A stretch of DNA of 64,000 nt, from positions 3,747 through 67,746 of the forward strand of contig CAYZIS010000013.1 in assembly GCA_964478545.1 (NCBI GenBank), given 5' to 3'. Below the pieces are notes generated by a model. The model did no database searches, was not told the DNA's origin, and was given only the letters and a program-made list of their open reading frames with translations. Origin of the DNA: an uncultured Thermodesulfobacteriota bacterium. GTDB lineage: Bacteria; Desulfobacterota; Anaeroferrophillalia; Anaeroferrophillales; Anaeroferrophillaceae. Positions 1-64,000 of the stretch are shown piece by piece; positions within the stretch are counted from its first letter, which is position 1; every line of letters starts with the position of its first letter. The position numbers and the translations under genes were made by a program.

Positions 1-1067
1 GAACGTTCAATCATTGGTTCCATGACCCGGTCTATTTTCTGCAGACGTTCATGGACGAAAATATCATTTCCCACTTCGACAACCGTACGGCTGCCTCCTT
101 CTGATCCCAGCTCCCCGGTTTCAATTCCCGAAAAAGCTGAGATGGAACATTCACCGGTAATCTTGCCGGCACAGCGGATGGCCCCTCCGGCTATGAGGGT
201 GCTGTTTATGACATGCTTTTCGACCACGATGCTGCCTTTGGCTTGGCAACTTTCCAAGCCGGCAATATATTCCGATTTGATGTTTCCAAGCACAGTAATG
301 GAAGATTTATCGCTGCCGATGATGCCGGTGCCCACTACCAGATCGCCCTTGGCTTTAACGGTGCCGCCATCTATCAATTTATCAATGAAAACATCACTGT
401 TTGAAATGGCGGCAAAGCCGCTGAGTAGATTGCCGGTGACATGGATGGGACCTTGGTATTTAATATGGCCGGTATGGAGATCCACATTGCCATCAACCGT
501 AAACATGTTTTCTATGACCAGTTCACTACCCTGTAAATCAGCCTTTCCGTCAGCCTGGGCCAGGTAGCGTAAATGGCCTTCATCCGTGGTTTCCAACTTG
601 ATATTTTTTCCGGCATTGATTTTTTTTAATGGTTTAAAAGCTTCGGCCTCAGTGATTGTTCCATCAACTTTGAGGCCGGAAATTCCCTCTTTCCCGGGGA
701 TGATTTCCAGCAGCATGGTGCCGGATGTAATAAAATTTACCATTCCCCGGTCCCGGTAATTAATTTTTCCTGATTCAAGCACCTGTCCGATGGATTTTCT
801 GGTGGAAAACTTAAACAGGTAGTTGGACTGAATGGTTGGTGTGAATGGGGTTCCGTGGGCCACTATTCCTTTGATTGGCTGACCAGGATTAGCTTTTGCC
901 TGCTGACAGAAAACTTCAATGGCCTGGTCGTCAATGCCGGTAGTGACTTGCTGCTCCAGAAGGGCAGAGCGGATATCCTCGGCGGTGGGAGGTATTTCGC
1001 CGGCAGATTCAAGAATAATTTCAATGGATACTTTTAACCCATCATCGCTTGTCCGGACGTGAATCAT
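1..1067 (-). CDS. FapA/DUF342 family protein, 3'-truncated by the window edge (absent from the ORF track)
   Basis: Manual translation from ATG at 1067 (RBS GAGGA): MIHVRTSDDGLKVSIEII...GKINYRDRGMVNFITSG...FTVDGNVDLHTGHIKYQGPIHVTGNLLSGF. The frame stays open to position 3, and the motifs are typical of DUF342. Confidence 0.85.
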   Translation of the reverse strand, partial: MIHVRTSDDGLKVSIEIILESAGEIPPTAEDIRSALLEQQVTTGIDDQAIEVFCQQAKANPGQPIKGIVAHGTPFTPTIQSNYLFKFSTRKSIGQVLESGKINYRDRGMVNFITSGTMLLEIIPGKEGISGLKVDGTITEAEAFKPLKKINAGKNIKLETTDEGHLRYLAQADGKADLQGSELVIENMFTVDGNVDLHTGHIKYQGPIHVTGNLLSGFAAISNSDVFIDKLIDGGTVKAKGDLVVGTGIIGSDKSSITVLGNIKSEYIAGLESCQAKGSIVVEKHVINSTLIAGGAIRCAGKITGECSISAFSGIETGELGSEGGSRTVVEVGNDIFVHERLQKIDRVMEPMIER

Positions 1068-1101
1068 ATGATAAAATCCTCAGCAAAAGAATTATATTTC
1101 C

Positions 1102-1129
1102 CTATCGGCAGAATATCCCAGTCTCTTTA
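1102..1129 (-). promoter_or_regulatory. sigma-28 (FliA)-like promoter of fapA
   Basis: Minus strand reads TAAAG-N15-GCCGATAG, about 35 nt upstream of the ATG. Confidence 0.65.
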
Positions 1130-1165
1130 AAGGTTTATTTAATGGCTTTTCCTGAAGATAAAAAA

Positions 1166-1194
1166 TTGACATATTTGACTCGTTTTGCTATAAA
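1166..1194 (+). promoter_or_regulatory. sigma-70 promoter of the M23-secA-argJ unit
   Basis: TTGACA-N17-TATAAA with a TG extended -10. Confidence 0.65.
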
Positions 1195-1257
1195 ATACTT
1201 CGTAAAATTAACGATGTGTTAACTAGTTTCCATCCAGAAACTGATGTATCTGAGTGG

Positions 1258-1331
1258 GCTTTTGGCTGTCAGCTTAACTACTTGTTTTTTTTAAATATTT
1301 TACTGAAAGCTGATTGCTGATCGCTGAAAGC
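1258..1331. repeat. Inverted heptamer-repeat arms (GCTGANN)n
   Basis: Right arm actgaaa gctgatt gctgatc gctgaaa gc; complementary left arm gcttttggctgtcagct. Confidence 0.55.
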
Positions 1332-1357
1332 GTTCATCAAGAAATGAACATTTCCGG

Positions 1358-2314
1358 ATGAACACTAACTATAACCTGCTGGTTCCCATGAATAAAACCG
1401 AGAAATATACCTTGATCCTGTTGCGGGATGGCAATCATTATCCCCGGCGAGTAGCTATTTCCAGAAAATGGCTGCGGCGCCTCTTCCTGCTTTCTGTTCC
1501 ACCTGTTCTGGCTTTGTTTGTCGGGGCGGTGGTGTCGATATTTCTCTATGCCAGCAATTTAGCCAGTATTAATGGCTATGAAAAATTGGTGCAGCAGGAA
1601 GCGGAAATGAAGGCGCAGGTTGGTTTTTTTGCCAGCCGGATTGATGATCTTACTGACCAATTGACAGAGATTAAAGAGAACAATGAAAAAATTAAGGTTC
1701 TGGCTAACTTGAACGTGCATTCGGGAAGCAATGTCCGGCAGGGTCTCGGGGGTTCTGATCCTGCGGTTGCCGTATTGACGACGGACAGCCTGGATGCAGC
1801 CAGAAGCCGGGTCATTGAAAATATGCACCGGGATCTTCAGGCGCTGGAATTGCGGTTGGTTGATGAACAGCAGCAAAGTAATCTGCTCCAGGATTATCTG
1901 GAAGAGCAGAAGGCGGTACTTAACTTCACTCCTTCGATCCGACCAGTTCGAGGTTGGATCAGTTCCGGGTTTGGTTATCGACGTTCACCTTTTACCGGCA
2001 AGCGGGAATTTCACCGTGGGCTTGATATCGTTAATCGTAAAGGGAGTCCAGTAGTGGTGACTGCCGATGGTCGGGTCAAGTTTGCCGGTCATAATGGCGG
2101 TTATGGTAATCTGGTTGTGGTTGATCATGGTATGGGGGTGGAAACTAAGTATGGTCACTTGTATCGCATAGAGGTCAAGGTTGGCGATAAAGTCATCAGG
2201 GGACAGGAAATAGGTGCCCTGGGGAATACCGGGCGCAGCACCGGTCCCCATCTTCATTATGAGATTGTGGTAAGTAAGCATGCTGTGGATCCACATCAGT
2301 ATTTTATTGATTGA
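1358..2314 (+). CDS. M23 family metallopeptidase with N-terminal TM and coiled coil
   Basis: HRGLDI, GYGNLVVVDHG, STGPHLHYE motifs. Confidence 0.9.
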   Translation: MNTNYNLLVPMNKTEKYTLILLRDGNHYPRRVAISRKWLRRLFLLSVPPVLALFVGAVVSIFLYASNLASINGYEKLVQQEAEMKAQVGFFASRIDDLTDQLTEIKENNEKIKVLANLNVHSGSNVRQGLGGSDPAVAVLTTDSLDAARSRVIENMHRDLQALELRLVDEQQQSNLLQDYLEEQKAVLNFTPSIRPVRGWISSGFGYRRSPFTGKREFHRGLDIVNRKGSPVVVTADGRVKFAGHNGGYGNLVVVDHGMGVETKYGHLYRIEVKVGDKVIRGQEIGALGNTGRSTGPHLHYEIVVSKHAVDPHQYFID

Positions 2315-2507
2315 ATAATCTAAAACTGCAATCTTTATCCTTTTGATATCCTTCCTGGTTATCCTCAACATTGTCTCCAGATCCAGTTTTTAGACTTTTG
2401 CCGGTATCATACCCTGATAAAAGTTCTGAATTTTCACGATAACCTGGCATGTAAACAAAAAATATTATTGATTGTATGTATCATTTTCCCTTGAAGAGGA
2501 ATTTCAT

Positions 2508-5153
2508 ATGTTTGGAATCGTAAAAAAAGTTATTGGCAGCAAGAATGATCGGGAGTTGAAAAAGTTAAATCCCTTGATTCAACAGGTCAATCAGCTGGAA
2601 TCGGAGATTCAAAAACTTACCGATGAGCAATTGCGTGCAAAAACCGACATTTTCCGTCAACAGTTGCATGAGGGTAAATCTCTGGATGATCTTTTGCCGG
2701 AGACTTTTGCCGTTGTCCGAGAGGCTTCTATTCGAATCTTAAAAATGCGCCATTTTGATGTTCAGCTACTTGGTGGCATTGTTTTGCACCAGGGGAAAAT
2801 AGCTGAAATGAAAACTGGTGAGGGCAAAACCCTGATGGCAACCATGCCTATCTATCTCAATGCCCTTGAGGGCAAAGGTGCTCATGTAATAACAGTTAAT
2901 GATTATCTTGCCCGCCGCGATGCTGATTGGATGGGGACTATTTACCGGTTTTTAGGACTTTCTGTGGGGGTTATTCTGCATGGAATGGATGATCAGGAGC
3001 GTCAGCAAGCCTATGGCTGTGATGTGACCTATGGGACCAATAATGAGTTTGGTTTTGATTACCTCCGTGACAACATGAAATTTCAGTTGGAAGATTATGC
3101 CCAGCGGGAACTGAATTATGCCATTGTCGATGAGGTGGACAGCATTTTGGTTGATGAGGCTAGGACTCCTTTAATTATCTCCGGACCGACGGAAGATCGT
3201 ACGGACAAATATTATCTGATTGATAAAATTATACCACGGCTGGACAAGAAAACAGATTATGAGGTTGAGGAGAAAACCAAAACAGTTGTACTTAGCGACC
3301 AGGGGGTTGCCAGAATTGAGGAACTGCTGAAGATTACTAATCTTTTTGAACCATCCCAGATGGAAACCCTGCATCATGTTAATCAGGCCCTCAAGGCACA
3401 TGTTTTGTTTAAGCGGGATGTGGATTATGTGGTGAAAGACAATCAGGTGATGATTGTCGATGAATTTACTGGGCGTCTTATGCCTGGAAGGCGTTACAGC
3501 GAAGGTCTTCATCAGGCTTTAGAAGCTAAAGAAGGAGTGAAGATAGAAAGTGAAAACCAAACCCTGGCTTCAGTAACTTTCCAGAACTTTTTCCGGATGT
3601 ACAATAAACTTGCTGGGATGACCGGAACCGCAGATACGGAAGCAGTGGAGTTCAAACAGATTTACAATCTTGATGTCATGGTGATTCCTACTAATATGCC
3701 GATGATCAGGATTGATAATCCGGATGTGATTTATAAAACCAAAACGGAGAAATATCGGGCGGTGGTTAGGGAGATCATCGAGCGTCACCAAAATGGCCAG
3801 CCGATGTTGGTGGGAACCATTTCCATTGACGATTCCGAGAAACTGAGCCAGATGCTGACGAAGAAAGGTGTTCGCCATGAAGTCCTCAACGCCAAGTTCC
3901 ATGAGAAGGAAGCAGAAATTGTTGCCCAGGCAGGTCGAAAAGGTGCTTTGACTATCGCGACTAATATGGCCGGGCGGGGGACTGATATCGTTCTGGGTGG
4001 TAATGCTGAGATGCTGGCAAAGAAAAAAATAAAGGAGGATATGCCAGAAGTGGAGCGGGAACAGCTACTCAGCGAATTCCGGATCCAGTGTGAGCGTGAA
4101 CGGGAAGAAGTTCTGGCTGCGGGTGGACTGCATATCCTGGGAACGGAACGTCATGAAAGTCGGCGGATTGATAATCAGCTTCGTGGTCGTTCTGGTCGCC
4201 AGGGGGACCCTGGTTCTACCCGTTTCTACCTGGCTTTAGATGATGATCTGATGCGTATTTTTGGTTCCGAGCGAATTTCAAAGGTCATGGATACCCTGGG
4301 TATTGAGGAAGATGAGCCGATCGAACATGGGATGATTTCCAAGGCCATTGAAAATGCCCAGCGTCGGGTTGAGGGCCACAACTTTGATATTCGGAAACAG
4401 CTGCTGGAATACGATGATGTCATGAATAAGCAGCGGGAAACCATTTATGCTTTGCGACGGGATATTCTCGGCCAGGATAATCTTCATGAACTGGTGCTGG
4501 AATATATGGATGAAGTGGCAACCAATTTTATCGAGACATTGGTAGCTGAAAAAGATCCTTTGTCAGGATGGGACCATGAAGCGCTGAACGCCGGATTCAG
4601 CCAGTATTTTGGTCTTACGATTGATTTTGCTGCTGATCCAATGATCAAGGAGCTTGCGAATAAAGATTCTTTTATTGAACTTTTTTCCCAGCGCTTGCAT
4701 CGCTATTATGAACAGCGAGAACAGGAAATTGGCGTTGAGACCATGCGCCAGCTGGAAAAGATCGTTTTGCTGCATACTTTGGATACATTGTGGAAGGAGC
4801 ACCTCTATAGCATTGATCAGTTGAAGGAAGGTATTGGCCTGCGAGGTTATGGTCAGAAGGACCCGTTGCGGGAATACCAGCGTGAAGGTTTTGACATGTT
4901 TGTTGATATGCTGGTTCGGGTGAAAGAGGATGCGGTTACCCAGCTTTGTCATATCCGGGTGACCCGGGATGAAGAGGTGGCAGAGCTTGATCGCCAGACA
5001 AGGAAAAACACGGATATGGTATTGAGCCGTGGTAAAGGAGTTGGTGAGTCGGGCAAAAAACAGCCGGTAAAAAATAAGGAGAAGAAAGTCGGTCGCAACG
5101 ATCCCTGTCCCTGTGGCAGTGGAAAAAAATATAAGCGCTGCTGTGGCCGCTGA
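2508..5153 (+). CDS. secA: Preprotein translocase subunit SecA
   Basis: [29 protein letters not shown]-terminal [18 protein letters not shown]; start moved to ATG 2508 (RBS GAGGA). Confidence 0.99.
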
Positions 5154-5168
5154 TAAAGATATCTGGTA

Positions 5169-5216
5169 TAAGGTGTACGGTTTAAGGTGTACGGTTTAAG
5201 GTGTACGGTTTAAGGT
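5169..5216 (+). repeat. 14-bp tandem repeat TAAGGTGTACGGTT x3.4
   Basis: Exact copies at 5169, 5183 and 5197, plus a partial copy at 5211. Confidence 0.95.
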
Positions 5217-5272
5217 ATGAGCTAAGGTCTTTGCATATAGACATTTCTGAGGAGAAAAGGGAAAAAACGGTT

Positions 5273-6451
5273 ATGGGCTGTCCTGGTTATCGTTTCGCCG
5301 TCCTTCACTGCGGCCTGAAAAAAGGAGATCAACTCGATCTGGCCCTCATTGTTTCTGAAAAGCCGGCGGTTGCGGCGGCGGTTTTTACCACCAATAAATT
5401 TCCGGCGGCCCCGGTCATCTATGGCCGACGGCAGCTTGCTGTTGCGATGCCAATCAGTGCGGTGCTGGTGAACAGTGGTAATGCCAATGCCTGTACCGGT
5501 GATCAGGGGGTGGCTGATGTCAAACAGTTGGCCAAAGAACTTTCGTCTGTCCTCTCTGTTCCTGAAGAACAGATTTTTATCTCTTCCACCGGCGTGATCG
5601 GTGAACCCCTGCCGGTGGATATGATTGCTGCCTCTCTTCCGCGTTTCCCCGACCTTCTTTCAGCTTCCGGGCTGCCGGCTGCAGCTACGGCCATCATGAC
5701 CACAGATTCACAATCTAAAACCTGCTCGGTTTCGCTGCAACTTTCAACCGGCGTTGTGCATCTTTGCGGATTTGCCAAAGGTGCCGGGATGATAGAACCC
5801 AATATGGCAACCATGCTGGCCTATCTGCTGACAGATGCTGCCATTGACTGCAGCAGGCTGCAGGAAATTTTGAAGAGAGTGGTGGATAAAACCTTTAATC
5901 GGATCAGTGTGGATGGGGATACCAGTACGAACGATACGGTTCTGCTCCTTGCTAACGGCGTCTCTGGTTGTTCCCTGGCATGCGATGCGGATGCAAAGGT
6001 TTTTGAAGCCGGTTTGTACCAGGTTGCCGATGAGCTTTCCCGGATGATCGTTAAAGATGGTGAAGGGGCGACCAAAATGGTGGAAATCCTGGTCAAGAAT
6101 GCTCCTGATCGCCAGGCTGCGGAAAAGATCAGTCGAACCATTGCCCATTCCCTGCTGGTGAAAACCGCTTTTTATGGAGAGGATGCCAACTGGGGGAGGA
6201 TTATCGCGGCTTTAGGGTATGCCGGTGTGGATCTGGATCCTGGGCGGGTGGATATCTGGCTTGACCGGATTCAAGTGGTAGCCGATGGCCAAAGGTGTCC
6301 TGACTACAGGGAAGCTGATGGTGCCAGGGTATTCCGGCAGGATAGCTTTACCATTACCATTGATCTGCATGCCGGAGATGGTAGTTTTTCCCTGCTGACG
6401 ACCGACCTTTCCCATGAGTATGTTTCCATCAATGCCGATTACCGGACTTGA
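5273..6451 (+). CDS. argJ: Glutamate N-acetyltransferase / ornithine acetyltransferase ArgJ
   Basis: NSGNANACTG, STGVIG, AKGAGMIEPNMATML, DGDTSTNDT, DGEGATK, INADYRT. Confidence 0.97.
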   Translation: MGCPGYRFAVLHCGLKKGDQLDLALIVSEKPAVAAAVFTTNKFPAAPVIYGRRQLAVAMPISAVLVNSGNANACTGDQGVADVKQLAKELSSVLSVPEEQIFISSTGVIGEPLPVDMIAASLPRFPDLLSASGLPAAATAIMTTDSQSKTCSVSLQLSTGVVHLCGFAKGAGMIEPNMATMLAYLLTDAAIDCSRLQEILKRVVDKTFNRISVDGDTSTNDTVLLLANGVSGCSLACDADAKVFEAGLYQVADELSRMIVKDGEGATKMVEILVKNAPDRQAAEKISRTIAHSLLVKTAFYGEDANWGRIIAALGYAGVDLDPGRVDIWLDRIQVVADGQRCPDYREADGARVFRQDSFTITIDLHAGDGSFSLLTTDLSHEYVSINADYRT

Positions 6452-6762
6452 AGTTACTTTGAAAATGGCCTTTTTGCCCGATTATGGTGTTGGTCTTACA
6501 TTTTAATCCTCCCGTACCTGTCACCCCGGCCATTCTGTCTGCCAAGCTCACGGCGGCGAACAAAGATTTTTTATGCTTGCCAGGGGGGAATATGAAAATA
6601 TTCGTCAAAAAGGGTAGAAAAGTATCCGATTTGGGCATATTTTTACCACTTTTTAACGTTTTCTGAAGTTGTATACAATTTTTTTAAAAAAGGGGATATC
6701 TTAGAATTCAGAAGTTGCTGTTTTTGCTGTCTATTTTAATAACCGTATATTTTATAGTTGTA

Positions 6763-6778
6763 TGGTGTGAATATTGCT
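6763..6778 (+). promoter_or_regulatory. sigma-54 -24/-12 promoter candidate for the PEP-CTERM gene
   Basis: TGGTGT-GAATA-TTGCT with correct GG to GC spacing, about 80 nt upstream of the ATG. Confidence 0.5.
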
Positions 6779-6858
6779 AGTGTAGTCATACATAGTGTTA
6801 TTCAGGAAAAAATAGTGGAAGTAATTTACCTAATTCAACGAAAAAGGAGGGAAAGTAA

Positions 6859-7524
6859 ATGAAGAAAGTATTAACAGCGATAGTAGTAGGCCTGACCCTG
6901 TTATGCGTGACGGGCCTGGCCCAGGCGAGCTTGACCACCATCGGCACAGCCACCTATGGCGGCTTGGATTACAACCTGATCTGGGACAAGGACAACAACG
7001 GCAACTCCATAGTCTGGCTGGATTATACTAATGACGCAATTAACTGGTACAGTCAGAAAGCCTGGGCCGCCGGGCTTGACTCGTCTATAACCTACAATAT
7101 CGATCCGGGCTGCTTTACCGTTGCCTGGGATGATGCTGCCTGGCGGCTGCCAAGCACCGGATCGTCTAATGCGGGCTACGACCAAACCACCTCTGAGATG
7201 GGTGATCTGTTTTACAATGATCTGGGATTAAGTGGGAGTTCTACTACTACTACTACTGCCGAACAATTAAACGCCACCAATTTTGACAATTTAATTGCGG
7301 GCCAGTACTGGTCCGGCACGGAGTATAGTTCGAACTCCGGCTGGGTCTTCATCATGAAAAACGGCTACCAGGGCGGTGACCCCAAGGACAACAGCCACTG
7401 CGGGTTGGCTGTTCGCGGCGGACAAGTTTCAGCGGTTCCCGTTCCCGGGGCCATCTGGTTGCTTGGCTCAGGGCTTCTTGGTCTGTTGGGCATTCGCAGG
7501 CGGAGAAAAGGGATGCGTGTATGA
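6859..7524 (+). CDS. DUF1566 (Lcl C-terminal, CLec-fold) protein with VPLPA/PEP-CTERM sorting signal
   Basis: Signal peptide ending AQA; YWSGTEY...W.F...G.Q....K.....LAVRGG; C-terminal VPVPGAIWLLGSGLLGLLGIRRRRK. Confidence 0.88.
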   Translation: MKKVLTAIVVGLTLLCVTGLAQASLTTIGTATYGGLDYNLIWDKDNNGNSIVWLDYTNDAINWYSQKAWAAGLDSSITYNIDPGCFTVAWDDAAWRLPSTGSSNAGYDQTTSEMGDLFYNDLGLSGSSTTTTTAEQLNATNFDNLIAGQYWSGTEYSSNSGWVFIMKNGYQGGDPKDNSHCGLAVRGGQVSAVPVPGAIWLLGSGLLGLLGIRRRRKGMRV

Positions 7525-7544
7525 TTATTTGGTTATTGGGGGGT

Positions 7545-7570
7545 GCGGGGGGCTTTTGCCCCTTGTCCGC
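7545..7570. other. GC-rich hairpin downstream of the DUF1566 gene
   Basis: GCGG-GGGGC-TTTT-GCCCC-TTGT-CCGC. Confidence 0.5.
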
Positions 7571-7618
7571 CGCAAATTTTTTGTAACTATTAGGTTAACA
7601 ACGAAAATAAAATAACGC

Positions 7619-7690
7619 TCACAGAGGCTCAGAGACACAGAGAAAAGCAAACTTCTTTTCCGCGTCTCTGAGTCTCTGGTGCCTCCGTGA
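7619..7690. repeat. About 72-nt imperfect palindrome built from 8-9-nt CAGAGAC units
   Basis: Left arm tcacagaggctcagagacacagagaaaag; right arm reverse complement tcacggaggcaccagagactcagagacgcggaaaag. Confidence 0.75.
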
Positions 7691-7695
7691 GAAAA

Positions 7696-8028
7696 TGCTT
7701 CGCCAGGGGTCACATCGTGACAAAGGCTATTGAAAATCACCAATAAAAGAAAATATCACGATACGCCTTTTCGCAACTCATGAAATAGATCGGTGGCTGT
7801 TCCTGAATTTCACCGAATTTCCTACTCAATTTCCCCTATTTTTTTTGATACCTGATTACCTTTTGTTTGCCTTTGATAATTTTAATCGGTAAATATTCGG
7901 CTACGTAAAAAAACACTATCTTACAGCGGGTAATTAAGTTGGTTCGCTTCGCCCTGCTTCGCCAGGGGTCACATCGTGACAAAGGCTATTGAAAATCACC
8001 AATAAAAGAAAATATCACGATACGCCTT
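7696..8028 (+). repeat. Perfect 74-bp direct repeat (7696-7769 and 7955-8028)
   Basis: TGCTTCGCCAGGGGTCACATCGTGAC...ATCACGATACGCCTT is identical in both copies. Confidence 0.95.
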
Positions 8029-8098
8029 CGTCAAGAAATGACCCCAATCCCGGTAGTTTGAAAACAATACCGAATATTTACTTCAATCGAGTTTGACC

Positions 8099-8128
8099 CT
8101 ATTGGTTTCTATTGGTTTCTATTGGTTT
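8099..8128 (+). repeat. 10-bp tandem repeat CTATTGGTTT x3
   Basis: Read directly from the sequence. Confidence 0.9.
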
Positions 8129-8225
8129 GTGTTTTCCCCCAGGAAAGATGCTGGGTAGCATGAAAAGCATTGATTCCGAAACGGATGGATTTTACTTCTT
8201 GTTTTTTTCCGTAATATGATCTAGA

Positions 8226-8250
8226 TATTCAATGTAAATACAAATGAATA
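8226..8250. promoter_or_regulatory. Putative antitoxin operator palindrome
   Basis: TATTCA-A-TGTA-AA-TACA-AA-TGAATA, 20 nt upstream of the antitoxin ATG. Confidence 0.5.
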
Positions 8251-8270
8251 TTGTAGAAAAGGAGGGGTAT

Positions 8271-8510
8271 ATGAAGGCAACAACAATCCGCATGGAAGAA
8301 ATGATGCTTGCACGAGTCGATTCCATGGCGAAAAATATTAACCGGTCACGAACTTGGCTTATCAATCAAGCTGTCGAGCGTTTTTTAAACTATGAGGAGT
8401 GGTTTATACAGGAAGTGAGAGCTGGGCTCGATGAAGTAGCAAATGGTGAAACTGCTACCCCTGAAGAGGTAGTAAAAGGTTTTGCCAAATGGGGTGTGCA
8501 TGCAGATTAG
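8271..8510 (+). CDS. CopG/ribbon-helix-helix antitoxin
   Basis: MKATTIRMEEMMLARVDSMAKNINRSRTWLINQAVERFL; overlaps the toxin gene; RBS GGAGG. Confidence 0.85.
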   Translation: MKATTIRMEEMMLARVDSMAKNINRSRTWLINQAVERFLNYEEWFIQEVRAGLDEVANGETATPEEVVKGFAKWGVHAD

Positions 8511-8781
8511 GTGGACAAAGAAAGCCCTTAACAATCTGGATGCTGCCGTTAAGTATATCGCTAAAGAGAGTCCGACGAATGCTCAAATGGTTGCTCAAAA
8601 AATTTGGAACTCAATGCAACTTTTAACAACTCAGCCAGGTCTCGGTCGGCCCGGTCGAATTGATGGAACCAGGGAGTTAATTATCGGTGGGTTACCATAC
8701 ATTGTTCCCTACCTTGAACAAGAAGGTGTAATTGTTATTTTGCGAATCATGCACACTTCAATGAAATGGCCGGAGAGTTAG
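8500..8781 (+). CDS. RelE/ParE family toxin
   Basis: MQIRWTKKALNNLD...GRPGRIDGTRELIIGGLPYIVPY...ILRIMHT. Confidence 0.9.
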   Translation: MQIRWTKKALNNLDAAVKYIAKESPTNAQMVAQKIWNSMQLLTTQPGLGRPGRIDGTRELIIGGLPYIVPYLEQEGVIVILRIMHTSMKWPES

Positions 8782-8845
8782 TCAATAAAAAGATATTATC
8801 TTCCCGTGAGCAGGCTGAAGGCGCTTTTTACGAGAACATCATCTC

Positions 8846-9862
8846 TCACTTCCCTGCTTTTCCCCTCCTCTTTTGAAAGCGGTTAACTGCTTGATTGTGT
8901 TCCCTCAGGGTAGATGAGAAGTGATGGCTGCCGTCGTTGCGGGAGACAAAGTAGAGATAATTAACCTTAGCCGGGAAATTAACCGCCCGCAGAGCACTGG
9001 CCCCCGGATTGCAGATGGGTCCTGGTGGCAGTCCCCGGTGTCGATAGGTGTTGTAAGGTGAGGAATCCCTCAAATCTTTTCTCCGTAGATTGCCGTCAAA
9101 TTTCTCCCCCAGTCCGTAGATAACCGTAGGATCACACTCCAGTCGCATACCTTTGCGTAGCCGGTTGAAGATCACTGCGGCGATGAGCGGCATTTCCTCC
9201 TCATTGCCAGTCTCTTTCTGGACGATTGAAGCCAGGGTAACCAATTCATGACGGCTGTAGGATGATGGCTTAATGACCCCATCCGAGATCATTTGATACT
9301 GGTCAGTAAAAGTTTTGAGCATGAGAGACAGCAACTGCCAGCAGCGGGTGTTTCTGGTGTAATGGTAGGTGCTGGGGAACAGGTAGCCTTCGCAATTGGA
9401 TGCCTTGATTCCCCATTTCTGGATGAATTTCAAGTCGATAATCAGTTGATTGAATTCATTTTTTTCACAGGTATCAGCCAGCAGATCGCCAATTTCCCTC
9501 ATCGTAAAGCCTTCCGGAATGGTGATCTGGTAGGTTTTTACCCGGCCGGCAGTCAGTTGTTCGATGATGTTAGATGGAGTTTCCCCGGGTTGAAATTCAT
9601 ATTCTCCGGCTTGAATCCGGTTGCTCAGACCACGAATCCGGGCAGTAAGGGAAAATTTCCTGGAGGAAGAAACAAGACCTCTTTTCTCAAGATCTCGGCT
9701 GACTTTTTGTAGTGAATCTCCAGGCTTAACCTGAAAAACCGTGGTTTCCCGGACACATGGTCGCTGAGCGAATCGATAAAGTTCGATGCTTGCGACTGCC
9801 ATGGCCAGGATAATGGCCATGATAGCGAGAAGAATAAATTTCCTGGCTGTAGAGTTTTTCAT
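8846..9862 (-). CDS. mltG: Endolytic transglycosylase MltG
   Basis: ITIPEG, EGYLFPSTY, LASIVQKE, LECDPTVIY, SPYNTY, GLPPGPICNPG. Confidence 0.96.
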   Translation of the reverse strand: MKNSTARKFILLAIMAIILAMAVASIELYRFAQRPCVRETTVFQVKPGDSLQKVSRDLEKRGLVSSSRKFSLTARIRGLSNRIQAGEYEFQPGETPSNIIEQLTAGRVKTYQITIPEGFTMREIGDLLADTCEKNEFNQLIIDLKFIQKWGIKASNCEGYLFPSTYHYTRNTRCWQLLSLMLKTFTDQYQMISDGVIKPSSYSRHELVTLASIVQKETGNEEEMPLIAAVIFNRLRKGMRLECDPTVIYGLGEKFDGNLRRKDLRDSSPYNTYRHRGLPPGPICNPGASALRAVNFPAKVNYLYFVSRNDGSHHFSSTLREHNQAVNRFQKRRGKAGK

Positions 9863-11430
9863 GGTATCTTTTTTCGAACCAGAGCGGCCACGGCAGCCAT
9901 TTCCCGGCTTCCCAGGGCCAGGGAACTGACGGCATATATCAATCCACCGGCAATAACCAGGGCTATTAATTTCCCGGCATCTAGCAACTGGTGGCTATAG
10001 CTGATGGCAAACCAGGGAAATTTAGTCAGCAATAATAATGATGCAGTCATAATGCCTGATGCCGCCAGTGCCTGTATCAGGGGTTTCAGGATCCCCCTGA
10101 TTTTCAGTTGTTGCTGTTTTTTCCTGAGCAGGAGAAAAAGTAGAATAAGAAAATTGGCAGCGCTTGATATGGCAGTCGCCAGGGCCAGGCCGATATGTTT
10201 GAGCGGGAACATTAATGCCAGGGCAACAATAATATTTATTACTAAGGCGATTCCCCCGACCTTCACCGGGGTAGCGGCATCCTGAAGCGAATAAAATGTT
10301 GGCACAATGATACGCAGGGCGGCGTAGGCCCATAACCCGCAGGTGTAGGCAATCAGTGTCTGGGAGACCATGATGGTTGAATTGGCATCGAAATGGCCCC
10401 GTTGAAAAAGGACGTAGATGATAGGTTTGCTCAAGACAATCAGCCCGGCCATGGCCGGCAGGGTGATGAACAACAATCCTCGGATGGCCAGGGAGAAGGT
10501 TTGGGAAAAGTCAGCCCATTGCTCGCCATGAGCCTGTTTGCTTAACGTTGGCAGAATTGCTGTTCCTAAAGCGACGGCAAAAATACCTAAGGGAAACTGG
10601 ACCAGTCGGTCGGAATAGTAAAGATATGAAATACTGCCATCAACCAGAAATGAAGCCAGCAGCGTATTGACAAAAATGGTGATCTGGGTGATGGCCAGGC
10701 CCACGAGCGATGGTCCCATGAGTTTCATGATATTTTTGATTGCCGGATGACGGAAATGATATTTAGGGACCAGTGAAAATCCTGCCCGGTGTAGAAAAGG
10801 AACTTGGAAAGCCAGTTGGGTAATACCCCCCAGGATGACACCTATGCTAAGGGCCAGGGCCGGATTTCCCAGGGGTCGGCTGAACAGGCAGATGGCAGTG
10901 ATCATGCAGATATTCAGTAATACCGGCGCCAGGGCCGGGGCAAAGAAATGTTCGACGGAATTTAAGATTCCCATGGACAGCGCCACCAGACTGATGAGCA
11001 GGATGTAAGGAAACATGATGCGACTGAGAAAAACAGTGAGCTGAAATTTATCGGGATTGTGCTGGAATCCGGGGGCGATCAATTTAACAATCAGTGGTGA
11101 AAAAATGATTCCGGCAATGGTTACCAGGACGAGGATGATAGAAACCAAGGTGAGTGCCGTCTGGGCAATGTCACGGGCTTCCTGTCGTTTATCTTCTGCC
11201 AGATAACGGCTGAAAACCGGGATGAAAGAAGCGGTCAGTGAGCCCTCGCCAAAAAGCCGGCGGAGCAAGTTGGGAATTCTGAAGGCGACAAAAAAGGCAT
11301 CGGCGGTAAAACTGGTGCCCAGAAAACGAGCAATAACCATGTCTCGGACGAAACCAAGAATCCGACTGGCAAAAGTGGCGCTGCTGACGATTCCAGCGGC
11401 CCGGATAATTCGCTGTTTGCTATCACTCAT
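9859..11430 (-). CDS. murJ: Lipid II flippase MurJ (MviN)
   Basis: SRILGFVRD, DAFFVAFRIPNLLRRLFGEG, YYSDRLVQFPLGIF. Confidence 0.97.
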   Translation of the reverse strand: MSDSKQRIIRAAGIVSSATFASRILGFVRDMVIARFLGTSFTADAFFVAFRIPNLLRRLFGEGSLTASFIPVFSRYLAEDKRQEARDIAQTALTLVSIILVLVTIAGIIFSPLIVKLIAPGFQHNPDKFQLTVFLSRIMFPYILLISLVALSMGILNSVEHFFAPALAPVLLNICMITAICLFSRPLGNPALALSIGVILGGITQLAFQVPFLHRAGFSLVPKYHFRHPAIKNIMKLMGPSLVGLAITQITIFVNTLLASFLVDGSISYLYYSDRLVQFPLGIFAVALGTAILPTLSKQAHGEQWADFSQTFSLAIRGLLFITLPAMAGLIVLSKPIIYVLFQRGHFDANSTIMVSQTLIAYTCGLWAYAALRIIVPTFYSLQDAATPVKVGGIALVINIIVALALMFPLKHIGLALATAISSAANFLILLFLLLRKKQQQLKIRGILKPLIQALAASGIMTASLLLLTKFPWFAISYSHQLLDAGKLIALVIAGGLIYAVSSLALGSREMAAVAALVRKKIP

Positions 11431-13352
11431 GGTTTGATGGCAGCAGAAAATTGGTTAATTATCTTCAATGCCTGGGGACTCAAGGGAGCTAATCGACTAT
11501 CTTCCTGTTTCCAGGAAAAAGGGGTAGTACTGGCAAAGATTTTTTGTTCTTGACGGTTGAAACTGAAAAGTGTGGTCTGACTGATGGCCTCCGGCGGCCG
11601 GGAAAAAGTTGCAAACTCTATCTGGCTTTCACCGTTACCATGATTGTTTACCACAACGAGCCCGTGGTTGTAGGACAGCTTGAGTTCGATGAGCTTCTGC
11701 TTAATAGCGGAAAACTCCTTGATAATGGCATCTTCGCTGATCTTTAGTTCGGCAATTTCCTGGGAGATCAAATGGTAGGTTTTAAGACGTTTTACCATGA
11801 TTGCAGTTATGGAGATCTGCAGTCGTTCGCGGAGTTCATCGATTTGCCCATGGGAAATCAACTGCATAATTGCGGCTCTCTGCTGGTCGGTCAGACTCAT
11901 GTTTTTCTGTTGTTCGATAGTTTGAAAAAGATGGGTGATTTCTTTTTCAAGTTGAGATTGGAGATGAACTTTTTTGGTCACTTGAGGGATGAAATGATCG
12001 AGTTTGGCTGACAACTTTTTCATTTCCAGGTTTATTTCTTCTTCCTGCTGCTGGTAAGCTGGTAAAGCCATAGGATCAATACCCAGGACTGATTTTCCAC
12101 TGCCGAAAATACCATGGCAGTAAATAAAAGTGCCGGCGGTTACTGTTCCGGCATGCATGGCATCACTAATGATAACCTCAGAACCCTTCATGATTGAGGT
12201 TATGCAGGTTTCAACTATTATCTGCCGGCCGATGACGGTGCTATTTTCAACCACGGCGTTGATCTGGATATCATCTCCTTCAATGAAGGCCCCCACCACC
12301 TTGTTAATGGAGATATGCTTGCCGATGATCCTGGCACCCGGATCGACAATCCCCGAAATTTTGATATTTTCCCCTTTCAACACGGCGCCCCGGCCAACGT
12401 TGCCGTTGACCGTGATCTTCTTAGCCATCAGGGTGAATCCCGGTTTTACCGTATCCTGGAGAATATTATTGGACCCCTCAACCTTAATGGCGGTTGATAC
12501 CTGGCTGAATTCTTTTATGGCAATGTTGCCGGTGGAAAAATCCACCTGGCTAACCAGAACATCAGGGTCAATGAAAAAACCTTTGGCGGGATCACGGTAG
12601 AGAAAACCGGTAATTAGTGCTTTGAGAATTGTCCGGTTTTTTTCCGGCTGTTCCTCGGCGGTGATTGATTTGTGGTCATAGGCAAGTTTAATTACTTCTT
12701 TACCCGGTTCAGCCGGAATGGGATCGCCATAAATGGTTGATCCATCAATGCCGGCAGTCGCATGGGTCAAAATAGCGATATCACTGTTCTTTTTAACCAA
12801 TTTGTCACTGAATCCCAAATCATGATAATCTATTTTCCCCGTTTTTTCATCGCTGATTTTCCCCGGTTTTAGTTCCAGATCAATAAGTTCCTCCAGGAAA
12901 CTGTTCTTTCCTGGTTGGGGTAGAGTTGGGGATGCCAGCTGGATGGTAAAATAATTCCGGTACCTTCCCTGCTTCTGGTATCCTTCCAGGTAGGTGGCGA
13001 TATGATTTTTCAGCTTTTGTGTGTTTGGCAGGCCGTGGATAATTCTACTGCCAGCAATTACCTCTTGCATTTTGACCAGGATTTCACTCTTTACCGCCGC
13101 TGCGGACGGGTTCAGGATGCGTGAGTTGGGCCGGATAGAAAGGTAGGCATATTGTTCCCCATCCACTTCATCAAGGTGAATGAAAATATCCAGTTTTTCA
13201 ATATGTTGTTCTGAATTATTCATAAAAATGGCTAATTCCTGCTCTTTCTGGCTATAACCTAGATTTTTCCCGTATGCTATTTCATATCTTGTGGTGATAA
13301 ACAAGAGATTTTTTGTTCCAATAACGAATTCGCGGATGAGTTCTCTAATCAA
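11427..13352 (-). CDS. Second FapA/DUF342 family protein (alternative start 13223)
   Basis: GKIDYHDLG, DGSTIYGDPIPAEPG, VDFSTGNI, beta-helix-like ITVNGNVGRGAVLKG, C-terminal coiled coil. Confidence 0.72.
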   Translation of the reverse strand: MIRELIREFVIGTKNLLFITTRYEIAYGKNLGYSQKEQELAIFMNNSEQHIEKLDIFIHLDEVDGEQYAYLSIRPNSRILNPSAAAVKSEILVKMQEVIAGSRIIHGLPNTQKLKNHIATYLEGYQKQGRYRNYFTIQLASPTLPQPGKNSFLEELIDLELKPGKISDEKTGKIDYHDLGFSDKLVKKNSDIAILTHATAGIDGSTIYGDPIPAEPGKEVIKLAYDHKSITAEEQPEKNRTILKALITGFLYRDPAKGFFIDPDVLVSQVDFSTGNIAIKEFSQVSTAIKVEGSNNILQDTVKPGFTLMAKKITVNGNVGRGAVLKGENIKISGIVDPGARIIGKHISINKVVGAFIEGDDIQINAVVENSTVIGRQIIVETCITSIMKGSEVIISDAMHAGTVTAGTFIYCHGIFGSGKSVLGIDPMALPAYQQQEEEINLEMKKLSAKLDHFIPQVTKKVHLQSQLEKEITHLFQTIEQQKNMSLTDQQRAAIMQLISHGQIDELRERLQISITAIMVKRLKTYHLISQEIAELKISEDAIIKEFSAIKQKLIELKLSYNHGLVVVNNHGNGESQIEFATFSRPPEAISQTTLFSFNRQEQKIFASTTPFSWKQEDSRLAPLSPQALKIINQFSAAIKP

Positions 13353-13489
13353 TGCTTGTTATCCACCGTCATCATTAAAATGATTTTTCCGCTTTACATA
13401 ATTTATATATATTGATAATGATTAGGCAGACAGGGAAGTAAGGGTACTATTTTGTTCGTTATGTTGTTGATACTGGCAGGAGGTCGACC

Positions 13490-13798
13490 GTGAGTGATCA
13501 GGTATGTGTCCGGATAGCTGAGATTTTGAAGGTTTTGGGACATCCTATCCGCCTTCGCATTGTTCAGACTCTTTTAACCGAGGAGTCTTGTGTTAAAAAT
13601 ATATGGAGTTGTCTTAACTTGCCCCAAGCCACTGTTTCCCAGCACCTTTCCGTATTAAAAGGCAAAGGTATAGTTGCTTCCGCCAGAGAGGGGGTGTCCA
13701 TGCGCTACTGGGTCAGCGATGAGATCAGTAAAATGATTGTCCATGCGCTTATGGATCATATGGGGATGGATTGCCGTACGGATTGCCAGGATAAATAA
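13490..13798 (+). CDS. ArsR/SmtB family regulator
   Basis: LKVLGHPIRLRIV, QATVSQHLSVLK, five Cys residues. Confidence 0.92.
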   Translation: MSDQVCVRIAEILKVLGHPIRLRIVQTLLTEESCVKNIWSCLNLPQATVSQHLSVLKGKGIVASAREGVSMRYWVSDEISKMIVHALMDHMGMDCRTDCQDK

Positions 13799-13822
13799 AA
13801 TCATAAAGAAAGAGAAGAACTT

Positions 13823-14017
13823 ATGCCTATTTATGAATATTGTTGCCAAAAATGTGGTCATTGCTTTGAAGTGCTTCAAAAAATGGGAGAGGGAAGTGAC
13901 TTTTTGACCTGTCCTCAGTGTGGGGCTCCAAAACCGGTTAAGAAGGTGGCCGCCTGCGCCATTTCCCGCAGTTCATCTTCGACGGGCTCTTGTGCGGCTA
14001 AAAGTGGTTTCTCATGA
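13823..14017 (+). CDS. FmdB family zinc-ribbon protein (possible Sec readthrough to 14026)
   Basis: [12 protein letters not shown]...CPQCG; ends with TGA followed by GCA TCC TAA. Confidence 0.88.
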
Positions 14018-14100
14018 GCATCCTAATTCCGGGACGGGTTCCCGCCACATGTTTTGCTTGTTATTGAAAGGACTGGGATTGCTGCCAATTCGGTCTTTTT

Positions 14101-15009
14101 CTATTTCTGCCTGCTGGACTCATTGATATCCAGTATTTTTGTTCCGGTGATATAGTCTTTGGTTTGATATGATATCAGTTCTTCCATCTTTTTAATAATG
14201 TCTGCCATCCGCAAAGATTGCTGGTAAATTATGTTGAGCTTTCGCTCCTGCCTGTCATCCAGGGTTTTGGTGGGATTATCAGCTAGCAGCTCTGAGGCAC
14301 CGATAATGGCCGTTAATGGTTGCCTCAATTCATGGGCGATGCCTCCCGCCGTGCCGATCATTGCGGCGGCCCGTTCAGCTTCAATAATTTTAACCTGCAT
14401 GGCTTGAATTTCTTTGGTTTTGCTCTTGACCATGGATTCCAGGTTCTCGGTGTAGCATTCTATTGCATCTGACAGGGTGGTTTTTCCGGTTAAATCCTCA
14501 ATGAAAATGGAAAACTGCTGTTGACTGTTATCAGCATCCAGGTACGGTATCATGGTAAAAGAAAGGGTGATGGAGCCATCTTTGTCAGGTAAGGAAACAG
14601 TTATCCGTTGTGGTTGTAATCCGGGGTTTCCATCAATGATCAGGTGAAGATTTTTGGTGTCAGCTTTTCTTTCTGCCAGGACTTCAATGAGATTTAAGCC
14701 GTTCAGTGATTTGTTTGACTCAACGAGCAGAAAATCAGCCAGCCGATTGCTGAAATGTACGTCCCCTTGGGCATCGATATTGACGATTCCATAGGGGGCA
14801 TTCTCCAGGATTACCGCTAATAACGGGTTTTCAAGGTTTTTTGTAACGGCCGGGGCTGAAAGTCGTTCAAGGAATTGATTAATTCGGGTGCACAAAAGGT
14901 AGAGTGGGTCATCTGGAGGTGGAATTTCCAGTGGTTGAAAAAGATTTCCTGAATCTTTCTGTTGGAAAAATTCTTCCAGTTTGTTCAATGTGGTTTTGAG
15001 CGTATTCAT
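14101..15009 (-). CDS. PAS + HisKA protein lacking a HATPase domain
   Basis: ILENAPYGIVNIDAQG (PAS), AHELRQPLTAIIG (H-box); the protein ends about 55 aa later with no N/G1/G2 boxes. Confidence 0.8.
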   Translation of the reverse strand: MNTLKTTLNKLEEFFQQKDSGNLFQPLEIPPPDDPLYLLCTRINQFLERLSAPAVTKNLENPLLAVILENAPYGIVNIDAQGDVHFSNRLADFLLVESNKSLNGLNLIEVLAERKADTKNLHLIIDGNPGLQPQRITVSLPDKDGSITLSFTMIPYLDADNSQQQFSIFIEDLTGKTTLSDAIECYTENLESMVKSKTKEIQAMQVKIIEAERAAAMIGTAGGIAHELRQPLTAIIGASELLADNPTKTLDDRQERKLNIIYQQSLRMADIIKKMEELISYQTKDYITGTKILDINESSRQK

Positions 15010-15057
15010 AATTTTAATTGTTGATATCCGGTGAGTTTATGTTTCAGATTACACTTA

Positions 15058-15084
15058 CTTTCGGCAGGTCCAGCGGATTATTTA
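15058..15084 (-). promoter_or_regulatory. sigma-28-like promoter of the PAS-HisKA gene
   Basis: Minus strand TAAA-N15-GCCGAAAG. Confidence 0.55.
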
Positions 15085-15139
15085 ACGGTTTTTAGTAAGC
15101 CAAGGTGACCATTGAGAATTTTTTTTGGTTACCAGGGCT

Positions 15140-15165
15140 TAAAAAAATATTATTATTGCCGAAAT
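15140..15165 (+). promoter_or_regulatory. sigma-28-like promoter of the TPR gene
   Basis: TAAA-N14-GCCGAAAT. Confidence 0.45.
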
Positions 15166-15269
15166 AGGGAAAATAGCTGGATATATTTGGTGTTGAGTTG
15201 AAATGGTGATTATGTTTATTGTTCCGGCGGGATGGATTTTCAATCGTTGTTTATAAGGAGCTTAATTTG

Positions 15270-16025
15270 ATGGCTGAAGCCGACAAAATTGATGGATATT
15301 ACAGTGAACAGGTAAAAATATCTTTGGGAACCGGGGCGACTAAACGTCAGACCACCGGGGAAAATATTTTTCTGGCGAAAGAACGTCCGGACGGGACCGT
15401 GGAAATGTGCTTATTAAATATGAAGGGGGAGCCGACCAACATTAGGGAAGTGGTGGAAAGGGAGGAGTTCCTTCGTCGCTGCAAACCCAAAAAAGATTAT
15501 CTGCTGCCGTCAAAAAAGCTTGATGATGGTCACTTGCAGAAAAAAGCGGAAGCGGACAAACGTGCATCCCGAGGCAATCTGCATCTTAAACGCAAGGAAT
15601 ATAACAGTGCTGAGTTTGAGTATGATTCAGCCTTGAAAATTGATGAGGAAAACGTCAGAGCCCATTATGGCTTGGGAAAGATGCATCTGGAAAAAGGTGA
15701 GAAGGAAAAGGCCCAGGAGATATTTCGCCAGCTGTCACAGATAGATGCCCTTTTTGAAGAGGACAATAGCCATATTTTTAACGATTTTGGGATAGATTTG
15801 CGCCAGAATAAAATGTATGATGAAGCCATTGCCAATTATAGCAAGGCTCTGAAAATAAGTACCCATGATCCCATCCTTCATTTTAATCTCGCCAGAGCAT
15901 ATATTGGCAAGGAAATGTGGTCGGAAGCGTTGACGTATTTGGAAAAAGCCCTGGTCTTGAAAAATGATTTTCCGGAGGCGGAAAAACTGATAAAAATGGT
16001 TTCTGTAAAAACTTCTGCGAAATAA
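15270..16025 (+). CDS. Tetratricopeptide repeat protein
   Basis: Several TPR helices (AHYGLGKMHL, FNDFGIDLRQ, LHFNLARAY); RBS AAGGAG before ATG 15270. Confidence 0.85.
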   Translation: MAEADKIDGYYSEQVKISLGTGATKRQTTGENIFLAKERPDGTVEMCLLNMKGEPTNIREVVEREEFLRRCKPKKDYLLPSKKLDDGHLQKKAEADKRASRGNLHLKRKEYNSAEFEYDSALKIDEENVRAHYGLGKMHLEKGEKEKAQEIFRQLSQIDALFEEDNSHIFNDFGIDLRQNKMYDEAIANYSKALKISTHDPILHFNLARAYIGKEMWSEALTYLEKALVLKNDFPEAEKLIKMVSVKTSAK

Positions 16026-16063
16026 TTCATCCCCTGAATTTCCTTGAAAAATGAAGCGATTCT

Positions 16064-17050
16064 ATGAGTGAACCGGTTGTATCCCAGAATGTGCTTACCT
16101 ACACGTATGCCGGTGACGGCAAAAAAAGGTTGGATATCTTTCTCCATGAGGCAGCAGCTGAATTTTCCCGGAGTCGACTGCAGACGCTGATCAGGGACGG
16201 ACTTGTGCTGGTGGATGGCCAAGCCAGAAAAACCTCGTTCATGTTGATGGGAGGTGAGGAGATCAGGCTTAATAATCCTGTCCCGACAAAACCCATACGG
16301 GTACTTCCCGAAGCCATCCCCCTGGATATTATTTATGAAGATCAAAGTTTGCTGGTGCTTGATAAACCGGCGGGATTGGTGGTTCATCCTGCAGCCGGCA
16401 ACTGGGATGGTACCTTGGTTAATGCGCTTTTGCATCATTGCCATGATCTGGCTGGAATCGGAGGAGAGTTGCGCCCGGGCATTGTTCATCGACTTGATCG
16501 GGATACCTCCGGCGTGCTGGTGGTGGCCAAGGATGATTTTTCGCATCGGCATTTATCCCTGCAGTTTAAACAGCATACCATCGCCAGGGAATATGTGGCC
16601 CTGGTTTACGGTCGGATAAAACAGACAAAAGGAAGTTTTGCCTCCAATTTGGGACGTAATCCTCGGGATCGTAAAAAAATGGCTTCAGTTATGCGAGGCG
16701 GGCGGCGGGCAGTCACTCACTATGAAGTGCTTGAACGGTTGCCAGCGACAACCTTTTTACGTCTCAAGCTGGAAACAGGCCGTACCCATCAAATTCGTGT
16801 TCACCTGAGCGAAGCATCTTATCCTCTGGTGGGAGACCAGATTTATGGGAAAAAAGGTATTGAACGCCAGTATGCCGGCGATGGCCAGCTGGCTTTTTTA
16901 AGGAATTTCCCCCGACAAGTTTTGCATGCCAGACTCTTAGGGTTTGTCCATCCACGATCCGGGGAATACCTGGAATTCACTGCTCCGGCTCCTGATGATA
17001 TGGAAGATTTACTGCACCGCCTCCGGCAGCTTGACCAGAACGGGAATTAA
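16064..17050 (+). CDS. rluD: RluA family pseudouridine synthase with S4 domain
   Basis: DKPAGLVVHP, HRLDRDTSG, LETGRTHQIRVH. Confidence 0.93.
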   Translation: MSEPVVSQNVLTYTYAGDGKKRLDIFLHEAAAEFSRSRLQTLIRDGLVLVDGQARKTSFMLMGGEEIRLNNPVPTKPIRVLPEAIPLDIIYEDQSLLVLDKPAGLVVHPAAGNWDGTLVNALLHHCHDLAGIGGELRPGIVHRLDRDTSGVLVVAKDDFSHRHLSLQFKQHTIAREYVALVYGRIKQTKGSFASNLGRNPRDRKKMASVMRGGRRAVTHYEVLERLPATTFLRLKLETGRTHQIRVHLSEASYPLVGDQIYGKKGIERQYAGDGQLAFLRNFPRQVLHARLLGFVHPRSGEYLEFTAPAPDDMEDLLHRLRQLDQNGN

Positions 17051-17866
17051 ATGAAGCACAATTCGCCTTTTGACCTTGACGAATCAGGCCCCATTTCCTA
17101 TCTTAGCATCGATACCGGACTGCCGGTTTGGGCTGCGTTTTCTACCCGGAAGGGTGGGATAAGTGATCCGCCCTATGCGACTGCCAATATGGCTTATCAT
17201 GTGGGTGATGATCCCCGGATGGTGGAGGAGAATCGTCTTTTGCTGTCTGCCGCGGTGACCGGGCGTGAAGGGGTGCCGGTTTGTACTGCTTCCCAGGTTC
17301 ATGGCAACCGCTTTTTGCTTTTGGACAGTAGTACTCCGATGGCGATCAATGAATTGGAAAATCAGCCGGCAGATTCACTGATAACCGCTGCCCGGGGAAT
17401 CCTGCTTGGCATTATGACTGCTGACTGCCTGCCAGTTTTACTCATTGACCGGCAGGCTCGGGCAGTGGCGGCTGTCCACGCCGGCTGGCGGGGACTTTTG
17501 GCCCGGGTTGTTCCCCGGACAATGAAAGCCATGGAAATAAATTATGGGGTTGCCCCAGCTGATTTGCTGGTTTTACTGGGTCCCTGTATCGGCCGTTGCT
17601 GTTATCAGGTAGGAGAAGAACTTATAAGGAAATTTGCGGCAGAGCTTCCTTTTGCTGTTGACCATACGTGGTATGATGAGTTGTCCGGCGATTATTATCT
17701 GGATCTGGTGCGGCTACAGGTTTTGCAACTCCAGGAAATGGGGGTTCTGCCAACCGCAGTGAAGGTGGCAGACCTGTGTACGGCTTGCAAAAATTTTTTC
17801 TTTTCCTATCGCCGAGAGCATGGTATAATGGGCCGGCAAATTGCCGTTGTTGGTTTGGTGGATTGA
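17051..17866 (+). CDS. pgeF: Peptidoglycan editing factor PgeF (YfiH)
   Basis: QVHG, TADCLPVL, HAGWRG, GPCIGRCCYQV, FFSYRRE. Confidence 0.93.
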   Translation: MKHNSPFDLDESGPISYLSIDTGLPVWAAFSTRKGGISDPPYATANMAYHVGDDPRMVEENRLLLSAAVTGREGVPVCTASQVHGNRFLLLDSSTPMAINELENQPADSLITAARGILLGIMTADCLPVLLIDRQARAVAAVHAGWRGLLARVVPRTMKAMEINYGVAPADLLVLLGPCIGRCCYQVGEELIRKFAAELPFAVDHTWYDELSGDYYLDLVRLQVLQLQEMGVLPTAVKVADLCTACKNFFFSYRREHGIMGRQIAVVGLVD

Positions 17867-17905
17867 TGCAGAATATGCGATTTAAACCGTTTTGGGGAAG
17901 GATAT

Positions 17906-18208
17906 ATGTTTGTTTTGAGTAATTTACTGATAGGTTTTGCCAAGATTCTGGATGTTGTCCTTTCCATCTATATGTGGCTTATTATTGCCCGGGCAATACT
18001 GTCCTGGGTGAATCCTGATCCCTACAATGCGATTGTCAGGTTCCTCTACCGGGTGACGGAGCCGGTATTATATAAAATCAGGAGCATGATTCCCAGTTAT
18101 GGTATGGGAATTGATTTTTCTCCCATGGTTGTTTTTCTGATTATTATTTTTCTCCGATCTTTTCTCGTTCAGTCATTAATTGATCTTGCTTACCGTCTTT
18201 CCGGCTGA
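17906..18208 (+). CDS. yggT: YggT family membrane protein
   Basis: ILSWVNPDPYN, VTEPVL, IDFSPMV. Confidence 0.92.
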   Translation: MFVLSNLLIGFAKILDVVLSIYMWLIIARAILSWVNPDPYNAIVRFLYRVTEPVLYKIRSMIPSYGMGIDFSPMVVFLIIIFLRSFLVQSLIDLAYRLSG

Positions 18209-18246
18209 TTGCTGGATTATGTCGGCGGGCAGTTGGTATTCTGCTG

Positions 18247-18537
18247 ATGAGCTTGTGGTATCGCGAAAGCAAGGGTCGGCTGTTGTTTCGGGTACAGCTC
18301 CAACCGCGGGCGTCCGCGAATCGTGTTCTCGGCATCCATGGGGAGGCGGTAAAGATCAGTCTGACAGCCCCGCCGGTAGAAGGTGCAGCCAACAAAATGT
18401 GCCGCGAATTTCTGGCTCGGTTGCTTGGCTTGCCAAAATCCCAGGTGGAGCAGGTCGGTGGGCTCAAGTCGAGGTTGAAAACCTTTGCAATTCCGGAGAT
18501 GGACCCGGCGCTTTTGCGGCAGAAACTGGGGGTATAA
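18247..18537 (+). CDS. DUF167 (YggU) family protein
   Basis: VQLQPRAS, APPVEGAANK, GLKSRLK. Confidence 0.9.
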   Translation: MSLWYRESKGRLLFRVQLQPRASANRVLGIHGEAVKISLTAPPVEGAANKMCREFLARLLGLPKSQVEQVGGLKSRLKTFAIPEMDPALLRQKLGV

Positions 18538-18649
18538 GGAATTATATAGCCTGTTTTTCCCGGGTGAAAGTACAACTTAGACGAATGGAAAAGTAATTAA
18601 TTCCATGTGGTTACATGATACTATTTAGTTATTGTAGGGAGTTTGTCAA

Positions 18650-18934
18650 ATGCCGATATATGAATACCGCTGTGAAAAATGCCAGCACCAGTTTGATCTC
18701 TTGCAGAAAATAACCGATGAGCCGGTAAAGGAATGTCCTGAATGTGGCGGGCCGGTGAGTAAATTAATTTCATCGACCAGTTTTATTTTGAAAGGATCAG
18801 GCTGGTATGTGACCGATTATGGCAAGGGCAAAGGGAAGGGGCATACCGGGGAAGCAGGAATCAAAAACGAAGCTAAAAACGAAAAGAAAAAAGAGAGCAA
18901 ACCAGCCGCCAAAGATAAAGCTGCAGCGGCATAG
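18650..18934 (+). CDS. FmdB family zinc-ribbon protein
   Basis: [11 protein letters not shown]...CPECGG...[13 protein letters not shown]. Confidence 0.92.
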
Positions 18935-19078
18935 TTCTGAATTAAGATTTTAGCTACGAGTTTAATGGTTACAGGATGTTTACTATTGTAAACTGTCACT
19001 TGTTGGGTGTTATTAATATAATGTCTTGGTTTTGAAAAGCTAAACGCTGATGGCTAACTGCTCATCGCTTAACGTAGG
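18935..19078. mobile_element. About 150-bp heptamer-armed dispersed element, copy A (inverted relative to copies B and C)
   Basis: Aligns by eye with the reverse complement of 36701-36867, e.g. AAAGCTAAACGCTGAT(G/A)GCTAACTGC and TTACAGGAT(G/T)TTTACTATT(G/A)TAAACTGTCAC. Confidence 0.75.
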
Positions 19079-20053
19079 TTAGTGAATAGTTTTGTAACCC
19101 AGTATATATTCAAAGGTAGCATTGATAACCAGACGTTCCGTCTCCATTCGTGCCGGTAATGGCGGGAATGGGGAGGCATCATGCACCGCCCTGATAGCTT
19201 CCTGATCCAGTAGTGCAAATCCCGATGATCGTAGGACCTTAGCTTCCGCCAGGCTTCCATCCCGGTTGATCACAAATCTCATCAGTAGTCTGCCCTGCAG
19301 GCCGGATGCCCTGGCCAGATACGGGTACTCCCAGACCAGCTCAATTTTCCGCTTTAGATTGATGTAATAGGAATGGAACTTGAACTGTTCCGTATTCAGC
19401 TGAATATTTTTGCCACTGTCAATATCTTCCGGTAGTTTGCTTGCCCGTTGTTTTTTGGCACTCTCCCGGGATATTTGGGTCAATTCATCATAGCTGGGGA
19501 ACAGTTTTTTTGCTGCCTTTGATTGTGACTTGACTTCTGCTGTTTCTTTTTTGCTGACCGAACGCCTGGCTTTTTGTAAGGCTTTTGATTGCCTGTTTAT
19601 GGGGATTTTACCCATTGGCTGCCGTTGTTTGCTTTCTGCGGTTTTTTGCGGCTTTTTTGGCACTTGTTTTTGCGCCTTTGGTACTGGTTTTACTGCTGGT
19701 TTCGGGCGCGAAATCACCGATTTTTTCGGGGCCGGAGGTGGTGTTGCCGGACGGCTTATTTGGTCAGGACCGGAATCAGGAATTTGTTTTTTAAGTCTTG
19801 TTTCATGCTCTGCCCGGCGGTTTTTTTCGGTCAGGAAGCGGGGATTGATTGGTTTTTTTTTAAGTTTTTTTGGAGATTCTTTCTCCGGTGGCAGTTCTAT
19901 GATGCTTATGGGAGTTGGTTCTTTATTAGTTGAAGCAAAAAGTTTTTGCAGGTCTGCCTCAGGTGACCAGCTGCGGTAATGGTAGAAAAGCCATAGATGT
20001 GCCAGCAGGGAGAGCAGCAGGAAAAAATAAATGGCGTGTTTTTTTTCAATCAA
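19079..20053 (-). CDS. TonB family energy transducer
   Basis: N-terminal TM, Pro/Lys-rich stalk, C-terminal WEYPYLARASGLQG...SSGFALLDQEAIRAV. Confidence 0.9.
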   Translation of the reverse strand: MIEKKHAIYFFLLLSLLAHLWLFYHYRSWSPEADLQKLFASTNKEPTPISIIELPPEKESPKKLKKKPINPRFLTEKNRRAEHETRLKKQIPDSGPDQISRPATPPPAPKKSVISRPKPAVKPVPKAQKQVPKKPQKTAESKQRQPMGKIPINRQSKALQKARRSVSKKETAEVKSQSKAAKKLFPSYDELTQISRESAKKQRASKLPEDIDSGKNIQLNTEQFKFHSYYINLKRKIELVWEYPYLARASGLQGRLLMRFVINRDGSLAEAKVLRSSGFALLDQEAIRAVHDASPFPPLPARMETERLVINATFEYILGYKTIH

Positions 20054-20224
20054 AATTTTTCACTTATTCAGCTGGTTGATCCATTGAAATTATAAATTTT
20101 ACGGCCCTATTTTTAGCCCATTGCCCGGCCATAGTCAAGAAAGCATCCCAATACTTATAAGACTTTAATAGTTGATAAATTGGCCATTATGGTCTAATAA
20201 ATGTCTTTAGGAGGTTCTGTTTTT

Positions 20225-21142
20225 ATGCTTGGGGAAAGAATTTGTCCGCGGGCGGATTTTATCCGCTATCTGTCCGTGGAAAGGCGTTATTCTGAGCATA
20301 CCGTCAGAGCTTATCGTTCCGATCTTGATAGCCTTTACCGATTTCTTATGAATCGTTTTCAGCTGAGTAAAAAATCGGACCAGTGCTGGCGTGAAGTAGA
20401 GGAACAGCATTTAAGGACTTTTTTGCGGGAGCAGCTGCAAAAAACAAGCCGGGCGACGGTCAGCCGGCGCTTGGCAACCATCAGATCATTTTTTTCTTTT
20501 TTGAGGAAGCGTGGATGGAGGCTTGATAATCCGGCTGATTTACTGGTAACTCCCCGGCAGGGTCAGCATCTGCCGGCCTATCTGGAAGTTGACGAAATGA
20601 AGGCGTTGCTGGAAACCATTTCCCCTGATACGGTTTCAGGAAAACGTGATCGGGGGATTATGGAGCTTCTCTATGCTTCCGGGATGCGGGTAGCGGAACT
20701 GACTGCCCTGAATATATCCCAGGTTGATTTTATTTCCCAGGTTGTCAGAGTTATTGGTAAAGGGCGGAAAGAACGGATCATCCCTTTGGGAAGTATGGCT
20801 GAACATTGGCTGAAGGAATATATTGCCGTCAGGATCCCTGCCAGGGAAGGGGATGACGCCCTGTTTCTGAATGTTCGTGGCCGCCGCCTTACCTCCCGTT
20901 CGGTAGCCCGGATGCTGGAAAAATATCTGCGGCAGGCTAAAATTTTCAAACCGTTTTCACCGCATTCTATCCGTCATTCATTTGCAACGCACCTGATGCA
21001 GAATGGGGCGGATTTGAGAAGCATTCAGGAGCTTCTTGGCCATAGCAGCCTTTCCTCTACCCAGAGATATACTCATCTGGATATTAAACGATTGGTGGAA
21101 GTTTATGACCAGGCGCATCCCCTGGCAATGAAGCGGGAATGA
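20225..21142 (+). CDS. xerC: Tyrosine recombinase XerC
   Basis: YSEHTVRAYRSDL, LYASGMRVAEL, GKGRKER, HSIRHSFATH, LGHSSLSSTQRYTH; upstream of hslVU. Confidence 0.9.
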   Translation: MLGERICPRADFIRYLSVERRYSEHTVRAYRSDLDSLYRFLMNRFQLSKKSDQCWREVEEQHLRTFLREQLQKTSRATVSRRLATIRSFFSFLRKRGWRLDNPADLLVTPRQGQHLPAYLEVDEMKALLETISPDTVSGKRDRGIMELLYASGMRVAELTALNISQVDFISQVVRVIGKGRKERIIPLGSMAEHWLKEYIAVRIPAREGDDALFLNVRGRRLTSRSVARMLEKYLRQAKIFKPFSPHSIRHSFATHLMQNGADLRSIQELLGHSSLSSTQRYTHLDIKRLVEVYDQAHPLAMKRE

Positions 21143-21147
21143 TCGTG

Positions 21148-21197
21148 GTGATTCGTTCGGCGCCCAATGCCGCTATGAGCCAAGCCCGAACATCCTG
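21148..21197 (+). repeat. Partial copy of the 36896-37064 element without the palindrome insertion
   Basis: GTGATTCGTTCGGCGCCCAATGCCGC|TATGAGCCAAGCCCGAACATCCTG compared with 36975-37067. Confidence 0.75.
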
Positions 21198-21257
21198 ATA
21201 ATGTATTCGGGTAACAGAAGTCAGAAAGTTGAGTTAACATGAAAAGGAGAATCTTTT

Positions 21258-21806
21258 ATGTTTAAAGGAACAACAATTCTTGCCGTTCGTACTGGCAAGG
21301 AACTGGCGATTGGTGGCGATGGCCAGGTCACCATGGGTGACACAGTGATGAAACATAGAGCCAGAAAAGTCCGCTGGCTTTTTGACCATCAGGTTCTGGC
21401 CGGTTTTGCTGGTTCCACTGCCGATGCTTTTACTCTTTTTGAGCGGTTTGAAGAAAAATTGAACCAGTATAACGGTAATCTGATGCGGGCAGCGGTGGAA
21501 ATGGCCAAGGACTGGCGGATGGATAAGATGCTTCGTCGCTTGGAAGCGTTGTTGATTGTTGGCAATGAGGAGTATACCTTGGTATTGTCAGGAAATGGTG
21601 ATGTCATTGAGCCGGATGATCATGTGGTGGGTATTGGTTCAGGCGCACCCTACGCGGAGGCCGCTGCCAAAGCCCTGGTCAAACATACAGAGCTTCCCGC
21701 TACTGAAATCGTTAAAGAAGCGCTGTCCATAGCTTCAACAATTTGTATCTATACCAATAACCAATTTACCATTGAAAAATTGGTTGATGGTGAGGAGGAG
21801 AAATAA
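21258..21806 (+). CDS. hslV: ATP-dependent protease subunit HslV
   Basis: [32 protein letters not shown]. Confidence 0.98.
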
Positions 21807-21809
21807 TTC

Positions 21810-23204
21810 ATGTCAACGTTAACACCCCGTGAAATTGTCGCCGAGTTGGATAAATACGTGGTTGGTCAGAATGATGCCAAACGGGCGGTGGCTATAGCCC
21901 TGCGCAATCGCTGGCGGCGCCAGCAGGTCCCGGGCGAGCTGCGTGATGAGATAGCCCCGAAAAATATTATCATGATTGGTCCCACCGGGGTCGGTAAGAC
22001 CGAAATTGCCCGCCGGTTGGCAAAACTGGCCCATTCACCGTTCATTAAAGTGGAGGCTTCGAAATTTACTGAAGTTGGTTATGTGGGCCGCGACGTGGAA
22101 TCCATGGTCAGGGATTTGACGGAACTGGCAGTCACCATGGTCAGGGCTGAGGAGGCTGAAAATGTCCAGGGCAAGGCCCGGATGGTTGCCGAAGAGCGTC
22201 TTCTTGATATCCTCCTGCCGGCGCCGGTGCAATCTCCTCCTGTTTCTGAACCTGCAGCTAGTGATGATGTTAGTGAAATTGAAACTGCTGAAGTTATTAT
22301 TCTGCCGCCGGAAGCCGAACCACAAAAAAAGACCCGGGAAAAACTGCGGCAGCTTTTCCGTTCTGGTAAACTGGATGAACGCCTGGTGGACATAGAAATA
22401 ACCGAGCGTTCGACTCCGGTGGTGGAAATTTTTTCTGCTGCCGGGATGGAGGAAATGGATATTAATCTGCGGGATATGTTTGAAAATATCATGCCGCAGA
22501 AAACCCGGAAGAAAAAGATGAAGGTCCCTGAGGCTTATGAATTCCTGGTGGAGCAGGAAGCCCAGCGGATGGTTGATATGGATAAAGTGGTGACCGAAGC
22601 CAAGCGGCGGGTGGCCCAACACGGGATTGTTTTTCTCGATGAGATAGATAAGGTAGTTGGCCGTGAAAGCAGTACTGGTCCCGATGTTTCCCGTGAGGGG
22701 GTCCAGCGGGATTTATTGCCCATTGTTGAAGGATCATCGGTGAATACCAAATATGGGATTATTAAAACCGATCATATTCTTTTTGTGGCAGCCGGGGCTT
22801 TTCACGCCGTTAAGCCTTCTGATTTGATTCCCGAGTTGCAGGGTCGGTTTCCGATCCGGGTAGAGCTGGATTCATTGGGAAAGGAGGATTTTGTCAAAAT
22901 CCTTAAAGAACCGCGTAATGCCCTGATTACCCAGTATGTGGAATTAATGAAAACCGAAGGTGTGCAGCTGAAAATTGCCGATGATGCCATTGAAGAAATT
23001 GCTGAAATTGCCTGTTATGTCAATGAACACCATGAAAATATCGGTGCCCGGCGACTGCATACTATCTTGGAACGTCTTCTGGATGAAGTATCGTTCAATG
23101 CTTCTGAAATGAAAGGTGTCAAGGTTTCTATCGATGCCAAGGAGGTTAAACGAAAGCTTGAAGATATAGCTGAGGATGAGGATCTCAGTCGCTATATTCT
23201 TTAA
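21810..23204 (+). CDS. hslU: ATP-dependent protease ATPase subunit HslU
   Basis: [40 protein letters not shown]. Confidence 0.98.
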
Positions 23205-23309
23205 AAAGCGCTTTCACCCCGTATACTGTGGGCACACATCTGGAAAACTAAGTAATTGTTCCAGGTGATATCTTTAGGCATTTGCTCCATAAGCCTGAGA
23301 TATCGATAA

Positions 23310-24311
<1,002 letters not shown>

Positions 24312-24324
24312 GGTCCCTTGCATT

Positions 24325-25491
24325 ATGTCTGTTTTTTCCCAATCCGGCACGTTGCTCATTCCCTGTGCCAAAGGTATTCCACCATTTTTATCCGCGGAGC
24401 TGAAACAGCTTGGATTTCCGGTTGTGGCTGAATCCGTTGCCAGTGTTTCGACCCGGGGTACGCTGGTGGATGCCATGCGCCTCAATCTCCATTGCCGTAC
24501 TGGCCAGCGGGTTCTTTTCCAGCTTGAATCATTGGAATGTCCAACTCAGAACGAACTCTTTTCATTGCTTGCCCGCATTCCGTGGGAGATATATATCCCC
24601 GCTGACGGCTACCTGTCGGTTACCTCGGTAGTGGAGCATCCGTCTGTGCGCGACCGGCGTTTTATCAACCAGAAAACCAAGGATGTTATTGTTGATCGGA
24701 TTCGCCGGTTGATGGGGCGCCGTCCGGATTCCGGTCCTCGGCGGCATGGGGTAGTTGTCCATGTTTTCTGGAAGCAAAACCAGTGTGGGATTTATTTGGA
24801 TACGTCTGGTGAATCCCTGGCGCGCCGGGGTTATCGCCAGGAAGGGGGATCTGCACCTTTGCAGGAAACCCTGGCGGCGGTAGTGGTTCAGGAAGTTGAT
24901 TGGGATGGGACCGGTTCTTTCCTGAATCCCATGTGTGGCAGTGGGACGCTGGCCATCGAAGCGGCATTGAAAACTCTTAATGCCCCTCCAGGCCTGCAGC
25001 GTCAGAATTTTGCTTTCATGCATCTTTTGGATTTTCCCCGGTCGACCTGGCAGCGATTGAAACAGGAAGCCCGCATGCAGGTGAAGCATTCACTGCCTGG
25101 ACGCATCATTGCCTCGGATCGTAATCCGGCGGTGGTAAAAATGGCCAGAAATAATGCTAAACGGGCCGGGGTTGAGTCTTTGATTGAATTCGGGGTGGGT
25201 GACTTTGCTCAAATTTTGGTTCCGGCGGGGGGTGGGGTTGTTGTCCTTAATCCGGAATATGGCGAACGCCTGGGTGAGTTGCATGAATTAACCGCCACGT
25301 ATCATCGTATTGGTGACTTTTTTAAACAGCAATGTACCGGTTTCCGGGGTTTTATTCTTACCGGTAACCGGGAGCTGGCTAAAAAAGTGGGGTTGAAAGC
25401 CTCCCGAAAAATTCCATTGTATAACGGACCAATTGAGTGCCGTTTGCTGGAGTATGAAATATACGCCGGCAGTCAGCGGAAAACCGTCTGA
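24325..25491 (+). CDS. THUMP-domain class I RNA methyltransferase (RlmL/YpsC-like)
   Basis: GESLARRGYR, APLQETLAA, NPMCGSGTLAIE, NPEYGERL. Confidence 0.88.
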   Translation: MSVFSQSGTLLIPCAKGIPPFLSAELKQLGFPVVAESVASVSTRGTLVDAMRLNLHCRTGQRVLFQLESLECPTQNELFSLLARIPWEIYIPADGYLSVTSVVEHPSVRDRRFINQKTKDVIVDRIRRLMGRRPDSGPRRHGVVVHVFWKQNQCGIYLDTSGESLARRGYRQEGGSAPLQETLAAVVVQEVDWDGTGSFLNPMCGSGTLAIEAALKTLNAPPGLQRQNFAFMHLLDFPRSTWQRLKQEARMQVKHSLPGRIIASDRNPAVVKMARNNAKRAGVESLIEFGVGDFAQILVPAGGGVVVLNPEYGERLGELHELTATYHRIGDFFKQQCTGFRGFILTGNRELAKKVGLKASRKIPLYNGPIECRLLEYEIYAGSQRKTV

Positions 25492-25531
25492 TTCTCTTCT
25501 CCTTTCCTCCCCATCATCTTTCAAATTCTCT

Positions 25532-25558
25532 TAAACTTTACCTCTTTTTAGCCGAATA
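25532..25558 (+). promoter_or_regulatory. sigma-28-like promoter of the SPFH gene
   Basis: TAAA-N15-GCCGAATA. Confidence 0.55.
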
Positions 25559-25668
25559 GGGAAAAATAAGCTTTGTTCTTGATGATGCCGGGACATCACC
25601 TGTAATCGTCACAAAATATGGAAGCGCTGGAAAAGAGATCACTTCCAGCGGTGAAAGGAAGAGAGAAC

Positions 25669-26796
25669 ATGGGAACTGACAATCTGATTTTTCTGGAAGT
25701 TATAGAGTGGTTTGATGACAGTGGCCAGGAACTGGTCCATCGTATTCCTGAACAGGGTTCGGGGGAGTTGAAATTTGGCTCCCAGCTCATTGTCCGCGAT
25801 AGCCAGGCCGCCGTCTTCTTCTACCAGGGCAAAGCCTATGACGCCATTGGCCCGGGCCGTCATACCCTGTCAACCCACAATCTGCCAGTGTTGACTAAGG
25901 TCTTGAGTCTGCCATGGGGCTTCAGCAGTCCGTTTCGGGCTGAAGTCTATTTTGTCAATCTGAAAGTTTTTCCCAATCTGAAATGGGGTACCCGGGATCC
26001 GGTGGCCTTCAAGGATTCCAGCCTTGGGTTGGTGCGCCTGCGGGCCTTCGGGGTCTTCAATATCCAGGTTGTCCAGCCGATTTTGTTTATCAACCGTCTG
26101 GTGGGAACCCAGGGAGTTTATACCACCGAAAGCATCGAGGAATATTTGAACCGGGTTATTGTTTCGCGATTTAATGATTTGTTGGGAGAGGAGCTGGACA
26201 GTATCCTCGATCTGCCCGGCTGCTACGAATCCCTCTCGGAAAAACTGCGGCAGCGTCTTGAAGATGATTTCGGCCGTTTTGGCCTTGGTCTGACTGCTCT
26301 TTATACTAATGCCATCACGCCGCCTCCTGAAGTACAGCAGGCTATTGATGACCGGGGGCGCTTGTCCATGTTCAATGATATGAACCGGTTGATGCAGATG
26401 AAGGCGGCCATGGCCATGGAGAAGATGCCCGAGTCTGGCGGCGATGCCGGTTCCGGGATGGGTGTCGGTCTGGGGCTGATGATGCCGGCCATGTTCAGCA
26501 ACCTGATGAAACCTGCTGGAAATGAAAGCCAGGTTGATGCATCATTATCGTATCACTGTCCTGAGTGCCATGTTCCGGTGGCAAAAGATGCTCGTTTCTG
26601 CCCGGCTTGCGGTCACCAGCTGCTGGTTATCAGCCAGTGTGTTCATTGCGGTAAAAACCTGCCGCCGAATGCCAAATTCTGTCCCCGGTGTGGAACCCCG
26701 GTGGAACAGAAATCAGAAAGCATTATTTGTCCTTCCTGTGGGACGGAGAATCTCCCTGATGCCCATTTCTGCAACCAGTGTGGTGGAAAACTCTAA
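25669..26796 (+). CDS. SPFH/band-7 (YdjI-like) protein with C-terminal multiple zinc ribbons
   Basis: GSQLIVRDSQAAVF, KWGTRDPV, five to six CxxC/FCxxCG pairs at the C-terminus. Confidence 0.85.
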   Translation: MGTDNLIFLEVIEWFDDSGQELVHRIPEQGSGELKFGSQLIVRDSQAAVFFYQGKAYDAIGPGRHTLSTHNLPVLTKVLSLPWGFSSPFRAEVYFVNLKVFPNLKWGTRDPVAFKDSSLGLVRLRAFGVFNIQVVQPILFINRLVGTQGVYTTESIEEYLNRVIVSRFNDLLGEELDSILDLPGCYESLSEKLRQRLEDDFGRFGLGLTALYTNAITPPPEVQQAIDDRGRLSMFNDMNRLMQMKAAMAMEKMPESGGDAGSGMGVGLGLMMPAMFSNLMKPAGNESQVDASLSYHCPECHVPVAKDARFCPACGHQLLVISQCVHCGKNLPPNAKFCPRCGTPVEQKSESIICPSCGTENLPDAHFCNQCGGKL

Positions 26797-28035
26797 ATGA
26801 CTGGCTTGCGGGTTGAACACCAGTGCCCCCAGTGTGGAGCACCGGTAACCCTGGAAGAAAGTGACCGTCTTTTTATCTGTCCTTATTGCCGGGTGCGTCT
26901 TTACCTGACAACGTCGGGAGCCTGCCGTTATTACCTTCCTCCTGCTGACCGGGATAAAGATGAAATCTTTTATGTTCCCTACTGGCGGGCAAAGGGCATG
27001 TTGTTTTCTTCCCGGGGGCATCAGATAGCTAAACGTCTTCTGGATACCAGTATCCGCGCTGTTGAGATTCAGGGATTTCCCCAAAGTCTGGGATTTCGTC
27101 CCCAAAGTCTTCCCCTTCATTTTGTTACCCCTGAAGTTTCCGGCCGTTTCCTGGCGGTGGAAAATCCTTTAAAAACCTCTGTGCAGGCCCTTTATCAGCG
27201 ACGCCTGGCTGCCGGGTCTGAGGAAATGGATTTCAGCGCCTTTATCGGTGAGGAATGTTCGCTGATTTACGCGCCGGTAAAACGGGTTGGTGAAAATTAC
27301 TTTCAGGATGCTATTGATAACAAGAAACTGCCGGGAATATCAGCTGCCATATTGGATGACCGCCTGCAAAAGGAGCCGCTTGCAGACAGTGAGCTTTCCT
27401 TTGTTCCTGCCCTTTGTCCTGCCTGCGGCTGGGATTTGAAAGGTGAGCGCGACAGCCTGGTGCTTCTTTGCGCCAATTGCCATACAGCCTGGAAAGCTTC
27501 ACTTGCAGGGTTGCAACCGGTTTTAGCATCGGTATTCCCCCCAGAGGACAAACAGGAGATATTGCAGATTCCTTTCTGGCGGCTGCAGGTGGAAATCGAT
27601 GGGTTGGAGATTCATTCCTATGCTGATCTTGTTCGCCAGGCTAACCTGCCGAAAATGATTGAACCGGCCTGGAATAAGCAGCCGGCTTCTTTCTGGGTGC
27701 CGGCCTTCAAGATTCAGCCCCGTCTCTTCCTGCGTCTGGCTAAAAATATGACAATTATTCAGCCTTCGGAAGAGCCTGAATGCCATATTGATGCTTCGAC
27801 TTTTTATCCGGTGACCATGACCGCAAACGAGGCGGGCGAAAGCCTGGCTGTTTTGCTGGCCACCATGATCCTGCCACGGCAGCGGATTTTCCCCTTGCTG
27901 CCGCATCTTCATATCACTCTCCGGGATGCCCGGCTTATGTTCTGGCCCTTCAAGTTGCAGGGACCGGACATTATTGAGCCCCACAGCGGCATGGCTTTGA
28001 ACCGTAATGCCCTGCGTTGGGGTCGTTCCATCTGA
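26797..28035 (+). CDS. Zinc-ribbon-containing hypothetical protein coupled to the SPFH gene
   Basis: CPQCGAPV...CPYC, CPACGWDL...CANC, VPYWR and IPFWR motifs. Confidence 0.7.
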   Translation: MTGLRVEHQCPQCGAPVTLEESDRLFICPYCRVRLYLTTSGACRYYLPPADRDKDEIFYVPYWRAKGMLFSSRGHQIAKRLLDTSIRAVEIQGFPQSLGFRPQSLPLHFVTPEVSGRFLAVENPLKTSVQALYQRRLAAGSEEMDFSAFIGEECSLIYAPVKRVGENYFQDAIDNKKLPGISAAILDDRLQKEPLADSELSFVPALCPACGWDLKGERDSLVLLCANCHTAWKASLAGLQPVLASVFPPEDKQEILQIPFWRLQVEIDGLEIHSYADLVRQANLPKMIEPAWNKQPASFWVPAFKIQPRLFLRLAKNMTIIQPSEEPECHIDASTFYPVTMTANEAGESLAVLLATMILPRQRIFPLLPHLHITLRDARLMFWPFKLQGPDIIEPHSGMALNRNALRWGRSI

Positions 28036-28076
28036 AACACACGGTATTTTTCTTCCTCGGCCAGGGAATAATCTTA

Positions 28077-28254
28077 GGGTTTGCTCAAAAATAAATTTGT
28101 AGAATTGGCGTTCAGATTTGAATTGGATTTGTGCGATTCGATTGAACAAAATCGCAGGAATAGCAAGCTATTTTGAGGATTTTATGAATGAGGATCGTGC
28201 ATAGACAGCCTGAAGATGAGATGCCAAAATGTGAAGTTGTTTTTGAGCAAACCT
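28077..28254. mobile_element. 178-bp MITE with about 19-bp terminal inverted repeats and a TTA target duplication
   Basis: TTA|GGGTTTGCTCAAAAATAA...TTGTTTTTGAGCAAACCT|TTA; the right TTA is the rlpA stop codon. Confidence 0.8.
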
Positions 28255-28908
28255 TTAATCCAGTTGTACGGTTTCTACCCGGACCCGGGCGGTTCCTTTA
28301 ACATAAAACCCCAGTTGTTTGCTGGCACTGGTGCTTAAATCAATGATCCGACCTTTGACAAATGGTCCCCGGTCGTTGACCCGGACAATCATCGACCGGC
28401 CGTTTTCCAGGTTGGTAACCCGGACATGGGTAGGCAATGGAAGCAGTTTATGGGCGGCAGTAGGCTTCCCGGGATCAAAGGCTTCCCCGTTGGCGGTCAT
28501 GTGACCACCCTTTTGCCGGCGGGTTTCATTGCCGTACCAGGAAGCGGTCCCTTCTTCCCTGTAGGATTGTGCTGCTTTCACCGACATGGGATGATAACGA
28601 TGACCGTAGACGGTGTAGGATGAATTTTTGACCCGTCCCTGGCGAATAGCTTCCTTGGGGGAAAGGCCGTCGATGGTTTCCAGATCGTGGGTCATGGGCC
28701 AGTTGCCGGGGGCGCTGACCACATTGAAAGTGTATTTCCCCAGCCGATAGGTTGTTCTGATGGTTCCTCCGGCCAGGTCAGCGGCCAGATCGACCGCCTT
28801 GCAGGTCGTGCGGATGGTCCCTTTGGTGATATGATAGGTGTTGTGCACTGGGCTGCAGGCAGAACACAGGAGACTAAAAAGTATAAAGATAAAAATAAAA
28901 AATTTCAT
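28255..28908 (-). CDS. rlpA: Septal ring lytic transglycosylase RlpA family lipoprotein
   Basis: Lipobox LCSAC; GTASWYG, TANGEAF, TAAHKLLP, RVNDRGPF, RIIDLS. Confidence 0.93.
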   Translation of the reverse strand: MKFFIFIFILFSLLCSACSPVHNTYHITKGTIRTTCKAVDLAADLAGGTIRTTYRLGKYTFNVVSAPGNWPMTHDLETIDGLSPKEAIRQGRVKNSSYTVYGHRYHPMSVKAAQSYREEGTASWYGNETRRQKGGHMTANGEAFDPGKPTAAHKLLPLPTHVRVTNLENGRSMIVRVNDRGPFVKGRIIDLSTSASKQLGFYVKGTARVRVETVQLD

Positions 28909-29140
28909 GTGCCAGTGTTTACCGTGGGGGGAAAAGGAAGTGTTGCTCTACCAATTTTTGTCTTCAAAAGCTTCATTTTTCCCCTCTGGAATCAACATCA
29001 CTTGCCATTGACTAGACATTCTGTTATGGCAGGATACCATAATGACTTTGTCTCTGTCCAGTCTGGTTTGACTGTTCTGTCATGATCTGGGATGTCCTAA
29101 AGGCCAGATCTGGCCGCCATGCAGCCTGAAGAGGTTACGG

Positions 29141-29296
29141 CCCAAGGTAAGTGATTAGCCATTAACGTTTAGCCTTGTAAAATCAAGATGTTTCGTCAAA
29201 TATAAGCAACATCCAACGGGAAAAGTTTGCAATAATTTCATCCTCTCATTATTAAGCTAAGAGCTGACAGCTGATAGCTAACAGCTCAATTCAGGT
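29141..29296. mobile_element. About 155-bp heptamer-armed dispersed element, copy B
   Basis: Colinear with 36701-36867, e.g. CGTTTAGC..AAAATCAAGA and GCTAAnAGCTCAATTnAGG. Confidence 0.7.
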
Positions 29297-29302
29297 ATTA
29301 TT

Positions 29303-31282
29303 ATGATTAGTGTTACTAATTTGTCCAAATCCTATGGCAGCCAGCTGCTTTTTGCCGGGGTGAATCTCCGTTTTGATCCAGGGAAACGCTACGGGATTGT
29401 CGGGGGTAACGGTTCCGGAAAATCCACCTTTCTGCGTCTTTTGAGTGGCCTGGAAACCGCCGATCAGGGCGATATATCCCTGCCCGGCCGGGTAGTTGTC
29501 GGCTCTGTCAACCAGGATCATTTTGCTTTTGAGACGATGCCAATCCTGAAAGTGGTGTTGGACGGTCGTCCCGATCTAGCCGCCGCCCTGGCTGAAAAAG
29601 AAGATTTGCTGCAGCAAAAAGAACCCTCGGCTGAGCGCCTGATTGAAGTGGAAGAACTTATTGCCCACCATGACGGTTATCAGGCGGAAAGCCGGATTGC
29701 CGCTATGCTTGAAGGCTTGGGGATCCCGGCTGAAAAACATTTTCAGCCCATGAGGGTTCTGTCCGGGGGTTATAAACTGCGGGTGCTGCTGGCCCAGTGT
29801 CTTTTCGGTGAACCTGATGTCCTCCTGTTGGATGAACCCACCAACCATTTGGATATCCTTTCCATCCGCTGGCTGGAAGAATATCTTGCTACCTATCGGG
29901 GTGTGACGCTGGTGGTTTCCCATGATCGGCGGTTCCTCAATACAATCAGTACGCACATTGTTGATATTGATTACGGAACCATGAAAATGTATGTGGGTAA
30001 TTACGATCGTTTCCTGGAAGCCAAGGAACAAGAGGATGTCATGCGTCGCCAGGAAGCAGCCCGGGCGGAAAAGCGCATTGGCGAGCTGCAGCATTTTGTT
30101 ACCCGGTTCAAGGGCAAGGCCACCAAGGCCCGTCAGGCCCAGAGCAAGGTCAAACAGATTGAACGACTGGGGAAAAACCTTGAAGCGCCGGTCTATAGTT
30201 CCCGTGCCTGGCCAACCATTGCCTTCAGCAGCCGGAGGCCATCGGGTAAGACTGTTCTGGAAGTCAATGGACTTAGCAAATCATTTGGTCCTGTATCGGT
30301 GCTTGACAAGGTCAATTTCACCGTCTATCGCCAAGATAAAATTGCCATCATCGGTCCAAACGGGGTTGGAAAGTCAACTTTGCTGAAAATCCTGATGGGC
30401 GAACTGGAAGCGGATGCCGGTTCCTTTGCGTGGGGTTATGAAACCTACCCGGAGTATTTTTCCCAGGATCATCATGAATCAATTCCGGCCAATACCACTC
30501 CCTACGAGTTCTTGTACAGCGTTGATCCCGGGGCTTCCATCGGCACCATTAGAGGATTGCTGGGCAACTTTCTTTTTTCTGGTGACGATGTGCATAAAAA
30601 TACTGCCGCCCTTTCCGGTGGTGAAGCTGCCCGCCTGCTGTTGGCTAAAATGGTATTGCAGAAGCCGAACGTGATGGTCTTGGATGAACCCAGCAATCAT
30701 CTGGATATGGAATCCATCGAATCTTTTACCCGGGCACTGGAGAATTATGATGGCAGCGTCCTGCTGGTCAGTCATAATCGTTATCTGGTTGGCCGGGTTG
30801 CTACCAGGGTGCTGGAACTAAAACCTCGGAGTATGGAGATGTTTGATGGCAGCTACCGGGAATTTCTGGAAAAAGTAGGTGTTGATCACCTGTCCTCCCG
30901 GGTTGATCTGGCCGGAGGTAAAGCAAAGAAGGTAAAGTCAACTCCAAGCTATCGTGAGGCTAAGGAGCAAAAGAAAATCGCTGCGGCCAAACGTCAGGCC
31001 TACAGCCGGGAAGTTAAACCTTTGCTGTTGGAAAGCCGCCAGCTGGAGGAGAAAATTTCCCAGCTTGAAGGTGAAATTACCGCGATTAAAAACATTTTTG
31101 CCGATCCCGATTATTTTCAGCAGACCAGTGCGGAGGAAGTGTGGCGGCAGGAAAGCAAGAAGCAGAAGCTGGAAGCCCAGTTGGCGGACTTCTATGAGCA
31201 ATGGGAAAAATACAGTCTGGAGATTGAGGCCCTGGAGGAAGAGCGTGGGTTGACGGTGGAGAAGTCAGCGGCCGGAAGCTGA
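29303..31282 (+). CDS. ABC-F family ATP-binding protein
   Basis: Two ABC domains (GGNGSGKST/LLDEPTNHLD and GPNGVGKST/LDEPSNHLD), PtIM-like linker, C-terminal coiled coil, no TM segments. Confidence 0.95.
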   Translation: MISVTNLSKSYGSQLLFAGVNLRFDPGKRYGIVGGNGSGKSTFLRLLSGLETADQGDISLPGRVVVGSVNQDHFAFETMPILKVVLDGRPDLAAALAEKEDLLQQKEPSAERLIEVEELIAHHDGYQAESRIAAMLEGLGIPAEKHFQPMRVLSGGYKLRVLLAQCLFGEPDVLLLDEPTNHLDILSIRWLEEYLATYRGVTLVVSHDRRFLNTISTHIVDIDYGTMKMYVGNYDRFLEAKEQEDVMRRQEAARAEKRIGELQHFVTRFKGKATKARQAQSKVKQIERLGKNLEAPVYSSRAWPTIAFSSRRPSGKTVLEVNGLSKSFGPVSVLDKVNFTVYRQDKIAIIGPNGVGKSTLLKILMGELEADAGSFAWGYETYPEYFSQDHHESIPANTTPYEFLYSVDPGASIGTIRGLLGNFLFSGDDVHKNTAALSGGEAARLLLAKMVLQKPNVMVLDEPSNHLDMESIESFTRALENYDGSVLLVSHNRYLVGRVATRVLELKPRSMEMFDGSYREFLEKVGVDHLSSRVDLAGGKAKKVKSTPSYREAKEQKKIAAAKRQAYSREVKPLLLESRQLEEKISQLEGEITAIKNIFADPDYFQQTSAEEVWRQESKKQKLEAQLADFYEQWEKYSLEIEALEEERGLTVEKSAAGS

Positions 31283-31777
31283 TTGTCCGGCTACGCTCAC
31301 CTTCCGTCTGGCTTCATAGAGAATAATGCCGGCGGAATTGGAGAGATTTAAACTGCGGACTATCCCTTCTTCTATGGGAATCCTGATTGTCCAAGCTTTC
31401 TGCTCGATCAGCAGTGTTTCCGGCAGGCCCATGGTTTCTTTGCCAAAAACCAGGAAATCTCCCGGTTTAAAATCCGCATCGATATAGCTTTTTTGAGCTT
31501 TTTTGGACGTGTACCAATATCGTCCGTTGGGATAGGTCTGCTGTAGGTCCGAAAGGGTTTCCCATTGCCTGATATCCACTGCCGGCCAATAGTCCAGCCC
31601 GGCTCGTTTCAGCTGTCGATTATCCAGGGAAAAACCCAGCTTCCCCACCAAATGCAAAGTGGTGCCGGTGGCGGCACATAAACGGGCGATATTGCCGGTA
31701 TTGGGGGGGATTTCCGGCTCCACCAGGACAATATGAAAGGGAGTGGCAGTCTTTGCCGGGTGATCTTCAGTTTCCAT
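31265..31777 (-). CDS. trmL: tRNA (cytidine(34)-2'-O)-methyltransferase
   Basis: EPEIPPNTGNIARLC, KRAGLDYW, FGKETMGLP, RSLNLSN. Confidence 0.95.
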   Translation of the reverse strand: METEDHPAKTATPFHIVLVEPEIPPNTGNIARLCAATGTTLHLVGKLGFSLDNRQLKRAGLDYWPAVDIRQWETLSDLQQTYPNGRYWYTSKKAQKSYIDADFKPGDFLVFGKETMGLPETLLIEQKAWTIRIPIEEGIVRSLNLSNSAGIILYEARRKVSVAGQSASGR

Positions 31778-33185
31778 TGCAGCTGTCCGCCGGGCTTGAG
31801 TCGTTGGTGAACGGAGCGAACTGAACTCGGTTTCTTCCTGTTTCCTTGGCTTGGTAAAGACCTTGATCCGCGCAGGTAAGCAGTTGCTCCGGAGTGTAGT
31901 CGGGAACGGGTACTACGGTTGATATCCCGAGACTGATAGTAACAACTGGCGTCACGGGAGAGTTCTTATGGGGTATGTTGAGTAAATGAACTTGCTTTCG
32001 CATTTGTTCTGCCAGGTGTGTCGCTCCCTTGGTATCAGTATTGGGGAGGACAACCACAAACTCTTCCCCGCCATAGCGGGCCACCAGGTCAGCCGGTCGT
32101 TTGCTCTGTTGGGAGATACTCCTGGCTACGGATTGCAAACAGTCATCACCCTGTTGGTGACCATAGGTATCATTATAAATCTTGAAACAGTCAATGTCGA
32201 TCATGATCAGTGAAAGAGGGAGCCCTTCACGCTGCATCCGGCACCATTCCAGTGCCAGGACTTCATCAAACTGACGGCGGTTGGCAATCTGGGTCAAACC
32301 GTCAATAGAAGCCAGCCGCTGCAACTCCATGTTCGCCTGCTGCAGGGCTTTTTCGGCCTTTTTACGGGCGGAAATATCCTTGAAATCAGCAACAATCCCG
32401 ATAAGTTCATGGTCCAGACCTCGCAATGGGGTGGCAGACATGATAAAGGAGATTGATTCTTCCTGGCCGAAATGGTGTTCAAAGTCATATTCGACCACCT
32501 TTGCCCCCTTTTGGATACGCCGGAGTGGACACTTATCTCCTTTACACATGGAGTGAGAAAAAATCTCATGACATAATGTGCCGGTTAATTCTTTTTCTGA
32601 TCGGTCGGTAAACAGCTGCAGTCTTTTGTTAGCCCGCATAATGTGGTGATCCGACCCGATAACCCACATGGCATTGGCAGAGGTGTTGAAAATCTGGCCT
32701 AACTCGATATTGGCAATTTCCGCCTCGATGGCCATGGTGTTTGCCTGGGCAAGGACATATTCCATTTGCTCGTTGGTCTGCAGCAGCTCTTCATGGAGCT
32801 CGGCAAATTTATTCCGGCTTTTCTTCTGCTCAATGAGCCTGCCCAGTCGTTCGACAGTTTCTGCCAATAATATGGAAGAATCATTGCCGGTTTCCGGCTC
32901 GTGGGTTAAAAAGATTTCAATTGTTCCCCCTTTGGTGCCGCTGACGGAAAAATCGCTGGATTTTATCTGTTCGGTTTCCCGACCGTGAAAGAAGGTTTCA
33001 TCCAGGGAGTCGATCCTGATGCGGCAGCCGACCGCCGTGTCAGCCGGCCAGGAGCTGGGAATGATCCTGGCGGCTTCCTGGAGGACTTGTTGAATGGGGG
33101 TTTCTTTATTTTCAGCCAGCAGGGTGAGGGCGTAGAGGCATTTTAATTCAGTCAGGCTGGGATTTAAGGAAACAAATTTTTTCAT
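31767..33185 (-). CDS. PAS-GGDEF diguanylate cyclase
   Basis: IFNTSANAMWVI (PAS), DGLTQIANRR, RPAD I-site, RYGGEEF. Confidence 0.93.
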   Translation of the reverse strand: MKKFVSLNPSLTELKCLYALTLLAENKETPIQQVLQEAARIIPSSWPADTAVGCRIRIDSLDETFFHGRETEQIKSSDFSVSGTKGGTIEIFLTHEPETGNDSSILLAETVERLGRLIEQKKSRNKFAELHEELLQTNEQMEYVLAQANTMAIEAEIANIELGQIFNTSANAMWVIGSDHHIMRANKRLQLFTDRSEKELTGTLCHEIFSHSMCKGDKCPLRRIQKGAKVVEYDFEHHFGQEESISFIMSATPLRGLDHELIGIVADFKDISARKKAEKALQQANMELQRLASIDGLTQIANRRQFDEVLALEWCRMQREGLPLSLIMIDIDCFKIYNDTYGHQQGDDCLQSVARSISQQSKRPADLVARYGGEEFVVVLPNTDTKGATHLAEQMRKQVHLLNIPHKNSPVTPVVTISLGISTVVPVPDYTPEQLLTCADQGLYQAKETGRNRVQFAPFTNDSSPADSCNGN

Positions 33186-33335
33186 CCGGTAAAGGTCTCC
33201 ATGGTTGCTGCCTTACGGTTTTGAATTAGGGGGACAGGATACTTAATTATTGGGAATCCATTAATAATTCAGGTCATGTCTCCACAATTCGCCCAGATTT
33301 TAAATTTGTCCCCGAAAGGAGCTTGGTAATTAACA

Positions 33336-36300
33336 TTACCATTCCTCATCGTATGTTTTTTCCGTTTCTTTACTTTTTTCTGTTGGTTGGATAGTTGCCA
33401 TACGGCCATGGGGGAAAATTTTGGCCAGCAGCCGCTGGTAGGTGTCGAGTTGTATGCGGTTGATTTCTCCGGTTTTAAAATCCAGCCCCGTTGCCCGGTT
33501 ATCGTTTATTTGCAGGACATCCAGCCGGCCGAGGATATACTGACCGGTTTCGGTCCAGCCGGCAATGGCGCTTTCGGCATGGACAGCTGTTTTTTTAAGT
33601 TGCCGGTAGCTGGGTGTCTGCCGGAGTTGGGCCAGCATTTTTTCAGCTCTGGAAAAATATTTTTCATAGCTTTCCGGCGGGCTCCAGCCCCGGCAGATAT
33701 CCGCCAGTGACGGCTCCAGCCCTTTCAGCTCTTCTTCCAATACCCGGTGAACGATGAGACCGAGCATTCGATCTGATGAGCTATCAGCGGCTGATGATGT
33801 TGCCGGAAAACTTTCGCTGCTGCTGGGTGCCAAGCGGCCCTGCCGCCGGAATGACTGCAGCAATGCCGGATCAAGATGGAGCATCTCCCGCCGATTTTCT
33901 GTCACTGATGCAGCAGGGGATGTAAGGGTGACATCAACCTGCTCATGGGGCCGTTGAATGCCGGCCAGGCATGGTGTGCCGATCAGGTCTTTATTTCCTG
34001 CTGCCATCTCCCCCAGGGCTTGTTCCATGATGGTGATGGTTTCCGGCATCTCATCTGCTTTTTTCGTATTGCCAGTGATGAAAAGATGTTGGGTAGCCCG
34101 GGTGAGGGCAACATACAGGATGCGAATTTCTTCGCGGAAACTTTCCTGCTGGTTGATGGTTTTCATTTCTTCGAGAAAATCCACCGGCGGCAGGTCCTCC
34201 TTGCCCCGGGGCAGGAAAAGGAGGGGATAGCGATCCCGTGAACTGCTCCGATTGATGATAATGCCGGCATCTTGTTGCATTCCAGCGCCGGTATTGAAGA
34301 GAAAAATTATTTCGCTTTGCAGCCCTTTGGCCCGATGAATGGTCATCAAGCGCACCGCATTTTGCCGTTGTCCCAATGATCCGCTCAGCTCGTCTGCTTC
34401 GCTGAGTTTCTGTAAATGGGTCCGGGCTTCGATAGCCGAGCGATAACCGTTGTTACTGAGTAAAGAAAGAAAGCGGTCCAGGTTAGCGGCCGGGGTCTGG
34501 TCGTCTGCCCTGATCTGGTACATTTTATGAGCTGCAGTGATTTCCAGAAACAGGGAAAATCGCTGCCCCAGTGGCAGCCCCTGGTTTTGAATGACAGTGG
34601 CGGTCAGGGCCTTGGCCAGCGATGAATCATCACTACCGGCCAGGTATCGATCAAGAAAGTTGCCCTTTTGGTTTATCAGCCGTTGTTCAAGCAGTGCATA
34701 GAAAGCAGCAGCCGGCAGTTGGCTCAAGGGAGAGCGCAGCAGACGCAGCAGGGCCAGTTCATCTCCCTGGTCGGCTAGCAGGGAAACCAGGGCCAGACAG
34801 TCACGAATTTCCGGTTGTTGAAAAAAACCACCTTCATCATCCCTGACCACCGGTATTTGCCGTTGACATAATTCATCCAGCAACAGGCTGATGCCTTTGC
34901 GCTTGCGGTAGAGGACGGTAATATCTTCAGGCCGTACCCGTCGCTGAATAATACTGCCATTTTCCATCGTTCGGATCAGTGGCCGTGGATCATCCAGCAA
35001 TCGGGAGATGGTCTCGGCCACGAACCTGGCTTCATCGACCAGACCGTGGGTGGCGGCTTCTTCCCCTTCTTCCTTGCGGTCGCAAAACGGTGGATAAAGA
35101 TTGATGGAGCCGCCGTCCAGAGGCCAGGCTTTTGGGTGGCGGCTATGGGTTTGAAAAGGAATGACTTCTTCCTGATGGACCTCATTGAGGTGGCCAAAGA
35201 CCCGGTTGACAAAATCGAGGATCAGGGTTGAGGAACGGAATGATTCATTCAAGGGGTGGCTGATCACCCGGGGGTGCCGGGTGACCAGGCTTCCCGCATC
35301 GGCAAGGACCCGGTAATCGGCATTGCGAAAGCCGTAAATCGATTGTTTCTCATCCCCGACCATGAACAGTGAAAAATCAGCAAAAATGCTTTCCCCGGCC
35401 AGCAGGGCATCCCCAAGCAAGAGGCGGAAGACCTCCCACTGGAGGCGGGAGGTATCCTGGAATTCATCCAGCAGCAGGTGGCGGATCCCCGAAAGCAGGT
35501 GAAAGCGGATGCCGCTCCAGCGTTGATCCCGCCACAGACGCAGGGCAGCCAGTCCCAGATCAGTAAATTCCAGCAGTTTCAGCCGTTGTTTCAAACCTTC
35601 GTAAATGCCAGCGTAGTGACGGTAGATGGTGGTCACCATGGTGATGGTGCGATTGTAGCCGGGAATCAGTAATGCCTGTCGATAAGGTCTTAGTGCGGCG
35701 GCCAGCTGTTCGTTGAGCTCATCAATAAGGGTTTTTATGTTTGCCCGGGCCATTTTCTGCTTGCCGATGGCGAAATTGTCAGGGCAGTGATAGCTGCCAA
35801 AATCAATCTTTTTCAGCAACTTATCCTGGTGAAGTTGAGCGACAATTTCAACCAGCGGCCGGTTATGCCGTAATGATTCAATGGCTGTCGTCAGCGGCCC
35901 GCCAAATTTTTCCTGATAGGGTGAAAAAGCCGGGTCTTCCTGCAGAGTGGTCAGGGCGATGATGACCTCCCGGTAAAAATCTCTGGTGGCGGCTTCAATG
36001 GAAGGCTCCTGCAGCTTGAGCTTTTCCAGTGCCCGGTCCGGGGTGAAATTATAAGCCTCAAGTTCAGCCCGCTGGCGGTGCAGCTGTTCGATATACCCGC
36101 GGATTAGCCAGGCGCCACGCCCCTTGCTGAACCGCAGGTAGTCCTCAAATTCTTTTTGCAGGGCTGCATTCTGGTAGATATTCCGGTTAAGCTCATGCCA
36201 GGCGTGTTGTTTCAGCTCCCTGACCGTCAGCTGATCGGCAATGGTTGCTTCCGGGGAGATTTTAAGCTCTGGAGCGTACTGGCGAGCCAGGGAGGAAAAA

Positions 36301-36662
36301 AAAGCGTCAATGGTTTCCACCCGCACCGTTTCGCTGGATTCCAGGATCAGGCGGGCAGTTTCAGTTGCTGAACGGGGTTTTCTAGCTGCCACTGTTGTCT
36401 TTTCAGCCCATTCCTGCAGGTCATGGTCAAAGTCCTGCCTGGCGGTTGGATCGGTAAATAATTGAAAGGCATTGTCAATAATCCGGTTCTTCATTTCTTC
36501 GGCGGCCTTGTTGGTAAAGGTACAGCACAATATCTCTTCGGGCCGGGAACCGGCTGCCACCAGGTGCAGATAGCGGCCGGACAGCTGGTGGGTTTTGCCG
36601 CTGCCGGCTGCCGCTGAGATGGTGAAGGACAGGTAGGGATTAAAGGGATTATTTTCAGCCAT
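33336..36662 (-). CDS. addA: AddA-type UvrD helicase / RecB-family nuclease
   Basis: AAAGSGKT, TFTNKAAEEMKNR, DEFQDTS, VGDEKQSIYGFR, MTIHRAKGL, YVALTRA, C-terminal GRLD...DFKTG. Confidence 0.85.
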   Translation of the reverse strand: MAENNPFNPYLSFTISAAAGSGKTHQLSGRYLHLVAAGSRPEEILCCTFTNKAAEEMKNRIIDNAFQLFTDPTARQDFDHDLQEWAEKTTVAARKPRSATETARLILESSETVRVETIDAFFSSLARQYAPELKISPEATIADQLTVRELKQHAWHELNRNIYQNAALQKEFEDYLRFSKGRGAWLIRGYIEQLHRQRAELEAYNFTPDRALEKLKLQEPSIEAATRDFYREVIIALTTLQEDPAFSPYQEKFGGPLTTAIESLRHNRPLVEIVAQLHQDKLLKKIDFGSYHCPDNFAIGKQKMARANIKTLIDELNEQLAAALRPYRQALLIPGYNRTITMVTTIYRHYAGIYEGLKQRLKLLEFTDLGLAALRLWRDQRWSGIRFHLLSGIRHLLLDEFQDTSRLQWEVFRLLLGDALLAGESIFADFSLFMVGDEKQSIYGFRNADYRVLADAGSLVTRHPRVISHPLNESFRSSTLILDFVNRVFGHLNEVHQEEVIPFQTHSRHPKAWPLDGGSINLYPPFCDRKEEGEEAATHGLVDEARFVAETISRLLDDPRPLIRTMENGSIIQRRVRPEDITVLYRKRKGISLLLDELCQRQIPVVRDDEGGFFQQPEIRDCLALVSLLADQGDELALLRLLRSPLSQLPAAAFYALLEQRLINQKGNFLDRYLAGSDDSSLAKALTATVIQNQGLPLGQRFSLFLEITAAHKMYQIRADDQTPAANLDRFLSLLSNNGYRSAIEARTHLQKLSEADELSGSLGQRQNAVRLMTIHRAKGLQSEIIFLFNTGAGMQQDAGIIINRSSSRDRYPLLFLPRGKEDLPPVDFLEEMKTINQQESFREEIRILYVALTRATQHLFITGNTKKADEMPETITIMEQALGEMAAGNKDLIGTPCLAGIQRPHEQVDVTLTSPAASVTENRREMLHLDPALLQSFRRQGRLAPSSSESFPATSSAADSSSDRMLGLIVHRVLEEELKGLEPSLADICRGWSPPESYEKYFSRAEKMLAQLRQTPSYRQLKKTAVHAESAIAGWTETGQYILGRLDVLQINDNRATGLDFKTGEINRIQLDTYQRLLAKIFPHGRMATIQPTEKSKETEKTYDEEW

Positions 36663-36700
36663 TGATGAGCCTCAATGCTTTCATGAAAATTGTTTTACTA

Positions 36701-36867
36701 ACCTAAGTTAAGCGATTGGCAGTTAGCTATCAGCGTTTAGCTTTAAAAAATCAAGACATTACGTTTATGAGCAATAAGACCTGACGGGTGACAGTTTATA
36801 ATAGTAAAAATCCTGTAATCATTGAACTAATAGCTAATGGCTAAAAGCTAATAGCTCAATTTAGGAC
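36701..36867. mobile_element. About 165-bp heptamer-armed dispersed element, copy C
   Basis: Left arm (nnTYAGC)x4, right arm (GCTAAnn)x4, terminal CCTAAGTTAAGC versus reverse-complement CCTAAATTGAGC. Confidence 0.8.
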
Positions 36868-36895
36868 TAAGTATCGATAATAAGCTTTTCCGCGA

Positions 36896-37064
36896 GATGT
36901 TTCGGCATGGCTCTCGCTCATTCTCGCTGCACATTGTGTGCAGCTCCGAGGTGTGCGCCGCGAATCACATCCGTGTGATTCGTACGGCGCCCAAAACCGC
37001 CGTGCCTGTCGCCGTGCCTGCCGGCAGGCACGGCAGACACGGCTATGAACCAAGCCTGGACATC
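36896..37064. mobile_element. Hairpin-rich element with 18-bp imperfect terminal inverted repeats, carrying a nested palindrome insertion
   Basis: GATGTTTCGGCATGGCTC...GAACCAAGCCTGGACATC; internal hairpins GCTGCACA-TTG-TGTGCAGC and CGAATCACA-TCCG-TGTGATTCG; perfect 24-bp palindrome at 37011-37034. Confidence 0.7.
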
Positions 37065-37084
37065 CTGGGTAGTTGATGGAGTTT

Positions 37085-39892
37085 TTACCAAGCCATCGAC
37101 CTCAATTGGGATTCATCCAGACAAATTTCTTTATAAGGACAGCGGGCGCAATGTTCGGCAATAATTTTCCGGTAGCCGCCGCTATCCAAAATGCCATGCA
37201 ACTGCTGCCTGAGGATGTCGCGGAAAGTCGCAAGTAAAGGTTCAACTTCCGCCTTGGAACAATTTCGCTGCCGCTGGCGAATGGAGTAATAGGCTATGGT
37301 ATCAACTTTTTCACCGTTCAGGGTTTTCAACAAAGCATAGAAAAGCAGTTGGACATCGGCAAAACCGTTGATCGCTTTTTTGGAAGGAATTTTGCTGCGT
37401 TTGTAGTCCACCAGCCGTTCTCCAGTCGTTCCCCGGTCCCGGCGGTCAATCTTTCCCACCCCTTGGATCGGTAGGCCGGTAACCGGCTCCAGATCAGCCG
37501 CAATCCATTCTTCCACTGCCAGGGTTTCACCGCGGTCTTCCAGCAGGAAATCCGCCAGCCTTTCCCAGCAGCCGCTGTGGTCGAGAAATGAAAAAAGCAT
37601 CCTTTCTTCCCAGGTGATTTCCAGCTGACGGCTGATGTCCCGGATTTTATCAATAATTTCGGATTTGTCTTTGGGCTTTGGCAGGCTTTTTCCTAAAATT
37701 TCAGCCACCTGGTGCAAAATGGCGCCTTCTCCCAGGGGGTCAAGGCGTTCTTCGCGCATTGCCGGGGCCTGAATTCTCAGGGCTTCAAAAAGGTAACGAG
37801 CCGGACATTGGAGCAGGTGGGTGGCCTGGTGACCGCTGAGGCGCTGGGGCAGTTTTTGGATCGGCAGCAGCACTTCCCCTGCTTGATTTTCTCCGGCTGG
37901 CTTTTTTTCTGTTTTTTGATCGGTCCAGACAATTTCCACCATCGGTATGAGCGGCTCCATCCCGGCCCAGAGCAGCTCTTTGAAAAAAATATTGGCCTCC
38001 CTGGTCCGGCCCTCAATTTCCAGCGCCCGGGTACACCAGACTTGTTCGCTATTGTTGATGAGTGAATAAACCGTAAAACGCTGGAGGATTTCCTGGCGGT
38101 CCGGGGTGATCAGGCCCAGCAGCTCCTGCTGCCTGGGTGAAAAACAGCGGTTTTGATGTCCCTGGCCAAGGAAAGAACCTGAGGAGTTTCCGGTGAGGAA
38201 CAAGGCTTTGGCAGCGATCCCTTTGGCATCCCGGGGATCAAGGATCTGGATGCCGGAAAGGTAGTCGTAATTTAATCCCGTTTCTTCGCTGGAGATGGCG
38301 GCCAGGAAAAAGGCGTGGAAGGAAGACAGCTGGAAAGGAATGTTGAGCTCCATCTGTCTGAGTTCTTCCACCACCGCTGCCAGGTGGTCGCGGACGGTAT
38401 TTTCGTAGAGATCGCCGATTATGCCGGTACTTTGTTCAATCAGCCCGGCAATGATTTCCAGGTAGTCGGAAAGTAAAGCATGAGTCGGGAAATATTTTCC
38501 GGCGGCAATCAAGGCATTGATTCCCCGCTGCAGACCGGGATCAGAACTCCGCTTTGCCATGATTTTCAAGGTTTCAGTGGCGGTTATGACTTGGTCGGTA
38601 AGTTCCTGGCGCAGAGTGGTCACTATCGCCTTTTCGGCACTTTCATTTTTTTCAGATTCCGGGCTGTCAGACTCCGGGGTGTTGCCATCTCTGCCCAGCC
38701 TGCCGGCAGGCACGGCGACAGGCAGGAGGAAAAAGTGGCTGAAAAAAGGTGATTCGATGGCTTCCAGGAGCAGCTGGGTGGACAAAGGCGCGCCGCCCGC
38801 CAGCCTGATCAAGGTTTCGATAAAAATGGCCAGGGCTGAGTGTTCTATCTGACGCTTGAGATTGAAGGAAAAAATATCCAGCGGCATGCGACTGGCCGGC
38901 AGGGCGTGAATCAGACTGTACAATATTTCCCGATAATGGCGCTGGTCGGTGACCACGATGGCTATCTCATCTGCCGGGATGCCATCACAAACCAGGGTCA
39001 GAGCTTGGTGGATAACATAACGGCATTCGGCGGCCACCGAGGGAAAAACCCGGCCGGGGACCGATTCGGCCACCGGCAGCGGTGAGAACTTTTGCAGATC
39101 GGGTGCAGCTGCCCGCCGGAGAATTTCTTTTGCCGTTGGAGAACACCAGGTTATTTGCTCCGGGGGTAGGTGTTTGATCAGCTCAGGCCAGCGCCGTGGT
39201 TCATCGAAATAGTAGCCACTGAAAACAAATGCGGCTCCCAACCGAGACAGGGCTTCCAGCAGCTGCAGCTGGATGGGGGGGGCGTCATAGAGATCGGCAA
39301 CCAGCAGCTGAAAACGCCTGGCAATTTCAGGCAGGTGCCCGATGGTAGTGGTGATTTGCCGGTGGTTGACGAGCAGCGGTTCTTCCAGCTGCATCCCGGC
39401 CAGCAGCTCAAGATAAGCTTTGAAAATATCATTGAATTCTTCCAAGTAGCTTTCCATGAACTGTTGGTAGGTTGCTGAACGGTTGATGGTTGGGGCCAGA
39501 GAGCTCAGGGTTTCCTTCAGGAATTTTCCGGAATTGAGCTCATCAGCAGCGGCAATCCGGCCGGTGAAGACAAAATCCTCCCAGAGAGAAAACAACGTTG
39601 CCTCACTGCCACCGGCAAAATGGATGAACTTTTTGCTGCTTATCGCCTGGTGCATAACCGCCCGGCGGGCGGCGTTACTGATCGGCCTGGTATATTCCTG
39701 TCCATAATCCTGGATGAAAGTGGAAATGGTATAACAGCAGGGCAATAGGGTGGTGCCGCAGGTTTGCGTCAGCCGGTACTGGAATTGCTCGATGAGATTC
39801 TTGGTGGGTAGCAGCAGCAGGTATCCCGGCCGCTCGGCTACGGGAAGGCGCTGAAAAAAATCTACCAGGTAAGAAATGATTCCCATGGCCAT
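37085..39892 (-). CDS. addB: AddB-type PD-(D/E)XK nuclease with 4Fe-4S staple cysteines
   Basis: LLQCPARY, EGAILHQV, GKIDRRD, VDYKRS, HCARCPYKEIC; upstream of and co-oriented with addA. Confidence 0.8.
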   Translation of the reverse strand: MAMGIISYLVDFFQRLPVAERPGYLLLLPTKNLIEQFQYRLTQTCGTTLLPCCYTISTFIQDYGQEYTRPISNAARRAVMHQAISSKKFIHFAGGSEATLFSLWEDFVFTGRIAAADELNSGKFLKETLSSLAPTINRSATYQQFMESYLEEFNDIFKAYLELLAGMQLEEPLLVNHRQITTTIGHLPEIARRFQLLVADLYDAPPIQLQLLEALSRLGAAFVFSGYYFDEPRRWPELIKHLPPEQITWCSPTAKEILRRAAAPDLQKFSPLPVAESVPGRVFPSVAAECRYVIHQALTLVCDGIPADEIAIVVTDQRHYREILYSLIHALPASRMPLDIFSFNLKRQIEHSALAIFIETLIRLAGGAPLSTQLLLEAIESPFFSHFFLLPVAVPAGRLGRDGNTPESDSPESEKNESAEKAIVTTLRQELTDQVITATETLKIMAKRSSDPGLQRGINALIAAGKYFPTHALLSDYLEIIAGLIEQSTGIIGDLYENTVRDHLAAVVEELRQMELNIPFQLSSFHAFFLAAISSEETGLNYDYLSGIQILDPRDAKGIAAKALFLTGNSSGSFLGQGHQNRCFSPRQQELLGLITPDRQEILQRFTVYSLINNSEQVWCTRALEIEGRTREANIFFKELLWAGMEPLIPMVEIVWTDQKTEKKPAGENQAGEVLLPIQKLPQRLSGHQATHLLQCPARYLFEALRIQAPAMREERLDPLGEGAILHQVAEILGKSLPKPKDKSEIIDKIRDISRQLEITWEERMLFSFLDHSGCWERLADFLLEDRGETLAVEEWIAADLEPVTGLPIQGVGKIDRRDRGTTGERLVDYKRSKIPSKKAINGFADVQLLFYALLKTLNGEKVDTIAYYSIRQRQRNCSKAEVEPLLATFRDILRQQLHGILDSGGYRKIIAEHCARCPYKEICLDESQLRSMAW
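38698..38726 (-). repeat. Palindromic repeat inserted in frame in addB
   Basis: Minus strand contains TGCCTGTCGCCGTGCCTGCCGGCAGGC, identical over 27 nt to 37002-37028 region; encodes LPVAVPAGR. Confidence 0.8.
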
Positions 39893-39952
39893 TCATCTGA
39901 CAGAAAAACAACCGAAAGTCAATGGACTCTACTTTCCGGGACCAGGAGAGCC

Positions 39953-39980
39953 TAAAGTTATGGTTCAATCATGACGATAT
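39953..39980 (+). promoter_or_regulatory. sigma-28-like promoter of the minor-pilin operon
   Basis: TAAAG-N15-GACGATAT. Confidence 0.55.
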
Positions 39981-40020
39981 CTGGGAAAGGCAGGTTTTTA
40001 TGGCCGGGGGCTGCCAGTCC

Positions 40021-40086
40021 TCAGCTTTCAGCATGACCAATGCTTTGCCCCGCACGGTGCCAAAATGCTGATGGCTGATCGCTGAA
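40021..40086. repeat. Inverted heptamer arms
   Basis: TCAGCTTTCAGCA...TGCTGATGGCTGATCGCTGA. Confidence 0.6.
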
Positions 40087-40136
40087 GGGGTTTATCCTTA
40101 GAGTGAGAATCAGCGGACAAAAATGGCAGCCAGGCG

Positions 40137-41141
40137 TTGACGGGGGGGACATTGTTGCGGCAATCGGAATCAGGCTGGTCGGCGGTGGCCGGGATTACCC
40201 TCATTGAGCTGCTCGTCACCCTGACCATCGGGGCGATCATCTTCGCCGCCCTTACCGGGGTGGTTTTCCAGGGGCTGCAGTATCATGCCGCCGTCACTGA
40301 AAGAAACGAGCTTTCCCGGCAGGCTCACTTTGCCATGGAACGGATGGTTTCGGCCCTGCGGAATACCAGGCTGCTGCTGCTGCCTTTTAGTGACAATGAT
40401 TCCACCAACTGGCCTGAAAACATTCGTGAAGAAACGGTGCCTGCCTCGCCGCCCATTGGGGATAGCACCAAGGCCACCGCCGTACTGGCCGTTACCCTAC
40501 CGCTGACGTATGATCTGGACCATGATGGTTTTTCCGATGCCGACGACGACCGAGACGGCAAAATAGACGAAGATCTGCCGGCCGGTAAAACTCACGATTC
40601 TGCCTCTGGCATCTACCTTATTGATGACGATGGTGATGGTTGGGTCGATGAAAGTTTTAATATCGCTGATGATGACGAGTACATTTCCTGGCCCGACGAA
40701 GATCCCATCGACGGTATTGACAACGACGGCGACAATAATATCGATGAGGACCCCGGCGCCGACATGAACAGTGACGGTTGTCCCGGGATATGTTACGTGG
40801 ATGATGATGGTGACGGCCAGGTCGACGAGGGAAATGTGGCGGATGACGATGAGGATGGGCTGGTGGATGAAGACTGGTACAATGCCCTGGTTTTTTATCT
40901 GGACAATTCAACCATGAAAGAACGCACCCCGGTGCCGTGGGACGAGGATGGCAACGGCAACGTGGGCGGCCGGGATTTTGTCATCTCGGATATTGCCGAT
41001 AATGTCACTCTTTTTCGCATTGAGCGTCTTCCCCGGGCCGGCGGCCGGGCAACCCTGGTGGATATTACCTTGGAACTCACCGGCCCTGGCGACGACACCG
41101 TGACTCTCCACTGCCGGACCAGGGTGGGAGCGGCACAGTGA
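40137..41141 (+). CDS. PilW/GspJ-like minor pilin with Asp-rich Ca-binding repeats
   Basis: AG|ITLIELLVTLTIGAIIF prepilin motif; repeated DxDxDGxxDE units. Confidence 0.8.
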   Translation: MTGGTLLRQSESGWSAVAGITLIELLVTLTIGAIIFAALTGVVFQGLQYHAAVTERNELSRQAHFAMERMVSALRNTRLLLLPFSDNDSTNWPENIREETVPASPPIGDSTKATAVLAVTLPLTYDLDHDGFSDADDDRDGKIDEDLPAGKTHDSASGIYLIDDDGDGWVDESFNIADDDEYISWPDEDPIDGIDNDGDNNIDEDPGADMNSDGCPGICYVDDDGDGQVDEGNVADDDEDGLVDEDWYNALVFYLDNSTMKERTPVPWDEDGNGNVGGRDFVISDIADNVTLFRIERLPRAGGRATLVDITLELTGPGDDTVTLHCRTRVGAAQ

Positions 41142-44100
41142 AAAAATCAGCACTCACCAATAACCACGGCTATATTCTGCTGCCGGTGATCATGATGTTC
41201 AGCCTGCTGGCGGCCATCGCTTTCCTGGTGAACCGGAACAATAGCGTCCCCTTGCGGATGATTGTTAATGATGCCCAGGTGGACCAGGCCCTGGCCGTTG
41301 CCGGGGCCGGCCTGGAGCATGCCAAATGGCTGGTCCAGGACAATGTCTGCGGTGGTGATTTGATTCTTGGGGCCACCGCTCTTGGCGATCACAGCTATAC
41401 GGCCACGGTGGATGCCGCTGCCACCACCACCAACCATTACACTTTGCAGCCGGACCGGGATGCCGCGATCCAGGAAACGGCCCCGGGTCAAAACTTTGGA
41501 AACAGCACCGCCATGGCGGTGAAAACTCAGGCGGGAGATAGTCGGCGGGCCCTTTATCATTTTGTCCTCTCGATCATCCCGGAGCAAACCCGGGTAACCT
41601 CGGCGACCCTGTGGCTCCATGTTATCGATAATGATTCTCTGGGCACCATCAACCTCCACCCGGTCAATGATACCTGGATAGAAAATTGGGTAACCTGGAA
41701 CAACATTGCTGCAAGTTATGATGACCAGGTTCTGGGCCGTATTTCCCCGCAGTTGAGCGGCAACTCTTGGGTGGCGATCAACTTGACGGCTATGACCCAG
41801 TTTTGGGTCAACAATCCTTCTGCCAACCATGGAATGATGTTGATCTCGGCGCTGGAAGACAGCCTGGAATCCACCTATACAAGCGACGATTCCGGCAGCC
41901 TGTGCCCGTACCTGGAGATCAGCACTGCGGTTGGTGCCACTTCACCGGTCACCATCACTGCCAGCGCCACTCTTGATTCCGGGGTGATCCGCACCCTGAG
42001 CCGGGTGGCATACAAGGCCTATCAGCGGAGTACTACTATTATCTTGCAGCCGGATGCGGCGGCGGGCAAGGATGCCTATGTATCTATTTTTTGGTCCAGC
42101 GGGAACTACGGCGCCAGCGATGATCTCTGGGTGCAAGATTGGGATAATGACGTTGATAAAGTTCATTATAAAAGCCTGCTCTGGTTTGATATCAGCCCTA
42201 TCCCCATCGGCTCCAGGGTGCTGAGCGCTGTCCTTTCCCTTTACCAGAACACCCCCAGTACCAACGGCGGACTGGTGGAAGTGCACCGGGTGACCAGTGA
42301 CTGGGTCGAAGGTGATGAAAACGGATCTTCAGGTGCGGGTGCCACCTGGGATGACCGCGATACAGGCCTGCCGTGGAACACCAACGGCGGGGACTATGAT
42401 TTAATTCCAATTGCCAGCACCCAACTTCCTGCTGGGATCAAGGATTGGTTTGATTGGGATATTACTGAACTGGTGAATGGCTGGATCAACGGTGCCTATG
42501 ACAACAACGGTCTGATCCTGCTGCCCGGGGCCTATGGCACCGCCGTCTGTTTCAACAGCAGTGATGAGGGTAAGAAAGATGCTCCCCTGTTGACCATCAC
42601 CTATGCCTGTGAATGCGGTGACGCCGGGGTTGCGCCCCAAGGCTCCGGCAGGGTGTTGCTGGTGGTGGACAGGCCCTACAATCTTACCGCGAATGAAGTG
42701 ATTAAAAAATCCTTGTTTGAGGCCTGGGGTTATACCGTCACCTTGATTAATGATGATGACGATTTCGAAGATGAGTTGGCTGCCAACGATGTGGTCTATG
42801 TTTCTGAGAGTGTCAATTCGTCTGATATCGATACCAAGCTCACCAATGCCACCATCGGCGTGGTAAATGAAGAAGGCTATTTAAATGATGAGTTAGGGAT
42901 CGAGTCCGACAATTCCAGCAATTGGCCGGTGGGCGATAGCCTTGAGATCACAGACAATAGCCATTATATCACGGTGCTCTTTCCTCATGGGGTGCTGCCT
43001 ATCTACCGTGCTGATATGCAGGGACTGGCGGTAGGGAGCACTCCGGCGCCGGATTTACAGACCTTGGCCAACTGGAGTTCCTGGCCGACCATCGCGACGC
43101 TGGATGCCGGGGCTGCCAAGGCCGGCGGCGGTACTGCTGCCGGACGCCGGGTCATGCTGCCCATCGGCCGTGATGGTTCTGTCCACTGGCGCTATATCAA
43201 CAATAACGGTCTCCTGATTGTCCAGCGGGCCCTCCAGTGGGCGGCTGGCGGTGAACTATCGTTTGATCCTGGTTTAATCGCCCACTGGAAGCTTGATGAC
43301 GGCAGTGGAACAACCGCCGTGGATTCAGTGGGTGGACATGACGGAACTCTTGCAGGTGATCCGAACTGGGTGGCAGGTGCGTTTGGGGGTGCCCTGGATT
43401 TTGACGGCAGTGGCGATTATGTGGATGTTGGCCATGTGTTGGATGGTGGTGTCCAGCAAATCTCGGTGACCGCCTGGATCTTTAAACGTGATTCTGGGGA
43501 CGACCGCGTTATCTGCAAGTCTTCAGGTACCGCGATTGTCGATCATATCTTTTCGCTTGGGGTGGCAGATACCACGATCCGTGTTAGGCTGGGAACAACA
43601 GACAACGGAGGAACGGACAATTATGATGGCGGATTAATTCCCTTGAATGCGTGGGTTCACCTGGCGTTCACATACGATGGCGCCATGCTGAGAATATATA
43701 AGAATGGGACGGAAACGGCGTCTTATGCGGTTACGGGAGATATGATTGCTTCCACGCTGGCTGTTGCCATTGGTAATGTGAATGCCACCGATGATCGTTA
43801 CTGGAACGGTCTGCTTGACGATGTCCGTATCTATGACCGGGCGATGACCGCCGGCGAAGTTGTTGCTCTGACGGTTGGCACCTTCCTGGATGAATTTAAT
43901 AATCAGAGCTATGGCAATAATGACGGCAGTCTGTCGTGGGCTGCCGGCTGGGTCGAGGGCGGAGAAACAACCGATCCCATTGATGGGGATCTCCAGGTTG
44001 TCGCCGATATCAGCAACTACCAGCTGCGGCTCAGGGATAACGGTCGAAACGTCATGCGCGAAGCCAACCTCAGCGCCTTTACGTTCGCGACCCTCAGTTT

Positions 44101-44356
44101 CGAGTACCGGCGTGACAGTCTGGACAAAACGGGTGAGTTTTACGATATCCAGGTTTCCGGGGACGGTGGCACCACCTGGCATGATTTGGATCGTTTTGCC
44201 GGCCCGGCCACTGATGGGGCTTATACCCTGGTCAGTTACGATATTTCCGCCTACTGTGCCTCGAATACCCAGATTCGATTCATCTCTTCGACAGCGAATA
44301 TGTCAGATGGAGACCTTGTCTGGATCGACAACGTCGAGATTTCCTGCAGCCCATGA
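41138..44356 (+). CDS. Giant PilX/GspK-like minor pilin adhesin (2x DNRLRE, unassigned alpha/beta domain, LamG, C-terminal beta-sandwich)
   Basis: HG|YILLPVIMM...ALAVAGAGLEHA; DRDAAIQE..RALYHF..SATLWL and KDAYV..SLLWFD..SAVLSLY; AHWKLDDGSG...WVHLAFTYDG...GLLDDVRIYDRA. Confidence 0.8.
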   Translation: MKKSALTNNHGYILLPVIMMFSLLAAIAFLVNRNNSVPLRMIVNDAQVDQALAVAGAGLEHAKWLVQDNVCGGDLILGATALGDHSYTATVDAAATTTNHYTLQPDRDAAIQETAPGQNFGNSTAMAVKTQAGDSRRALYHFVLSIIPEQTRVTSATLWLHVIDNDSLGTINLHPVNDTWIENWVTWNNIAASYDDQVLGRISPQLSGNSWVAINLTAMTQFWVNNPSANHGMMLISALEDSLESTYTSDDSGSLCPYLEISTAVGATSPVTITASATLDSGVIRTLSRVAYKAYQRSTTIILQPDAAAGKDAYVSIFWSSGNYGASDDLWVQDWDNDVDKVHYKSLLWFDISPIPIGSRVLSAVLSLYQNTPSTNGGLVEVHRVTSDWVEGDENGSSGAGATWDDRDTGLPWNTNGGDYDLIPIASTQLPAGIKDWFDWDITELVNGWINGAYDNNGLILLPGAYGTAVCFNSSDEGKKDAPLLTITYACECGDAGVAPQGSGRVLLVVDRPYNLTANEVIKKSLFEAWGYTVTLINDDDDFEDELAANDVVYVSESVNSSDIDTKLTNATIGVVNEEGYLNDELGIESDNSSNWPVGDSLEITDNSHYITVLFPHGVLPIYRADMQGLAVGSTPAPDLQTLANWSSWPTIATLDAGAAKAGGGTAAGRRVMLPIGRDGSVHWRYINNNGLLIVQRALQWAAGGELSFDPGLIAHWKLDDGSGTTAVDSVGGHDGTLAGDPNWVAGAFGGALDFDGSGDYVDVGHVLDGGVQQISVTAWIFKRDSGDDRVICKSSGTAIVDHIFSLGVADTTIRVRLGTTDNGGTDNYDGGLIPLNAWVHLAFTYDGAMLRIYKNGTETASYAVTGDMIASTLAVAIGNVNATDDRYWNGLLDDVRIYDRAMTAGEVVALTVGTFLDEFNNQSYGNNDGSLSWAAGWVEGGETTDPIDGDLQVVADISNYQLRLRDNGRNVMREANLSAFTFATLSFEYRRDSLDKTGEFYDIQVSGDGGTTWHDLDRFAGPATDGAYTLVSYDISAYCASNTQIRFISSTANMSDGDLVWIDNVEISCSP

Positions 44357-44514
44357 GGCAACGCCAGAATAAAGAGGTGCTTTCTGTAGTGCGTATGTTG
44401 TTTTGATGAAGTCGGTTATAACTTTTTTGGTTCCGGCTATGCCGGGTTAGGGATTAAGTATTTTCAATTTTGTTCGATAGGTAATAATGAACCTTTATGC
44501 AGGTGGTATTGTAA

Positions 44515-46377
44515 GTGGCTAAAGCCGTAAAAAAACAGATGCCCTCCAACCAGCGGCTGGGCCTGATGGTGCTGCTGGCTTCCGTGGTCGCCGCCGGTCT
44601 GGTAATATTTTTTTTCCTCAACCAGAACCGGCAGCTCAACACAGACCAGCTTCATCGCCAGGGTTATCAGCTGGTTCGCCTGCTGGCGAAAATCATTCCC
44701 GCCGAGCCGGAGAGTTCCACCTCGCGGTTGGCGGAAGTGCGGCATACCCTGGCCGGGGTTGAAGACATGCCGTCTTTCGCCTTTCTGGCAATTCTTGATC
44801 AAAAGGGGGTGGTGCTGGAACGTCTGGCGCCGCCGGGGGGCACTCTGCCCTCCTTCAGTCCTGATCCTGATCCGGCTTCCTGGTATTATGAACGGATCGG
44901 CAGAAAGATGCCCGGCAGTGGCAAGCTGATGGAGTTTGGAGCGCCGCTGCTTCGTAGTGGTGAGTTGTACGGTCACCTGACCCTGGGCTTTTATGAGCCG
45001 ACGATCAATGTTATCGGCCATTATCGGGGTCTGCTGGCTGATATGTTTCTGCCCATCTTCCTGCTCGGGACCATCTTCTACCTGCTGTTAAAACAGGAAA
45101 CCAAGGTGATTTCTACCCTGAGCGGTGAGATCAGGAAGCTGATTGATAACGATAAGCTGCCTTCAGGGGTCAGCTTCAAAGCTTCTGGGGAAGTAAGGGA
45201 ACTGGCTGACGACTTAAACCAGCTGCTGCAGAAAAATATTTCGCGCCTCAAGGAGATGGAGGATGAGTATTCCCGGGTGCTGGATTCCAGCAAGGTGGTC
45301 CAGTATAAGAAAAACCGACTGGAAGCAATTTTCGAGCTGATGCCCGACGGCTTTTTAATCATGGATGATGCCTGCAGTCCTACCTATGTCAACCGCAGGT
45401 TCGCCGCCCTCCTGGGCCTGGAGCCCAAGGATATCATTGGCAGTCATTATCACCTCTGGTGCCATAACGAGCGGCTGTCGGCGCTTTTTTCCCGCTACCA
45501 GAGCGGCGGCAAGGAATGCCTTCGCCGGTCTGAGGAGATCTCTTTCGTGCCTGAACATGCTCCGGGGACAACCATCCTGGTCCGTTTCATTCCCTTTTCC
45601 CAGCGGGACAAAGGTGCCGTTTCCGGCATCCTGGTGCTGGCCCATGATGTGACCGCCGAAGTCATGGCCGAGAAGGCCCGGGATGAATTTATCGCCCAGG
45701 TTTCCCATGAATTGAAGGCGCCGCTCAATGTGATTAAAATCTATAATGAGATGCTGATGGGCGAGGACGGAAAGCAGGAATCATTTCGCCTGGAGGCGGT
45801 GAACACCATCAATGACGCGGTTGAGCGCCTGACGATGCTGATTAAAAATCTGCTCTCCATTTCCCAGATTGAAATGGGTAGTATCGTGGTTGAGCGGCAG
45901 CGGATCAAGCTGCTTGAGCTGGTGCAGGATGTCTTTTCGCTGATATCCAAGACCGGGGGGAGGGATGAACTTGAATTCCATCTCGATCTGCCCCGGAAAA
46001 TGAGTCATGTGAATGTGGACAAGGACCTGATGAGTGTGGCACTCAACAACCTGTTGACCAACGCGGTCAAATACAACCGGCCGGGGGGCAGGGTGGACGT
46101 GGCCGTTGAGGAAAACAGCGAAGAGATTCTCATCAGGGTCCGGGATACGGGCATCGGCATTGCCGCCGGGGACCAGAAAAATATTTTTGACAAGTTTTAT
46201 CGCTCTGCTGACGAAAAGGTACGAGGCAGGGAAGGTCACGGACTGGGCCTGTCTCTGGCCAAGGCCATCGTCGAGCTGCATAATGGCAGGCTGCTGGTGG
46301 ACAGTACCCCGGGTGAGGGGACTGAATTTACCATTGTTCTGCGAAAAACGGAAGGCCTGGTGAAGGAATCTCTATGA
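44515..46377 (+). CDS. Membrane sensor histidine kinase (2 TM, PAS, HisKA, HATPase)
   Basis: VSHELKAPL, NLLTNAVKYN, DTGIGI, GHGLGLS. Confidence 0.95.
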   Translation: MAKAVKKQMPSNQRLGLMVLLASVVAAGLVIFFFLNQNRQLNTDQLHRQGYQLVRLLAKIIPAEPESSTSRLAEVRHTLAGVEDMPSFAFLAILDQKGVVLERLAPPGGTLPSFSPDPDPASWYYERIGRKMPGSGKLMEFGAPLLRSGELYGHLTLGFYEPTINVIGHYRGLLADMFLPIFLLGTIFYLLLKQETKVISTLSGEIRKLIDNDKLPSGVSFKASGEVRELADDLNQLLQKNISRLKEMEDEYSRVLDSSKVVQYKKNRLEAIFELMPDGFLIMDDACSPTYVNRRFAALLGLEPKDIIGSHYHLWCHNERLSALFSRYQSGGKECLRRSEEISFVPEHAPGTTILVRFIPFSQRDKGAVSGILVLAHDVTAEVMAEKARDEFIAQVSHELKAPLNVIKIYNEMLMGEDGKQESFRLEAVNTINDAVERLTMLIKNLLSISQIEMGSIVVERQRIKLLELVQDVFSLISKTGGRDELEFHLDLPRKMSHVNVDKDLMSVALNNLLTNAVKYNRPGGRVDVAVEENSEEILIRVRDTGIGIAAGDQKNIFDKFYRSADEKVRGREGHGLGLSLAKAIVELHNGRLLVDSTPGEGTEFTIVLRKTEGLVKESL

Positions 46378-46760
46378 GTAAAAAAAAGATTATGCTGGTG
46401 GAGGATGATGTAAGCGTCTCCCGGATACTGCAGCTGACCATTGAACGTCAGGGGCATGAAGTGCACTGCGCCGGCAACGGGGAAGTGGCCCTTAAGGTCA
46501 TGGAGGAATACTGGCCTGAGGTGCTGATCACCGATATCAATATGCCCCGTATGTCCGGCCGGGATCTGTGCCTGCAGCTCAACGAGCGCTATCCGGATCG
46601 TAAGTTGATGATTGTGATCATGACCTCGATGACCGAGCGGCAGGAAAAGGAATGGATTGGTCAATTTCCCCGCATCCACTTTATGGAGAAACCGTTGAGC
46701 CCGAAACGCCTGCTGGCCCTGATTGAAACCACAGGTGATCCAACTGCTGAGAACGGCTGA
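46374..46760 (+). CDS. Single-domain response regulator
   Basis: LVEDD, TDINMPRMSG, EKPLSP. Confidence 0.93.
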   Translation: MSKKKIMLVEDDVSVSRILQLTIERQGHEVHCAGNGEVALKVMEEYWPEVLITDINMPRMSGRDLCLQLNERYPDRKLMIVIMTSMTERQEKEWIGQFPRIHFMEKPLSPKRLLALIETTGDPTAENG

Positions 46761-46770
46761 AGGGATTCCC

Positions 46771-48282
46771 ATGAAAAATCTGCTGCAAAAAATAGATTTT
46801 CCCTATTATCACCGGCTTTTTCACCGGCTCTATTCCACCGGGCTGAAGATGGCTTTCTGCGATCTCGAGGGCAAAGTGCTCTGGCCGGAGGATGGGAAAG
46901 TGGATGATGCCATGGAGTCAGCCCTGGCGGCGCTCTGCCCCGAGGACGATCTTTCCACCCTGTCTCCAGCTGCCGGAGGCGGCTGTTGGACAAGGGAATT
47001 GTCAGGCGGTCTGTATGTCTGCCCGGTACAGCTTATCGGTGAGCACCTGATCGGCTGGCTGGCAATCCTGGTTGATGAAATCCTCGGGGAAGACGAGGCC
47101 CAAAAGCTTAAGGGACTGGTGGATGATGTGGCTGCCGGCATCACCAGGGACTGTCGCTATGAACATGATCTTGATAATTTGGTTGATGAAGTGGCAAAGC
47201 GCTACGAGGAACTGCATCTTGTCTACGGTATGCGCGACCTGATCAAGGAATACCATTACAGCCAGGATATCTTCGAGCCTTTGCTTGAAAAATGTCATCT
47301 TGCTCTGGATACTTCTTTGACCGCTTTCATCTTTCCGGACCGGGATCTGCAGTTGTATCGGCAGGACCCGGCAAAAGATATAGATAACCTCGACCTTCTC
47401 CTGACCAGGATGAACAGTGAAATCTGCCGGTTTATTGCCAGCAGCAAGGAACCCCTGGTGCTCAATCGTGAGGATGATTCCCGCCGGAAGTACTTATGGT
47501 CCGGGGTGCCCTGGAAGATTATGGCTATCCCGATCATGGTTGAACGGAAGATGGTTGCCGCCATTATGATGCTGAGGGCGGCTGATCAGCCGGATTTCAG
47601 CAACAGTGACCGGAATATCAGCGAGGCAATTGCCGAACAGCTGGGCATTATTATCCTCAATCAGGTTATCTACGGCAAGCTGGAGAGTTTTTCCGAGGAG
47701 ATGGCCGCCACCATGATAGAATCCATTGATGCCAAGGATCCCTACACCCGGGGCCATTCAGACCGGGTGAACAGGTATTCCATGGCCATCGGCGAAGCCT
47801 TGAACTTCCCTGAACAGGACATGAAAAACCTCTACTGGTCTTCGCTGCTCCATGACCTGGGAAAGCTCGGGATTCCTGACCAGGTTCTGGGCAAGGTGGG
47901 AAAGCTGGATGAGGATGAATATACCATGATCAAGTCCCATTCCCAGTGCAGCCATGATATCATTGCCCACGTGAAGCGCCTGGCCCCGTCGCTGCGGGCC
48001 ATTCTCCATCACCATGAGCGATATGACGGCACCGGTTATCCTGATGAACTGGCCGGGTTGGCTATCCCCCTGCATGCCCGGATTATTGCCGTGGCGGATA
48101 CTTTTGATGCCATTACCAGTTCCCGTTCATATCGGCCCTCCCGTTTAGTCAGCGAAGCGATGGTGGAACTGCAGCGGGTCAAAGGCACCCAGCTTGATCC
48201 GGAACTGGTTGATTTGTGGCTGGATGTCTATACAACAAAATTTGCGCCGGCAGCCGGAACCCGGACCGGGGAGAAAGAGTAG
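46771..48282 (+). CDS. GAF-containing HD-GYP c-di-GMP phosphodiesterase
   Basis: KDPYTRGHSDRV, LHDLGKLG, HHERYDGTGYPDEL, IIAVADTFDAITS. Confidence 0.93.
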   Translation: MKNLLQKIDFPYYHRLFHRLYSTGLKMAFCDLEGKVLWPEDGKVDDAMESALAALCPEDDLSTLSPAAGGGCWTRELSGGLYVCPVQLIGEHLIGWLAILVDEILGEDEAQKLKGLVDDVAAGITRDCRYEHDLDNLVDEVAKRYEELHLVYGMRDLIKEYHYSQDIFEPLLEKCHLALDTSLTAFIFPDRDLQLYRQDPAKDIDNLDLLLTRMNSEICRFIASSKEPLVLNREDDSRRKYLWSGVPWKIMAIPIMVERKMVAAIMMLRAADQPDFSNSDRNISEAIAEQLGIIILNQVIYGKLESFSEEMAATMIESIDAKDPYTRGHSDRVNRYSMAIGEALNFPEQDMKNLYWSSLLHDLGKLGIPDQVLGKVGKLDEDEYTMIKSHSQCSHDIIAHVKRLAPSLRAILHHHERYDGTGYPDELAGLAIPLHARIIAVADTFDAITSSRSYRPSRLVSEAMVELQRVKGTQLDPELVDLWLDVYTTKFAPAAGTRTGEKE

Positions 48283-48594
48283 ATGATGGAGTTCAGCCGG
48301 ACGGAAATCGGAATGATGACCTACCTTACCCCCAGCGGTTTATTCGCGGACAAACCGGGCCTGGAGGCTTTGAGAGAAACGGTCAAGTCATGCATTCAGG
48401 AGCACCAGTTTCACCTGGTTCTGGACTTGGCCGATGTGTCGACTCTGAATGGGATGATGGTTGATGCCCTGCTCGACATCCAGGATGAACTGGTGCGGCT
48501 CGGCGGCAGCCTGAAGCTGGTCAATGCCAGTCAGGTGATCAGGGAAATTTGTCAGTTTACCGGATTGAACAATTATGTGAACCTGGTGGAGTGA
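48283..48594 (+). CDS. Stand-alone STAS domain protein
   Basis: LVLDLADVSTLNG...GGSLKLVNAS. Confidence 0.8.
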   Translation: MMEFSRTEIGMMTYLTPSGLFADKPGLEALRETVKSCIQEHQFHLVLDLADVSTLNGMMVDALLDIQDELVRLGGSLKLVNASQVIREICQFTGLNNYVNLVE

Positions 48595-48597
48595 AAA

Positions 48598-50307
48598 ATG
48601 CCGGCAGTTGTGAGCGCCATTTATAAACCCCAGAAGAGAATTGGTGATATTCTCCTGGAACGGGAGCTGGTTACCGAGGAGCAGCTCGCTGAGGTTTTCG
48701 TTCTGCAGAAAAAACTTGGCCGGCAGATCGGACAGATCCTGGTTGAGCAGGGGATGGTCGCCGATAAAGATCTGATGCGGGCCTTGGCCGAACAGTACAA
48801 CCTGTCCTATGTCTGGCTTCGTCCCGGGATTTATGATCCCGAAGCCCTGGCGCTGCTGGGCAAGAGAACTGCCCTGCGCCTGGAAATGATGCCGATCATC
48901 AAGGTTCGCTCTCACCTGTACGTGGCTACCAATACCCCCCAGGCAATTCCCGAACTGGATGAAATTGAGAGCCGAACCGGCCTGAAAGTTAAACCGGTGC
49001 TGGCCTGTCGTGCTGATATTATCAAGGCGATAAACGAGTCGTTCTCGGAGTTGAGCCATATATCTGACTTTGTCGGCGATCTGGAAGATGATTTTGAAGT
49101 GCTGGAAAATCAGAACCCTGATGATTTCACCGCTATTGATGAAATGGCCGAAGGCAGTCCGATTGTCAACCTGGTTAACTCGATTATCCAGCGGGCGGTG
49201 AAGGACAAGGCCAGTGATATCCACATCGAACCTTCACGGACCAAGTGCCGGGTGCGCATGCGGATAGACGGCGTCCTCTACGAGATCATGTCGCCGAAAA
49301 TCAAGATGCACGCGGCGCTGGTTTCACGGCTGAAGGTGATGGCAAATCTTGACATCGCCGAACGGCGGCTGCCCCAGGACGGCAGGATCCAGGTGAATAC
49401 CCGGGGCCGGGTTGTTGACCTCAGGTTCAGCTCCCTGCCCGGCATCTTCGGGGAAAAGGTTGTCCTGCGGGTGCTCGACAAGGACCAGTCCATTCTTGAG
49501 ATTGATAAACTGGGCATGAGCGAGCTGAATGAGCAGGAGTTTCGCCGGCTCCTCCAGCGCAGCAGCGGTCTTCTCCTGGTGACCGGGCCCACCGGCAGCG
49601 GCAAAACCACCACCCTCTACGCGGCTATTAATCACCTCAACAGCCTGGAAAAAAATATTGTTACCATCGAAGACCCGGTGGAATATCAACTGGATATTGT
49701 CAACCAGAATCAGGTAAAGGAAAGCATTGGTCTCGGATTCGCGATGATGCTCAAGCATATCCTCAGGCAGGATCCGGATATCATTATGGTGGGTGAAATT
49801 CGTGATCGGGAAACTGCCGAAATTGCCGTCCAGGCATCCCTGACCGGACACCTGGTCCTTTCCACCCTGCATACCAACAGCTGTGTCGGGGCTATCAGCC
49901 GGCTGTTGGAAATGGGGGTGGAGCCCTTCCTGCTTTCTTCGGCGTTAAGCGGGGTCATTGGTCAGCGGCTGGTGCGTACCGTCTGCCCGGCCTGCAAAAC
50001 CACCTATATCCCCGGCAATGAGATGGTTGAGAAAATGGGGATGGAAGCTGGTGGAGGTCTTAAATTTGCCCGGGGAAGAGGGTGCCCGGAATGCTATGAT
50101 TCCGGCTACAAGGGGCGTATTGCCATCCATGAAATCCTGGCTACGGATAGCAACCTCCAGCGGCTGATGAACCGTAATCCGACCAATGATGATCTGGAAC
50201 GCTATGTTACTGAACGGGAGCTGGTCACGATCTTCAAAGATGGTTATCAACGGGTGCGACAGGGCCTGACGACACCGGAGGAAATCAGCCGGATAGTGAA
50301 CCTCTGA
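48598..50307 (+). CDS. GspE/PilB-type assembly ATPase with MshEN domain
   Basis: RIGDILLERELVTEEQLAEVFVLQ and QIGQILVEQGMVADKDLMRALAEQ; LDIAERRLPQDG; GPTGSGKTTT; LRQDPD; CPACK/CPEC. Confidence 0.95.
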   Translation: MPAVVSAIYKPQKRIGDILLERELVTEEQLAEVFVLQKKLGRQIGQILVEQGMVADKDLMRALAEQYNLSYVWLRPGIYDPEALALLGKRTALRLEMMPIIKVRSHLYVATNTPQAIPELDEIESRTGLKVKPVLACRADIIKAINESFSELSHISDFVGDLEDDFEVLENQNPDDFTAIDEMAEGSPIVNLVNSIIQRAVKDKASDIHIEPSRTKCRVRMRIDGVLYEIMSPKIKMHAALVSRLKVMANLDIAERRLPQDGRIQVNTRGRVVDLRFSSLPGIFGEKVVLRVLDKDQSILEIDKLGMSELNEQEFRRLLQRSSGLLLVTGPTGSGKTTTLYAAINHLNSLEKNIVTIEDPVEYQLDIVNQNQVKESIGLGFAMMLKHILRQDPDIIMVGEIRDRETAEIAVQASLTGHLVLSTLHTNSCVGAISRLLEMGVEPFLLSSALSGVIGQRLVRTVCPACKTTYIPGNEMVEKMGMEAGGGLKFARGRGCPECYDSGYKGRIAIHEILATDSNLQRLMNRNPTNDDLERYVTERELVTIFKDGYQRVRQGLTTPEEISRIVNL

Positions 50308-50326
50308 GAGATGGACAGGCGGGCAG

Positions 50327-51445
50327 ATGGCGATTGACCTGGGCAAGAAAGCAGTTTCGGCCGGAAAGCAGGCAAAGTCTGGAAAGCCTTTATTTTCATT
50401 GCCACACCTCCGGGTTTCCAACAAGGCTCGCATCTTTTTTGTTCAGCGTCTGGCCCTGCTGCTCGAAACCGGAGGAGCTCTCTACCCAAGCCTTGAGTCC
50501 TTGCGGTCCCAAACCAGTGATGAATCCCTGGCGGCAGCCATCGGCGAGATGGCCGAGGATGTCAGGGAAGGCAAGGCGTTTTCCGAGGCGTTGCTTCATC
50601 ATCCAGAGATATTTTCCCCGACCTATGTGAGCTTGATCGGGGCTGCAGAGCGCGGCGGCTACCTTCCCAAAATCCTCTACCAGCTGCTGGAGATGGAAGA
50701 AAAACAGGAAAAAATGCGTTCCACCATTTTTTCCGCCATCTCCTACCCGGCTTTTCTGCTGGTTTTTTCCACAGCGGTGGTGATTTTCATCCTGGCGGTG
50801 GTTTTCCCCAAGTTTGCCGATATGTTTGCGGCCATCCACGATCAGTTGCCGATAACCACCCTGTTCCTCATGGCCGTGAGTGAGGTGATGCGGAAATTCT
50901 GGTTTCTCATTATTCCTGGCTTCGTGGTTTTCCTGATGGCTGTTGTTTATTGGTATAGGTCGGCCGCCGGGAAAAGGCTGATAGACAGGGCGAAATTGCG
51001 TCTGCCGGTGATCCGGGATGTGTTTGTCCAGATTTATCTCGTTCAGTTTTTACGGATGATGAGCCTGTCGCTGTCGGGGGGGGTGCCCCTGCTTGATATC
51101 CTTTCGGTCAGTCGGGGGATGATCGAAAACCAGTTATTTGATACTTTTATTGACAGCCTTGCCGCCCGGGTGACCGAAGGCCAGGGCCTGGCCATCGGCT
51201 TTGAAACGGAACCATTTATTCCCGCCATCACCAGGCAGATGATCAGGACCGGCGAGGAAAGCGGCACCCTGGCAATGGTGATGAGCAAAATCGCTGATTT
51301 TTATGAACAGGAAATTGAAAAAAAGCTGAAAACCTTTGAAAAAATTATCGAACCGCTGATGCTGGTGGTTATGGGGGTGGTCGTGGGGGTGATCGTTGCC
51401 TCGCTTATCCTGCCGATCTTTAAACTGAGCCGGGCAGTGCGCTGA
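50327..51445 (+). CDS. GspF/PilC platform protein
   Basis: AERGGYL, YPAFLLV, GEESGTL, IEPLMLVVMG. Confidence 0.93.
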   Translation: MAIDLGKKAVSAGKQAKSGKPLFSLPHLRVSNKARIFFVQRLALLLETGGALYPSLESLRSQTSDESLAAAIGEMAEDVREGKAFSEALLHHPEIFSPTYVSLIGAAERGGYLPKILYQLLEMEEKQEKMRSTIFSAISYPAFLLVFSTAVVIFILAVVFPKFADMFAAIHDQLPITTLFLMAVSEVMRKFWFLIIPGFVVFLMAVVYWYRSAAGKRLIDRAKLRLPVIRDVFVQIYLVQFLRMMSLSLSGGVPLLDILSVSRGMIENQLFDTFIDSLAARVTEGQGLAIGFETEPFIPAITRQMIRTGEESGTLAMVMSKIADFYEQEIEKKLKTFEKIIEPLMLVVMGVVVGVIVASLILPIFKLSRAVR

Positions 51446-51490
51446 ATAGTGGGTCGGGAAAACATTTTTTTGCCTCAGGAAAATATTTTC

Positions 51491-51518
51491 TAAAGTCTGA
51501 TGTTCAGCCTGACGATAC
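51491..51518 (+). promoter_or_regulatory. sigma-28-like promoter of the major pilin
   Basis: TAAAG-N15-GACGATAC, the same architecture as the site at 39953. Confidence 0.6.
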
Positions 51519-51599
51519 TAAAAGTATTGAAAATATTAGAAAAAGAGAAAAACCAGACAGGGATGTCAGTTTAAACCCAACAACAAGAGGATGGGAGTT

Positions 51600-52127
51600 A
51601 TGAAAAATCGTATCGAATGGAATGAGAAAATGGGGAAAAGGGGTTTTACCCTGATTGAATTGTTGATCGTGGTGATTATCCTGGCCGTCCTGGCTGCGAT
51701 TGTCATCCCACAGTTCAGCAGTTCCACCAAGGATGCCCAGGAATCGGCGCTGGATACCAACTTGACTGAAATGCGCAATGCGGTGGAATTGTACTATCAC
51801 CAGCATGGCTCAGTCTATCCGGCTTTCGTTGGTGACGGGACCAATGCGGCGGAAACCGAGGCCACCCTCTTGAGCCAGCTTACTCGCTATACTGCTATGG
51901 ACGGGGCTGTCAGTGATACGAAAGATGCCACCAACAAGTATGGTCCATACCTGAAAAAACAGGAATTGCCCACCAACCCCATCGATGGCAATACCAACTG
52001 GGTCTTCAATGCTACTAATAAGGGCAGCCTTGCTGAGCCTGCCGCCGCAACCGCAGCTGGCGGCTGGTGGTATGATACTACCTCGGGGAAACTCATCTGT
52101 AATATCGTCGGGTATGAAAGCCGCTAA
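51600..52127 (+). CDS. Major (pseudo)pilin, GspG-like
   Basis: KRG|FTLIELLIVVIILAVLAAIVIPQF...MRNAVELYYHQHGSVYP. Confidence 0.9.
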   Translation: MKNRIEWNEKMGKRGFTLIELLIVVIILAVLAAIVIPQFSSSTKDAQESALDTNLTEMRNAVELYYHQHGSVYPAFVGDGTNAAETEATLLSQLTRYTAMDGAVSDTKDATNKYGPYLKKQELPTNPIDGNTNWVFNATNKGSLAEPAAATAAGGWWYDTTSGKLICNIVGYESR

Positions 52128-52142
52128 GCGGATAGATGCCTG

Positions 52143-52622
52143 ATGAGACGGGATGGATTTACCCTGATTGAGATTATGGTGGTCGTGGGGATCCTCAGTA
52201 TTGTCGCAATGCTGACGATCCCCACTTTTCATTCTGCCGGGGATGAAAAGAAAGTTGCCGGGGCCGCCCAGGAGATTGCTGATGCCCTGTGCTATGCCAG
52301 GAGCGAGGCCATGAAAATTGGACGGGAGTACCGGGTTGAGCTGGTGACCGCGGCAGAGCAGGTTGAGGTTTTTGACCATCAGGCCGATACTGTGGTCTAT
52401 CATCCAACCAGCAAGCAGCTCTATCGCCTTACCTTCGGTAGCGAGGGCATCTTTGCCGGCGTGGATCTCGAGTCGGTCAATGGCGGAACCGGCAACTTTC
52501 CGCTTGTTTTTACTGCCGACGGCAGGACTTCCACTGACTATGTTATTGCACTGGCCTACGCTGGCTACGAGGTGAAAGTTTTTGTCAACGCGCTTACCGG
52601 CCGGGTGACCACAGGCCCATGA
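52143..52622 (+). CDS. FimT/GspH-like minor pilin
   Basis: DG|FTLIEIMVVVGILSIV...ARSEAMK. Confidence 0.88.
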   Translation: MRRDGFTLIEIMVVVGILSIVAMLTIPTFHSAGDEKKVAGAAQEIADALCYARSEAMKIGREYRVELVTAAEQVEVFDHQADTVVYHPTSKQLYRLTFGSEGIFAGVDLESVNGGTGNFPLVFTADGRTSTDYVIALAYAGYEVKVFVNALTGRVTTGP

Positions 52623-52643
52623 GGAAATGGCAGGGAATGGATC

Positions 52644-53141
52644 ATGGGGAAACTTCAGGGCTATAGCCGCCGGGGACTGGCATTGCCAGCCGGGGATCGG
52701 GGTTTTTCCTATGTGGAAATACTGGTGGCAATAGTTCTGATCGCTGTCTGCCTTATCCCCGCCCTGAAATCCCTGAGCCCGGCATTTTTTGGCATTATGG
52801 AACGGGAGAAACTGGGCAGTAATTACTTGGCTGTTCGTTCAAAGTTGGAGGAGGTTCTGGCAGCTTCCTATAGAGATTTGGAGATCGCCGCCCAGGACGC
52901 TGGTGGTCCACTGGTGCCGTCCAGTCTTTCTGAACCTGCCTATATGACTTCGGATGGCCGACAGATCGTCCTGCAGGTGTATCTCTCCGGCTATGATGCA
53001 GATAATGACGATGGGGACAATGATCATTTTACCGGCACCAATCAGGGCATCCTCTGGGTCAAGGTGCAGGTGGATGGTTCGCCCGAGAGCCTGGAAACTC
53101 TCACCAGCATGTACGAGCAGGAAGGAAGTTTTAAACCATGA
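52644..53141 (+). CDS. PilV/GspI-like minor pilin
   Basis: RG|FSYVEILVAIVLIAV; contains a DADNDDGD loop. Confidence 0.8.
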   Translation: MGKLQGYSRRGLALPAGDRGFSYVEILVAIVLIAVCLIPALKSLSPAFFGIMEREKLGSNYLAVRSKLEEVLAASYRDLEIAAQDAGGPLVPSSLSEPAYMTSDGRQIVLQVYLSGYDADNDDGDNDHFTGTNQGILWVKVQVDGSPESLETLTSMYEQEGSFKP

Positions 53142-54325
53142 GAGCGATCACTCATCTTTTCAGCAACTGGAATATTCTCCAGTATGGCAATCCCGAGATA
53201 GATGACTATGCCAAGGGTCTGCTGGTGCTGGAAACCCGCCAGGGACTGTTTTCCTTGAGTCTGATCCTGGTTTTTCTGCTTGGTAGCGCCGCTATCATAA
53301 GCATTGCCCTCCATATGGACAGCTTTTATCTGCTGACCTATACCCCGCTGGCAGCCCTCTGCCTGCATATTTTACTCTCTTCATATCGGATCGACAGCAT
53401 CGAAGCCCAGCAGCTCCTGGCCATTGTTCTCCTGGTAGTCTGCAGCACAGCCTTTGTCCTCCTGGCCCACAAGACTGGCAAGTTCAGCCTGCCGGTGCTG
53501 GCTGGCATTGCCCTGCTTTTTACGGTTGTACCTCTTATGCCCTGGGGACTGCGGGAGGCCAGTGCGGCCTGCTCCCTTATTTATCTGGTGTTTACCTTGT
53601 CAACCTTAAGTGTCAGGGGACGTTTCGATTATGAAATTCTTTTGCTGCTGCAGTTTTTCATGATTAGTGCCGCTCTTATCTCCCTGACGGTTGTTTCCCG
53701 GAACAGCAGCGTTCGTCGCAAAGAAATTATCAGCATGTACAATCTCGAAAATGCCCATGCCAAGATGGCGAAACTTTCTTACCAGGATCCGCTGACCGGT
53801 GCCTGGAACCGCCGTTACCTGACGGAAAATTTTCGTTCCCAAGTGGCGAAATATCAGCGGGGTGGCAAACATTTTTCTTTCATCCTGGTTGATTTTAATA
53901 ATTTTAAATTGCTCAATGATACCTATGGCCATGATTACGGGGATATGGTGCTGCGGCATTTTTGCCAGGCGATAATGGAGAACCTGGCCCCGGATGATGT
54001 GCTGGTCCGTATGGGTGGGGATGAATTTGCGCTTATGATTGCCGCCGAACCCCGAAAGCGCCTTGCCGACGGCATCGGGCTTTTCAAAAAACGTCTGCAG
54101 GGGGAAACCGCTACCGGTGTCAATGAAGTGACGGTAACCTGCGGCTTGTTGAGCGTCTCCCCTGAACCTGATTCGGTTTTTAAGGATATTTACCAGGCGG
54201 CGGATAAGGCTATGTATCAAGGCAAAGGGGTCAAAAAGAACCAGATTATTGAAGTAGACAAGACTACTTCCGGGAGCTACATTATCGTTGATCTTGATGC
54301 GGAAATGACAGGAACAGAGAAATGA
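53138..54325 (+). CDS. Multi-TM GGDEF diguanylate cyclase without an RxxD I-site
   Basis: About 6 TM helices, DPLTGAWNRR, APDDVLVRMGGDEF; overlaps its neighbours by ATGA. Confidence 0.92.
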   Translation: MRAITHLFSNWNILQYGNPEIDDYAKGLLVLETRQGLFSLSLILVFLLGSAAIISIALHMDSFYLLTYTPLAALCLHILLSSYRIDSIEAQQLLAIVLLVVCSTAFVLLAHKTGKFSLPVLAGIALLFTVVPLMPWGLREASAACSLIYLVFTLSTLSVRGRFDYEILLLLQFFMISAALISLTVVSRNSSVRRKEIISMYNLENAHAKMAKLSYQDPLTGAWNRRYLTENFRSQVAKYQRGGKHFSFILVDFNNFKLLNDTYGHDYGDMVLRHFCQAIMENLAPDDVLVRMGGDEFALMIAAEPRKRLADGIGLFKKRLQGETATGVNEVTVTCGLLSVSPEPDSVFKDIYQAADKAMYQGKGVKKNQIIEVDKTTSGSYIIVDLDAEMTGTEK

Positions 54326-55458
54326 AATTTTCGGGTAGTATTTTAAATGGGAGTCTTGCCCGGGGTCGCGGAAATGGTCCGGGTCCCATCGGTTTTGATC
54401 TGGCGGCGGAAAAACTGAACTTGCTGCAGGTTGAGCGAGATGATGGCGGAGTGTTTGTGCGGGCTGCGGCGTCTGTTCCCTATCCTGATACCTGTGAAGA
54501 ACTGATTGCATCCCCCAAGGCCCTGCGCAAATTTGTTCTCGGCGCACTTAAATTAAAGCCTTTTAAAGGCAGGAACATTGTTACCTGCATGCCGAAAAAC
54601 AGTACAAAAATTTTCAACCTTAAATACCATCACCATCCACATGAAGATAATCTTGGGGCCATTATCGCCGGGGTGAAGGAGAAAATAGTCGGCGAGGTGG
54701 AAGATTATGTGATTGATTATCTGCCGACCCGTTATGAGAAAAAAACGGCAGATGAGCACTCCATCCTGGTGGCGGCGGCCAGGCGGGATGAAATCATCTC
54801 CTACCTGGAGCTGCTGCATGGAATAAGCCTTCAGGTCGATGCCATAGATATCGGGCCTTCGGCCCTGCGGCGCCTGGTCGCTCTGATGAATCCCGGTGAA
54901 GACTATCCATATGTATTATTGATCAACTTTGGCAGAAAAAAGACTTATTTGACCGTGACCACCGGGCTGCGTCTGATGATGGACCGCGAGGTTGATTTTG
55001 GCGAGCAGCTGCTGGTAGCCGAGTTGTGCCGGGCCCTGGACATCCCCGAAGAAAAAGCGCTCCATTTTCTCTACCATTACGGCATTGATTGGGATGTCAA
55101 CGCCAAGCAGGAGCAAAGGGATGATCAGAAGGCAAAAGAGATAATTTCGACGATTACCGAAATCCTGACTCCGGTTTTTATGAAGTTTGTTGTTGAGGTG
55201 AACAAGGTCCTTATCTACACGGCTTCTGAGACCAGGGGCGGGGCAATTAAAAAGATCTACCTGCTTGGCAGTGTAGCCCGTTATCCCATGGCGGCTTCAT
55301 TCCTTGCCAAGATGTTTACCATTTCGGTTGAAGTCCTGAATCCATTTTCAGAATTTTCATCCCGCAGTGACAGTGCCATTCCTGCCGACCTGGATCCCAT
55401 TGCCGGGATTGCTTTGGCCACCGGTTTTGCCCTGAGAGGGATGTATGACTATGCGTGA
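54322..55458 (+). CDS. pilM: PilM-type actin-like alignment protein
   Basis: IGFDLAAEKLNL, YVIDYL, AIDIGPSAL, LINFGRKKT, IYLLGSVA, ALATGFALRG. Confidence 0.85.
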   Translation: MKFSGSILNGSLARGRGNGPGPIGFDLAAEKLNLLQVERDDGGVFVRAAASVPYPDTCEELIASPKALRKFVLGALKLKPFKGRNIVTCMPKNSTKIFNLKYHHHPHEDNLGAIIAGVKEKIVGEVEDYVIDYLPTRYEKKTADEHSILVAAARRDEIISYLELLHGISLQVDAIDIGPSALRRLVALMNPGEDYPYVLLINFGRKKTYLTVTTGLRLMMDREVDFGEQLLVAELCRALDIPEEKALHFLYHYGIDWDVNAKQEQRDDQKAKEIISTITEILTPVFMKFVVEVNKVLIYTASETRGGAIKKIYLLGSVARYPMAASFLAKMFTISVEVLNPFSEFSSRSDSAIPADLDPIAGIALATGFALRGMYDYA

Positions 55459-56110
55459 AATTGATCTGGTTCCTGATGACTATCGGCAGTCACTGGGCCT
55501 CCGGCGAGTGCTGACTCAGTTTATCGCTGTTTTTTTCTGTCTGGTCCTGATTGTTGCCGGTGGTCGTTTGTGGCTTGGACAATTGATGCGCTCAGAGAAA
55601 AGGATGGTTGAGAAACTGGGGGTTAGTGAGAGTGCCCTCCTGAACAAACAGAAAAGCATAGCCGATCTGCGGGAACAAAAAAGAGGTTTAACCGAACGGC
55701 TGGCGGTTCTGGATATGCTGCGTGGCGGCCCCCAGGCCGTCCGCTTATTTGAAGTTGTGGATCGATCTATCAACCCGTCAATCTGGTTTGACGACTGGAA
55801 GTTTGTCCGGGAAGCGAAAAAAACGGAAAAAAAACCGCATGGCCAGCTCCAGGCAGGATATTTTATCGTTATTCCGGCGGAAAAAAAACAGGGGAGTGGG
55901 GGTGAAGTCTGGCGGAAGAACATGCATATGGATATCTCCGGGCAGGCGCTCAACCATGCCTCACTGGCTGATTTCGTCCGCAAGCTGCTGGTCCAGCCGG
56001 AAATTGATGACGTCAAGGTGATTTCAACCTTAACCCGCCAGTATCAGGGGGCTGAAGTCATCAATTATGATCTGGTGGTGCTGGTCCATCCCAAAAGGAA
56101 GAAATTGTGA
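55445..56110 (+). CDS. pilN: PilN domain protein
   Basis: MREIDLVP N-terminus, TM, coiled coil, ISGQA. Confidence 0.8.
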   Translation: MTMREIDLVPDDYRQSLGLRRVLTQFIAVFFCLVLIVAGGRLWLGQLMRSEKRMVEKLGVSESALLNKQKSIADLREQKRGLTERLAVLDMLRGGPQAVRLFEVVDRSINPSIWFDDWKFVREAKKTEKKPHGQLQAGYFIVIPAEKKQGSGGEVWRKNMHMDISGQALNHASLADFVRKLLVQPEIDDVKVISTLTRQYQGAEVINYDLVVLVHPKRKKL

Positions 56111-56667
56111 TTGATCATCTGTTGAAACGGGGAATTCCTCCGAGGATCATGTATCTTGTTCTGGTTTCTATTGTCCTGCTTACCGGTTTGGCTTCCTATC
56201 TCTATCTCTATAAAAAACCCCTGGCCGAGTATGACAGGCTGAAACATAATCATATCCTCCTGCAGGGTAAGACGGGAAACAAGTCCCAGGTGCAGGCGGA
56301 TCTTGATCGGCTTACAAAAGAAATACAGGGCATTCGGCAGGAGCTTCAGGGCGATACCCCTGCATTGTCAGTGAATGCCCTGGTTGCCTATGCCATTGAA
56401 AAGATTGACGTCATTTCCGACCGGCATCAGGTTCAATTTGTCAGTGTCAAACCCGGAACCGGCAATCGGGTGTTCCAGTTTGAAGAGATTCCTTTTGTGG
56501 TTGAAGTAGCCGGGGATTATTTCAGCCTCTACGGATGGCTGTATGATCTTGAGAAGGAATTGGGTCCCATGGTGGTAAAAGAGTATGAGCTGAAGCCAGA
56601 TAACCGGACGAAAAAACTGACGATGAAACTGGAGATAGCTTCCTATCGACCGGTGGAGATGAAATGA
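56107..56667 (+). CDS. pilO: PilO-type protein
   Basis: TM, coiled coil, EIPFVVEVAGDYFSLYGWLYDLE. Confidence 0.8.
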   Translation: MIDHLLKRGIPPRIMYLVLVSIVLLTGLASYLYLYKKPLAEYDRLKHNHILLQGKTGNKSQVQADLDRLTKEIQGIRQELQGDTPALSVNALVAYAIEKIDVISDRHQVQFVSVKPGTGNRVFQFEEIPFVVEVAGDYFSLYGWLYDLEKELGPMVVKEYELKPDNRTKKLTMKLEIASYRPVEMK

Positions 56668-57032
56668 TGGCAAAACTTATCAGCAGTATCCTGCTGGCGG
56701 CCAGCCTTTTTATTGCCATACCGGCTTTTTCCACCGAGGTGGGGATGCCGTTGCACCTAAGCCGGGATCCTTTCGCCCACCCGGTGTTGGTACAAGTTTC
56801 TGCACCATCACCACCAACGGTGGTGAAGGTTGATGACGCAGATGTCTGGAAGGAGAAAATCCATCTGCAGGCCATTATGATTACCCGTAAGTGGACGATT
56901 GCCAACGTTAATGGGAAGCTGCTCACTCCCGGGGAGAGCGTTGAGGGGTATAAGCTGGTCAAGGTGATGGAACGAAAGGTTCTGTTCAGGAAGGATGGCA
57001 GAGATATCCTGGTGAGGATGGATAATGAGTGA
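56664..57032 (+). CDS. PilP/MshK-like small exported protein
   Basis: Signal peptide, RDPF, LQAIMI...ANVNGKLLTPGESVEGYKLVKV. Confidence 0.7.
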   Translation: MMAKLISSILLAASLFIAIPAFSTEVGMPLHLSRDPFAHPVLVQVSAPSPPTVVKVDDADVWKEKIHLQAIMITRKWTIANVNGKLLTPGESVEGYKLVKVMERKVLFRKDGRDILVRMDNE

Positions 57033-57148
57033 ATAAAAACAGTGAAAAAATGGTGCGAGGTTTGGGGGGAAATCATCAATAGACTTTTTGTCTGAATCTG
57101 GCAAGCTTGTCATTATCAGGATGAATCCGGCAATCGGGTAAAAAATGC

Positions 57149-57175
57149 TAAACATAGTCCGGTTTATGCCGATGA
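57149..57175 (+). promoter_or_regulatory. sigma-28-like promoter of the GH153-secretin gene
   Basis: TAAA-N15-GCCGATGA. Confidence 0.65.
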
Positions 57176-57302
57176 GATTGTTATGGTATGTGAAAAAGTA
57201 TCAGAATTACTAAACTTTTCACTCAATTGCTTTTCCGGATGGTTTCATGTGCCGGCTGAATGGTGTCCGGAATAAAAAGTTGTTTTGTTACTGTGGACTG
57301 AG

Positions 57303-59792
57303 ATGAAACTGAAATTGACACTAAGATTTGTGCTGTTGACCATCTGTATCTGGGGATGTATTGATTCCCTGGTGATTTCGGCTGGCTATGCCCGAGCCGA
57401 TGACCAGGTGATCGGGGCCCAGATTTCAGTGCTTGAACAGAAGACGCCGGCAGAGCTGCAGAGCTTTTTTGCTCGGCTGCGGAACAGCGGTTTCAATACC
57501 GTCGTTCTGAGGGTGTTTCACAACCGCTGTGACCGCTATCACCGGTTTGATCATTCAACGAGCACAACACCGCCGAAAGAAGGGGTCTATTTCCAAACCT
57601 CCCAGGTGCCGGTGGTCAACAACCTGCTGCCTGATGTCTGTCGTGCGGCCCATGCCGAAGGATTGCGGATTTTCGCCTGGATGACGACCCTGCAGGCTAA
57701 TTACAGTTACCGTGATTTGCCCCGGGTCTACGCTTACGATTTTCTCCACAACCGTTATCAGCAAACCGGTGCTCTTGATCCAGCGGCTGAAAAAAACCGG
57801 CAGTTTCTGACGGCGTTATACCGTGACCTGGCTGCCAATCCCATTGACGGCATTCTCTTCCAGGATGACCTCCAGCTCAAACATGCCGAGGGGTTCCATC
57901 GCGATCCAGCTGGCAAGTCATTTGTCCCCAACGGGGAAACGCTGTATCGTTATGGTGAGGAGGGGAAGCGGATTACTGATTATCGACCGGCCTTCTGGAA
58001 GTGGAATGAACAAAAAGCATCTTCTCTCCAGTGCCTGGCTAATTCCATTATGGAGGCCTGCCGGCAGGTGAAACCTGGCTTGCGGTTTGCTCAGAATATT
58101 CATTATGAACTTTTGCTGAAACCGCGCTGGGGTCGGGCTTGGTTCTCCCAGACGCCTGAGTCGCTGGTTTCTTCAGCCGCCAATTATTTTTTTGTCATGT
58201 CTTTTCAGCGGCAAATCCGTCAGGAACTTGACGTTGTTTCGGATAAGGAACTTGATGAAGTCATGAACCGGATGTTTTGTTCCAACCCGCTTTTGGACCA
58301 GAACCAGCATCAGCTGATTTTCAAACTTCAGGTGACAGACTGGCAGAGCGGTGAACCTGAATCACCCAAACGAATGGCCCGGATGCTCCGCCTGTTGAAA
58401 CAGTCAAATCATCTATCGGCGATCATGACCCCCTATAATAAAAATTATTTTGCCCGGGAAATAGGAAGTTTTGCCGCTCGGAAAGAGGTTGTCGTTACTC
58501 CCGCAGCAATGCCGGCGGCAGACGTTCATCCCGTCGTTGTCAAGCCTTCCCGGAAACCTGCTAAAGCCAGTTCTGCTCCGGCAAAAGAGAAGAAGAACCT
58601 GGTTACCATGACTTTTCGTGATACTGATATAGCTGAAGTTTTTGAGATGTTGGCAAAAGGATATCGGGTTAACATCCTTATGGGTAAAGGGGTGGATGGT
58701 GATGTCTCATGCAGCCTTTATGATATGAAACTGGATGATGCCATCTACACCATTGCCGAGGCGGTGGGCTGTGGGGTTGAAATGGTAGAGGGTAGCTATC
58801 TGATTCTTCCCAAGGATCAGCTCAGCGGCTTGGGCGAGGGCCGTCGGGGTGTTGAACTATTGACCTATAAATCGCAATTCGTGGCTCCTGACAATCTCAA
58901 GGAGGCACTCACTGATCATGTTACCAAAAATGCTAAAATTACCATTGTTAAAGAAAACAATATGCTGGTAGTTCAGGATACCAAAGAATCCATTTCCCGC
59001 ATTAAACAACTTTTGAAAGACCTTGACCGGCAGCCGGCCCAGGTCCTGATCGAGGCTAAAATTCTGGAGATAACTCTTGATAATTCCGAGACGTTCGGCT
59101 TAGATTGGAAACGGTTGTTTACCGTGGGAGGAGCTGATGCCACTATTGGCCTCCAGGGGTTTGCCAACCGGACTGCGACCGGTTTTGTGGCCAGCCTGTT
59201 TGACAGTAAAAAAATTGATATTGTTCTGAATGCCCTGAGCACCAAGGGCAGGTTGCAGACCCTTTCCACCCCAACACTTCTGGCGTTGGAAAACCAGGAA
59301 GCTGAAGTGATGATTGGCGGCCGGCAGGGTTACAAAGTAACCACTACCATAAATCAGGTAACCTCGGAAAGTATTGAATTCCTTGATTCCGGCGTCATCC
59401 TCAAGGTAACGTCATCCATCGATAACCAGGGACGAGTACAGATGCACATTCATCCGGAGGTGAGCACTGGTTCCTTCCAGGATGGCATTCCTTCCCAGAA
59501 CACCACCCTGGTGACCACCGATCTCCTGGCTGATGATGGCCAGACAATCTTTATCGGCGGCTTGATCAGAGAAAAGACTTATCATTCAAAACAGGGGATT
59601 CCAATACTTGGTGATATCCCCCTGGTGGGCAGGGTATTTTCCAGTACTGAAGAGACCCTTGGCAAAAGTGAAACCATTATCCTGATTACTCCTCATGTTA
59701 TCAGCAATGGATATGCTGGAGCCAATCAGAATGAAGTGCGAAAGGCGGCTGAAGTGGAAGATGAGATAGCGATGAGAAGCCCGAAGAGATGA
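57303..59792 (+). CDS. Secretin (GspD/PilQ/MshL-like) N-terminally fused to a PgaB-like GH153/GHL13 glycoside hydrolase domain
   Basis: Signal peptide; GFNTVVLRVF, GVYFQT..PV, GLRIFAWMTTL, PIDGILFQDD, WFSQ; Pro/Ala/Lys linker; VTMTFRDTDIAEVF, QVLIEAKILE, LENQEAEV, GIPILGDIPLVGRVF. Confidence 0.88.
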   Translation: MKLKLTLRFVLLTICIWGCIDSLVISAGYARADDQVIGAQISVLEQKTPAELQSFFARLRNSGFNTVVLRVFHNRCDRYHRFDHSTSTTPPKEGVYFQTSQVPVVNNLLPDVCRAAHAEGLRIFAWMTTLQANYSYRDLPRVYAYDFLHNRYQQTGALDPAAEKNRQFLTALYRDLAANPIDGILFQDDLQLKHAEGFHRDPAGKSFVPNGETLYRYGEEGKRITDYRPAFWKWNEQKASSLQCLANSIMEACRQVKPGLRFAQNIHYELLLKPRWGRAWFSQTPESLVSSAANYFFVMSFQRQIRQELDVVSDKELDEVMNRMFCSNPLLDQNQHQLIFKLQVTDWQSGEPESPKRMARMLRLLKQSNHLSAIMTPYNKNYFAREIGSFAARKEVVVTPAAMPAADVHPVVVKPSRKPAKASSAPAKEKKNLVTMTFRDTDIAEVFEMLAKGYRVNILMGKGVDGDVSCSLYDMKLDDAIYTIAEAVGCGVEMVEGSYLILPKDQLSGLGEGRRGVELLTYKSQFVAPDNLKEALTDHVTKNAKITIVKENNMLVVQDTKESISRIKQLLKDLDRQPAQVLIEAKILEITLDNSETFGLDWKRLFTVGGADATIGLQGFANRTATGFVASLFDSKKIDIVLNALSTKGRLQTLSTPTLLALENQEAEVMIGGRQGYKVTTTINQVTSESIEFLDSGVILKVTSSIDNQGRVQMHIHPEVSTGSFQDGIPSQNTTLVTTDLLADDGQTIFIGGLIREKTYHSKQGIPILGDIPLVGRVFSSTEETLGKSETIILITPHVISNGYAGANQNEVRKAAEVEDEIAMRSPKR

Positions 59793-60003
59793 AGATTCTC
59801 TGCCTGAAATATGTCTTTTGTTCAAAAATCCATCCCGGTTCAAGAAAAAATCATTAGCGATTATCCAAAAAGTGTACCGGACATTAGTATCCAGGCATAG
59901 CAAGATGACGACCGGGCAATGTCTGGAAGCCGACGAAATCAGACTGAAAAGCTGCTTGACAGCTTTGTGGTTTTATTGCTAATAGCAGTTGCAGAAAATT
60001 ATC

Positions 60004-60090
60004 GCCGGAGTGGTGAAATTGGTAGACGCACGGGACTCAAAATCCCGCGGGGGCGACCCCGTCTCGGTTCGATTCCGAGCTTCGGCACCA
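60004..60090 (+). tRNA. tRNA-Leu(CAA)
   Basis: GCCGGAG acceptor stem, TGGTAGAC D-arm, CGGGA-CTCAAAA-TCCCG anticodon arm, long variable arm, GGTTCGATTCC, encoded CCA. Confidence 0.97.
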
Positions 60091-60099
60091 TTAATATCA

Positions 60100-60900
60100 A
60101 GGGGTTACAGTGTGATATCTGTAACCCCTTTTTTAATATTTTCTTTGCCTGTGTAATTACGGCAAAAAATATCAATTTCTTATCAGTTGATTGACCGGTA
60201 CCTTTATACCTTTTTCCCAGTACATCCATTGCCGATTGAATATGTTTTCCGTTCTGGTGGCTGTATCGTGCAACCATTTGCAAAGTTTTGTGACCTGAAA
60301 TTCTTTGCACTGTTGGGAGGTCAATACCAGCCTGGACAAGATGAGTGATGGCTGTATGTCGTAAAGTGTGCGGGACAATTTGCTTCGGATCAAGATCGGC
60401 AGCCTTAACCACTTCCCTGAAGGCGTATTCTGGCCATTTGATATGACCACATCTTGATCGAGATGATGGCAACAGCCACTCTTGCTTGGCATCTGCTGCC
60501 TTGAGATATTCTGCAAGATATTCAGCCAGATTTTTTTATTGGTTGCTCGTGTGTTCCTGCCTTGGCATGTGGGATGTAAATAACTCGACGCTGTAAATCA
60601 ATATTTTCAATCCTAACGGAAAGGATCTCAAACTTTCGCATGGATGTTGCCAGGGCGATTTTGATAAAGGGGTAAATGAAAGGGGCTTGATGTTCTGATG
60701 CTGCCCTCAGTAGTTTTGACACTTGGGGAGTTGTGAGATAAATAATCCTTCCACTATCTTCTTTCAGCCTATTAATTTTGGCTGGATGGTGATTGATCCA
60801 CTTCCATTCTACAGACTTAGAAAAGAGATGTGACAGCGCGGCCAACTCTCTGTTGACCGTACTGTTTGTGGGCCTTCTTCCTTATGCAGAAAAAATATGG
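60100..60900 (-). pseudogene. Frameshifted tyrosine integrase oriented toward tRNA-Leu
   Basis: Pieces in different frames: NSTVNRELAALSHLF, ALATSMRKFEIL, HTLRHTAITHL...GHKT...ARY. Confidence 0.85.
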
Positions 60901-61230
60901 TGTCTCTTTTAATGTTTTCCAAAGCCGTTCTTCGTCAAAATTTAATAACTCTGGACAGCTTTCTGCAAACTTTATAAAACGATCAGCTTCATCAACACCC
61001 CAAACCTTTGCTGTAACTTCAAGTGCGGTGATTTCGTAACTTCCCTCATTGTCATGATCCCAAAATTGAACCTTCTCTCATGAGACCGCTTGTGCGATAG
61101 CCCACTCGACGAAACTTGAAAGTGTTCTCCGTTGTCTCCGGGTTATCAATCGTCACAGTGAGCCGACGGTCGATGCCGCTGCAAAGGCCTTGAACCGCTT
61201 TGATATTTATTCAAAGTTCCGTGATTTCAA
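60900..61230 (-). pseudogene. Degraded small mobile-element gene fused by deletion to the integrase remnant
   Basis: KRFKAFAAASTVGSL*RLITRRQRRTLSSFVEWAIAQAVS*EKVQFWD..., with two in-frame TGA codons. Confidence 0.45.
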
Positions 61231-61449
61231 CACGTTTCATTACCTGCCCTACACTAATTTTTCACGGGGTAGGTGTTTCACCTTCATTGACACAGAGGGC
61301 TTGTGGTTTATACGGGTTGTTGCTATATGAATATTTTAATTAAGTTTTTATTTAGTAACAAAAAAGATTCGGGTACGCAATGTCTGACCTGAAATCAAGT
61401 CTACCCACGGTCGCTGTAGCGCCTTCGCAGTATTTAATAGGAACCTTAT

Positions 61450-61533
61450 ATGACAACCAACTTCTCCCAGACTGCGGCCTATATCTGGTCGATGGCCGAT
61501 CTGCTGCGCGGTGATTTTAAGCAGTCCCAACAG
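61450..61533 (+). pseudogene. N-terminal remnant of type I RM methyltransferase HsdM
   Basis: MTTNFSQTAAYIWSMADLLRGDFKQSQ, after which the similarity breaks. Confidence 0.75.
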
Positions 61534-61632
61534 ATGCATACAGACTTTCAGGCTTTTGTCCGTGTGTGTCTGTGGCAAAAAATATTTTGCCGATTTTGAG
61601 TTAAACCTCATTTTAAAGTCCCGGAGACGACA

Positions 61633-61695
61633 ATGAGTGCGGTCGCCAAAGAGACCGCTTTTCAGCAGGACATTATCAACCAGATGAGAAATTGA
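61633..61695 (+). pseudogene. 20-codon remnant of an hsdR start
   Basis: MSAVAKETAFQQDIINQMRN*; GCTTTTCAGCAGGACATTATCAACCAGATGA matches the hsdR start near 63288 with 2 mismatches. Confidence 0.7.
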
Positions 61696-61929
61696 AGGAC
61701 AGACCACAATTTTGTTCTTAATGTTCGAAAAATTGCTGAAAATAAAGAGTTAATAATCCAAAATGAAATGTCCAATTTTTCCCTATGACAATATCCTGAT
61801 GCGGGCGCTGCCCGCAAAGAAGTGTCATTATCAGAATGTTTCTTGTTTTTTTTGAACAAGAAATATTCTAAGGCACTGATCGTAATATTGGAAAAAATCG
61901 GGCACTGATCTCTGTTTGAGAGGGGTTGT

Positions 61930-63258
61930 ATGCCGGAAAACCAGAATATCGAATGGAAAGAATCTTGGCGTAGCGAGTATCTGAAGTGGATTTGCGGTTT
62001 CGCCAATGCCCAGGGGGGTGAACTGGTGATCGGCAAGAACAACCGGGGCGAGGTTGTCGGTATCGATAACGCCCGCAAACTGCTGGAGGATATTCCCAAT
62101 CAGGTGCGCGATCTGATGGGGATTCTGGTTGATATTGATCTCCACCAACTAGACGACCTTGATTATCTGGAGATCAAGGTGGAACCCTACCCCTATCCGG
62201 TCAGCCTCAAGGGGGCCTATCATTACCGCAGTGGCAGCACCAAACAGGAGATGAAAGGAGCGGCACTGGACCGTTTTCTGTTGAGAAAGCAGGGGAAACA
62301 CTGGGACGGCGTGCCGGTGCCCCATGTTGAAGTGACGGATCTGGATGAAAAGGCCTTGCGGTGGTTCCGGAGCTTGGCGCTTAACAGTAAACGATTGTCT
62401 AAAGCGATTCTTGATGAAAACGATTCCGTCCTAATTGAAAAGCTCCATTTGACGGACGGCGATTACCTTAAGAGGGCCGCGATTCTGCTGTTTCATCCTG
62501 ATCCGGAAAAATATGTCACCGGCGCTTATGTCAAAATCGGTTTTTTCCGTACCGATTCCGATTTACTCTACCATGATGAAGTCCACGGCGATCTTTTTGC
62601 GCAAGTCAACCGGACCATTGATCTGTTGTTGACTAAATATTTCCGGGCGATGATCTCCTATGAAGGTTTGCAGCGGATTGAAACCTGGCCGATTCCAGAA
62701 GCCGCCCTGCGCGAGGCGGTGCTGAATGCGATCATCCATAAAGATTATGCCGCTGGTACGCCAATTCAGATCAGTGTTTACGAAGATCGGTTGATGATTT
62801 GGGACAGTGGCCGGTTGCCGGAAAACTGGACAATTGAGAATCTGATGCAAAAGCATTCATCCGAGCCGTATAATCCTGATATCGCCAATGCGTTCTTCCG
62901 TGCGGGTAGTGTGGAAACATGGGGGCGGGGTATTGAACGGATAATGGACTCCTGCCGGGAAGTGGGATTACCGGCACCAGAATTTAAATATGAGCATACC
63001 GGATTGTGGGTGATTTTTTCTTTTTTCGGCCAATGTGACGAAAGTTCGGAGAAAACGTCGGAGAAAACGTCGGAGAAAACGTCGGAAAAAATATTAAGGG
63101 CGATTGAAAAAAACAGGGATATTACAATTGCGGAGCTGGCTGAAATTGCCAGGGTCAGCACTAGATCCATCGAACGAAATATTAAAAAACTTCAGGAACG
63201 CGGAGAGTTGAAGCGAATCGGGGCCGATAAAGGTGGTCATTGGGAGATGTCGAAGTGA
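61930..63258 (+). CDS. AlbA_2 (Schlafen-like) + ATP-binding (HATPase_c_4-type) + C-terminal HTH protein
   Basis: ENQNIEWKESW..ICGFANAQGG, YRSGST, LREAVLNAIIHKDY, YNPDIANAFF..VETWGRGI, ITIAELAE..VSTRSIERNIKKL. Confidence 0.85.
   Translation: MPENQNIEWKESWRSEYLKWICGFANAQGGELVIGKNNRGEVVGIDNARKLLEDIPNQVRDLMGILVDIDLHQLDDLDYLEIKVEPYPYPVSLKGAYHYRSGSTKQEMKGAALDRFLLRKQGKHWDGVPVPHVEVTDLDEKALRWFRSLALNSKRLSKAILDENDSVLIEKLHLTDGDYLKRAAILLFHPDPEKYVTGAYVKIGFFRTDSDLLYHDEVHGDLFAQVNRTIDLLLTKYFRAMISYEGLQRIETWPIPEAALREAVLNAIIHKDYAAGTPIQISVYEDRLMIWDSGRLPENWTIENLMQKHSSEPYNPDIANAFFRAGSVETWGRGIERIMDSCREVGLPAPEFKYEHTGLWVIFSFFGQCDESSEKTSEKTSEKTSEKILRAIEKNRDITIAELAEIARVSTRSIERNIKKLQERGELKRIGADKGGHWEMSK
63046..63090 (+). 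repeat. In-frame 12-bp tandem repeat TCGGAGAAAACG x3.7 (SEKT)n
   Basis: Read directly from the sequence. Confidence 0.95.
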
Positions 63259-63263
63259 GCGTT

Positions 63264-64000
63264 ATGGCAAGCAGAGCAAATGAGCAAGCTTTCCAGCAGG
63301 ACATCATCAACCAGATGATCGAAGGCGGCTGGAAGCTTGGCGATCCCGCCAAATATAATCGCGAGCTTGCGCTCTATCCGTCGGACTCTCTCGACTACGT
63401 CCAGACGACCCAGTCGCAGGCTTGGGAGAAGTACAAGAAACTCTATTCGAGCAATCCCGAACAGGCCTTTATTGATAAACTTGCGGCGCAGTTGGGTAAG
63501 GCCGACCCTTAAGCTTCCGATAAGAGTCTGTGCACGTTCGGGACGCTGGGTGTGCTGCGCCATGAATTGCGCGATAAATCGGTCTCGTTTAAGTTCTGTC
63601 AGTTTAAACCCGAGCATGGTCTGAACCCGGCGACGCAGGCGATGTATAAGGGTAATATCCTGCGGGTTGTGCCTGAGCTCGTCTACAGTTCCTATGCCAC
63701 CAAAGCCCACTTTGAGGCGACCGGCGGATTAGATCTAAAAAAGCGGGCCAAGGCCTGGCGCATCGACCTCGTGCTCTTCCTGAACGGTATCCCGATCGTG
63801 ACGATGGAGCTTAAAAGCGAGTTTAAGCAGGCGGTCGATGCGCCAGGTGATTGAAGAGGGCTACATTCTTGATGTGCTCAAAAACTATACCAGCTATAAG
63901 GTGGCTTACAATCTGGCGCAGAAGGTCGCCAGCGCCGATGTCGAGGTCGACAGCAAGAAGGCCAGGGTCAAGCTTAACCAGTGGGTGCGCCTGCACGACT
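63264..64000 (+). pseudogene. hsdR: Type I restriction subunit HsdR pseudogene (runs off the window)
   Basis: EQAFQQDII, RIDLVLFLNGIPIVTMELKSEFKQ; in-frame TAA at 63510-63512; frame-changing jump to SMRQVIEEGYILDVLKNYT near 63836. Confidence 0.85.

Follow-up and report, generated by a model that had tools for sequence, protein, structure and literature searches.

The gene at positions 6859..7524 of the forward strand (221 aa), in the 64 kb stretch of DNA analysed here (the window), is very probably a stand-alone target module of a diversity-generating retroelement (DGR; a system in which a reverse transcriptase, RT, alters selected codons), and our confidence is, if anything, slightly higher that its segment 7293-7422 is the DGR-written variable region (VR) of a true DGR target family. 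As taken from the list of open reading frames, the gene encodes a signal peptide, an Lcl_C/DUF1566 domain that holds the VR, and a PEP-CTERM-type tail. In the explanation that we favor, the protein would be exported by its Sec signal peptide, would fold as a C-type-lectin-like Lcl_C/DUF1566 domain and would be displayed on the surface through the PEP-CTERM tail. Region 7293-7422 would have been written by mutagenic retrohoming, in which a DGR RT makes cDNA from an AAC-rich template repeat (TR), with misincorporation at template adenines; the cDNA would then replace the VR, turning AAC codons into NNC codons and leaving adenine-poor scaffold codons (TGG, TTC, GGC and others) in place. The module retains the conserved VR 3' boundary and a cassette-type 3' flank (ATTTGG repeats and a terminator-like hairpin) but is not accompanied by avd, TR or RT. 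We infer a cognate TR-RT for this gene; provided that the VR is DGR-written, the chances are about even that a TR-RT elsewhere in the genome continues to serve it in trans or that it was orphaned fairly recently.

The target gene and its predicted protein

A GGAGG Shine-Dalgarno sequence lies 8 nt 5' of the ATG at 6859. The beginning of the gene (6859..6927, forward strand) reads as a Sec-type signal peptide, MKKVLTAIVVGLTLLCVTGLAQA, with probable cleavage after AQA; residue A23 is invariant across the family, and the AF2 model of the protein, whose pLDDT is 88.9, has a helix at residues 2-18 (the signal peptide), where the pLDDT is lower. The similarity of the protein to the Pfam profile Lcl_C (PF07603, formerly DUF1566) is weak, at 27.7 bits against a gathering cutoff of 34.9 (E = 3.5e-6). 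The match spans aa 39-186, almost the full profile, and a precomputed PF07603 call is present on many family members. In a Foldseek search with the AF2 model, the top PDB match was the C-terminal domain of Legionella Lcl (8q4e; E = 1.5e-3, probability 1.00, TM 0.53 on the target), and the next ranks were C-type lectins or C-type lectin-like domains. We read the target protein as a putative divergent Lcl_C member, on which the profile match and the modeled structure agree. The VR falls on strands 149-192 of this model, in the C-terminal, presumably ligand-binding part of the C-type-lectin-like fold.

The gene ends in a PEP-CTERM-type sorting tail, QVSAVPVPGAIWLLGSGLLGLLGIRRRRKGMRV (7423..7521, forward strand), with a VPxP motif, a hydrophobic helix (residues 198-215 in the AF2 model) and a basic cluster. 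The protein scores 19.2 bits against TIGR02595 (PEP_CTERM), above the cutoff of 16, and 19.8 bits against PF07589, slightly below the cutoff of 20.7. No exosortase gene was found by Pfam among the 40 annotated ORFs of the 64 kb window. The tail suggests sorting by exosortase, and most likely the protein reaches the cell surface by this means. The earlier note had proposed a C-type-lectin-fold DUF1566 protein that joins a DGR VR to a PEP-CTERM tail, and this description is supported, the family being a proven DGR target in relatives. However, an in-frame sorting tail behind the VR, which had been called unusual, turned out to be the rule across the whole family, including the targets that lie within cassettes.

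The variable region and its codon signature

By homology with the template repeats of relatives, the VR is a 130-nt segment, AATTGCG...CGCGGCGGA (7293..7422, forward strand), close to the 7306-7425 first proposed. Proven VR/TR pairs have the same limits as the window VR: they span AATTGC to GCGGA, beyond which the VR continues with CAA and the TR with TAA. The hypervariable core (7327..7401, forward strand; aa 157-181, SSNSGWVFIMKNGYQGGDPKDNSHC) consists of NNC codons set between the scaffold codons TGG, TTC, ATG, GGC, CAG and AAG. Position 7333 is in the frame of the ATG at 6859, and the 23 codons at 7333-7401 are AAC TCC GGC TGG GTC TTC ATC ATG AAA AAC GGC TAC CAG GGC GGT GAC CCC AAG GAC AAC AGC CAC TGC. 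Seventeen of them end in C and one in T, and the other five encode W, M, K, Q and K, exactly the frame and counts given in the earlier note.

The background frequency of C at third codon positions (C3) is 27%, as calculated from 17,295 codons in 40 other ORFs of the window. For the amino acids encoded at 7333-7401, 6.7 C-ending codons are expected, and the Poisson-binomial probability of 17 or more is 4.5e-7, well outside the range of chance. Among the 16,415 other 23-codon stretches in the 40 other ORFs, none reaches 17 C, and the maximum of 16 is attained four times. The C3 of the VR core in the target gene is 0.68, inside the range of cassette VRs, which have a mean of 0.63 (n = 12), while the means for VRs without a flanking RT are 0.49-0.50. 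Two codons of the core, AAA (7357-7359) and GGT (7378-7380), depart from the pure AAC-to-NNC model.

The C-endings might also arise with no retroelement at all, from a local codon bias, if the gene were highly expressed or had been acquired horizontally; the variability would then be due to ordinary positive selection on the ligand-binding loops of the lectin. In fact, a conserved, non-variable N-terminal stretch of the gene (approximately 6934-7002) also has 16/23 C-ending codons, so that the contrast previously drawn with mixed third positions upstream holds for the middle of the gene only, and the GC content of the gene is 53.6%, above the 49.6% of the window. The pattern of variation in the family nevertheless makes this explanation very improbable. 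In 120 homologues, the residues W162, F164, M166, G169, Q171, K176, G182, L183, A184 and R186 are conserved, which confirms the W-x-F-x-M-x-x-G-x-Q-xxxx-K-xxxxx-GLAVR frame that had been read from the single peptide. The entropy is 3.2-3.8 bits at positions 158-160, 163, 165, 167, 168, 170, 172-175 and 177-180; the hypervariable codons of the family are thus exactly the core codons, between the invariant W, F, M, G, Q, K and GLAVR. At these positions N, Y, D, S, G and H prevail, i.e., the residues reachable from AAC, and K, E, Q, M or W are found in 2-12% of the sequences only. M166 is replaced chiefly by L, and the main alternatives to K176 are E, Q, R and T, in line with the changes of ATG to NTG and AAG to NNG that are predicted. 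Moreover, the differences between the window VR and related TRs cluster at TR adenines: compared to the nearest foreign TRs (L017, L021 and L010), 16 of 36-37 adenine sites differ, versus 6-7 of 65-66 other sites (P ~1e-4). An explanation without a retroelement is also at odds with the occurrence of the family in cassettes with adenine-specific VR/TR mismatches and with a 3' flank homologous to cassette spacers, both described below.

The 3' end of the VR and the first bases past it (GGGTTGGCTGTTCGCGGCGGA followed by CAAGTTTCAGCGGTT; 7402..7437, forward strand) form an IMH-like boundary that is conserved at the nucleotide level across family targets. When the VR 3' ends of L015-L017, L067, L070 and L078 were aligned with that of the window gene, the boundary between GCGGA and CAAGTTTCAGCG proved to be shared with proven targets, and the TRs part from the VRs exactly past GGA. 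This conservation suggests that 7402-7437 may function as an IMH. No conserved hairpin directly after the VR was found in the same alignment.

Relatives, the missing cassette and the 3' flank

The target family comprises 670 homologues (protein clusters), with 285 loci in species-representative genomes. Its members come mostly from sulfate-reducing Desulfobacterota and also from Scalindua, Nitrospira and Planctomycetes. In relatives, family members or close kin stand in canonical cassettes composed of a target, bAvd, an AAC-rich TR and RT. In one such cassette of a more distant relative (L013; target, bAvd, TR, RT), 19/19 VR/TR mismatches are at TR adenines. The target of cassette L016 is a full-length family member that is 52% identical to the window protein and has a PEP-CTERM tail; here, 23/24 VR/TR mismatches are at adenines, and the remaining one is at the point where the homology ends. 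Cassettes similar to these two are found at L015, L017, L018, L020, L042 and L092, and adenine-specific VR/TR mismatches have been verified for the VRs of L016, L015, L017, L067, L042 and L092. In the 5.7 Mb contig CAXXNM010000003.1, four VRs match a single TR; two of them are ~0.78 Mb and ~5.2 Mb away along the contig, with 21/22 and 16/18 substitutions at adenines. Remote (trans) targeting, which had been proposed for the window gene, therefore does occur in its family, and the cognate TR of the window gene itself was not found.

The earlier statement that no RT lies nearby holds for all 64 kb, and avd and TR are absent as well. Specifically, a tblastn search of the window with 124 related RTs gave no match at E <= 0.01, a blastn search for a TR (word size 7) returned chance matches only, the avd search gave one chance-level match inside a UvrD-like helicase gene, and neither RVT_1 nor bAvd was detected by Pfam on the 40 window ORFs. 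The 10 kb that precede the gene on a 70.6 kb contig carrying it also lack TR, avd and RT. The pattern 'VR base or A' had no match in genome, metagenome and viral collections; since the VR itself is absent there too, the missing TR is weak evidence and not a true negative. A translated-TR search yielded 40 TR-like ORFs, none of which fit: either the spacer exceeds that of the window VR by two codons or the scaffold residues differ. In a search with the RT fragment of L010, the five RT contigs inspected were all cassettes of other organisms, whose TRs show many non-adenine mismatches to the window VR. A near-copy that differs only at adenines was not found in any of these searches, and the nearest foreign TRs differ from the window VR chiefly at adenines.

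Five of the eight contigs on record, from five samples and from ENA, Logan and JGI assemblies (one being the 70.6 kb contig), were compared. Samples that hold the contig are SRR8862235, SRR7528417, those behind ERZ27316679 and ERZ27315768, and JGI 3300023262. The target gene is identical in all five (0 differences), and no SNP occurs in up to 17.5 kb of flank; the contigs differ only at 5169, by one copy of a 14-nt repeat, and the population is therefore in effect clonal. There is no sign of ongoing diversification in the five compared contigs, at the consensus level of a clonal population, and because the population is clonal throughout, VR identity across samples is a weak test of diversification and was discounted as proof of inactivity. 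The comparison also bears on the idea that the gene or its VR is an assembly artefact, in which several VR alleles, or a VR and a TR, were fused into a chimera, as repeats may cause when metagenomes are assembled. A related Logan contig (P0057/L010) does look chimeric: its full target gene runs into an unmutated TR and then RT, without a sorting tail, and because L012 has avd, spacer, TR and RT but no gene upstream of the TR, this contig was dropped as an 'unmutated target' and taken for a chimera of the target 5' part and TR. For the window gene, such an origin is hardly credible, given the identical sequence in the five compared assemblies, the 70.6 kb contig included, and a reading frame, tail and flank that are all intact.

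A weightier alternative, to which we give somewhat less than an even chance, is that the gene is an orphaned relic, which formerly belonged to a cassette or was targeted in trans, whose avd-TR-RT has been lost from the lineage and whose VR is now frozen and subject to ordinary mutation. This would fit the lack of a cassette in the window and of a cognate TR in any collection scanned, the AAA and GGT codons in the core, and the identity of the gene in the five compared contigs, although these are clonal and the missing variation says little. Orphaning is in fact common in the family, as indicated by the decayed VRs of many members without a flanking RT. Of the 79 family loci retained from species-representative genomes, only 11 are flanked by RT or avd, and many members without a flanking RT have decayed, vertically inherited VRs, some nearly unchanged between orthologues (L024, L025 and L027 differ at 4 codons only). 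Degenerate cassettes are also found in relatives: L070 and L078 lack the TR and the RT 5' end, and in a Desulfobacter latus isolate the TR has shrunk to 27 nt. On the other hand, the NNC signature in the window is as clean as that of VRs adjoining intact cassettes, and with a background C3 of only 27%, an old loss should already show synonymous decay. The VR 3' boundary and the cassette-type flank are likewise intact.

The stop codon and a series of short ATTTGG-type repeats (TGATTATTTGGTTATTGGGGGGT; 7522..7544, forward strand) form the conserved start of the target-to-avd spacer. An ATTTGG motif right after the stop codon is present in 11/12 cassette targets versus 8/41 targets without RT (Fisher P = 1e-5). 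It is followed, at 7545..7582 (forward strand), by a terminator-like element consisting of a G/C-rich hairpin, GCGGGGGGC-TTTT-GCCCCTTGT (7545-7566), then CCGCCGCAAA and a T-run (7577-7582). The hairpin starts 21 nt past the stop codon and ~120 nt past the VR end, and its RNA fold has an energy of -29.8 kcal/mol (z = -3.1). The 3' flank, hairpin included, matches the target-to-avd spacer of the cassettes of relatives and is homologous to L017 and L106 through CGCCGCAAtttttttG. In 1.29 Mb of loci, the motif GGGG..TGC[AG]GGGG occurs nearly only 3' of family targets (L013, L014, L066, L067, L091 and L103); the conserved part of the hairpin is the stem sequence, not the loop. Rfam returned chance-level matches only on 6400-8400. 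The hairpin looks like an intrinsic terminator of the target gene; it was missed by a simple terminator scan, as the T-run begins 10 nt past the stem. The earlier note had suggested a homing stem-loop. The terminator-like form, the absence of a GRNA loop and a position outside the published 4-34 bp speak against this suggestion, but the same element lies between target and avd in real cassettes, which makes a homing role possible.

A broader proposal may be formulated, which we regard as unlikely: portable modules, each made of a lectin gene, VR, PEP-CTERM tail, ATTTGG repeats and conserved G-rich hairpin, would be scattered in Desulfobacterota genomes and all be rewritten in trans by one TR-RT, and they would be marked as DGR targets by the conserved 3' flank, at a distance of over 100 nt from the VR. 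If this were true, recognition would differ in mode from the BPP-1 hairpin, and the modules would amount to an exosortase-sorted repertoire of variable cell-surface receptors.

Relation to known systems

Remote DGR targets and DUF1566-type VRs are both established, and non-adjacent targets were reported for 45/372 DGRs, in 10 of which targets are >100 kb away (Wu et al. 2018, PMC5758913). One of the closest counterparts of the window protein is LdtA of Legionella pneumophila, a surface-displayed DGR target with a DUF1566/CLec2-type VR of category 'd' whose diversity derives from an AAC-rich TR (Wu et al. 2018, PMC5758913). Both are small, secreted proteins with a DUF1566-type C-type-lectin VR near the C-terminus. 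However, LdtA is a lipoprotein that adjoins its own cassette, whereas the window gene has a PEP-CTERM tail and no avd, TR or RT nearby; its anchor is encoded past the VR, which ends 33 codons before the stop codon. The TvpA paralogues of Treponema denticola resemble the situation in CAXXNM010000003.1, in that one TR-RT serves several distant targets, while the serving cassette of the window gene was not found. To our knowledge, the remote targets of Treponema are not of the DUF1566 type.

In the target-recognition model of IMH plus hairpin known from Bordetella phage BPP-1, published hairpins combine a stem of 7-10 bp with a 4-nt GRNA loop, at a distance of 4-34 bp from the VR (Guo et al. 2011, PMC3240598). 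The BPP-1 target Mtd and the window gene share a GC-rich conserved VR 3' end and a GC-rich hairpin downstream of the target, and as in the BPP-1 IMH model, directionality in the window family would be set by the point at which VR and TR diverge. Unlike the published hairpins, that of the window is ~120 nt past the VR, with the tail and the stop codon in between, and has a TTTT loop and then a T-run.

The C-terminal domain of Lcl (8q4e) is the best structural match of the window model but shares only 17% identity with it. Lcl is a collagen-like adhesin, and we know of no report of its diversification by a DGR. With PEP-CTERM proteins (TIGR02595; the flocculation protein PepA, NF033554, with a weak match), the window tail shares the VPxP motif, the hydrophobic helix and the basic cluster, while unlike in PEP-CTERM/exosortase systems, the window holds no exosortase gene. 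PEP-CTERM or exosortase was not found mentioned together with DGRs in the literature searched, and PEP-CTERM anchoring of DGR targets appears to be undescribed. Apart from DGRs, no prokaryotic system is known that purposefully rewrites selected codons, and the roles of the cellular targets of DGRs are mostly obscure. The family allows a natural comparison of three states, namely, cassette targets, distantly served targets and orphans, which together with the conserved 3' flank could help to ask what makes a gene targetable remotely. For annotation, it implies that a DGR target can be recognized by its own sequence even if the RT is on another contig. The joining of a diversified lectin to a PEP-CTERM tail would bring the diversity that DGRs generate to the exosortase-sorted cell surface and matrix.

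The target gene and its codon signature

The target gene is an ORF of 221 codons on the forward strand (6859-7524), preceded by a GGAGG Shine-Dalgarno sequence. On the sequence, its product carries a Sec-type signal peptide (residues 1-23, with AQA at the end), an Lcl_C (formerly DUF1566) domain at residues 39-186, whose Pfam score of 27.7 bits is under the gathering score of 34.9, and, in the last 33 residues, a PEP-CTERM tail made up of QVSAVPVPGA, a hydrophobic helix and RRRRK (NCBIfam PEP_CTERM 19.2, above the cutoff of 16). The top PDB match to the AlphaFold model of the protein (107 homologues, mean pLDDT 88.9) is the Legionella Lcl C-terminal domain (8q4e, E = 1.5e-3, probability 1.00), followed by many C-type lectin-like domains.

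By homology to the pairs of variable region (VR) and template repeat (TR) in relatives, the VR spans 7293-7422 on the same strand. For the 23 codons at 7333-7401, which are in frame with the ORF, the earlier note had counted 17 ending in C, 1 in T and a remainder of W, M, K, Q and K; these counts were reproduced exactly, the last five codons being TGG, ATG, AAA, CAG and AAG. The fraction of codons ending in C (C3) is 27% in the 40 other ORFs of the window, only 6.7 such codons are expected given the amino acids (Poisson-binomial P(>=17) = 4.5e-7), and 0 of 16,415 other 23-codon stretches in window ORFs reach 17. The mixed third positions claimed upstream hold for the middle of the gene only, because the conserved N-terminal part, around 6934-7002, also has 16 C-ending codons in 23. 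The C-rich third positions at 6925-7010 (LTTIGTATYGG.DYNLIWD.DNNGNS) lie in a segment that is invariable in the family and highly conserved at the nucleotide level with the contig L010. The core C3 of the window VR is 0.68, versus a mean of 0.63 for VRs adjacent to a reverse transcriptase (RT) (n = 12) and of 0.49-0.50 for VRs with no RT in the flank.

A protein search returned 670 relatives, mostly of 215-245 aa and derived from MAGs of Desulfobacteraceae or Desulfobulbaceae. When the best 120 of these 670 are aligned, the protein is well conserved apart from one block, where entropy is 3.2-3.8 bits at positions 158-160, 163, 165, 167, 168, 170, 172-175 and 177-180, with near-invariant W162, F164, M166, G169, Q171, K176 and G182-L-A-V-R186 between them. 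At the variable positions N, Y, D, S, G and H are commonest, and K, E, Q, M and W account for just 2-12% of residues, which is the set predicted by AAC-to-NNC recoding. M166 is mainly replaced by L (ATG to NTG), and K176 by E, Q, R and T (AAG to NNG).

Cassettes and remote targets in relatives

The homologue P0057, encoded on L010, ends in ...AWNFNMNNGNQNNNYKNNNEYGLAVRSG* with AAC codons, and the RT of a diversity-generating retroelement (DGR) with a LPIGNLNSQFFA motif starts 10 nt past its stop. In L010 (Logan SRR27685485 contig, 1-1511) a full-length target gene continues directly into an unmutated TR, which the RT follows, and there is no PEP-CTERM tail. Since the locus L012 (bAvd, a 340-nt spacer, TR, RT) has no gene upstream of its TR, L010 is most likely a chimera that assembly made from the 5' part of a target and a TR, across the VR/TR repeat in a de Bruijn graph; it serves as a warning to protein databases, which list it as P0057.

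With the L010 RT as query, its relatives led to cassette loci. L013 has a target (Lcl_C and PEP-CTERM), bAvd, TR and RT, and in its 134-bp VR/TR pair 19 of 19 mismatches fall at TR adenines. L016 was among the 9 loci returned when metagenome contigs were scanned with the TR core TGGAAYTTYAAYATGAAYAAYGGNAAYCARAAYAAY. It has a full-length family member that shares 52% identity with the window protein and carries a PEP-CTERM tail, then bAvd, TR and RT; in its 139-bp pair 23 of 24 mismatches are at TR adenines, and the 24th is the end of homology (GGA-CAA in the VR versus GGA-TAA in the TR, alike in L015, L017, L018 and L020). Pairs of the same kind occur in L042 (12/13) and L092 (18/21). Because the cassette targets share it, the in-frame sorting tail after the VR, earlier taken to be unusual, is the norm for the family, proven targets included.

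The RTs of L016, L018, L019, L020, L042, L091 and L092 match the L013 RT over residues 1-298, and their C-terminal part matches it ~340 nt further downstream, which suggests that this clade's RT gene contains an insertion or additional segment. The cultured isolate Desulfobacter latus AcRS2 (L049, NZ_JACADJ010000030.1, 10001-12182) has a family target, avd and RT; the TR between the latter two is down to its last 27 nt, and the cassette appears degenerate. At L105 2270-3749, close homologues form a tandem pair whose VRs differ.

Among species-representative genomes, 285 family loci were found and 79 kept, only 11 of which have an RT or avd in the available flank. A single intact TR (L067:11495-11630) on the 5.7 Mb contig CAXXNM010000003.1 has four matching VRs. 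Two adjoin it, L067:10567 and L067:6505, with 14/15 and 16/20 substitutions at TR adenines. The others lie ~0.78 Mb (L070; 21/22, plus a 3-nt insertion) and ~5.2 Mb (L078; 16/18; ~0.5 Mb if the replicon is circular) away along the contig, and these remote copies retain avd and a 5'-truncated RT with no TR. In all, the contig holds one intact cassette and three copies of the form target, avd, 5'-truncated RT; the three are without the TR and RT residues 1-91, have an identical junction after avd, and carry VRs that continue to match the one intact TR. Some family members whose flank lacks an RT resemble fossils: three species representatives carry the orthologues L024, L025 and L027, which contain AAG, GAG, AAT and AGT codons and are told apart by only 4 VR codons.

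The window variable region and its flanks

The claim of no local RT is borne out, as the 64-kb window contains no RT, avd or TR-like copy. The 10 kb upstream on the 70.6 kb ENA contig hold only housekeeping genes (SMC_N/AAA-domain protein, NAD kinase, FapA, M23 peptidase, SecA, ArgJ), and the rest of the window is ordinary chromosome (MurJ, XerC-HslVU, ArgB, an AddAB-like helicase-nuclease pair, a type IV pilus/T2SS cluster), with no exosortase gene among its annotated ORFs. All TRs observed to date exceed the VR in length by two codons. Against the closest foreign ones (L017, L021, L010), the VR has differences at 16 of the 36-37 sites where the TR has adenine and at just 6-7 of the remaining 65-66 (Fisher P ~1e-4). 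Very probably, then, a DGR wrote the window VR, and the family is a true target family.

Whether it is still served in trans or was recently orphaned is about evenly balanced. No cognate TR was found by the pattern 'VR base or A' in genome, metagenome and viral collections, from which the window VR is also absent; RT contigs opened as candidate sources came from other organisms, and 0 of 40 translated TR ORFs fit. In the five contigs compared, which come from five samples, the target gene does not differ. These contigs are SNP-free over up to 17.5 kb and their population is clonal, so VR identity across samples is a weak test. Their sole difference is a 14-nt repeat-copy difference at 5169, in the SecA-ArgJ spacer (one extra TAAGGTGTACGGTT-type tandem unit when the window is compared across 17.5 kb with the 70.6 kb ENA contig).

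Immediately past the target stop codon lie TGATTATTTGGTTATTGGGG, a hairpin GCGGGGGGC-TTTT-GCCCCTTGT and CCGCCGCAAATTTTTTG. Up to and including the T-run, this flank shows homology to the spacer that separates target from avd in cassettes such as L017, where avd starts ~25 nt past the T-run, and the window thus carries a complete 'target module' ending where avd would begin. L106, with no cassette in its 8 kb contig, has the same flank 3' of its target; there (2872-3768) a tyrosine-recombinase gene and toxin-antitoxin pairs follow in place of avd. Across 1.29 Mb of fetched loci, nearly all occurrences of the G-rich stem motif are downstream of family targets. Of the targets inside cassettes, 11 of 12 are followed by an ATTTGG-type motif, compared with 8 of the 41 targets lacking an RT (P = 1e-5).

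A perfect 74-nt direct repeat (7696-7769 and 7955-8028, 259 nt apart) lies in the 720 nt of non-coding DNA that separate the target gene from an RHH/ParE toxin-antitoxin pair (8244-8510 and 8482-8781). The repeat breaks assemblies, since other samples' contigs end inside or near it (window 7725, 7747, 7922). Just past the target module is an imperfect 23-nt inverted repeat (7622-7678; CAGAGGCTCAGAGACACAGAGAA / TTTTCCGCGTCTCTGAGTCTCTG), single-copy in the window; a similar CACAGAGCACACAGAGA string lies downstream of the L024 homologue. Three tandem CTATTGGTTT copies at 8099-8133, ~110 nt upstream of the RHH/ParE pair, may be operator repeats, and they resemble TTATTTGGTT repeats 3' of the target stop codon. 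At the window's far end, a C-terminal fragment of a phage-type integrase (59999-60472) and a Schlafen/AlbA_2 + HATPase_c_4 protein (61930-63258) may mark a mobile-element edge.

Relation to known systems

Hairpins of DGR targets lie 4-34 bp from the VR and have GRNA loops (Guo et al. 2011, PMC3240598), whereas the window hairpin is ~120 nt from the VR with a TTTT loop. It is most simply an intrinsic terminator of the target gene, and a homing role is possible. In the literature searched, no paper mentioned DGRs together with PEP-CTERM, and co-mentions of exosortase and retroelements were, by title and abstract, on other subjects; PEP-CTERM anchoring of a DGR target family thus seems to be undescribed. 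A description also seems to be lacking for the conserved flank of the target module. DUF1566-type (CLec2) VRs make up ~14% of curated DGRs, Legionella LdtA being an example, and non-adjacent targets occur in 45 of 372 DGRs, at >100 kb in 10 (Wu et al. 2018, PMC5758913). Both features are already known for DGRs, and the window target is therefore of a known kind.

Follow-up and report, generated by a model that had tools for sequence, protein, structure and literature searches.

Several well-characterized type IV filaments and one glycoside hydrolase family offer points of comparison for the locus described here. In the MSHA pilus of Vibrio cholerae, c-di-GMP governs extension of an adhesive, sugar-related pilus through an extension ATPase with an N-terminal MshEN receptor domain, and one large locus includes the secretin while the retraction ATPase lies elsewhere (PMC7096442, PMC4624765, PMC9815625, PMC11656802). 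MshEN/c-di-GMP control of extension ATPases has been described for both Vibrio MshE and Myxococcus PilB (PMC11656802, PMC7096442, PMC4624765). The type IVa pili of Pseudomonas and Myxococcus (PilBC, PilMNOPQ, FimU-PilVWX-PilY1) have separate PilM, PilN and PilO proteins, four core minor pilins and a secretin, PilQ, whose AMIN domains bind peptidoglycan in the periplasm (PMC10653833). A bulky K subunit at the tip and modular pilins that bear lectins are established in other type IV filaments (PMC9934059). In Streptococcus sanguinis, PilB (vWA) and PilC (ConA-like lectin) are pilins onto which adhesive modules have been grafted, and these modules are displayed at the tip beside the other minor pilins (PMC9934059, PMC8179133). 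The C-terminal GH153 domain of PgaB from E. coli and Bordetella is a (beta/alpha)8 barrel, and PgaB docks on the PgaA porin.

The window analysed here is a 64,000-nucleotide stretch of DNA from an uncultured Thermodesulfobacteriota bacterium. Its positions 40137-59792 are filled end to end by 17 co-oriented genes on the + strand (g01 to g17). An ORF listing with Pfam and NCBIfam scans bore out the orientation and the domain set listed in an earlier note on this DNA; the count of 15 genes given there was wrong, and the list in that note, written out in full, names 17. Neighbouring genes of the cluster mostly overlap or lie less than 25 nt apart, and the sole larger gaps are those between g02 and g03 (158 nt), g08 and g09 (145 nt) and g16 and g17 (252 nt). 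The GC enrichment of the cluster core over the flanks and the secretin gene, judged by eye in the earlier note, is real and modest: g01-g11 have GC of 0.51-0.57 and GC3 of 0.57-0.71, the other genes of the window 0.44-0.54 and 0.47-0.61, and the secretin gene g17 0.497 and 0.54, while GC drops to 0.43-0.45 in the downstream flank. The cluster was said to be without PilT or prepilin peptidase, and neither of these genes, nor any pga or pel gene, is present among the 24 window ORFs of at least 150 aa that were scanned. Retraction, and even pilin processing, thus rely on genes elsewhere.

The cluster is one member of a conserved, type IVa-like family of pilus loci that occurs in MAGs of Desulfobacterota, Methylococcales-like Gammaproteobacteria and Nitrospirota. 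Related loci come from Desulfobacterota-type MAGs (L004, L005), Methylococcaceae (L006-L012) and Nitrospirae (L013). The full collinear gene set is present in L017 and L019; since all 17 genes are collinear in L017, a distant and independent locus with identities of 27-60%, the clustering is far beyond chance. In all seven loci that reach that far (the window, L004, L011, L015, L016, L017 and L019), the next gene after the PilW-like one is a giant CBM96/LamG gene. The hallmarks of the family are this giant tip pilin, the histidine kinase, response regulator and c-di-GMP enzymes, and a STAS domain. A literature search found no publication describing such a pilus family. The earlier proposal that this is a type IV filament locus of its own kind, with signalling genes included, is supported: kinase, regulator and c-di-GMP enzymes are all present, and in NCBIfam every curated T2SS, T4aP, MSH and Com equivalog threshold is missed by the proteins of the cluster.

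Four minor pilins of the H/I/J/K type are encoded (g10, g11, g01 and g02), matching the four core minor pilins of Pseudomonas and Myxococcus. The PilW/GspJ-like g01 (40137-41141, 334 aa) has the prepilin motif AG/ITLIELL and an N_methyl match (PF07963, 23.6 bits), and in L008, L011, L013, L016 and L017 an orthologue with 31-60% identity directly precedes the giant gene. That gene, g02 (41138-44356), occupies the PilX/GspK position and encodes a modular protein of 1072 aa; one homologue (P0124) bears the JGI name 'PilX'. The N-terminal hydrophobic helix (G/YILLPV) lacks Glu5, and Gly11, Leu14, Leu15 and Val17 are invariant in the family alignment. Pfam and NCBIfam place two CBM96/DNRLRE modules at about 101-263 and 311-488 (124.6 and 169.3 bits) and Laminin_G_3 at 756-908 (96.9 bits), in agreement with the DNRLRE/LamG tip subunit proposed earlier. 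A conserved unassigned alpha/beta module lies between them at about 500-705, a C-terminal beta-sandwich follows, and the domain scans also gave a Disaggr_repeat match. In an AF2 model (pLDDT 70) the Foldseek matches are CBM- and lectin-type beta-sandwiches. The CBM96 that has been characterized recognizes alginate (PMC9971899), but so broad a Pfam family gives no guide to the ligand of the CBM96/LamG modules here. The design, in which a pilin carries added modules and one of these is a lectin of the concanavalin-A/LamG type, resembles that of S. sanguinis; however, here the host is diderm, the protein is far larger (1072-1660 aa), and tandem CBM96/DNRLRE modules and an alpha/beta module are added. 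It also differs from the Pseudomonas and Myxococcus pili, in that the adhesin is a modular K-position pilin and not the non-pilin PilY1. The GspH/FimU-like g10 (52143-52622) matches GspH (PF12019, 26.2 bits) and N_methyl. At the PilV/GspI position, g11 (52644-53141) has the motif DRG/FSYVEIL, an N_methyl match under the Pfam cut-off and orthologues in L004, L008, L011, L016 and L017. The major pilin, g09 (51591-52127), is a 178-aa prepilin with the motif KRG/FTLIELL (N_methyl, 33.1 bits). It had been described as GspG-like, a label that finds no specific support: the GspG model matches the N-terminal helix only (residues 17-78) with 45.7 bits against a cut-off of 88.85, matches to PilA models are likewise confined to that helix, and the closest solved structures are Geobacter PilA-N and Neisseria PilE.

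The signalling genes lie inside the pilus operon, which is not the case for MSHA. The sensor histidine kinase g03 (44515-46377) has a periplasmic loop of ~135 aa between two TM segments by hydropathy scan, followed by PAS-HisKA-HATPase_c; orthologues at 35-60% identity are found in L004, L006-L012 and L017. Next to it, as in related loci, is a stand-alone CheY-like receiver, g04 (46374-46760; PF00072, 70.7 bits). A GAF-HD-GYP c-di-GMP phosphodiesterase is predicted for g05 (46723-48282; HD_5, 129.6 bits), with an intact HHERYDGTGYP motif. Gammaproteobacterial loci have GAF-GGDEF-EAL at this position instead, and L012 and L017 have GGDEF-EAL. The predicted membrane diguanylate cyclase g12 (53138-54325; GGDEF 120 bits, ~5 TM) has an intact GGDEF motif and no RxxD I-site, and a cyclase gene of this type is always directly upstream of pilM (window, L003, L004, L017 and L019). 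Directly upstream of the ATPase gene is g06 (48283-48594), a STAS-domain protein (PF01740, 39.4 bits) in which, by eye, the phosphorylatable Ser of SpoIIAA-type proteins is apparently absent. In gammaproteobacterial relatives, of which many were recovered, STAS is part of the ATPase itself; the in-frame fusion occurs in L011, L012, L017 and most of the 120 homologue clusters listed.

The extension ATPase g07 (48598-50307) is of the PilB/GspE/MshE class (T2SSE, 465 bits) with an N-terminal MshEN domain (42 bits), a likeness to both Vibrio MshE and the c-di-GMP-binding Myxococcus PilB. Residues 14-66 comprise two motifs of 24 residues each, 5 residues apart, and NF053729, the NCBIfam motif for c-di-GMP, is matched with 54.3 bits (cut-off 38). 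The platform protein PilC/GspF is g08 (50327-51445; T2SSF twice, 168 bits). The alignment subcomplex, g13-g16 (54322-57032), largely agrees with the PilMNOP set proposed earlier. PilM (g13, 54322-55458; PilM_2, 76.5 bits) and PilO (g15, 56107-56667; 25.7 bits) exceed their Pfam cut-offs, PilN (g14, 55445-56110) falls just under its own (21.1 against 22.8 bits), and the small protein at the PilP position (g16, 56664-57032) has a weak GspC/HR-like match (TIGR01713, E 0.003). This gene order is repeated in L003, L014, L017, L018 and L019.

The secretin, g17 (57285-59792, 835 aa; Pfam GHL13, Secretin_N, Secretin), carries a GH153-like module at its N-terminus. The GHL13 TIM barrel (PF14883, 78.2 bits against a cut-off of 27) spans residues of about 40-398 (nt 57402-58478), followed by a linker rich in Pro, Ala and Lys (399-436) and the N0-N1-secretin core (437-835, nt 58593-59792); the AF2 model (pLDDT 78) is disordered at 401-432. 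The top Foldseek match is the PgaB C-terminal domain (TM 0.76, E 3e-19), followed among structural neighbours by Cwp19, a peptidoglycan hydrolase (GHL10). Sequence identity to PgaB-C is just 18-19%, the CE4 deacetylase domain is missing, and the barrel is fused to a secretin; like PgaB, it probably resides in the periplasm as a lipoprotein attached to the work of an outer-membrane conduit (PMC5933820). Outside the window the fusion is found only in P0001 (91%) and P0002 (77%), both from the window's immediate lineage. It is judged real because three independent assemblies carry it. Orthologous secretins with 43-65% identity, from L014 (65%) and L017, have no N-terminal extension; among the best 150 matches from 1.84 billion protein representatives, the fusion is present in just one 50%-identity cluster. 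These two observations indicate that it is recent. The GH153-like domain is therefore not a family trait but confined to a narrow lineage among the matches examined. Other secretins have OmpA (L018, L019, P0153-55, P0161), AMIN (P0152 and, less strongly matched, an AMIN-like domain in P0150) or VWA (P0196) at this position, which is also where the AMIN domains of Pseudomonas and Myxococcus PilQ are found.

The earlier note placed carbohydrate-active modules at both ends of the machine. The tip modules are indeed family-wide, but the GHL13-secretin belongs to the window's lineage only, and since secretin N-termini face the periplasm the GH153 domain is not at the machine's outer end. Because sister secretins bear peptidoglycan-binding OmpA or AMIN there, the domain most likely works inside the periplasm and not on extracellular glycan. 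Whether it is a catalyst is uncertain. The FHDD motif of PgaB is FQDD in g17 and the catalytic Asp equivalent, D194, is kept, but the position of His473, whose substitution by Ala costs Bordetella PgaB >90% of its activity (PMC5933820), is Gln throughout this GHL13 subfamily. A non-catalytic role, as a lipoprotein anchor for a self-piloting secretin ('liposecretin') or as a docking site for export of the cell's own exopolysaccharide, is the most serious alternative, although a rather doubtful one. It would accord with this Gln beside the catalytic Asp, with the cluster having no pilotin gene, and with a conserved Cys after the signal hydrophobic region of fused (IWGC in g17, LWGC) and stand-alone (LFSC) copies, as in PgaB-like lipoproteins, that is absent from the short orthologues. 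However, the putative lipobox departs from the usual pattern in having Trp or Phe at position -2, and the fused copies keep every groove residue that is invariant in the subfamily, an argument for a ligand site still in place. The stand-alone GHL13 genes most closely related to it adjoin mreBCD-pbp2-rodA and a RR-HD-GYP gene, a neighbourhood that fits a cell-wall or an exopolysaccharide role alike and has no discriminating power.

As regards the machine as a whole, it is improbable that the cluster encodes a type II secretion variant, in which a short endopilus would push folded, perhaps glycan-active, proteins through the secretin. The ATPase and platform protein do score best against GspE (582 bits) and GspF (288 bits), and the minor pilins form an H-I-J-K-like set with a GspH domain, but each Gsp equivalog score is under its cut-off, and among PDB entries the ATPase is closest to Geobacter PilB (459 bits against 432 for GspE). 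PilM, PilN and PilO are separate genes in place of GspL and GspM, GspC-PDZ is absent, the loci share no conserved candidate for a secreted substrate, and a 1072-1660 aa lectin-module tip subunit makes sense on an exposed pilus alone. A divergent member of the MSHA family is just as unlikely. The MshEN-type ATPase with c-di-GMP control (predicted here from genes), the adhesive role for a sugar-sensitive pilus and one large locus with a secretin and without pilT are shared, but the match to the MshL model reaches 142 bits where 250 would be needed, behind those to PilQ and GspD, PilM and PilN are separate genes, no MshM-like (AAA) or MshN-like (TPR) genes are present in the cluster, the gene order differs, and the HK/RR/STAS module is absent from msh loci in the published descriptions consulted. 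The pili of Pseudomonas and Myxococcus share the separate PilM, PilN and PilO, the PilP-position protein and the secretin; they differ in that here all genes form one operon, no PilT or PilU is in the cluster, the PilB and PilQ equivalog thresholds are missed, and the secretin of the window's lineage has GHL13 and not AMIN. The weakest reading, and a very improbable one, is that the tip binds an extracellular polysaccharide that the pilus penetrates or harvests while the secretin GH153 domain cuts the glycan, for example as strands are reeled into the periplasm like DNA by competence pili: tip modules of carbohydrate-binding type, a barrel with its catalytic Asp tethered at the periplasmic side of the secretin and the presence of both in the window and its sister strain (L003 and L015) would suit it, but the co-occurrence of adhesin and GH153-secretin, chosen beforehand in the earlier note as the point on which its proposal turned, is absent from homologous loci outside the window's immediate lineage though these keep the adhesin, so the two are not a co-evolved pair, His473 is replaced, and neither the cluster nor the scanned ORFs of the window include a retraction ATPase, a sugar transporter or another glycoside hydrolase.

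The preferred reading, to which we give a probability of about 0.65, is a self-contained type IVa-like pilus with local c-di-GMP-gated extension, a large lectin-type tip adhesin and a lineage-specific periplasmic glycan module on its secretin. Judging from domain content throughout, the membrane histidine kinase would read an extracytoplasmic cue through its periplasmic loop and phosphorylate the stand-alone receiver, while the cyclase g12 and the phosphodiesterase g05 would set the c-di-GMP level. The MshEN domain of the ATPase would read that level, as in Vibrio MshE and Myxococcus PilB, and the STAS protein may act on the ATPase directly. The minor pilins would prime assembly and remain at the tip, where the K-position subunit would display its CBM96/DNRLRE, alpha/beta and LamG modules and bind a surface or matrix made of polysaccharide. 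Major pilin subunits would polymerise on PilC and pass through PilMNOP and the secretin, with the prepilin peptidase and any retraction ATPase presumably encoded elsewhere in the genome. In the narrow lineage alone, a PgaB-type domain from a stand-alone paralogue, probably a lipoprotein domain beforehand, would have become joined to the secretin at its periplasmic N-terminus, with a flexible linker of ~40 residues in between. There it may serve as a glycan-binding or glycan-cleaving module that anchors the secretin or clears a path for it, with the cell wall or a periplasmic polysaccharide as its target. The pilus family, undescribed in the literature found, is thus widespread, and within it, among the matches examined, the GHL13-secretin fusion is peculiar to one narrow lineage.

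The stretch 40137-59792 of the window is filled exactly by 17 co-oriented genes on the + strand (g01-g17), as determined from the ORF list and from Pfam and NCBIfam scans. The earlier note had counted 15, having miscounted its own list. The junctions are mostly overlapping or near-abutting. The first gene encodes a PilW/GspJ-like minor pilin, and g02 encodes a protein of 1072 aa with a pilin-like N-terminal helix, two CBM96/DNRLRE modules, an alpha/beta module, Laminin_G_3 and a C-terminal beta-sandwich. These are followed by a histidine kinase (g03) with 2 TM segments, a periplasmic loop of ~135 aa and PAS-HisKA-HATPase domains, a stand-alone receiver (g04), a GAF-HD-GYP protein with an intact HHERYDGTGYP (g05) and a STAS protein (g06). 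Next are an ATPase of the PilB/GspE class (g07), a PilC/GspF platform protein (g08), the major pilin (g09), GspH-like and PilV-like minor pilins (g10 and g11), a GGDEF cyclase with ~5 TM segments (g12), and PilM, PilN, PilO and a small PilP/GspC-HR-like protein (g13-g16). The last gene, g17, encodes a secretin of 835 aa, in which a GHL13 (GH153-like) domain takes up the first ~400 residues. The Pfam/NCBIfam scans, like the earlier note, found no PilT or prepilin peptidase (PilD) in the cluster, and neither gene was detected in the scanned ORFs of the 64-kb window. The scanned ORFs also gave no pga or pel gene, and promoter and terminator scans, whose counts came near the shuffled expectation, were set aside.

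The cluster belongs to a pilus family that is conserved and uncharacterised, in which signalling is built in and the tip adhesin is of glycan type. With the ATPase as query, a search of one genome per GTDB species gave ten loci, two in Desulfobacterota-type MAGs (77% and 69% ATPase identity to g07), seven in Methylococcaceae MAGs (~60%) and one in a Nitrospirae MAG (55%). In tblastn comparisons with the 17 window proteins, the core common to the ten loci consists of the histidine kinase, the receiver, a GAF-containing c-di-GMP enzyme, STAS, the ATPase and PilC, together with the major pilin, the GspH-like, PilV-like and PilW-like pilins and the giant CBM96 protein. Homologues of the ATPase and the giant protein led to further contigs. 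The homologous locus L017 has orthologues of all 17 genes in one collinear operon, in the order histidine kinase, receiver, small gene, GGDEF-EAL, STAS::ATPase fusion, PilC, pilin, GspH, PilV, PilW, giant protein, GGDEF, PilM, PilN, PilO, PilP and secretin. Locus L019 has the same set but with the minor-pilin block inverted, and in L020 and L004 the Desulfobacterota arrangement, with HD-GYP, is seen again. The membrane GGDEF gene lies directly upstream of pilM in L003 (a contig of the window's sister strain), L004, L017 and L019, as it does in the window. No literature describing such a locus type was found. The built-in signalling proposed in the earlier note is present as a kinase, a receiver, c-di-GMP enzymes and STAS in the cluster, and it recurs in the homologous loci. 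Synteny and domain content uphold that note's interpretation as far as the filament family, its signalling and its glycan-type tip adhesin are concerned; its design with glycan modules at both ends did not stand.

None of the curated equivalog models was reached by the cluster proteins (GspE, GspF, GspG, GspD, PilB, PilC, PilQ, PilM and MshL). Among the T4aP models, PilB (TIGR02538) scored 564.6 vs 675.65, PilQ (TIGR02515) 184.6 vs 284.35, the PilC models 220-244 vs 700 and PilM (TIGR01175) 69 vs 133. For the T2SS, GspE scored 582.2 vs 630.25, GspF 288.2 vs 424 and GspD 181.5 vs 351.35. The GspG model matched g09 in the N-terminal helix only (45.7 vs 88.85); this helix is universal, and the label of a GspG-like major pilin was therefore dropped. 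Unlike the T2SS, the cluster has PilM/N/O-type proteins in place of GspL and GspM and lacks the GspC PDZ; a Pfam scan of the cluster gave no matches to T2SSL, T2SSM or PDZ. Separate PilM, PilN, PilO and PilP-like proteins and a secretin (138 bits, Pfam) are a T4aP feature, and the T4aP-type alignment complex claimed earlier was recovered, with PilM (PF11104, 76.5 bits, cut-off 27) and PilO (PF04350, 25.7 bits, cut-off 22) above the Pfam cut-offs, PilN (PF05137, 21.1 bits, cut-off 22.8) just below and g16 giving a weak GspC/HR match only. Among solved structures the ATPase matches Geobacter PilB best (459 bits), followed by Vibrio GspE (432 bits). The MshEN c-di-GMP-binding N-terminal domain of g07 is MSHA-like. 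The MSHA model MshL (TIGR02519) was not reached (142.4 vs 250.2), and no AAA (ExeA-like, MshM) or TPR (MshN) gene lies within 40137-59792. Because every equivalog score falls short of its cut-off, the alignment complex is of PilM/N/O type, Geobacter PilB is the best match of the ATPase and the pilin is GspG-like only in its helix, the cluster may be described as type IVa-like with MSH-like regulation, and it is not filed under T4aP, T2SS or MSH.

In the N-terminus of g07 the two 24-residue c-di-GMP motifs of MshEN are both present, separated by the canonical 5-residue spacer (PF05157, 42.3 bits; NCBIfam NF053729, 54.3 vs a cut-off of 38). Binding of c-di-GMP and control of piliation have been shown for the MshEN domains of Vibrio MshE and Myxococcus PilB (PMC11656802, PMC7096442, PMC4624765). 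In Methylococcaceae-type loci STAS is fused in-frame to the N-terminus of MshEN-T2SSE, giving proteins of 677-697 aa (L011 9641-11677; L012 9662-11695; L017 3685-5778). Most of the 120 ATPase homologue clusters listed (at least 60% identity) are also STAS fused to MshEN-T2SSE; gammaproteobacterial MAGs are their main source, and their only annotation is "PilB" or "ATPase, T2SS/T4P/T4SS family". Since STAS is fused to the ATPase in relatives, there is Rosetta-stone-type evidence, drawn from sequence, that STAS may act on the motor ATPase. Literature searches turned up neither a link between STAS and PilB nor an account of a STAS-PilB fusion. Most economically, the cluster can be read as encoding an adhesive pilus gated by c-di-GMP, in which a cyclase, a phosphodiesterase, a sensor kinase with its receiver and STAS would be hard-wired into the pilus operon. 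This reading infers all of its functional steps from gene content, motifs, synteny, domain folds and the distribution of the secretin fusion, which are what was observed.

The giant CBM96/LamG gene follows the PilW-like gene in every locus that reaches that far (the window, L004, L011, L015, L016, L017 and L019). No Pfam N_methyl match was found in g02. Its N-terminus has the form G11|YILLPV without Glu5, then a hydrophobic helix at 13-31, and the N-terminal G-x-x-L-L-x-V helix is invariant across the g02 family. The pilin part of the AF2 model is of low confidence. The homologues are 750-1660 aa long and have a module set common to all. Residues ~500-705 of g02 (window 42600-43250) form a conserved module of alpha/beta, Rossmann-like type, in which W530-G531-Y532, H609 and R671 are invariant; it has no Pfam match and occurs in two copies in the longer homologues (1300-1660 aa). 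Whole-protein Foldseek searches gave only generic beta-sandwich, CBM/lectin and neurotoxin-Hc-type matches. The H/I/J/K minor pilins would form a priming tip complex with g02 as the bulky K subunit on top, an arrangement that is general for type IV filaments (PMC9934059). S. sanguinis has modular pilins that bear lectins (PMC9934059), and the characterised CBM96 is an alginate binder (PMC9971899). Literature searches on DNRLRE with pilins yielded no account of the present system.

The secretin end of the machine differs from this conserved picture. The earlier note had placed carbohydrate modules at both ends and had said that a lack of co-occurrence of the DNRLRE adhesin and the GH153-secretin in homologous loci would refute its proposal; beyond the window's own lineage no such co-occurrence was seen. 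A word-indexed search of 5.8 billion proteins found the fusion architecture only in the database proteins P0001 (91%) and P0002 (77%). When 1.84 billion representatives (50% identity) were searched with HMMER, only the window's own cluster matches across residues 7-835, and the others among the best 150 matches (at least ~190 bits) cover the GHL13 half or the secretin half, not both. A metagenome scan with g17 gave one locus, L014, where the secretin is 65% identical over residues 428-808 and its signal peptide runs directly into N0. The L017 secretin is 467 aa long. Among the nearest longer orthologues (48-56% identity), OmpA precedes N0 in P0153-55, P0161, L018 and L019, AMIN in P0152 (with a weaker AMIN-like match in P0150) and VWA in P0196. 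Pfam scans covered 20 secretin homologues that are extended far at the N-terminus, ten of them beyond the nearest longer orthologues, and gave OmpA, AMIN, VWA or nothing assignable, in no case GHL13. Because orthologues carry nothing, OmpA, AMIN, VWA or GHL13 before N0, the N-terminus of this secretin clade appears to be a module-swap site, often occupied by peptidoglycan-binding domains, of which the GH153-like domain is the apparent recent occupant, confined to the window's lineage. Secretin N-terminal modules are periplasmic, and therefore the GH153-like domain cannot be at the outer end of the machine. The GHL13-secretin fusion is rare, and glycan modules at both ends are not a conserved design.

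An assembly or frameshift artefact is rejected for the fusion, which occurs in three independent assemblies as a continuous ORF with a Pro/Ala/Lys-rich linker. A fusion of genes that are adjacent in relatives is also rejected, as no pilus genes adjoin the stand-alone GHL13 genes that are closest to the fused domain. A search of the literature found no secretin with a GH153 or other enzyme-type domain. The only other lineage with the fusion is that of P0002, from an NCBI MAG labelled Xanthomonadaceae bacterium GWP07, and all other close locus relatives are Desulfobacterota-type MAGs; the label may reflect a mis-binned 4.8-kb contig. A 252-nt spacer (57033-57284) separates the PilP-position gene from the fused secretin, also in L003, and in unfused secretins the spacer is nearly nil (3 nt in L014, an overlap in L017). 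GHL13 was probably inserted together with an upstream region of its own.

The closest relatives of the GHL13 domain are stand-alone proteins of ~470 aa that are 50-55% identical to it, which by sequence identifies them as the likely donor gene type. Their genes (L001 10001-12775; L002 10001-12873) lie right after mreB-mreC-mreD-pbp2-rodA-radA and are followed by an RR-HD-GYP gene whose HD-GYP is ~41% identical to g05. Because of this neighbourhood there is a hint that the role of the subfamily is linked to the cell wall or c-di-GMP. The domain of g17 matches PF14883 with 78.2 bits, and the subfamily profile matches the C-terminal domain of E. coli and Bordetella PgaB (4p7l, 4f9d, 6au1; E 6e-24 to 5e-20) and, weakly, Cwp19. 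In the AF2 model (pLDDT 78) a TIM-type barrel leads into a disordered linker (401-432); Foldseek matches the model best to PgaB-C (E 3e-19, TM 0.76) and next to the peptidoglycan hydrolase Cwp19. The PgaB model TIGR03938 scored 89.1 vs 321.9, in the C-terminal half only; unlike PgaB, g17 lacks the N-terminal CE4 deacetylase domain and has no pgaACD context among the scanned window ORFs. The FHDD of PgaB aligns with F192-Q193-D194-D195. In Bordetella PgaB, D474 is the proposed catalytic Asp, and changing His473 to Ala removes >90% of the activity (PMC5933820). The Asp equivalent to D474 is invariant, and the His473 position is an invariant Gln across the whole GHL13 subfamily. The three fused proteins keep all subfamily-invariant groove residues, which argues for a putative ligand site under constraint. 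Fused and stand-alone members alike have a conserved Cys after the hydrophobic part of the signal (IWGC, LWGC, LFSC), suggesting that both are PgaB-like lipoproteins with an atypical lipobox.

Elsewhere the window carries housekeeping genes (SecA, ArgJ, MurJ, YceG, a XerC/D-type recombinase, HslU-like, ArgB and AddAB-like genes). The higher GC of the cluster core, first judged by eye, is confirmed by GC3 and is modest in size, with 0.57-0.71 for g01-g11, 0.54 for the secretin and 0.47-0.61 for other window genes. It was not taken to prove horizontal transfer, the rise being modest and the adjoining addAB-like genes intermediate. The upstream neighbours, all on the - strand, are a PAS-GGDEF cyclase (31767-33185), a UvrD/AddA-like helicase (33336-36662) and a PD-(D/E)XK AddB-like nuclease (37085-39892); their GC3 is 0.56-0.61, and they also adjoin the locus in L015, a second sister-strain contig. 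Directly after the secretin are a tRNA-Leu(CAA) gene (60004-60090) and fragmented integrase-like ORFs (~59999-60845, - strand), then an HsdM N-terminal fragment near 61451 and a Schlafen AlbA_2/HATPase_c_4/HTH gene (61930-63258). GC falls to 0.43-0.45 over 59793-63258, and at the matching place in L003 the type I restriction-modification system (HsdM-RhuM-HsdS) is intact. The downstream flank looks like a variable tRNA-linked island or a defence-island remnant.

A bolder proposal would have the CBM96/LamG tip capture a matrix or prey glycan and retraction thread the strand through the secretin, as in DNA uptake by competence pili; the secretin-tethered GH153-like domain would then cleave it in the periplasm. 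In the wider family, the ATPase would be under a fused STAS and a private two-component/c-di-GMP circuit. A polysaccharide-harvesting pilus in this lineage, jointly with the wider family being an unrecognised class of type IV filament, is very unlikely, at roughly a 7% chance. 

Neither the pilus family nor the secretin fusion alters the basic picture of type IV filaments. From the enzyme-type domain on the secretin one could learn how secretins deal with periplasmic glycans or the cell wall. The giant CBM96/DNRLRE and LamG pilin at the K position extends the concept of modular pilins from a Gram-positive streptococcus to environmental diderms, and its modules point to polysaccharide surfaces as the target of the pilus. 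With a kinase, a receiver, a c-di-GMP synthase and hydrolase, and STAS inside the operon, this multi-phylum pilus family would offer a compact natural system for studying how a PilB-class ATPase is gated by local c-di-GMP signalling and by partner-type regulators.

Follow-up and report, generated by a model that had tools for sequence, protein, structure and literature searches.

In the 64,000-nt stretch of DNA analysed here (hereafter the window), one gene joins a whole glycosidase-like domain to a secretin within a single polypeptide. Its N-terminal half is a (beta/alpha)8 barrel of the GHL13 type, related to PgaB's C-terminal domain, and its C-terminal half is a compact secretin encoded at the end of an operon for a type IV filament machine. 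The fusion is a genuine, selected single gene. As for its role, the reading that we favour, to which we assign a probability of roughly 45%, is that the secretin would carry a tethered ring of peptidoglycan-binding or peptidoglycan-cutting domains by which the pore is anchored or inserted; this reading draws on comparisons of sequence and gene context.

Architecture of the fusion protein

Translation of the gene (Table 1) gives 829 codons with zero stops, in keeping with the single uninterrupted frame of the original prediction. The open reading frame was listed from 57285 to 59792, with an upstream TTG as its start; the ATG at 57303 is the start also called in both orthologues (91% and 77% identity). 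A Pfam search of the 829-aa protein recovered GHL13 (PF14883) at aa 50-367 (E 7.6e-22; 78 bits, the cut-off being 27 bits), Secretin_N (PF03958) at aa 525-580 (E 2.4e-8) and Secretin (PF00263) at aa 644-800 (E 2.5e-40), together with a weak match to N0 (aa 437-482, E 0.057), and the PgaB profile of NCBIfam is matched over its C-terminal half only (profile positions 291-593). The layout first read from the letters—signal peptide, GHL13 TIM barrel, linker and compact secretin—is therefore borne out by Pfam and the structural model, the PIDGILFQDD motif lies exactly where it had been placed, and the proposed assignments to PF14883 and to PF00263/PF03958 are all recovered.

In the model, the Sec signal peptide region comprises a hydrophobic helix (aa 2-22) followed by a low-confidence stretch (aa 21-32), with cleavage probably occurring after A-R-A at aa 30-32. 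A WGC triplet (aa 17-19) is conserved in three orthologues and fits the usual lipobox poorly. The linker, predicted to be disordered over about 35 aa, falls below a pLDDT of 50 over aa 397-428 and leads into an N0 domain modelled with a beta-alpha-beta-beta-alpha-beta-beta pattern at pLDDT above 90, whose sequence matches among solved structures include the N0 of PilQ (4ar0) and HofQ (2y3m). The secretin half matches structures of GspD and PilQ with E-values from 1e-25 to 1e-29 and lacks a separate signal peptide. It displays the features by which a secretin is recognised, namely the PF00263 domain, an N0 with one Secretin_N domain and type IV filament genes alongside.

Table 1. Features of the fusion gene and its locus (positions are those of the window)
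Feature	Coordinates	Strand	Evidence
334-aa Asp-rich prepilin-type protein and 1072-aa GspK/PilX-like minor pseudopilin	40137..44356	+	Pfam, N-termini
Histidine kinase, response regulator, GAF/HD-GYP phosphodiesterase	44515..48282	+	Pfam
GspE/PilB-type ATPase with MshEN, and GspF/PilC platform protein	48598..51445	+	T2SSE E 1e-139, MshEN, T2SSF
Three prepilin-type (pseudo)pilins: GspG-like, GspH-like and one other	51591..53141	+	N_methyl, GspH matches
GGDEF diguanylate cyclase within operon	53138..54325	+	Pfam E 9.8e-35
pilM, pilN, pilO/gspM-like alignment genes	54322..56667	+	Pfam PilM_2, PilN, PilO; NCBIfam
Small exported protein, 122 aa, PilP/GspC-HR-like	56664..57032	+	Signal peptide read from sequence; weak T2SSB, CdsD_C
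Leader, 270 nt, PilP-like gene to fusion gene	57033..57302	+
Fusion gene, 829 aa: signal peptide, GHL13, linker, N0, N1, secretin	57303..59792	+	Translation, Pfam, NCBIfam
Predicted signal peptide region, aa 1-32	57303..57398	+	Read from sequence; model helix
GHL13-type (beta/alpha)8 glycosidase-like domain, aa 33-392	57399..58478	+	Pfam, PgaB profile, AF2, Foldseek
PIDGILFQDD motif, aa 180-189	57840..57869	+	Alignments to 4p7l and 6au1
Flexible Pro/Ala/Lys-rich linker, aa 393-431	58479..58595	+	pLDDT, divergence vs P0002
N0 domain, aa 433-503	58599..58811	+	Model, structure matches, weak Pfam N0
N1 / Secretin_N domain, aa 517-574	58851..59024	+	Pfam PF03958, model
Secretin core, aa 580-800, then C-terminal helix aa 805-825	59040..59702	+	PF00263, structures, model
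tRNA-Leu(CAA) and terminator-like hairpin, end of locus	60004..60130	+	ARAGORN, Rfam, hairpin

Occurrence and selection of the fusion

The identical protein is present on five contigs, and the search for the same fusion in other genomes that had been proposed yielded the two orthologues, P0001 (91%) and P0002 (77%), which come from two other assemblies and sit among the same neighbours in a conserved operon of pilM-N-O, the small exported gene and the secretin. Between the protein and P0002 the linker has only 38% identity and differs in length by 14 aa in frame, the reading frame being kept. Selection on the glycosidase-like domain is purifying (dN/dS about 0.17, against 0.05-0.08 in the secretin parts), and an adjacent but unfused gene pair was found in none of the loci of relatives examined. 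The earlier view that these are not two genes joined by a lost stop codon accordingly agrees with the five contigs, the frame kept in two diverged orthologues and the signature of selection.

Among the best 150 matches from 1.84 billion representatives, both halves occur in one protein in this cluster only, consistent with the supposition that the architecture is unique. The fusion is represented by three sequence variants in one 50%-identity cluster among these 1.84 billion representatives, and so far belongs to one small uncultured lineage. The taxonomic labels of the relatives read Deltaproteobacteria or Thermodesulfobacteriota, with Xanthomonadaceae given for one MAG.

Relationship of the glycosidase-like domain to PgaB

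In a profile search against PgaB structures, the domain was matched with E 2e-43, and its AF2 model (pLDDT 91.4) has PgaB's C-terminal domain as its best Foldseek match (E 3e-20, TM 0.72-0.75). Mutagenesis of Bordetella PgaB has identified D474 as catalytic and D326, D328, D364 and E585 as dPNAG-binding (PMC5933820). Alignments to 4p7l and 6au1 place D188 of the fusion protein on D474, within an FQDD motif that is invariant across the clade described below and the PgaB-type matches; Q187 stands for H473 of PgaB, a Q that is likewise found in the PgaB-architecture homologues P0067, P0070 and P0074. The four binding residues are replaced in the fusion protein by S42, L44, N74 and I305, respectively, whereas the same alignment shows all four kept in these three homologues. 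The fusion protein further has R70, N74, R78, Y227, W232, Y268, E269, Q304 and E308, which PgaB-type proteins lack.

The two proteins thus share the fold, the DGILF(H/Q)DD motif with its catalytic Asp and a periplasmic location, but the CE4 domain and the pgaABCD operon of the PgaB system accompany the fusion protein in neither case. A CE4 deacetylase domain (PF01522) was not detected by Pfam in the fusion protein; the scanned ORFs of the window include no pgaA/C/D or GT2 gene, as had been remarked for the pga genes; and no gene for an exopolysaccharide deacetylase, synthase or porin lies beside the orthologues or the unfused clade members. Of the hallmarks of GH153, then, the fold and the catalytic Asp are present, and the dPNAG residues, the CE4 fusion and the pga operon are absent. 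Hence, the original designation as a PgaB-like GH153 domain holds for the fold, the homologous motif and the catalytic Asp, but the further label of a dPNAG hydrolase goes too far, as the binding residues kept in true PgaB-architecture homologues have been replaced. From these sequence features we infer that the fusion protein is probably not a dPNAG-processing equivalent of PgaB.

A deacetylase-less clade as the source of the domain

The nearest relatives of the domain form what we define here as a deacetylase-less, radA-linked GHL13 clade, with the signature R70, N74, D77-R78, T128, Y227, F231-W232, Y268-E269, Q304 and E308 and no CE4. The fusion domain is 52-55% identical to clade members and keeps 51 of the 54 positions that are at least 95% conserved in 59 unfused members, the retained motif residues including D188, D189, E196 and the clade-specific Y268-E269. 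In six of seven loci, radA immediately precedes the gene of the nearest unfused relatives; in three of these six, all of one lineage (L003, L004 and L005), that gene also follows mreBCD-pbp2-rodA. Related clade members are often joined to TPR/BamD-like modules. Sequence and neighbourhood together trace the glycosidase-like domain back to a periplasmic housekeeping clade without deacetylase, from which it was recruited. It departs from the setting of that clade, a stand-alone or TPR-fused gene after radA, in being part of a secretin gene within a pilus operon. The radA/elongasome neighbourhood as a clue to a cell-wall function is guilt by association; to our knowledge, radA has no cell-wall role.

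A remnant of radA in the leader before the fusion gene, as a trace of copying, was sought by tblastn, which gave matches at chance level only, and radA was found nowhere in the window. The composition of the operon (GC about 0.47-0.53 across it) gives no sign of recent foreign origin. A search of the open-access literature returned nothing on the deacetylase-less GHL13 clade or on enzyme-bearing secretins.

Distant relatives of the clade include enzymes of peptidoglycan. Two clade members score above the gathering threshold of GHL10 (P0041 at 39 bits and P0016 at 35 bits; cut-off 27.9), the family to which E. coli DigH belongs (E 6e-136), and the clade profile aligns with DigH by hhalign with a probability of 94% and E 1.2e-7, the Asp motif being in register; the fusion domain itself gave no Pfam GHL10 (PF02638) match at E <=1. 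Cwp19 is the second-best Foldseek match (E 3e-13, TM 0.55-0.61). Denuded peptidoglycan glycans are broken down by DigH (YddW) of E. coli (PMC12288456), and C. difficile Cwp19 acts as a lytic transglycosylase on peptidoglycan (PMC6016235). Both are related TIM barrels and, likewise, envelope enzymes acting on GlcNAc-containing glycans; however, the similarity is distant, PgaB-C (E 2e-43) being far nearer in sequence to the domain than DigH is (E 1e-7), and any activity of the clade on peptidoglycan is putative.

The filament operon

The fusion gene closes a series of genes whose order is conserved in seven loci (L001, L002, L006, L007, L008, L012 and L013), and the protein is the outer-membrane secretin of a type IV filament machine under c-di-GMP regulation, in which features of the T2SS are combined with those of type IVa pili. 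The GGDEF gene is conserved in L001, L006, L007 and L008, and the MshEN c-di-GMP-binding motif of the ATPase scores 54 bits in NCBIfam against a cut-off of 38. Further upstream, the giant 1072-aa pseudopilin bears CBM96, disaggregatase-repeat and LamG domains, and the region encoding it and the Asp-rich prepilin has homologues in L007 and L008. Carbohydrate-binding and c-di-GMP genes are abundant in the locus, which would also fit an exopolysaccharide-linked role. The small exported gene precedes the secretin in the same seven loci, and its 122-aa product is a candidate partner of the N0 domain.

The leader between this gene and the fusion gene is 93% identical in L001, and the corresponding spacing in the unfused relative L006 is only 21 nt. 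A riboswitch in the leader (e.g., for c-di-GMP) was considered and dropped, there being no Rfam match at E <=1; the sole Rfam match in the window is the tRNA. Promoters and terminators predicted around the fusion gene were no more numerous than after shuffling of the sequence; a convincing hairpin was seen only behind the tRNA.

What sister secretins carry before N0

Sister secretins from the same operon type are 48-63% identical in the secretin half. The closest of them (63%, in L006) is a protein of 448 aa in the same operon without any glycosidase-like domain, and two others have an OmpA-like (P0091) or an AMIN (P0090) module before N0, again in the same operon type. These PilQ-/T2SS-type secretins (P0090, P0091, P0092, P0096 and P0099) resemble the fusion protein in having an N0, one N domain and the secretin core, in following pilM-N-O and a PilP-like gene, and in bearing a tethered module before N0; but AMIN, which PilQ carries, and the OmpA-like, SPOR and SH3b modules are small binding domains, whereas the fusion protein bears a TIM barrel of 360 aa with its catalytic motif intact. 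When N-terminal extensions of 100 aa or more were compared in 55 relatives, OmpA was found in 10, SH3b and TPR in three each, and SPOR, AMIN and VWA in one each; none of the 55 extensions is a glycoside hydrolase. Peptidoglycan-binding modules are not the only occupants of the slot, since 36 of the 55 extensions have no recognisable domain and some have TPR or VWA.

Possible roles of the tethered domain

Under the favoured reading, oligomerisation of the secretin would bring a dozen or more flexibly tethered glycosidase-like domains level with the cell wall. There they would bind the peptidoglycan's glycan backbone and probably cut it locally, with Asp188 and clade-specific residues such as Glu269 acting together in cleavage. 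The pore would thereby be fixed to the sacculus, and a gap for the filament machine would be opened or maintained. The ancestral active site seems to be kept, given the 51 of 54 retained clade positions with D188, D189, E196 and Y268-E269 among them. Among the roles suggested originally, anchoring to an envelope glycan is the best supported, as peptidoglycan-binding modules fill the same slot in sister secretins, and the handling of a polymer through the pore is without support, as there are no polysaccharide synthesis genes nearby.

A further-reaching form of this scheme, which we regard as unlikely on the sequences at hand, is a self-inserting pore, in which the ring of catalytically active domains would first open a hole for itself in the sacculus and afterwards keep the pore fixed there. 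Still bolder would be a version in which the ring processes a polysaccharide in transit through the type IV filament machine.

A doubtful alternative, close to the view first put forward, is that the tethered domain is a lectin or endo-glycosidase whose target is a GlcNAc-type polysaccharide (PNAG-like or other), periplasmic or secreted, which it would trim or clear at the foot of the channel, or that it would couple matrix remodelling to c-di-GMP-controlled assembly of the filament. The proximity to PgaB-C in both sequence and structure and the preserved catalytic Asp argue for it, and the GGDEF, HD-GYP and MshEN ATPase genes together with the CBM96/LamG pseudopilin would suit a biofilm or adhesion setting; but the loss of the four dPNAG-binding residues tells against it, as do the absence of deacetylase, synthase and porin genes from the window and from the surroundings of orthologues and unfused clade members, and the fact that sister systems work without such a domain or with peptidoglycan-binding modules.

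Quite improbable, in our estimate, is a structural or assembly role without glycan chemistry, with the TIM barrel serving as a spacer, a docking site or a pilotin-like targeting module. It could account for the roughly twofold faster evolution of the domain relative to the secretin parts; PgaB-C was long taken for a binding domain, the TPR/BamD-like modules often joined to clade members act via protein contacts, and the conserved WGC might be a lipid anchor that makes the protein self-piloting, as in liposecretins. Against this stand the retention of all motif residues and of the 51 of 54 conserved positions, and the departure of WGC from the usual lipobox. The notion that the fusion is an artefact—an assembly chimera, a lost stop between adjacent genes or a pseudogenised relic—might be prompted by its unique architecture and by the metagenome-type assembly of the window, but is already essentially refuted by the five identical copies, the two diverged orthologues that keep frame across a variable linker with an in-frame indel, the purifying selection on both halves, the lack of relatives with the two genes adjacent and unfused, and the want of a separate signal peptide, for which reason the secretin half could not function if separated.

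Comparable machines and implications

Several trans-envelope machines have cell-wall enzymes, e.g., VirB1 in the T4SS and EtgA/IpgF in the T3SS, and in FlgJ the flagellar rod cap is fused to a muramidase, which couples the enzyme covalently to a structural subunit. ExeA/GspA are peptidoglycan anchors of T2SS secretins, and how type II secretion systems and type IV pili cross and are anchored in peptidoglycan is only partly understood, the known solutions being small modules (AMIN), accessory proteins (ExeA/OutB) and separate lytic enzymes. We know of no case in which the cell-wall enzyme of such a machine is part of the secretin polypeptide. OutB is reported to be a peptidoglycan anchor of a T2SS secretin (PMC9239104). 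The likeness of the fusion protein to FlgJ, VirB1, EtgA, IpgF, ExeA and OutB lies in an envelope-spanning apparatus equipped with dedicated peptidoglycan binding or cleavage; none of them is homologous to the fusion, and the enzymes FlgJ, VirB1, EtgA and IpgF have a lysozyme-like or SLT fold.

A whole glycosidase-type domain on each secretin subunit would represent a new, covalent solution to this problem. One type of operon in which the slot before N0 may hold nothing, or an OmpA-like, AMIN, SPOR, SH3b, TPR, VWA or GHL13 module, lends itself to domain swaps. If the self-inserting pore were to prove true, it would be the first secretin with enzymatic activity, and it would provide the first function, that of a peptidoglycan glycan hydrolase, for the widespread deacetylase-less GHL13 clade. 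More generally, the comparisons made here set a large clade that is routinely mis-annotated as "PgaB" apart from the true dPNAG hydrolases and point to a role for it in the cell wall.

Architecture of the fusion protein and its locus

The fusion gene translates as 829 codons with zero stops; in the ORF listing its frame can be extended upstream to a TTG at 57285, and both orthologues, namely those in L001 (a JGI metagenome) and L002 (the NCBI MAG GCA_011682545.1), begin at the codon corresponding to the ATG at 57303. By all testable criteria the product belongs to the secretin family, and its N-terminal domain to Pfam GHL13. The NCBIfam models PilQ, GspD and MshL match the C-terminal half of the protein, and from the NCBIfam PgaB model only the C-terminal part (profile positions 291–593) matches residues 48–369. 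Since the PIDGILFQDD motif, the domains and the layout read from a full-length AlphaFold model are all in agreement, the sequence description in the original prediction, i.e., an uninterrupted frame joining a signal peptide, a TIM barrel, a linker and a secretin, proved accurate.

Features of the fusion protein, its locus and the comparison loci (nucleotide positions in the window unless a locus is named; aa, residues of the fusion protein)
Feature	Position	Strand	Evidence or remark
Asp-rich prepilin-type protein (334 aa), then 1072-aa protein	40137-44356	+	start of locus 40137-59792
Histidine kinase, response regulator, GAF/HD-GYP protein		+	follow in order
GspE/PilB ATPase with MshEN c-di-GMP-binding motif, then GspF/PilC		+	follow in order
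Three (pseudo)pilins, then GGDEF protein		+	follow in order
PilM, PilN, PilO, small exported PilP-like protein, secretin (fusion)		+	follow in order
c-di-GMP control genes (kinase/regulator/GAF-HD-GYP trio, MshEN ATPase, GGDEF)	44515-54325	+
Non-coding leader	57033-57302		270 nt
Fusion gene	57303-59792	+	last gene of locus
PIDGILFQDD motif	57840-57869
GHL13 (PF14883)	aa 50-367		Pfam E 7.6e-22, 78 bits vs cut-off 27
N0	aa 437-482		weak Pfam match
Secretin_N	aa 525-580		Pfam
Secretin	aa 644-800		Pfam E 2.5e-40
Signal-peptide helix	aa 2-22		AlphaFold model
TIM barrel	aa 33-392		AlphaFold model, confident
Disordered stretch	aa 397-428		AlphaFold model, pLDDT <50
N0	aa 433-503		AlphaFold model
N1	aa 517-574		AlphaFold model
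Secretin core	aa 580-800		AlphaFold model
Terminal helix	aa 805-825		AlphaFold model
tRNA-Leu(CAA) and strong hairpin	60004-60130	+	locus end
tRNA and putative variable island with degraded integrase	60004-63854
Integrase, two fragments	about 60150-60845	-
Schlafen/AlbA_2-HATPase_c_4-HTH protein	61930-63258		then HsdR N-terminal fragment
coaD-like overlap	L003 11222-11410		189 nt
coaD-like overlap	L005 7101-7289		189 nt
coaD-like overlap	L017 2858-2901		44 nt

The locus encodes a type IV filament system under c-di-GMP control that combines traits of type II secretion systems and type IVa pili. Control by c-di-GMP is built into the locus itself: the MshEN motif of the ATPase scores 54 bits (cut-off 38), and the GGDEF gene, located after the pilins and before pilM, also occurs as a conserved member of the locus in L001, L006, L007 and L008. 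The 1072-aa protein combines a GspK/PilX-like pseudopilin N-terminus with two CBM96 modules, a disaggregatase repeat and a LamG domain, and the 334-aa prepilin-type protein, encoded 5' of it with a 4-nt overlap, carries many Asp-rich, calcium-site-like repeats; the two resemble a giant complex of lectin type at the filament tip. The system recurs in L006, a "Deltaproteobacteria" MAG (PilM 61% identical), and in the Gammaproteobacteria MAGs L007 and L008 (PilMNO about 35% identical), which have homologous giant CBM96 proteins and the GGDEF gene in common with it.

The leader upstream of the fusion gene has only a 21-nt counterpart in the L006 operon, whose secretin is unfused; it shares 93% identity with that of L001 and shows only patchy conservation in L002. 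No radA remnant, no riboswitch and no Rfam match of any kind were found in it, promoter-like sites are not enriched, and there is no clear promoter. A compositional anomaly was likewise sought and none was found. Past the tRNA lies what looks like a variable island, occupied in the window by the split integrase, the Schlafen gene and the HsdR fragment, whereas the corresponding position in L001 has RhuM together with a type I restriction-modification system.

Affinities of the GHL13 domain

The closest relatives of the domain (52–55% identity) are stand-alone proteins of about 416–470 aa, and the more distant ones (about 33–37%) either stand alone too or are joined to TPR/BamD-like repeats; all of them lack PgaB's CE4 deacetylase. 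In six of the seven loci examined (the exception being L011) the gene of this clade directly follows radA, with stop and start sometimes overlapping, and the pair is conserved across Deltaproteobacteria/Thermodesulfobacteriota-type genomes (L003, L004, L005, L009, L010 and L017). Within one lineage (L003, L004 and L005) it also comes directly after mreB-mreC-mreD-pbp2-rodA. In L003, L005 and L017 the 3' end of the stand-alone gene runs into a coaD-like gene of opposite orientation, so the C-terminal tails, which are poorly conserved, may be over-called. Many clade proteins are annotated as "PgaB" despite having neither the deacetylase domain nor the dPNAG-binding residues.

The clade is clearly homologous to PgaB's C-terminal domain (profile E 2e-43; Foldseek E 3e-20, TM 0.72–0.75), and the catalytic D474 of Bordetella PgaB (PMC5933820) is conserved as D188 in the fusion. 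The neighboring H473 is replaced by Q187, a change also seen in true PgaB-architecture homologues. In contrast, the dPNAG-binding residues D326, D328, D364 and E585 (PMC5933820), all four of which are present in the PgaB-architecture matches of the same alignment, correspond to S42, L44, N74 and I305 in the fusion, and the clade has invariant residues of its own (R70, N74, R78, Y227, W232, Y268-E269, Q304 and E308). Thus, from the original proposal of a PgaB-like GH153 domain, the homology to GHL13 and to the PgaB catalytic motif stands, but because the substrate-binding residues are replaced, the deacetylase partner is missing and the operon context differs, the GH153/PgaB assignment was rejected.

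A second set of affinities points to peptidoglycan enzymes. Clade relatives exceed the GHL10 gathering score, and an alignment of the clade profile with Escherichia coli DigH has a probability of 94% and brings the Asp motifs into register; DigH is an enzyme that breaks down denuded glycans of peptidoglycan (PMC12288456). The second-best structural match of the fusion's own domain in Foldseek is Cwp19, a peptidoglycan lytic transglycosylase (PMC6016235). Nevertheless, this domain does not match the Pfam GHL10 model, and its similarity to PgaB-C is much closer than that to DigH. That closeness, together with the biofilm-type gene content of the locus, would fit the processing or binding of an exopolysaccharide, a role made less likely by the loss of the dPNAG residues and by the lack of any polysaccharide synthase among the scanned ORFs of the window, beside the two orthologues or near the clade genes in the seven loci examined. 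A non-catalytic structural or targeting role of the domain appears less probable still.

A variable slot in front of N0

In L006, which has the same operon, the secretin is 63% identical over residues 421–823 and, at 448 aa, runs from its signal peptide directly into N0. Other close relatives (48–56% identity) bear an extra N-terminal module, which is OmpA-like in P0091, P0092, P0096 and P0099, AMIN or AMIN-like in P0090 and P0088, and VWA in P0134; P0091 and P0090 lie within the same PilN-PilO-small-secretin operon. Among 55 relatives with extensions of at least 100 residues, the slot holds OmpA-like (10), bacterial SH3 (3), TPR (3), SPOR (1), AMIN (1) or VWA (1) modules and nothing recognizable in 36, with no glycoside hydrolase in any of the 55. 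Fifteen of the 19 recognized modules are of types generally known to bind peptidoglycan. Across this operon family (P0088–P0232; L012, L013 and L014) the slot is thus highly variable, ranging from empty to OmpA-like, AMIN, SPOR, SH3b, TPR or VWA.

A full HMMER scan of 1.84 billion proteins, representing about 15 billion, recovered, among the 150 matches listed, a single cluster matching both halves, that of the fusion itself; the remaining 149, down to 190 bits, match one half each. Even if its halves were only distantly related, a fusion would exceed this floor, below which very remote ones could fall. The searchable library yielded no publication on either the clade or secretins that carry an enzyme.

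Reality of the fusion

As far as sequence allows, a chimeric assembly, the loss of a stop codon and a relic in decay can all be excluded, because the identical protein is recorded on five contigs, orthologues at 91% (L001) and 77% (L002) identity have the same upstream genes, the frame is maintained through a linker whose identity drops to 38% with a 14-residue length difference, Nei-Gojobori dN/dS between the window and L002 reaches 0.17 in the GH domain but 0.05 in N0-N1 and 0.08 in the secretin core, the GH domain retains 51 of the 54 positions conserved at ≥95% in 59 unfused relatives, and the secretin half, unlike the unfused L006 secretin, has no separate signal peptide. The protein is thus a single exported chain under selection, in which the barrel keeps the conserved site of its clade and is joined by a flexible tether in front of N0.

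Proposed role

The fusion would work most like the AMIN- or OmpA-decorated secretins, with the difference that the binding module is replaced by an enzyme-type domain. Oligomerization would bring a dozen or more barrels near the cell-wall layer, and our preferred reading, to which we assign a probability of about 0.45, is that their target is the peptidoglycan glycan backbone, which they would bind and probably cleave locally. The barrels would then stand in for the AMIN/OmpA-like modules as an anchor and add a hole-making activity, an arrangement whose logic resembles that of FlgJ or of the dedicated lytic transglycosylases found in other machines.
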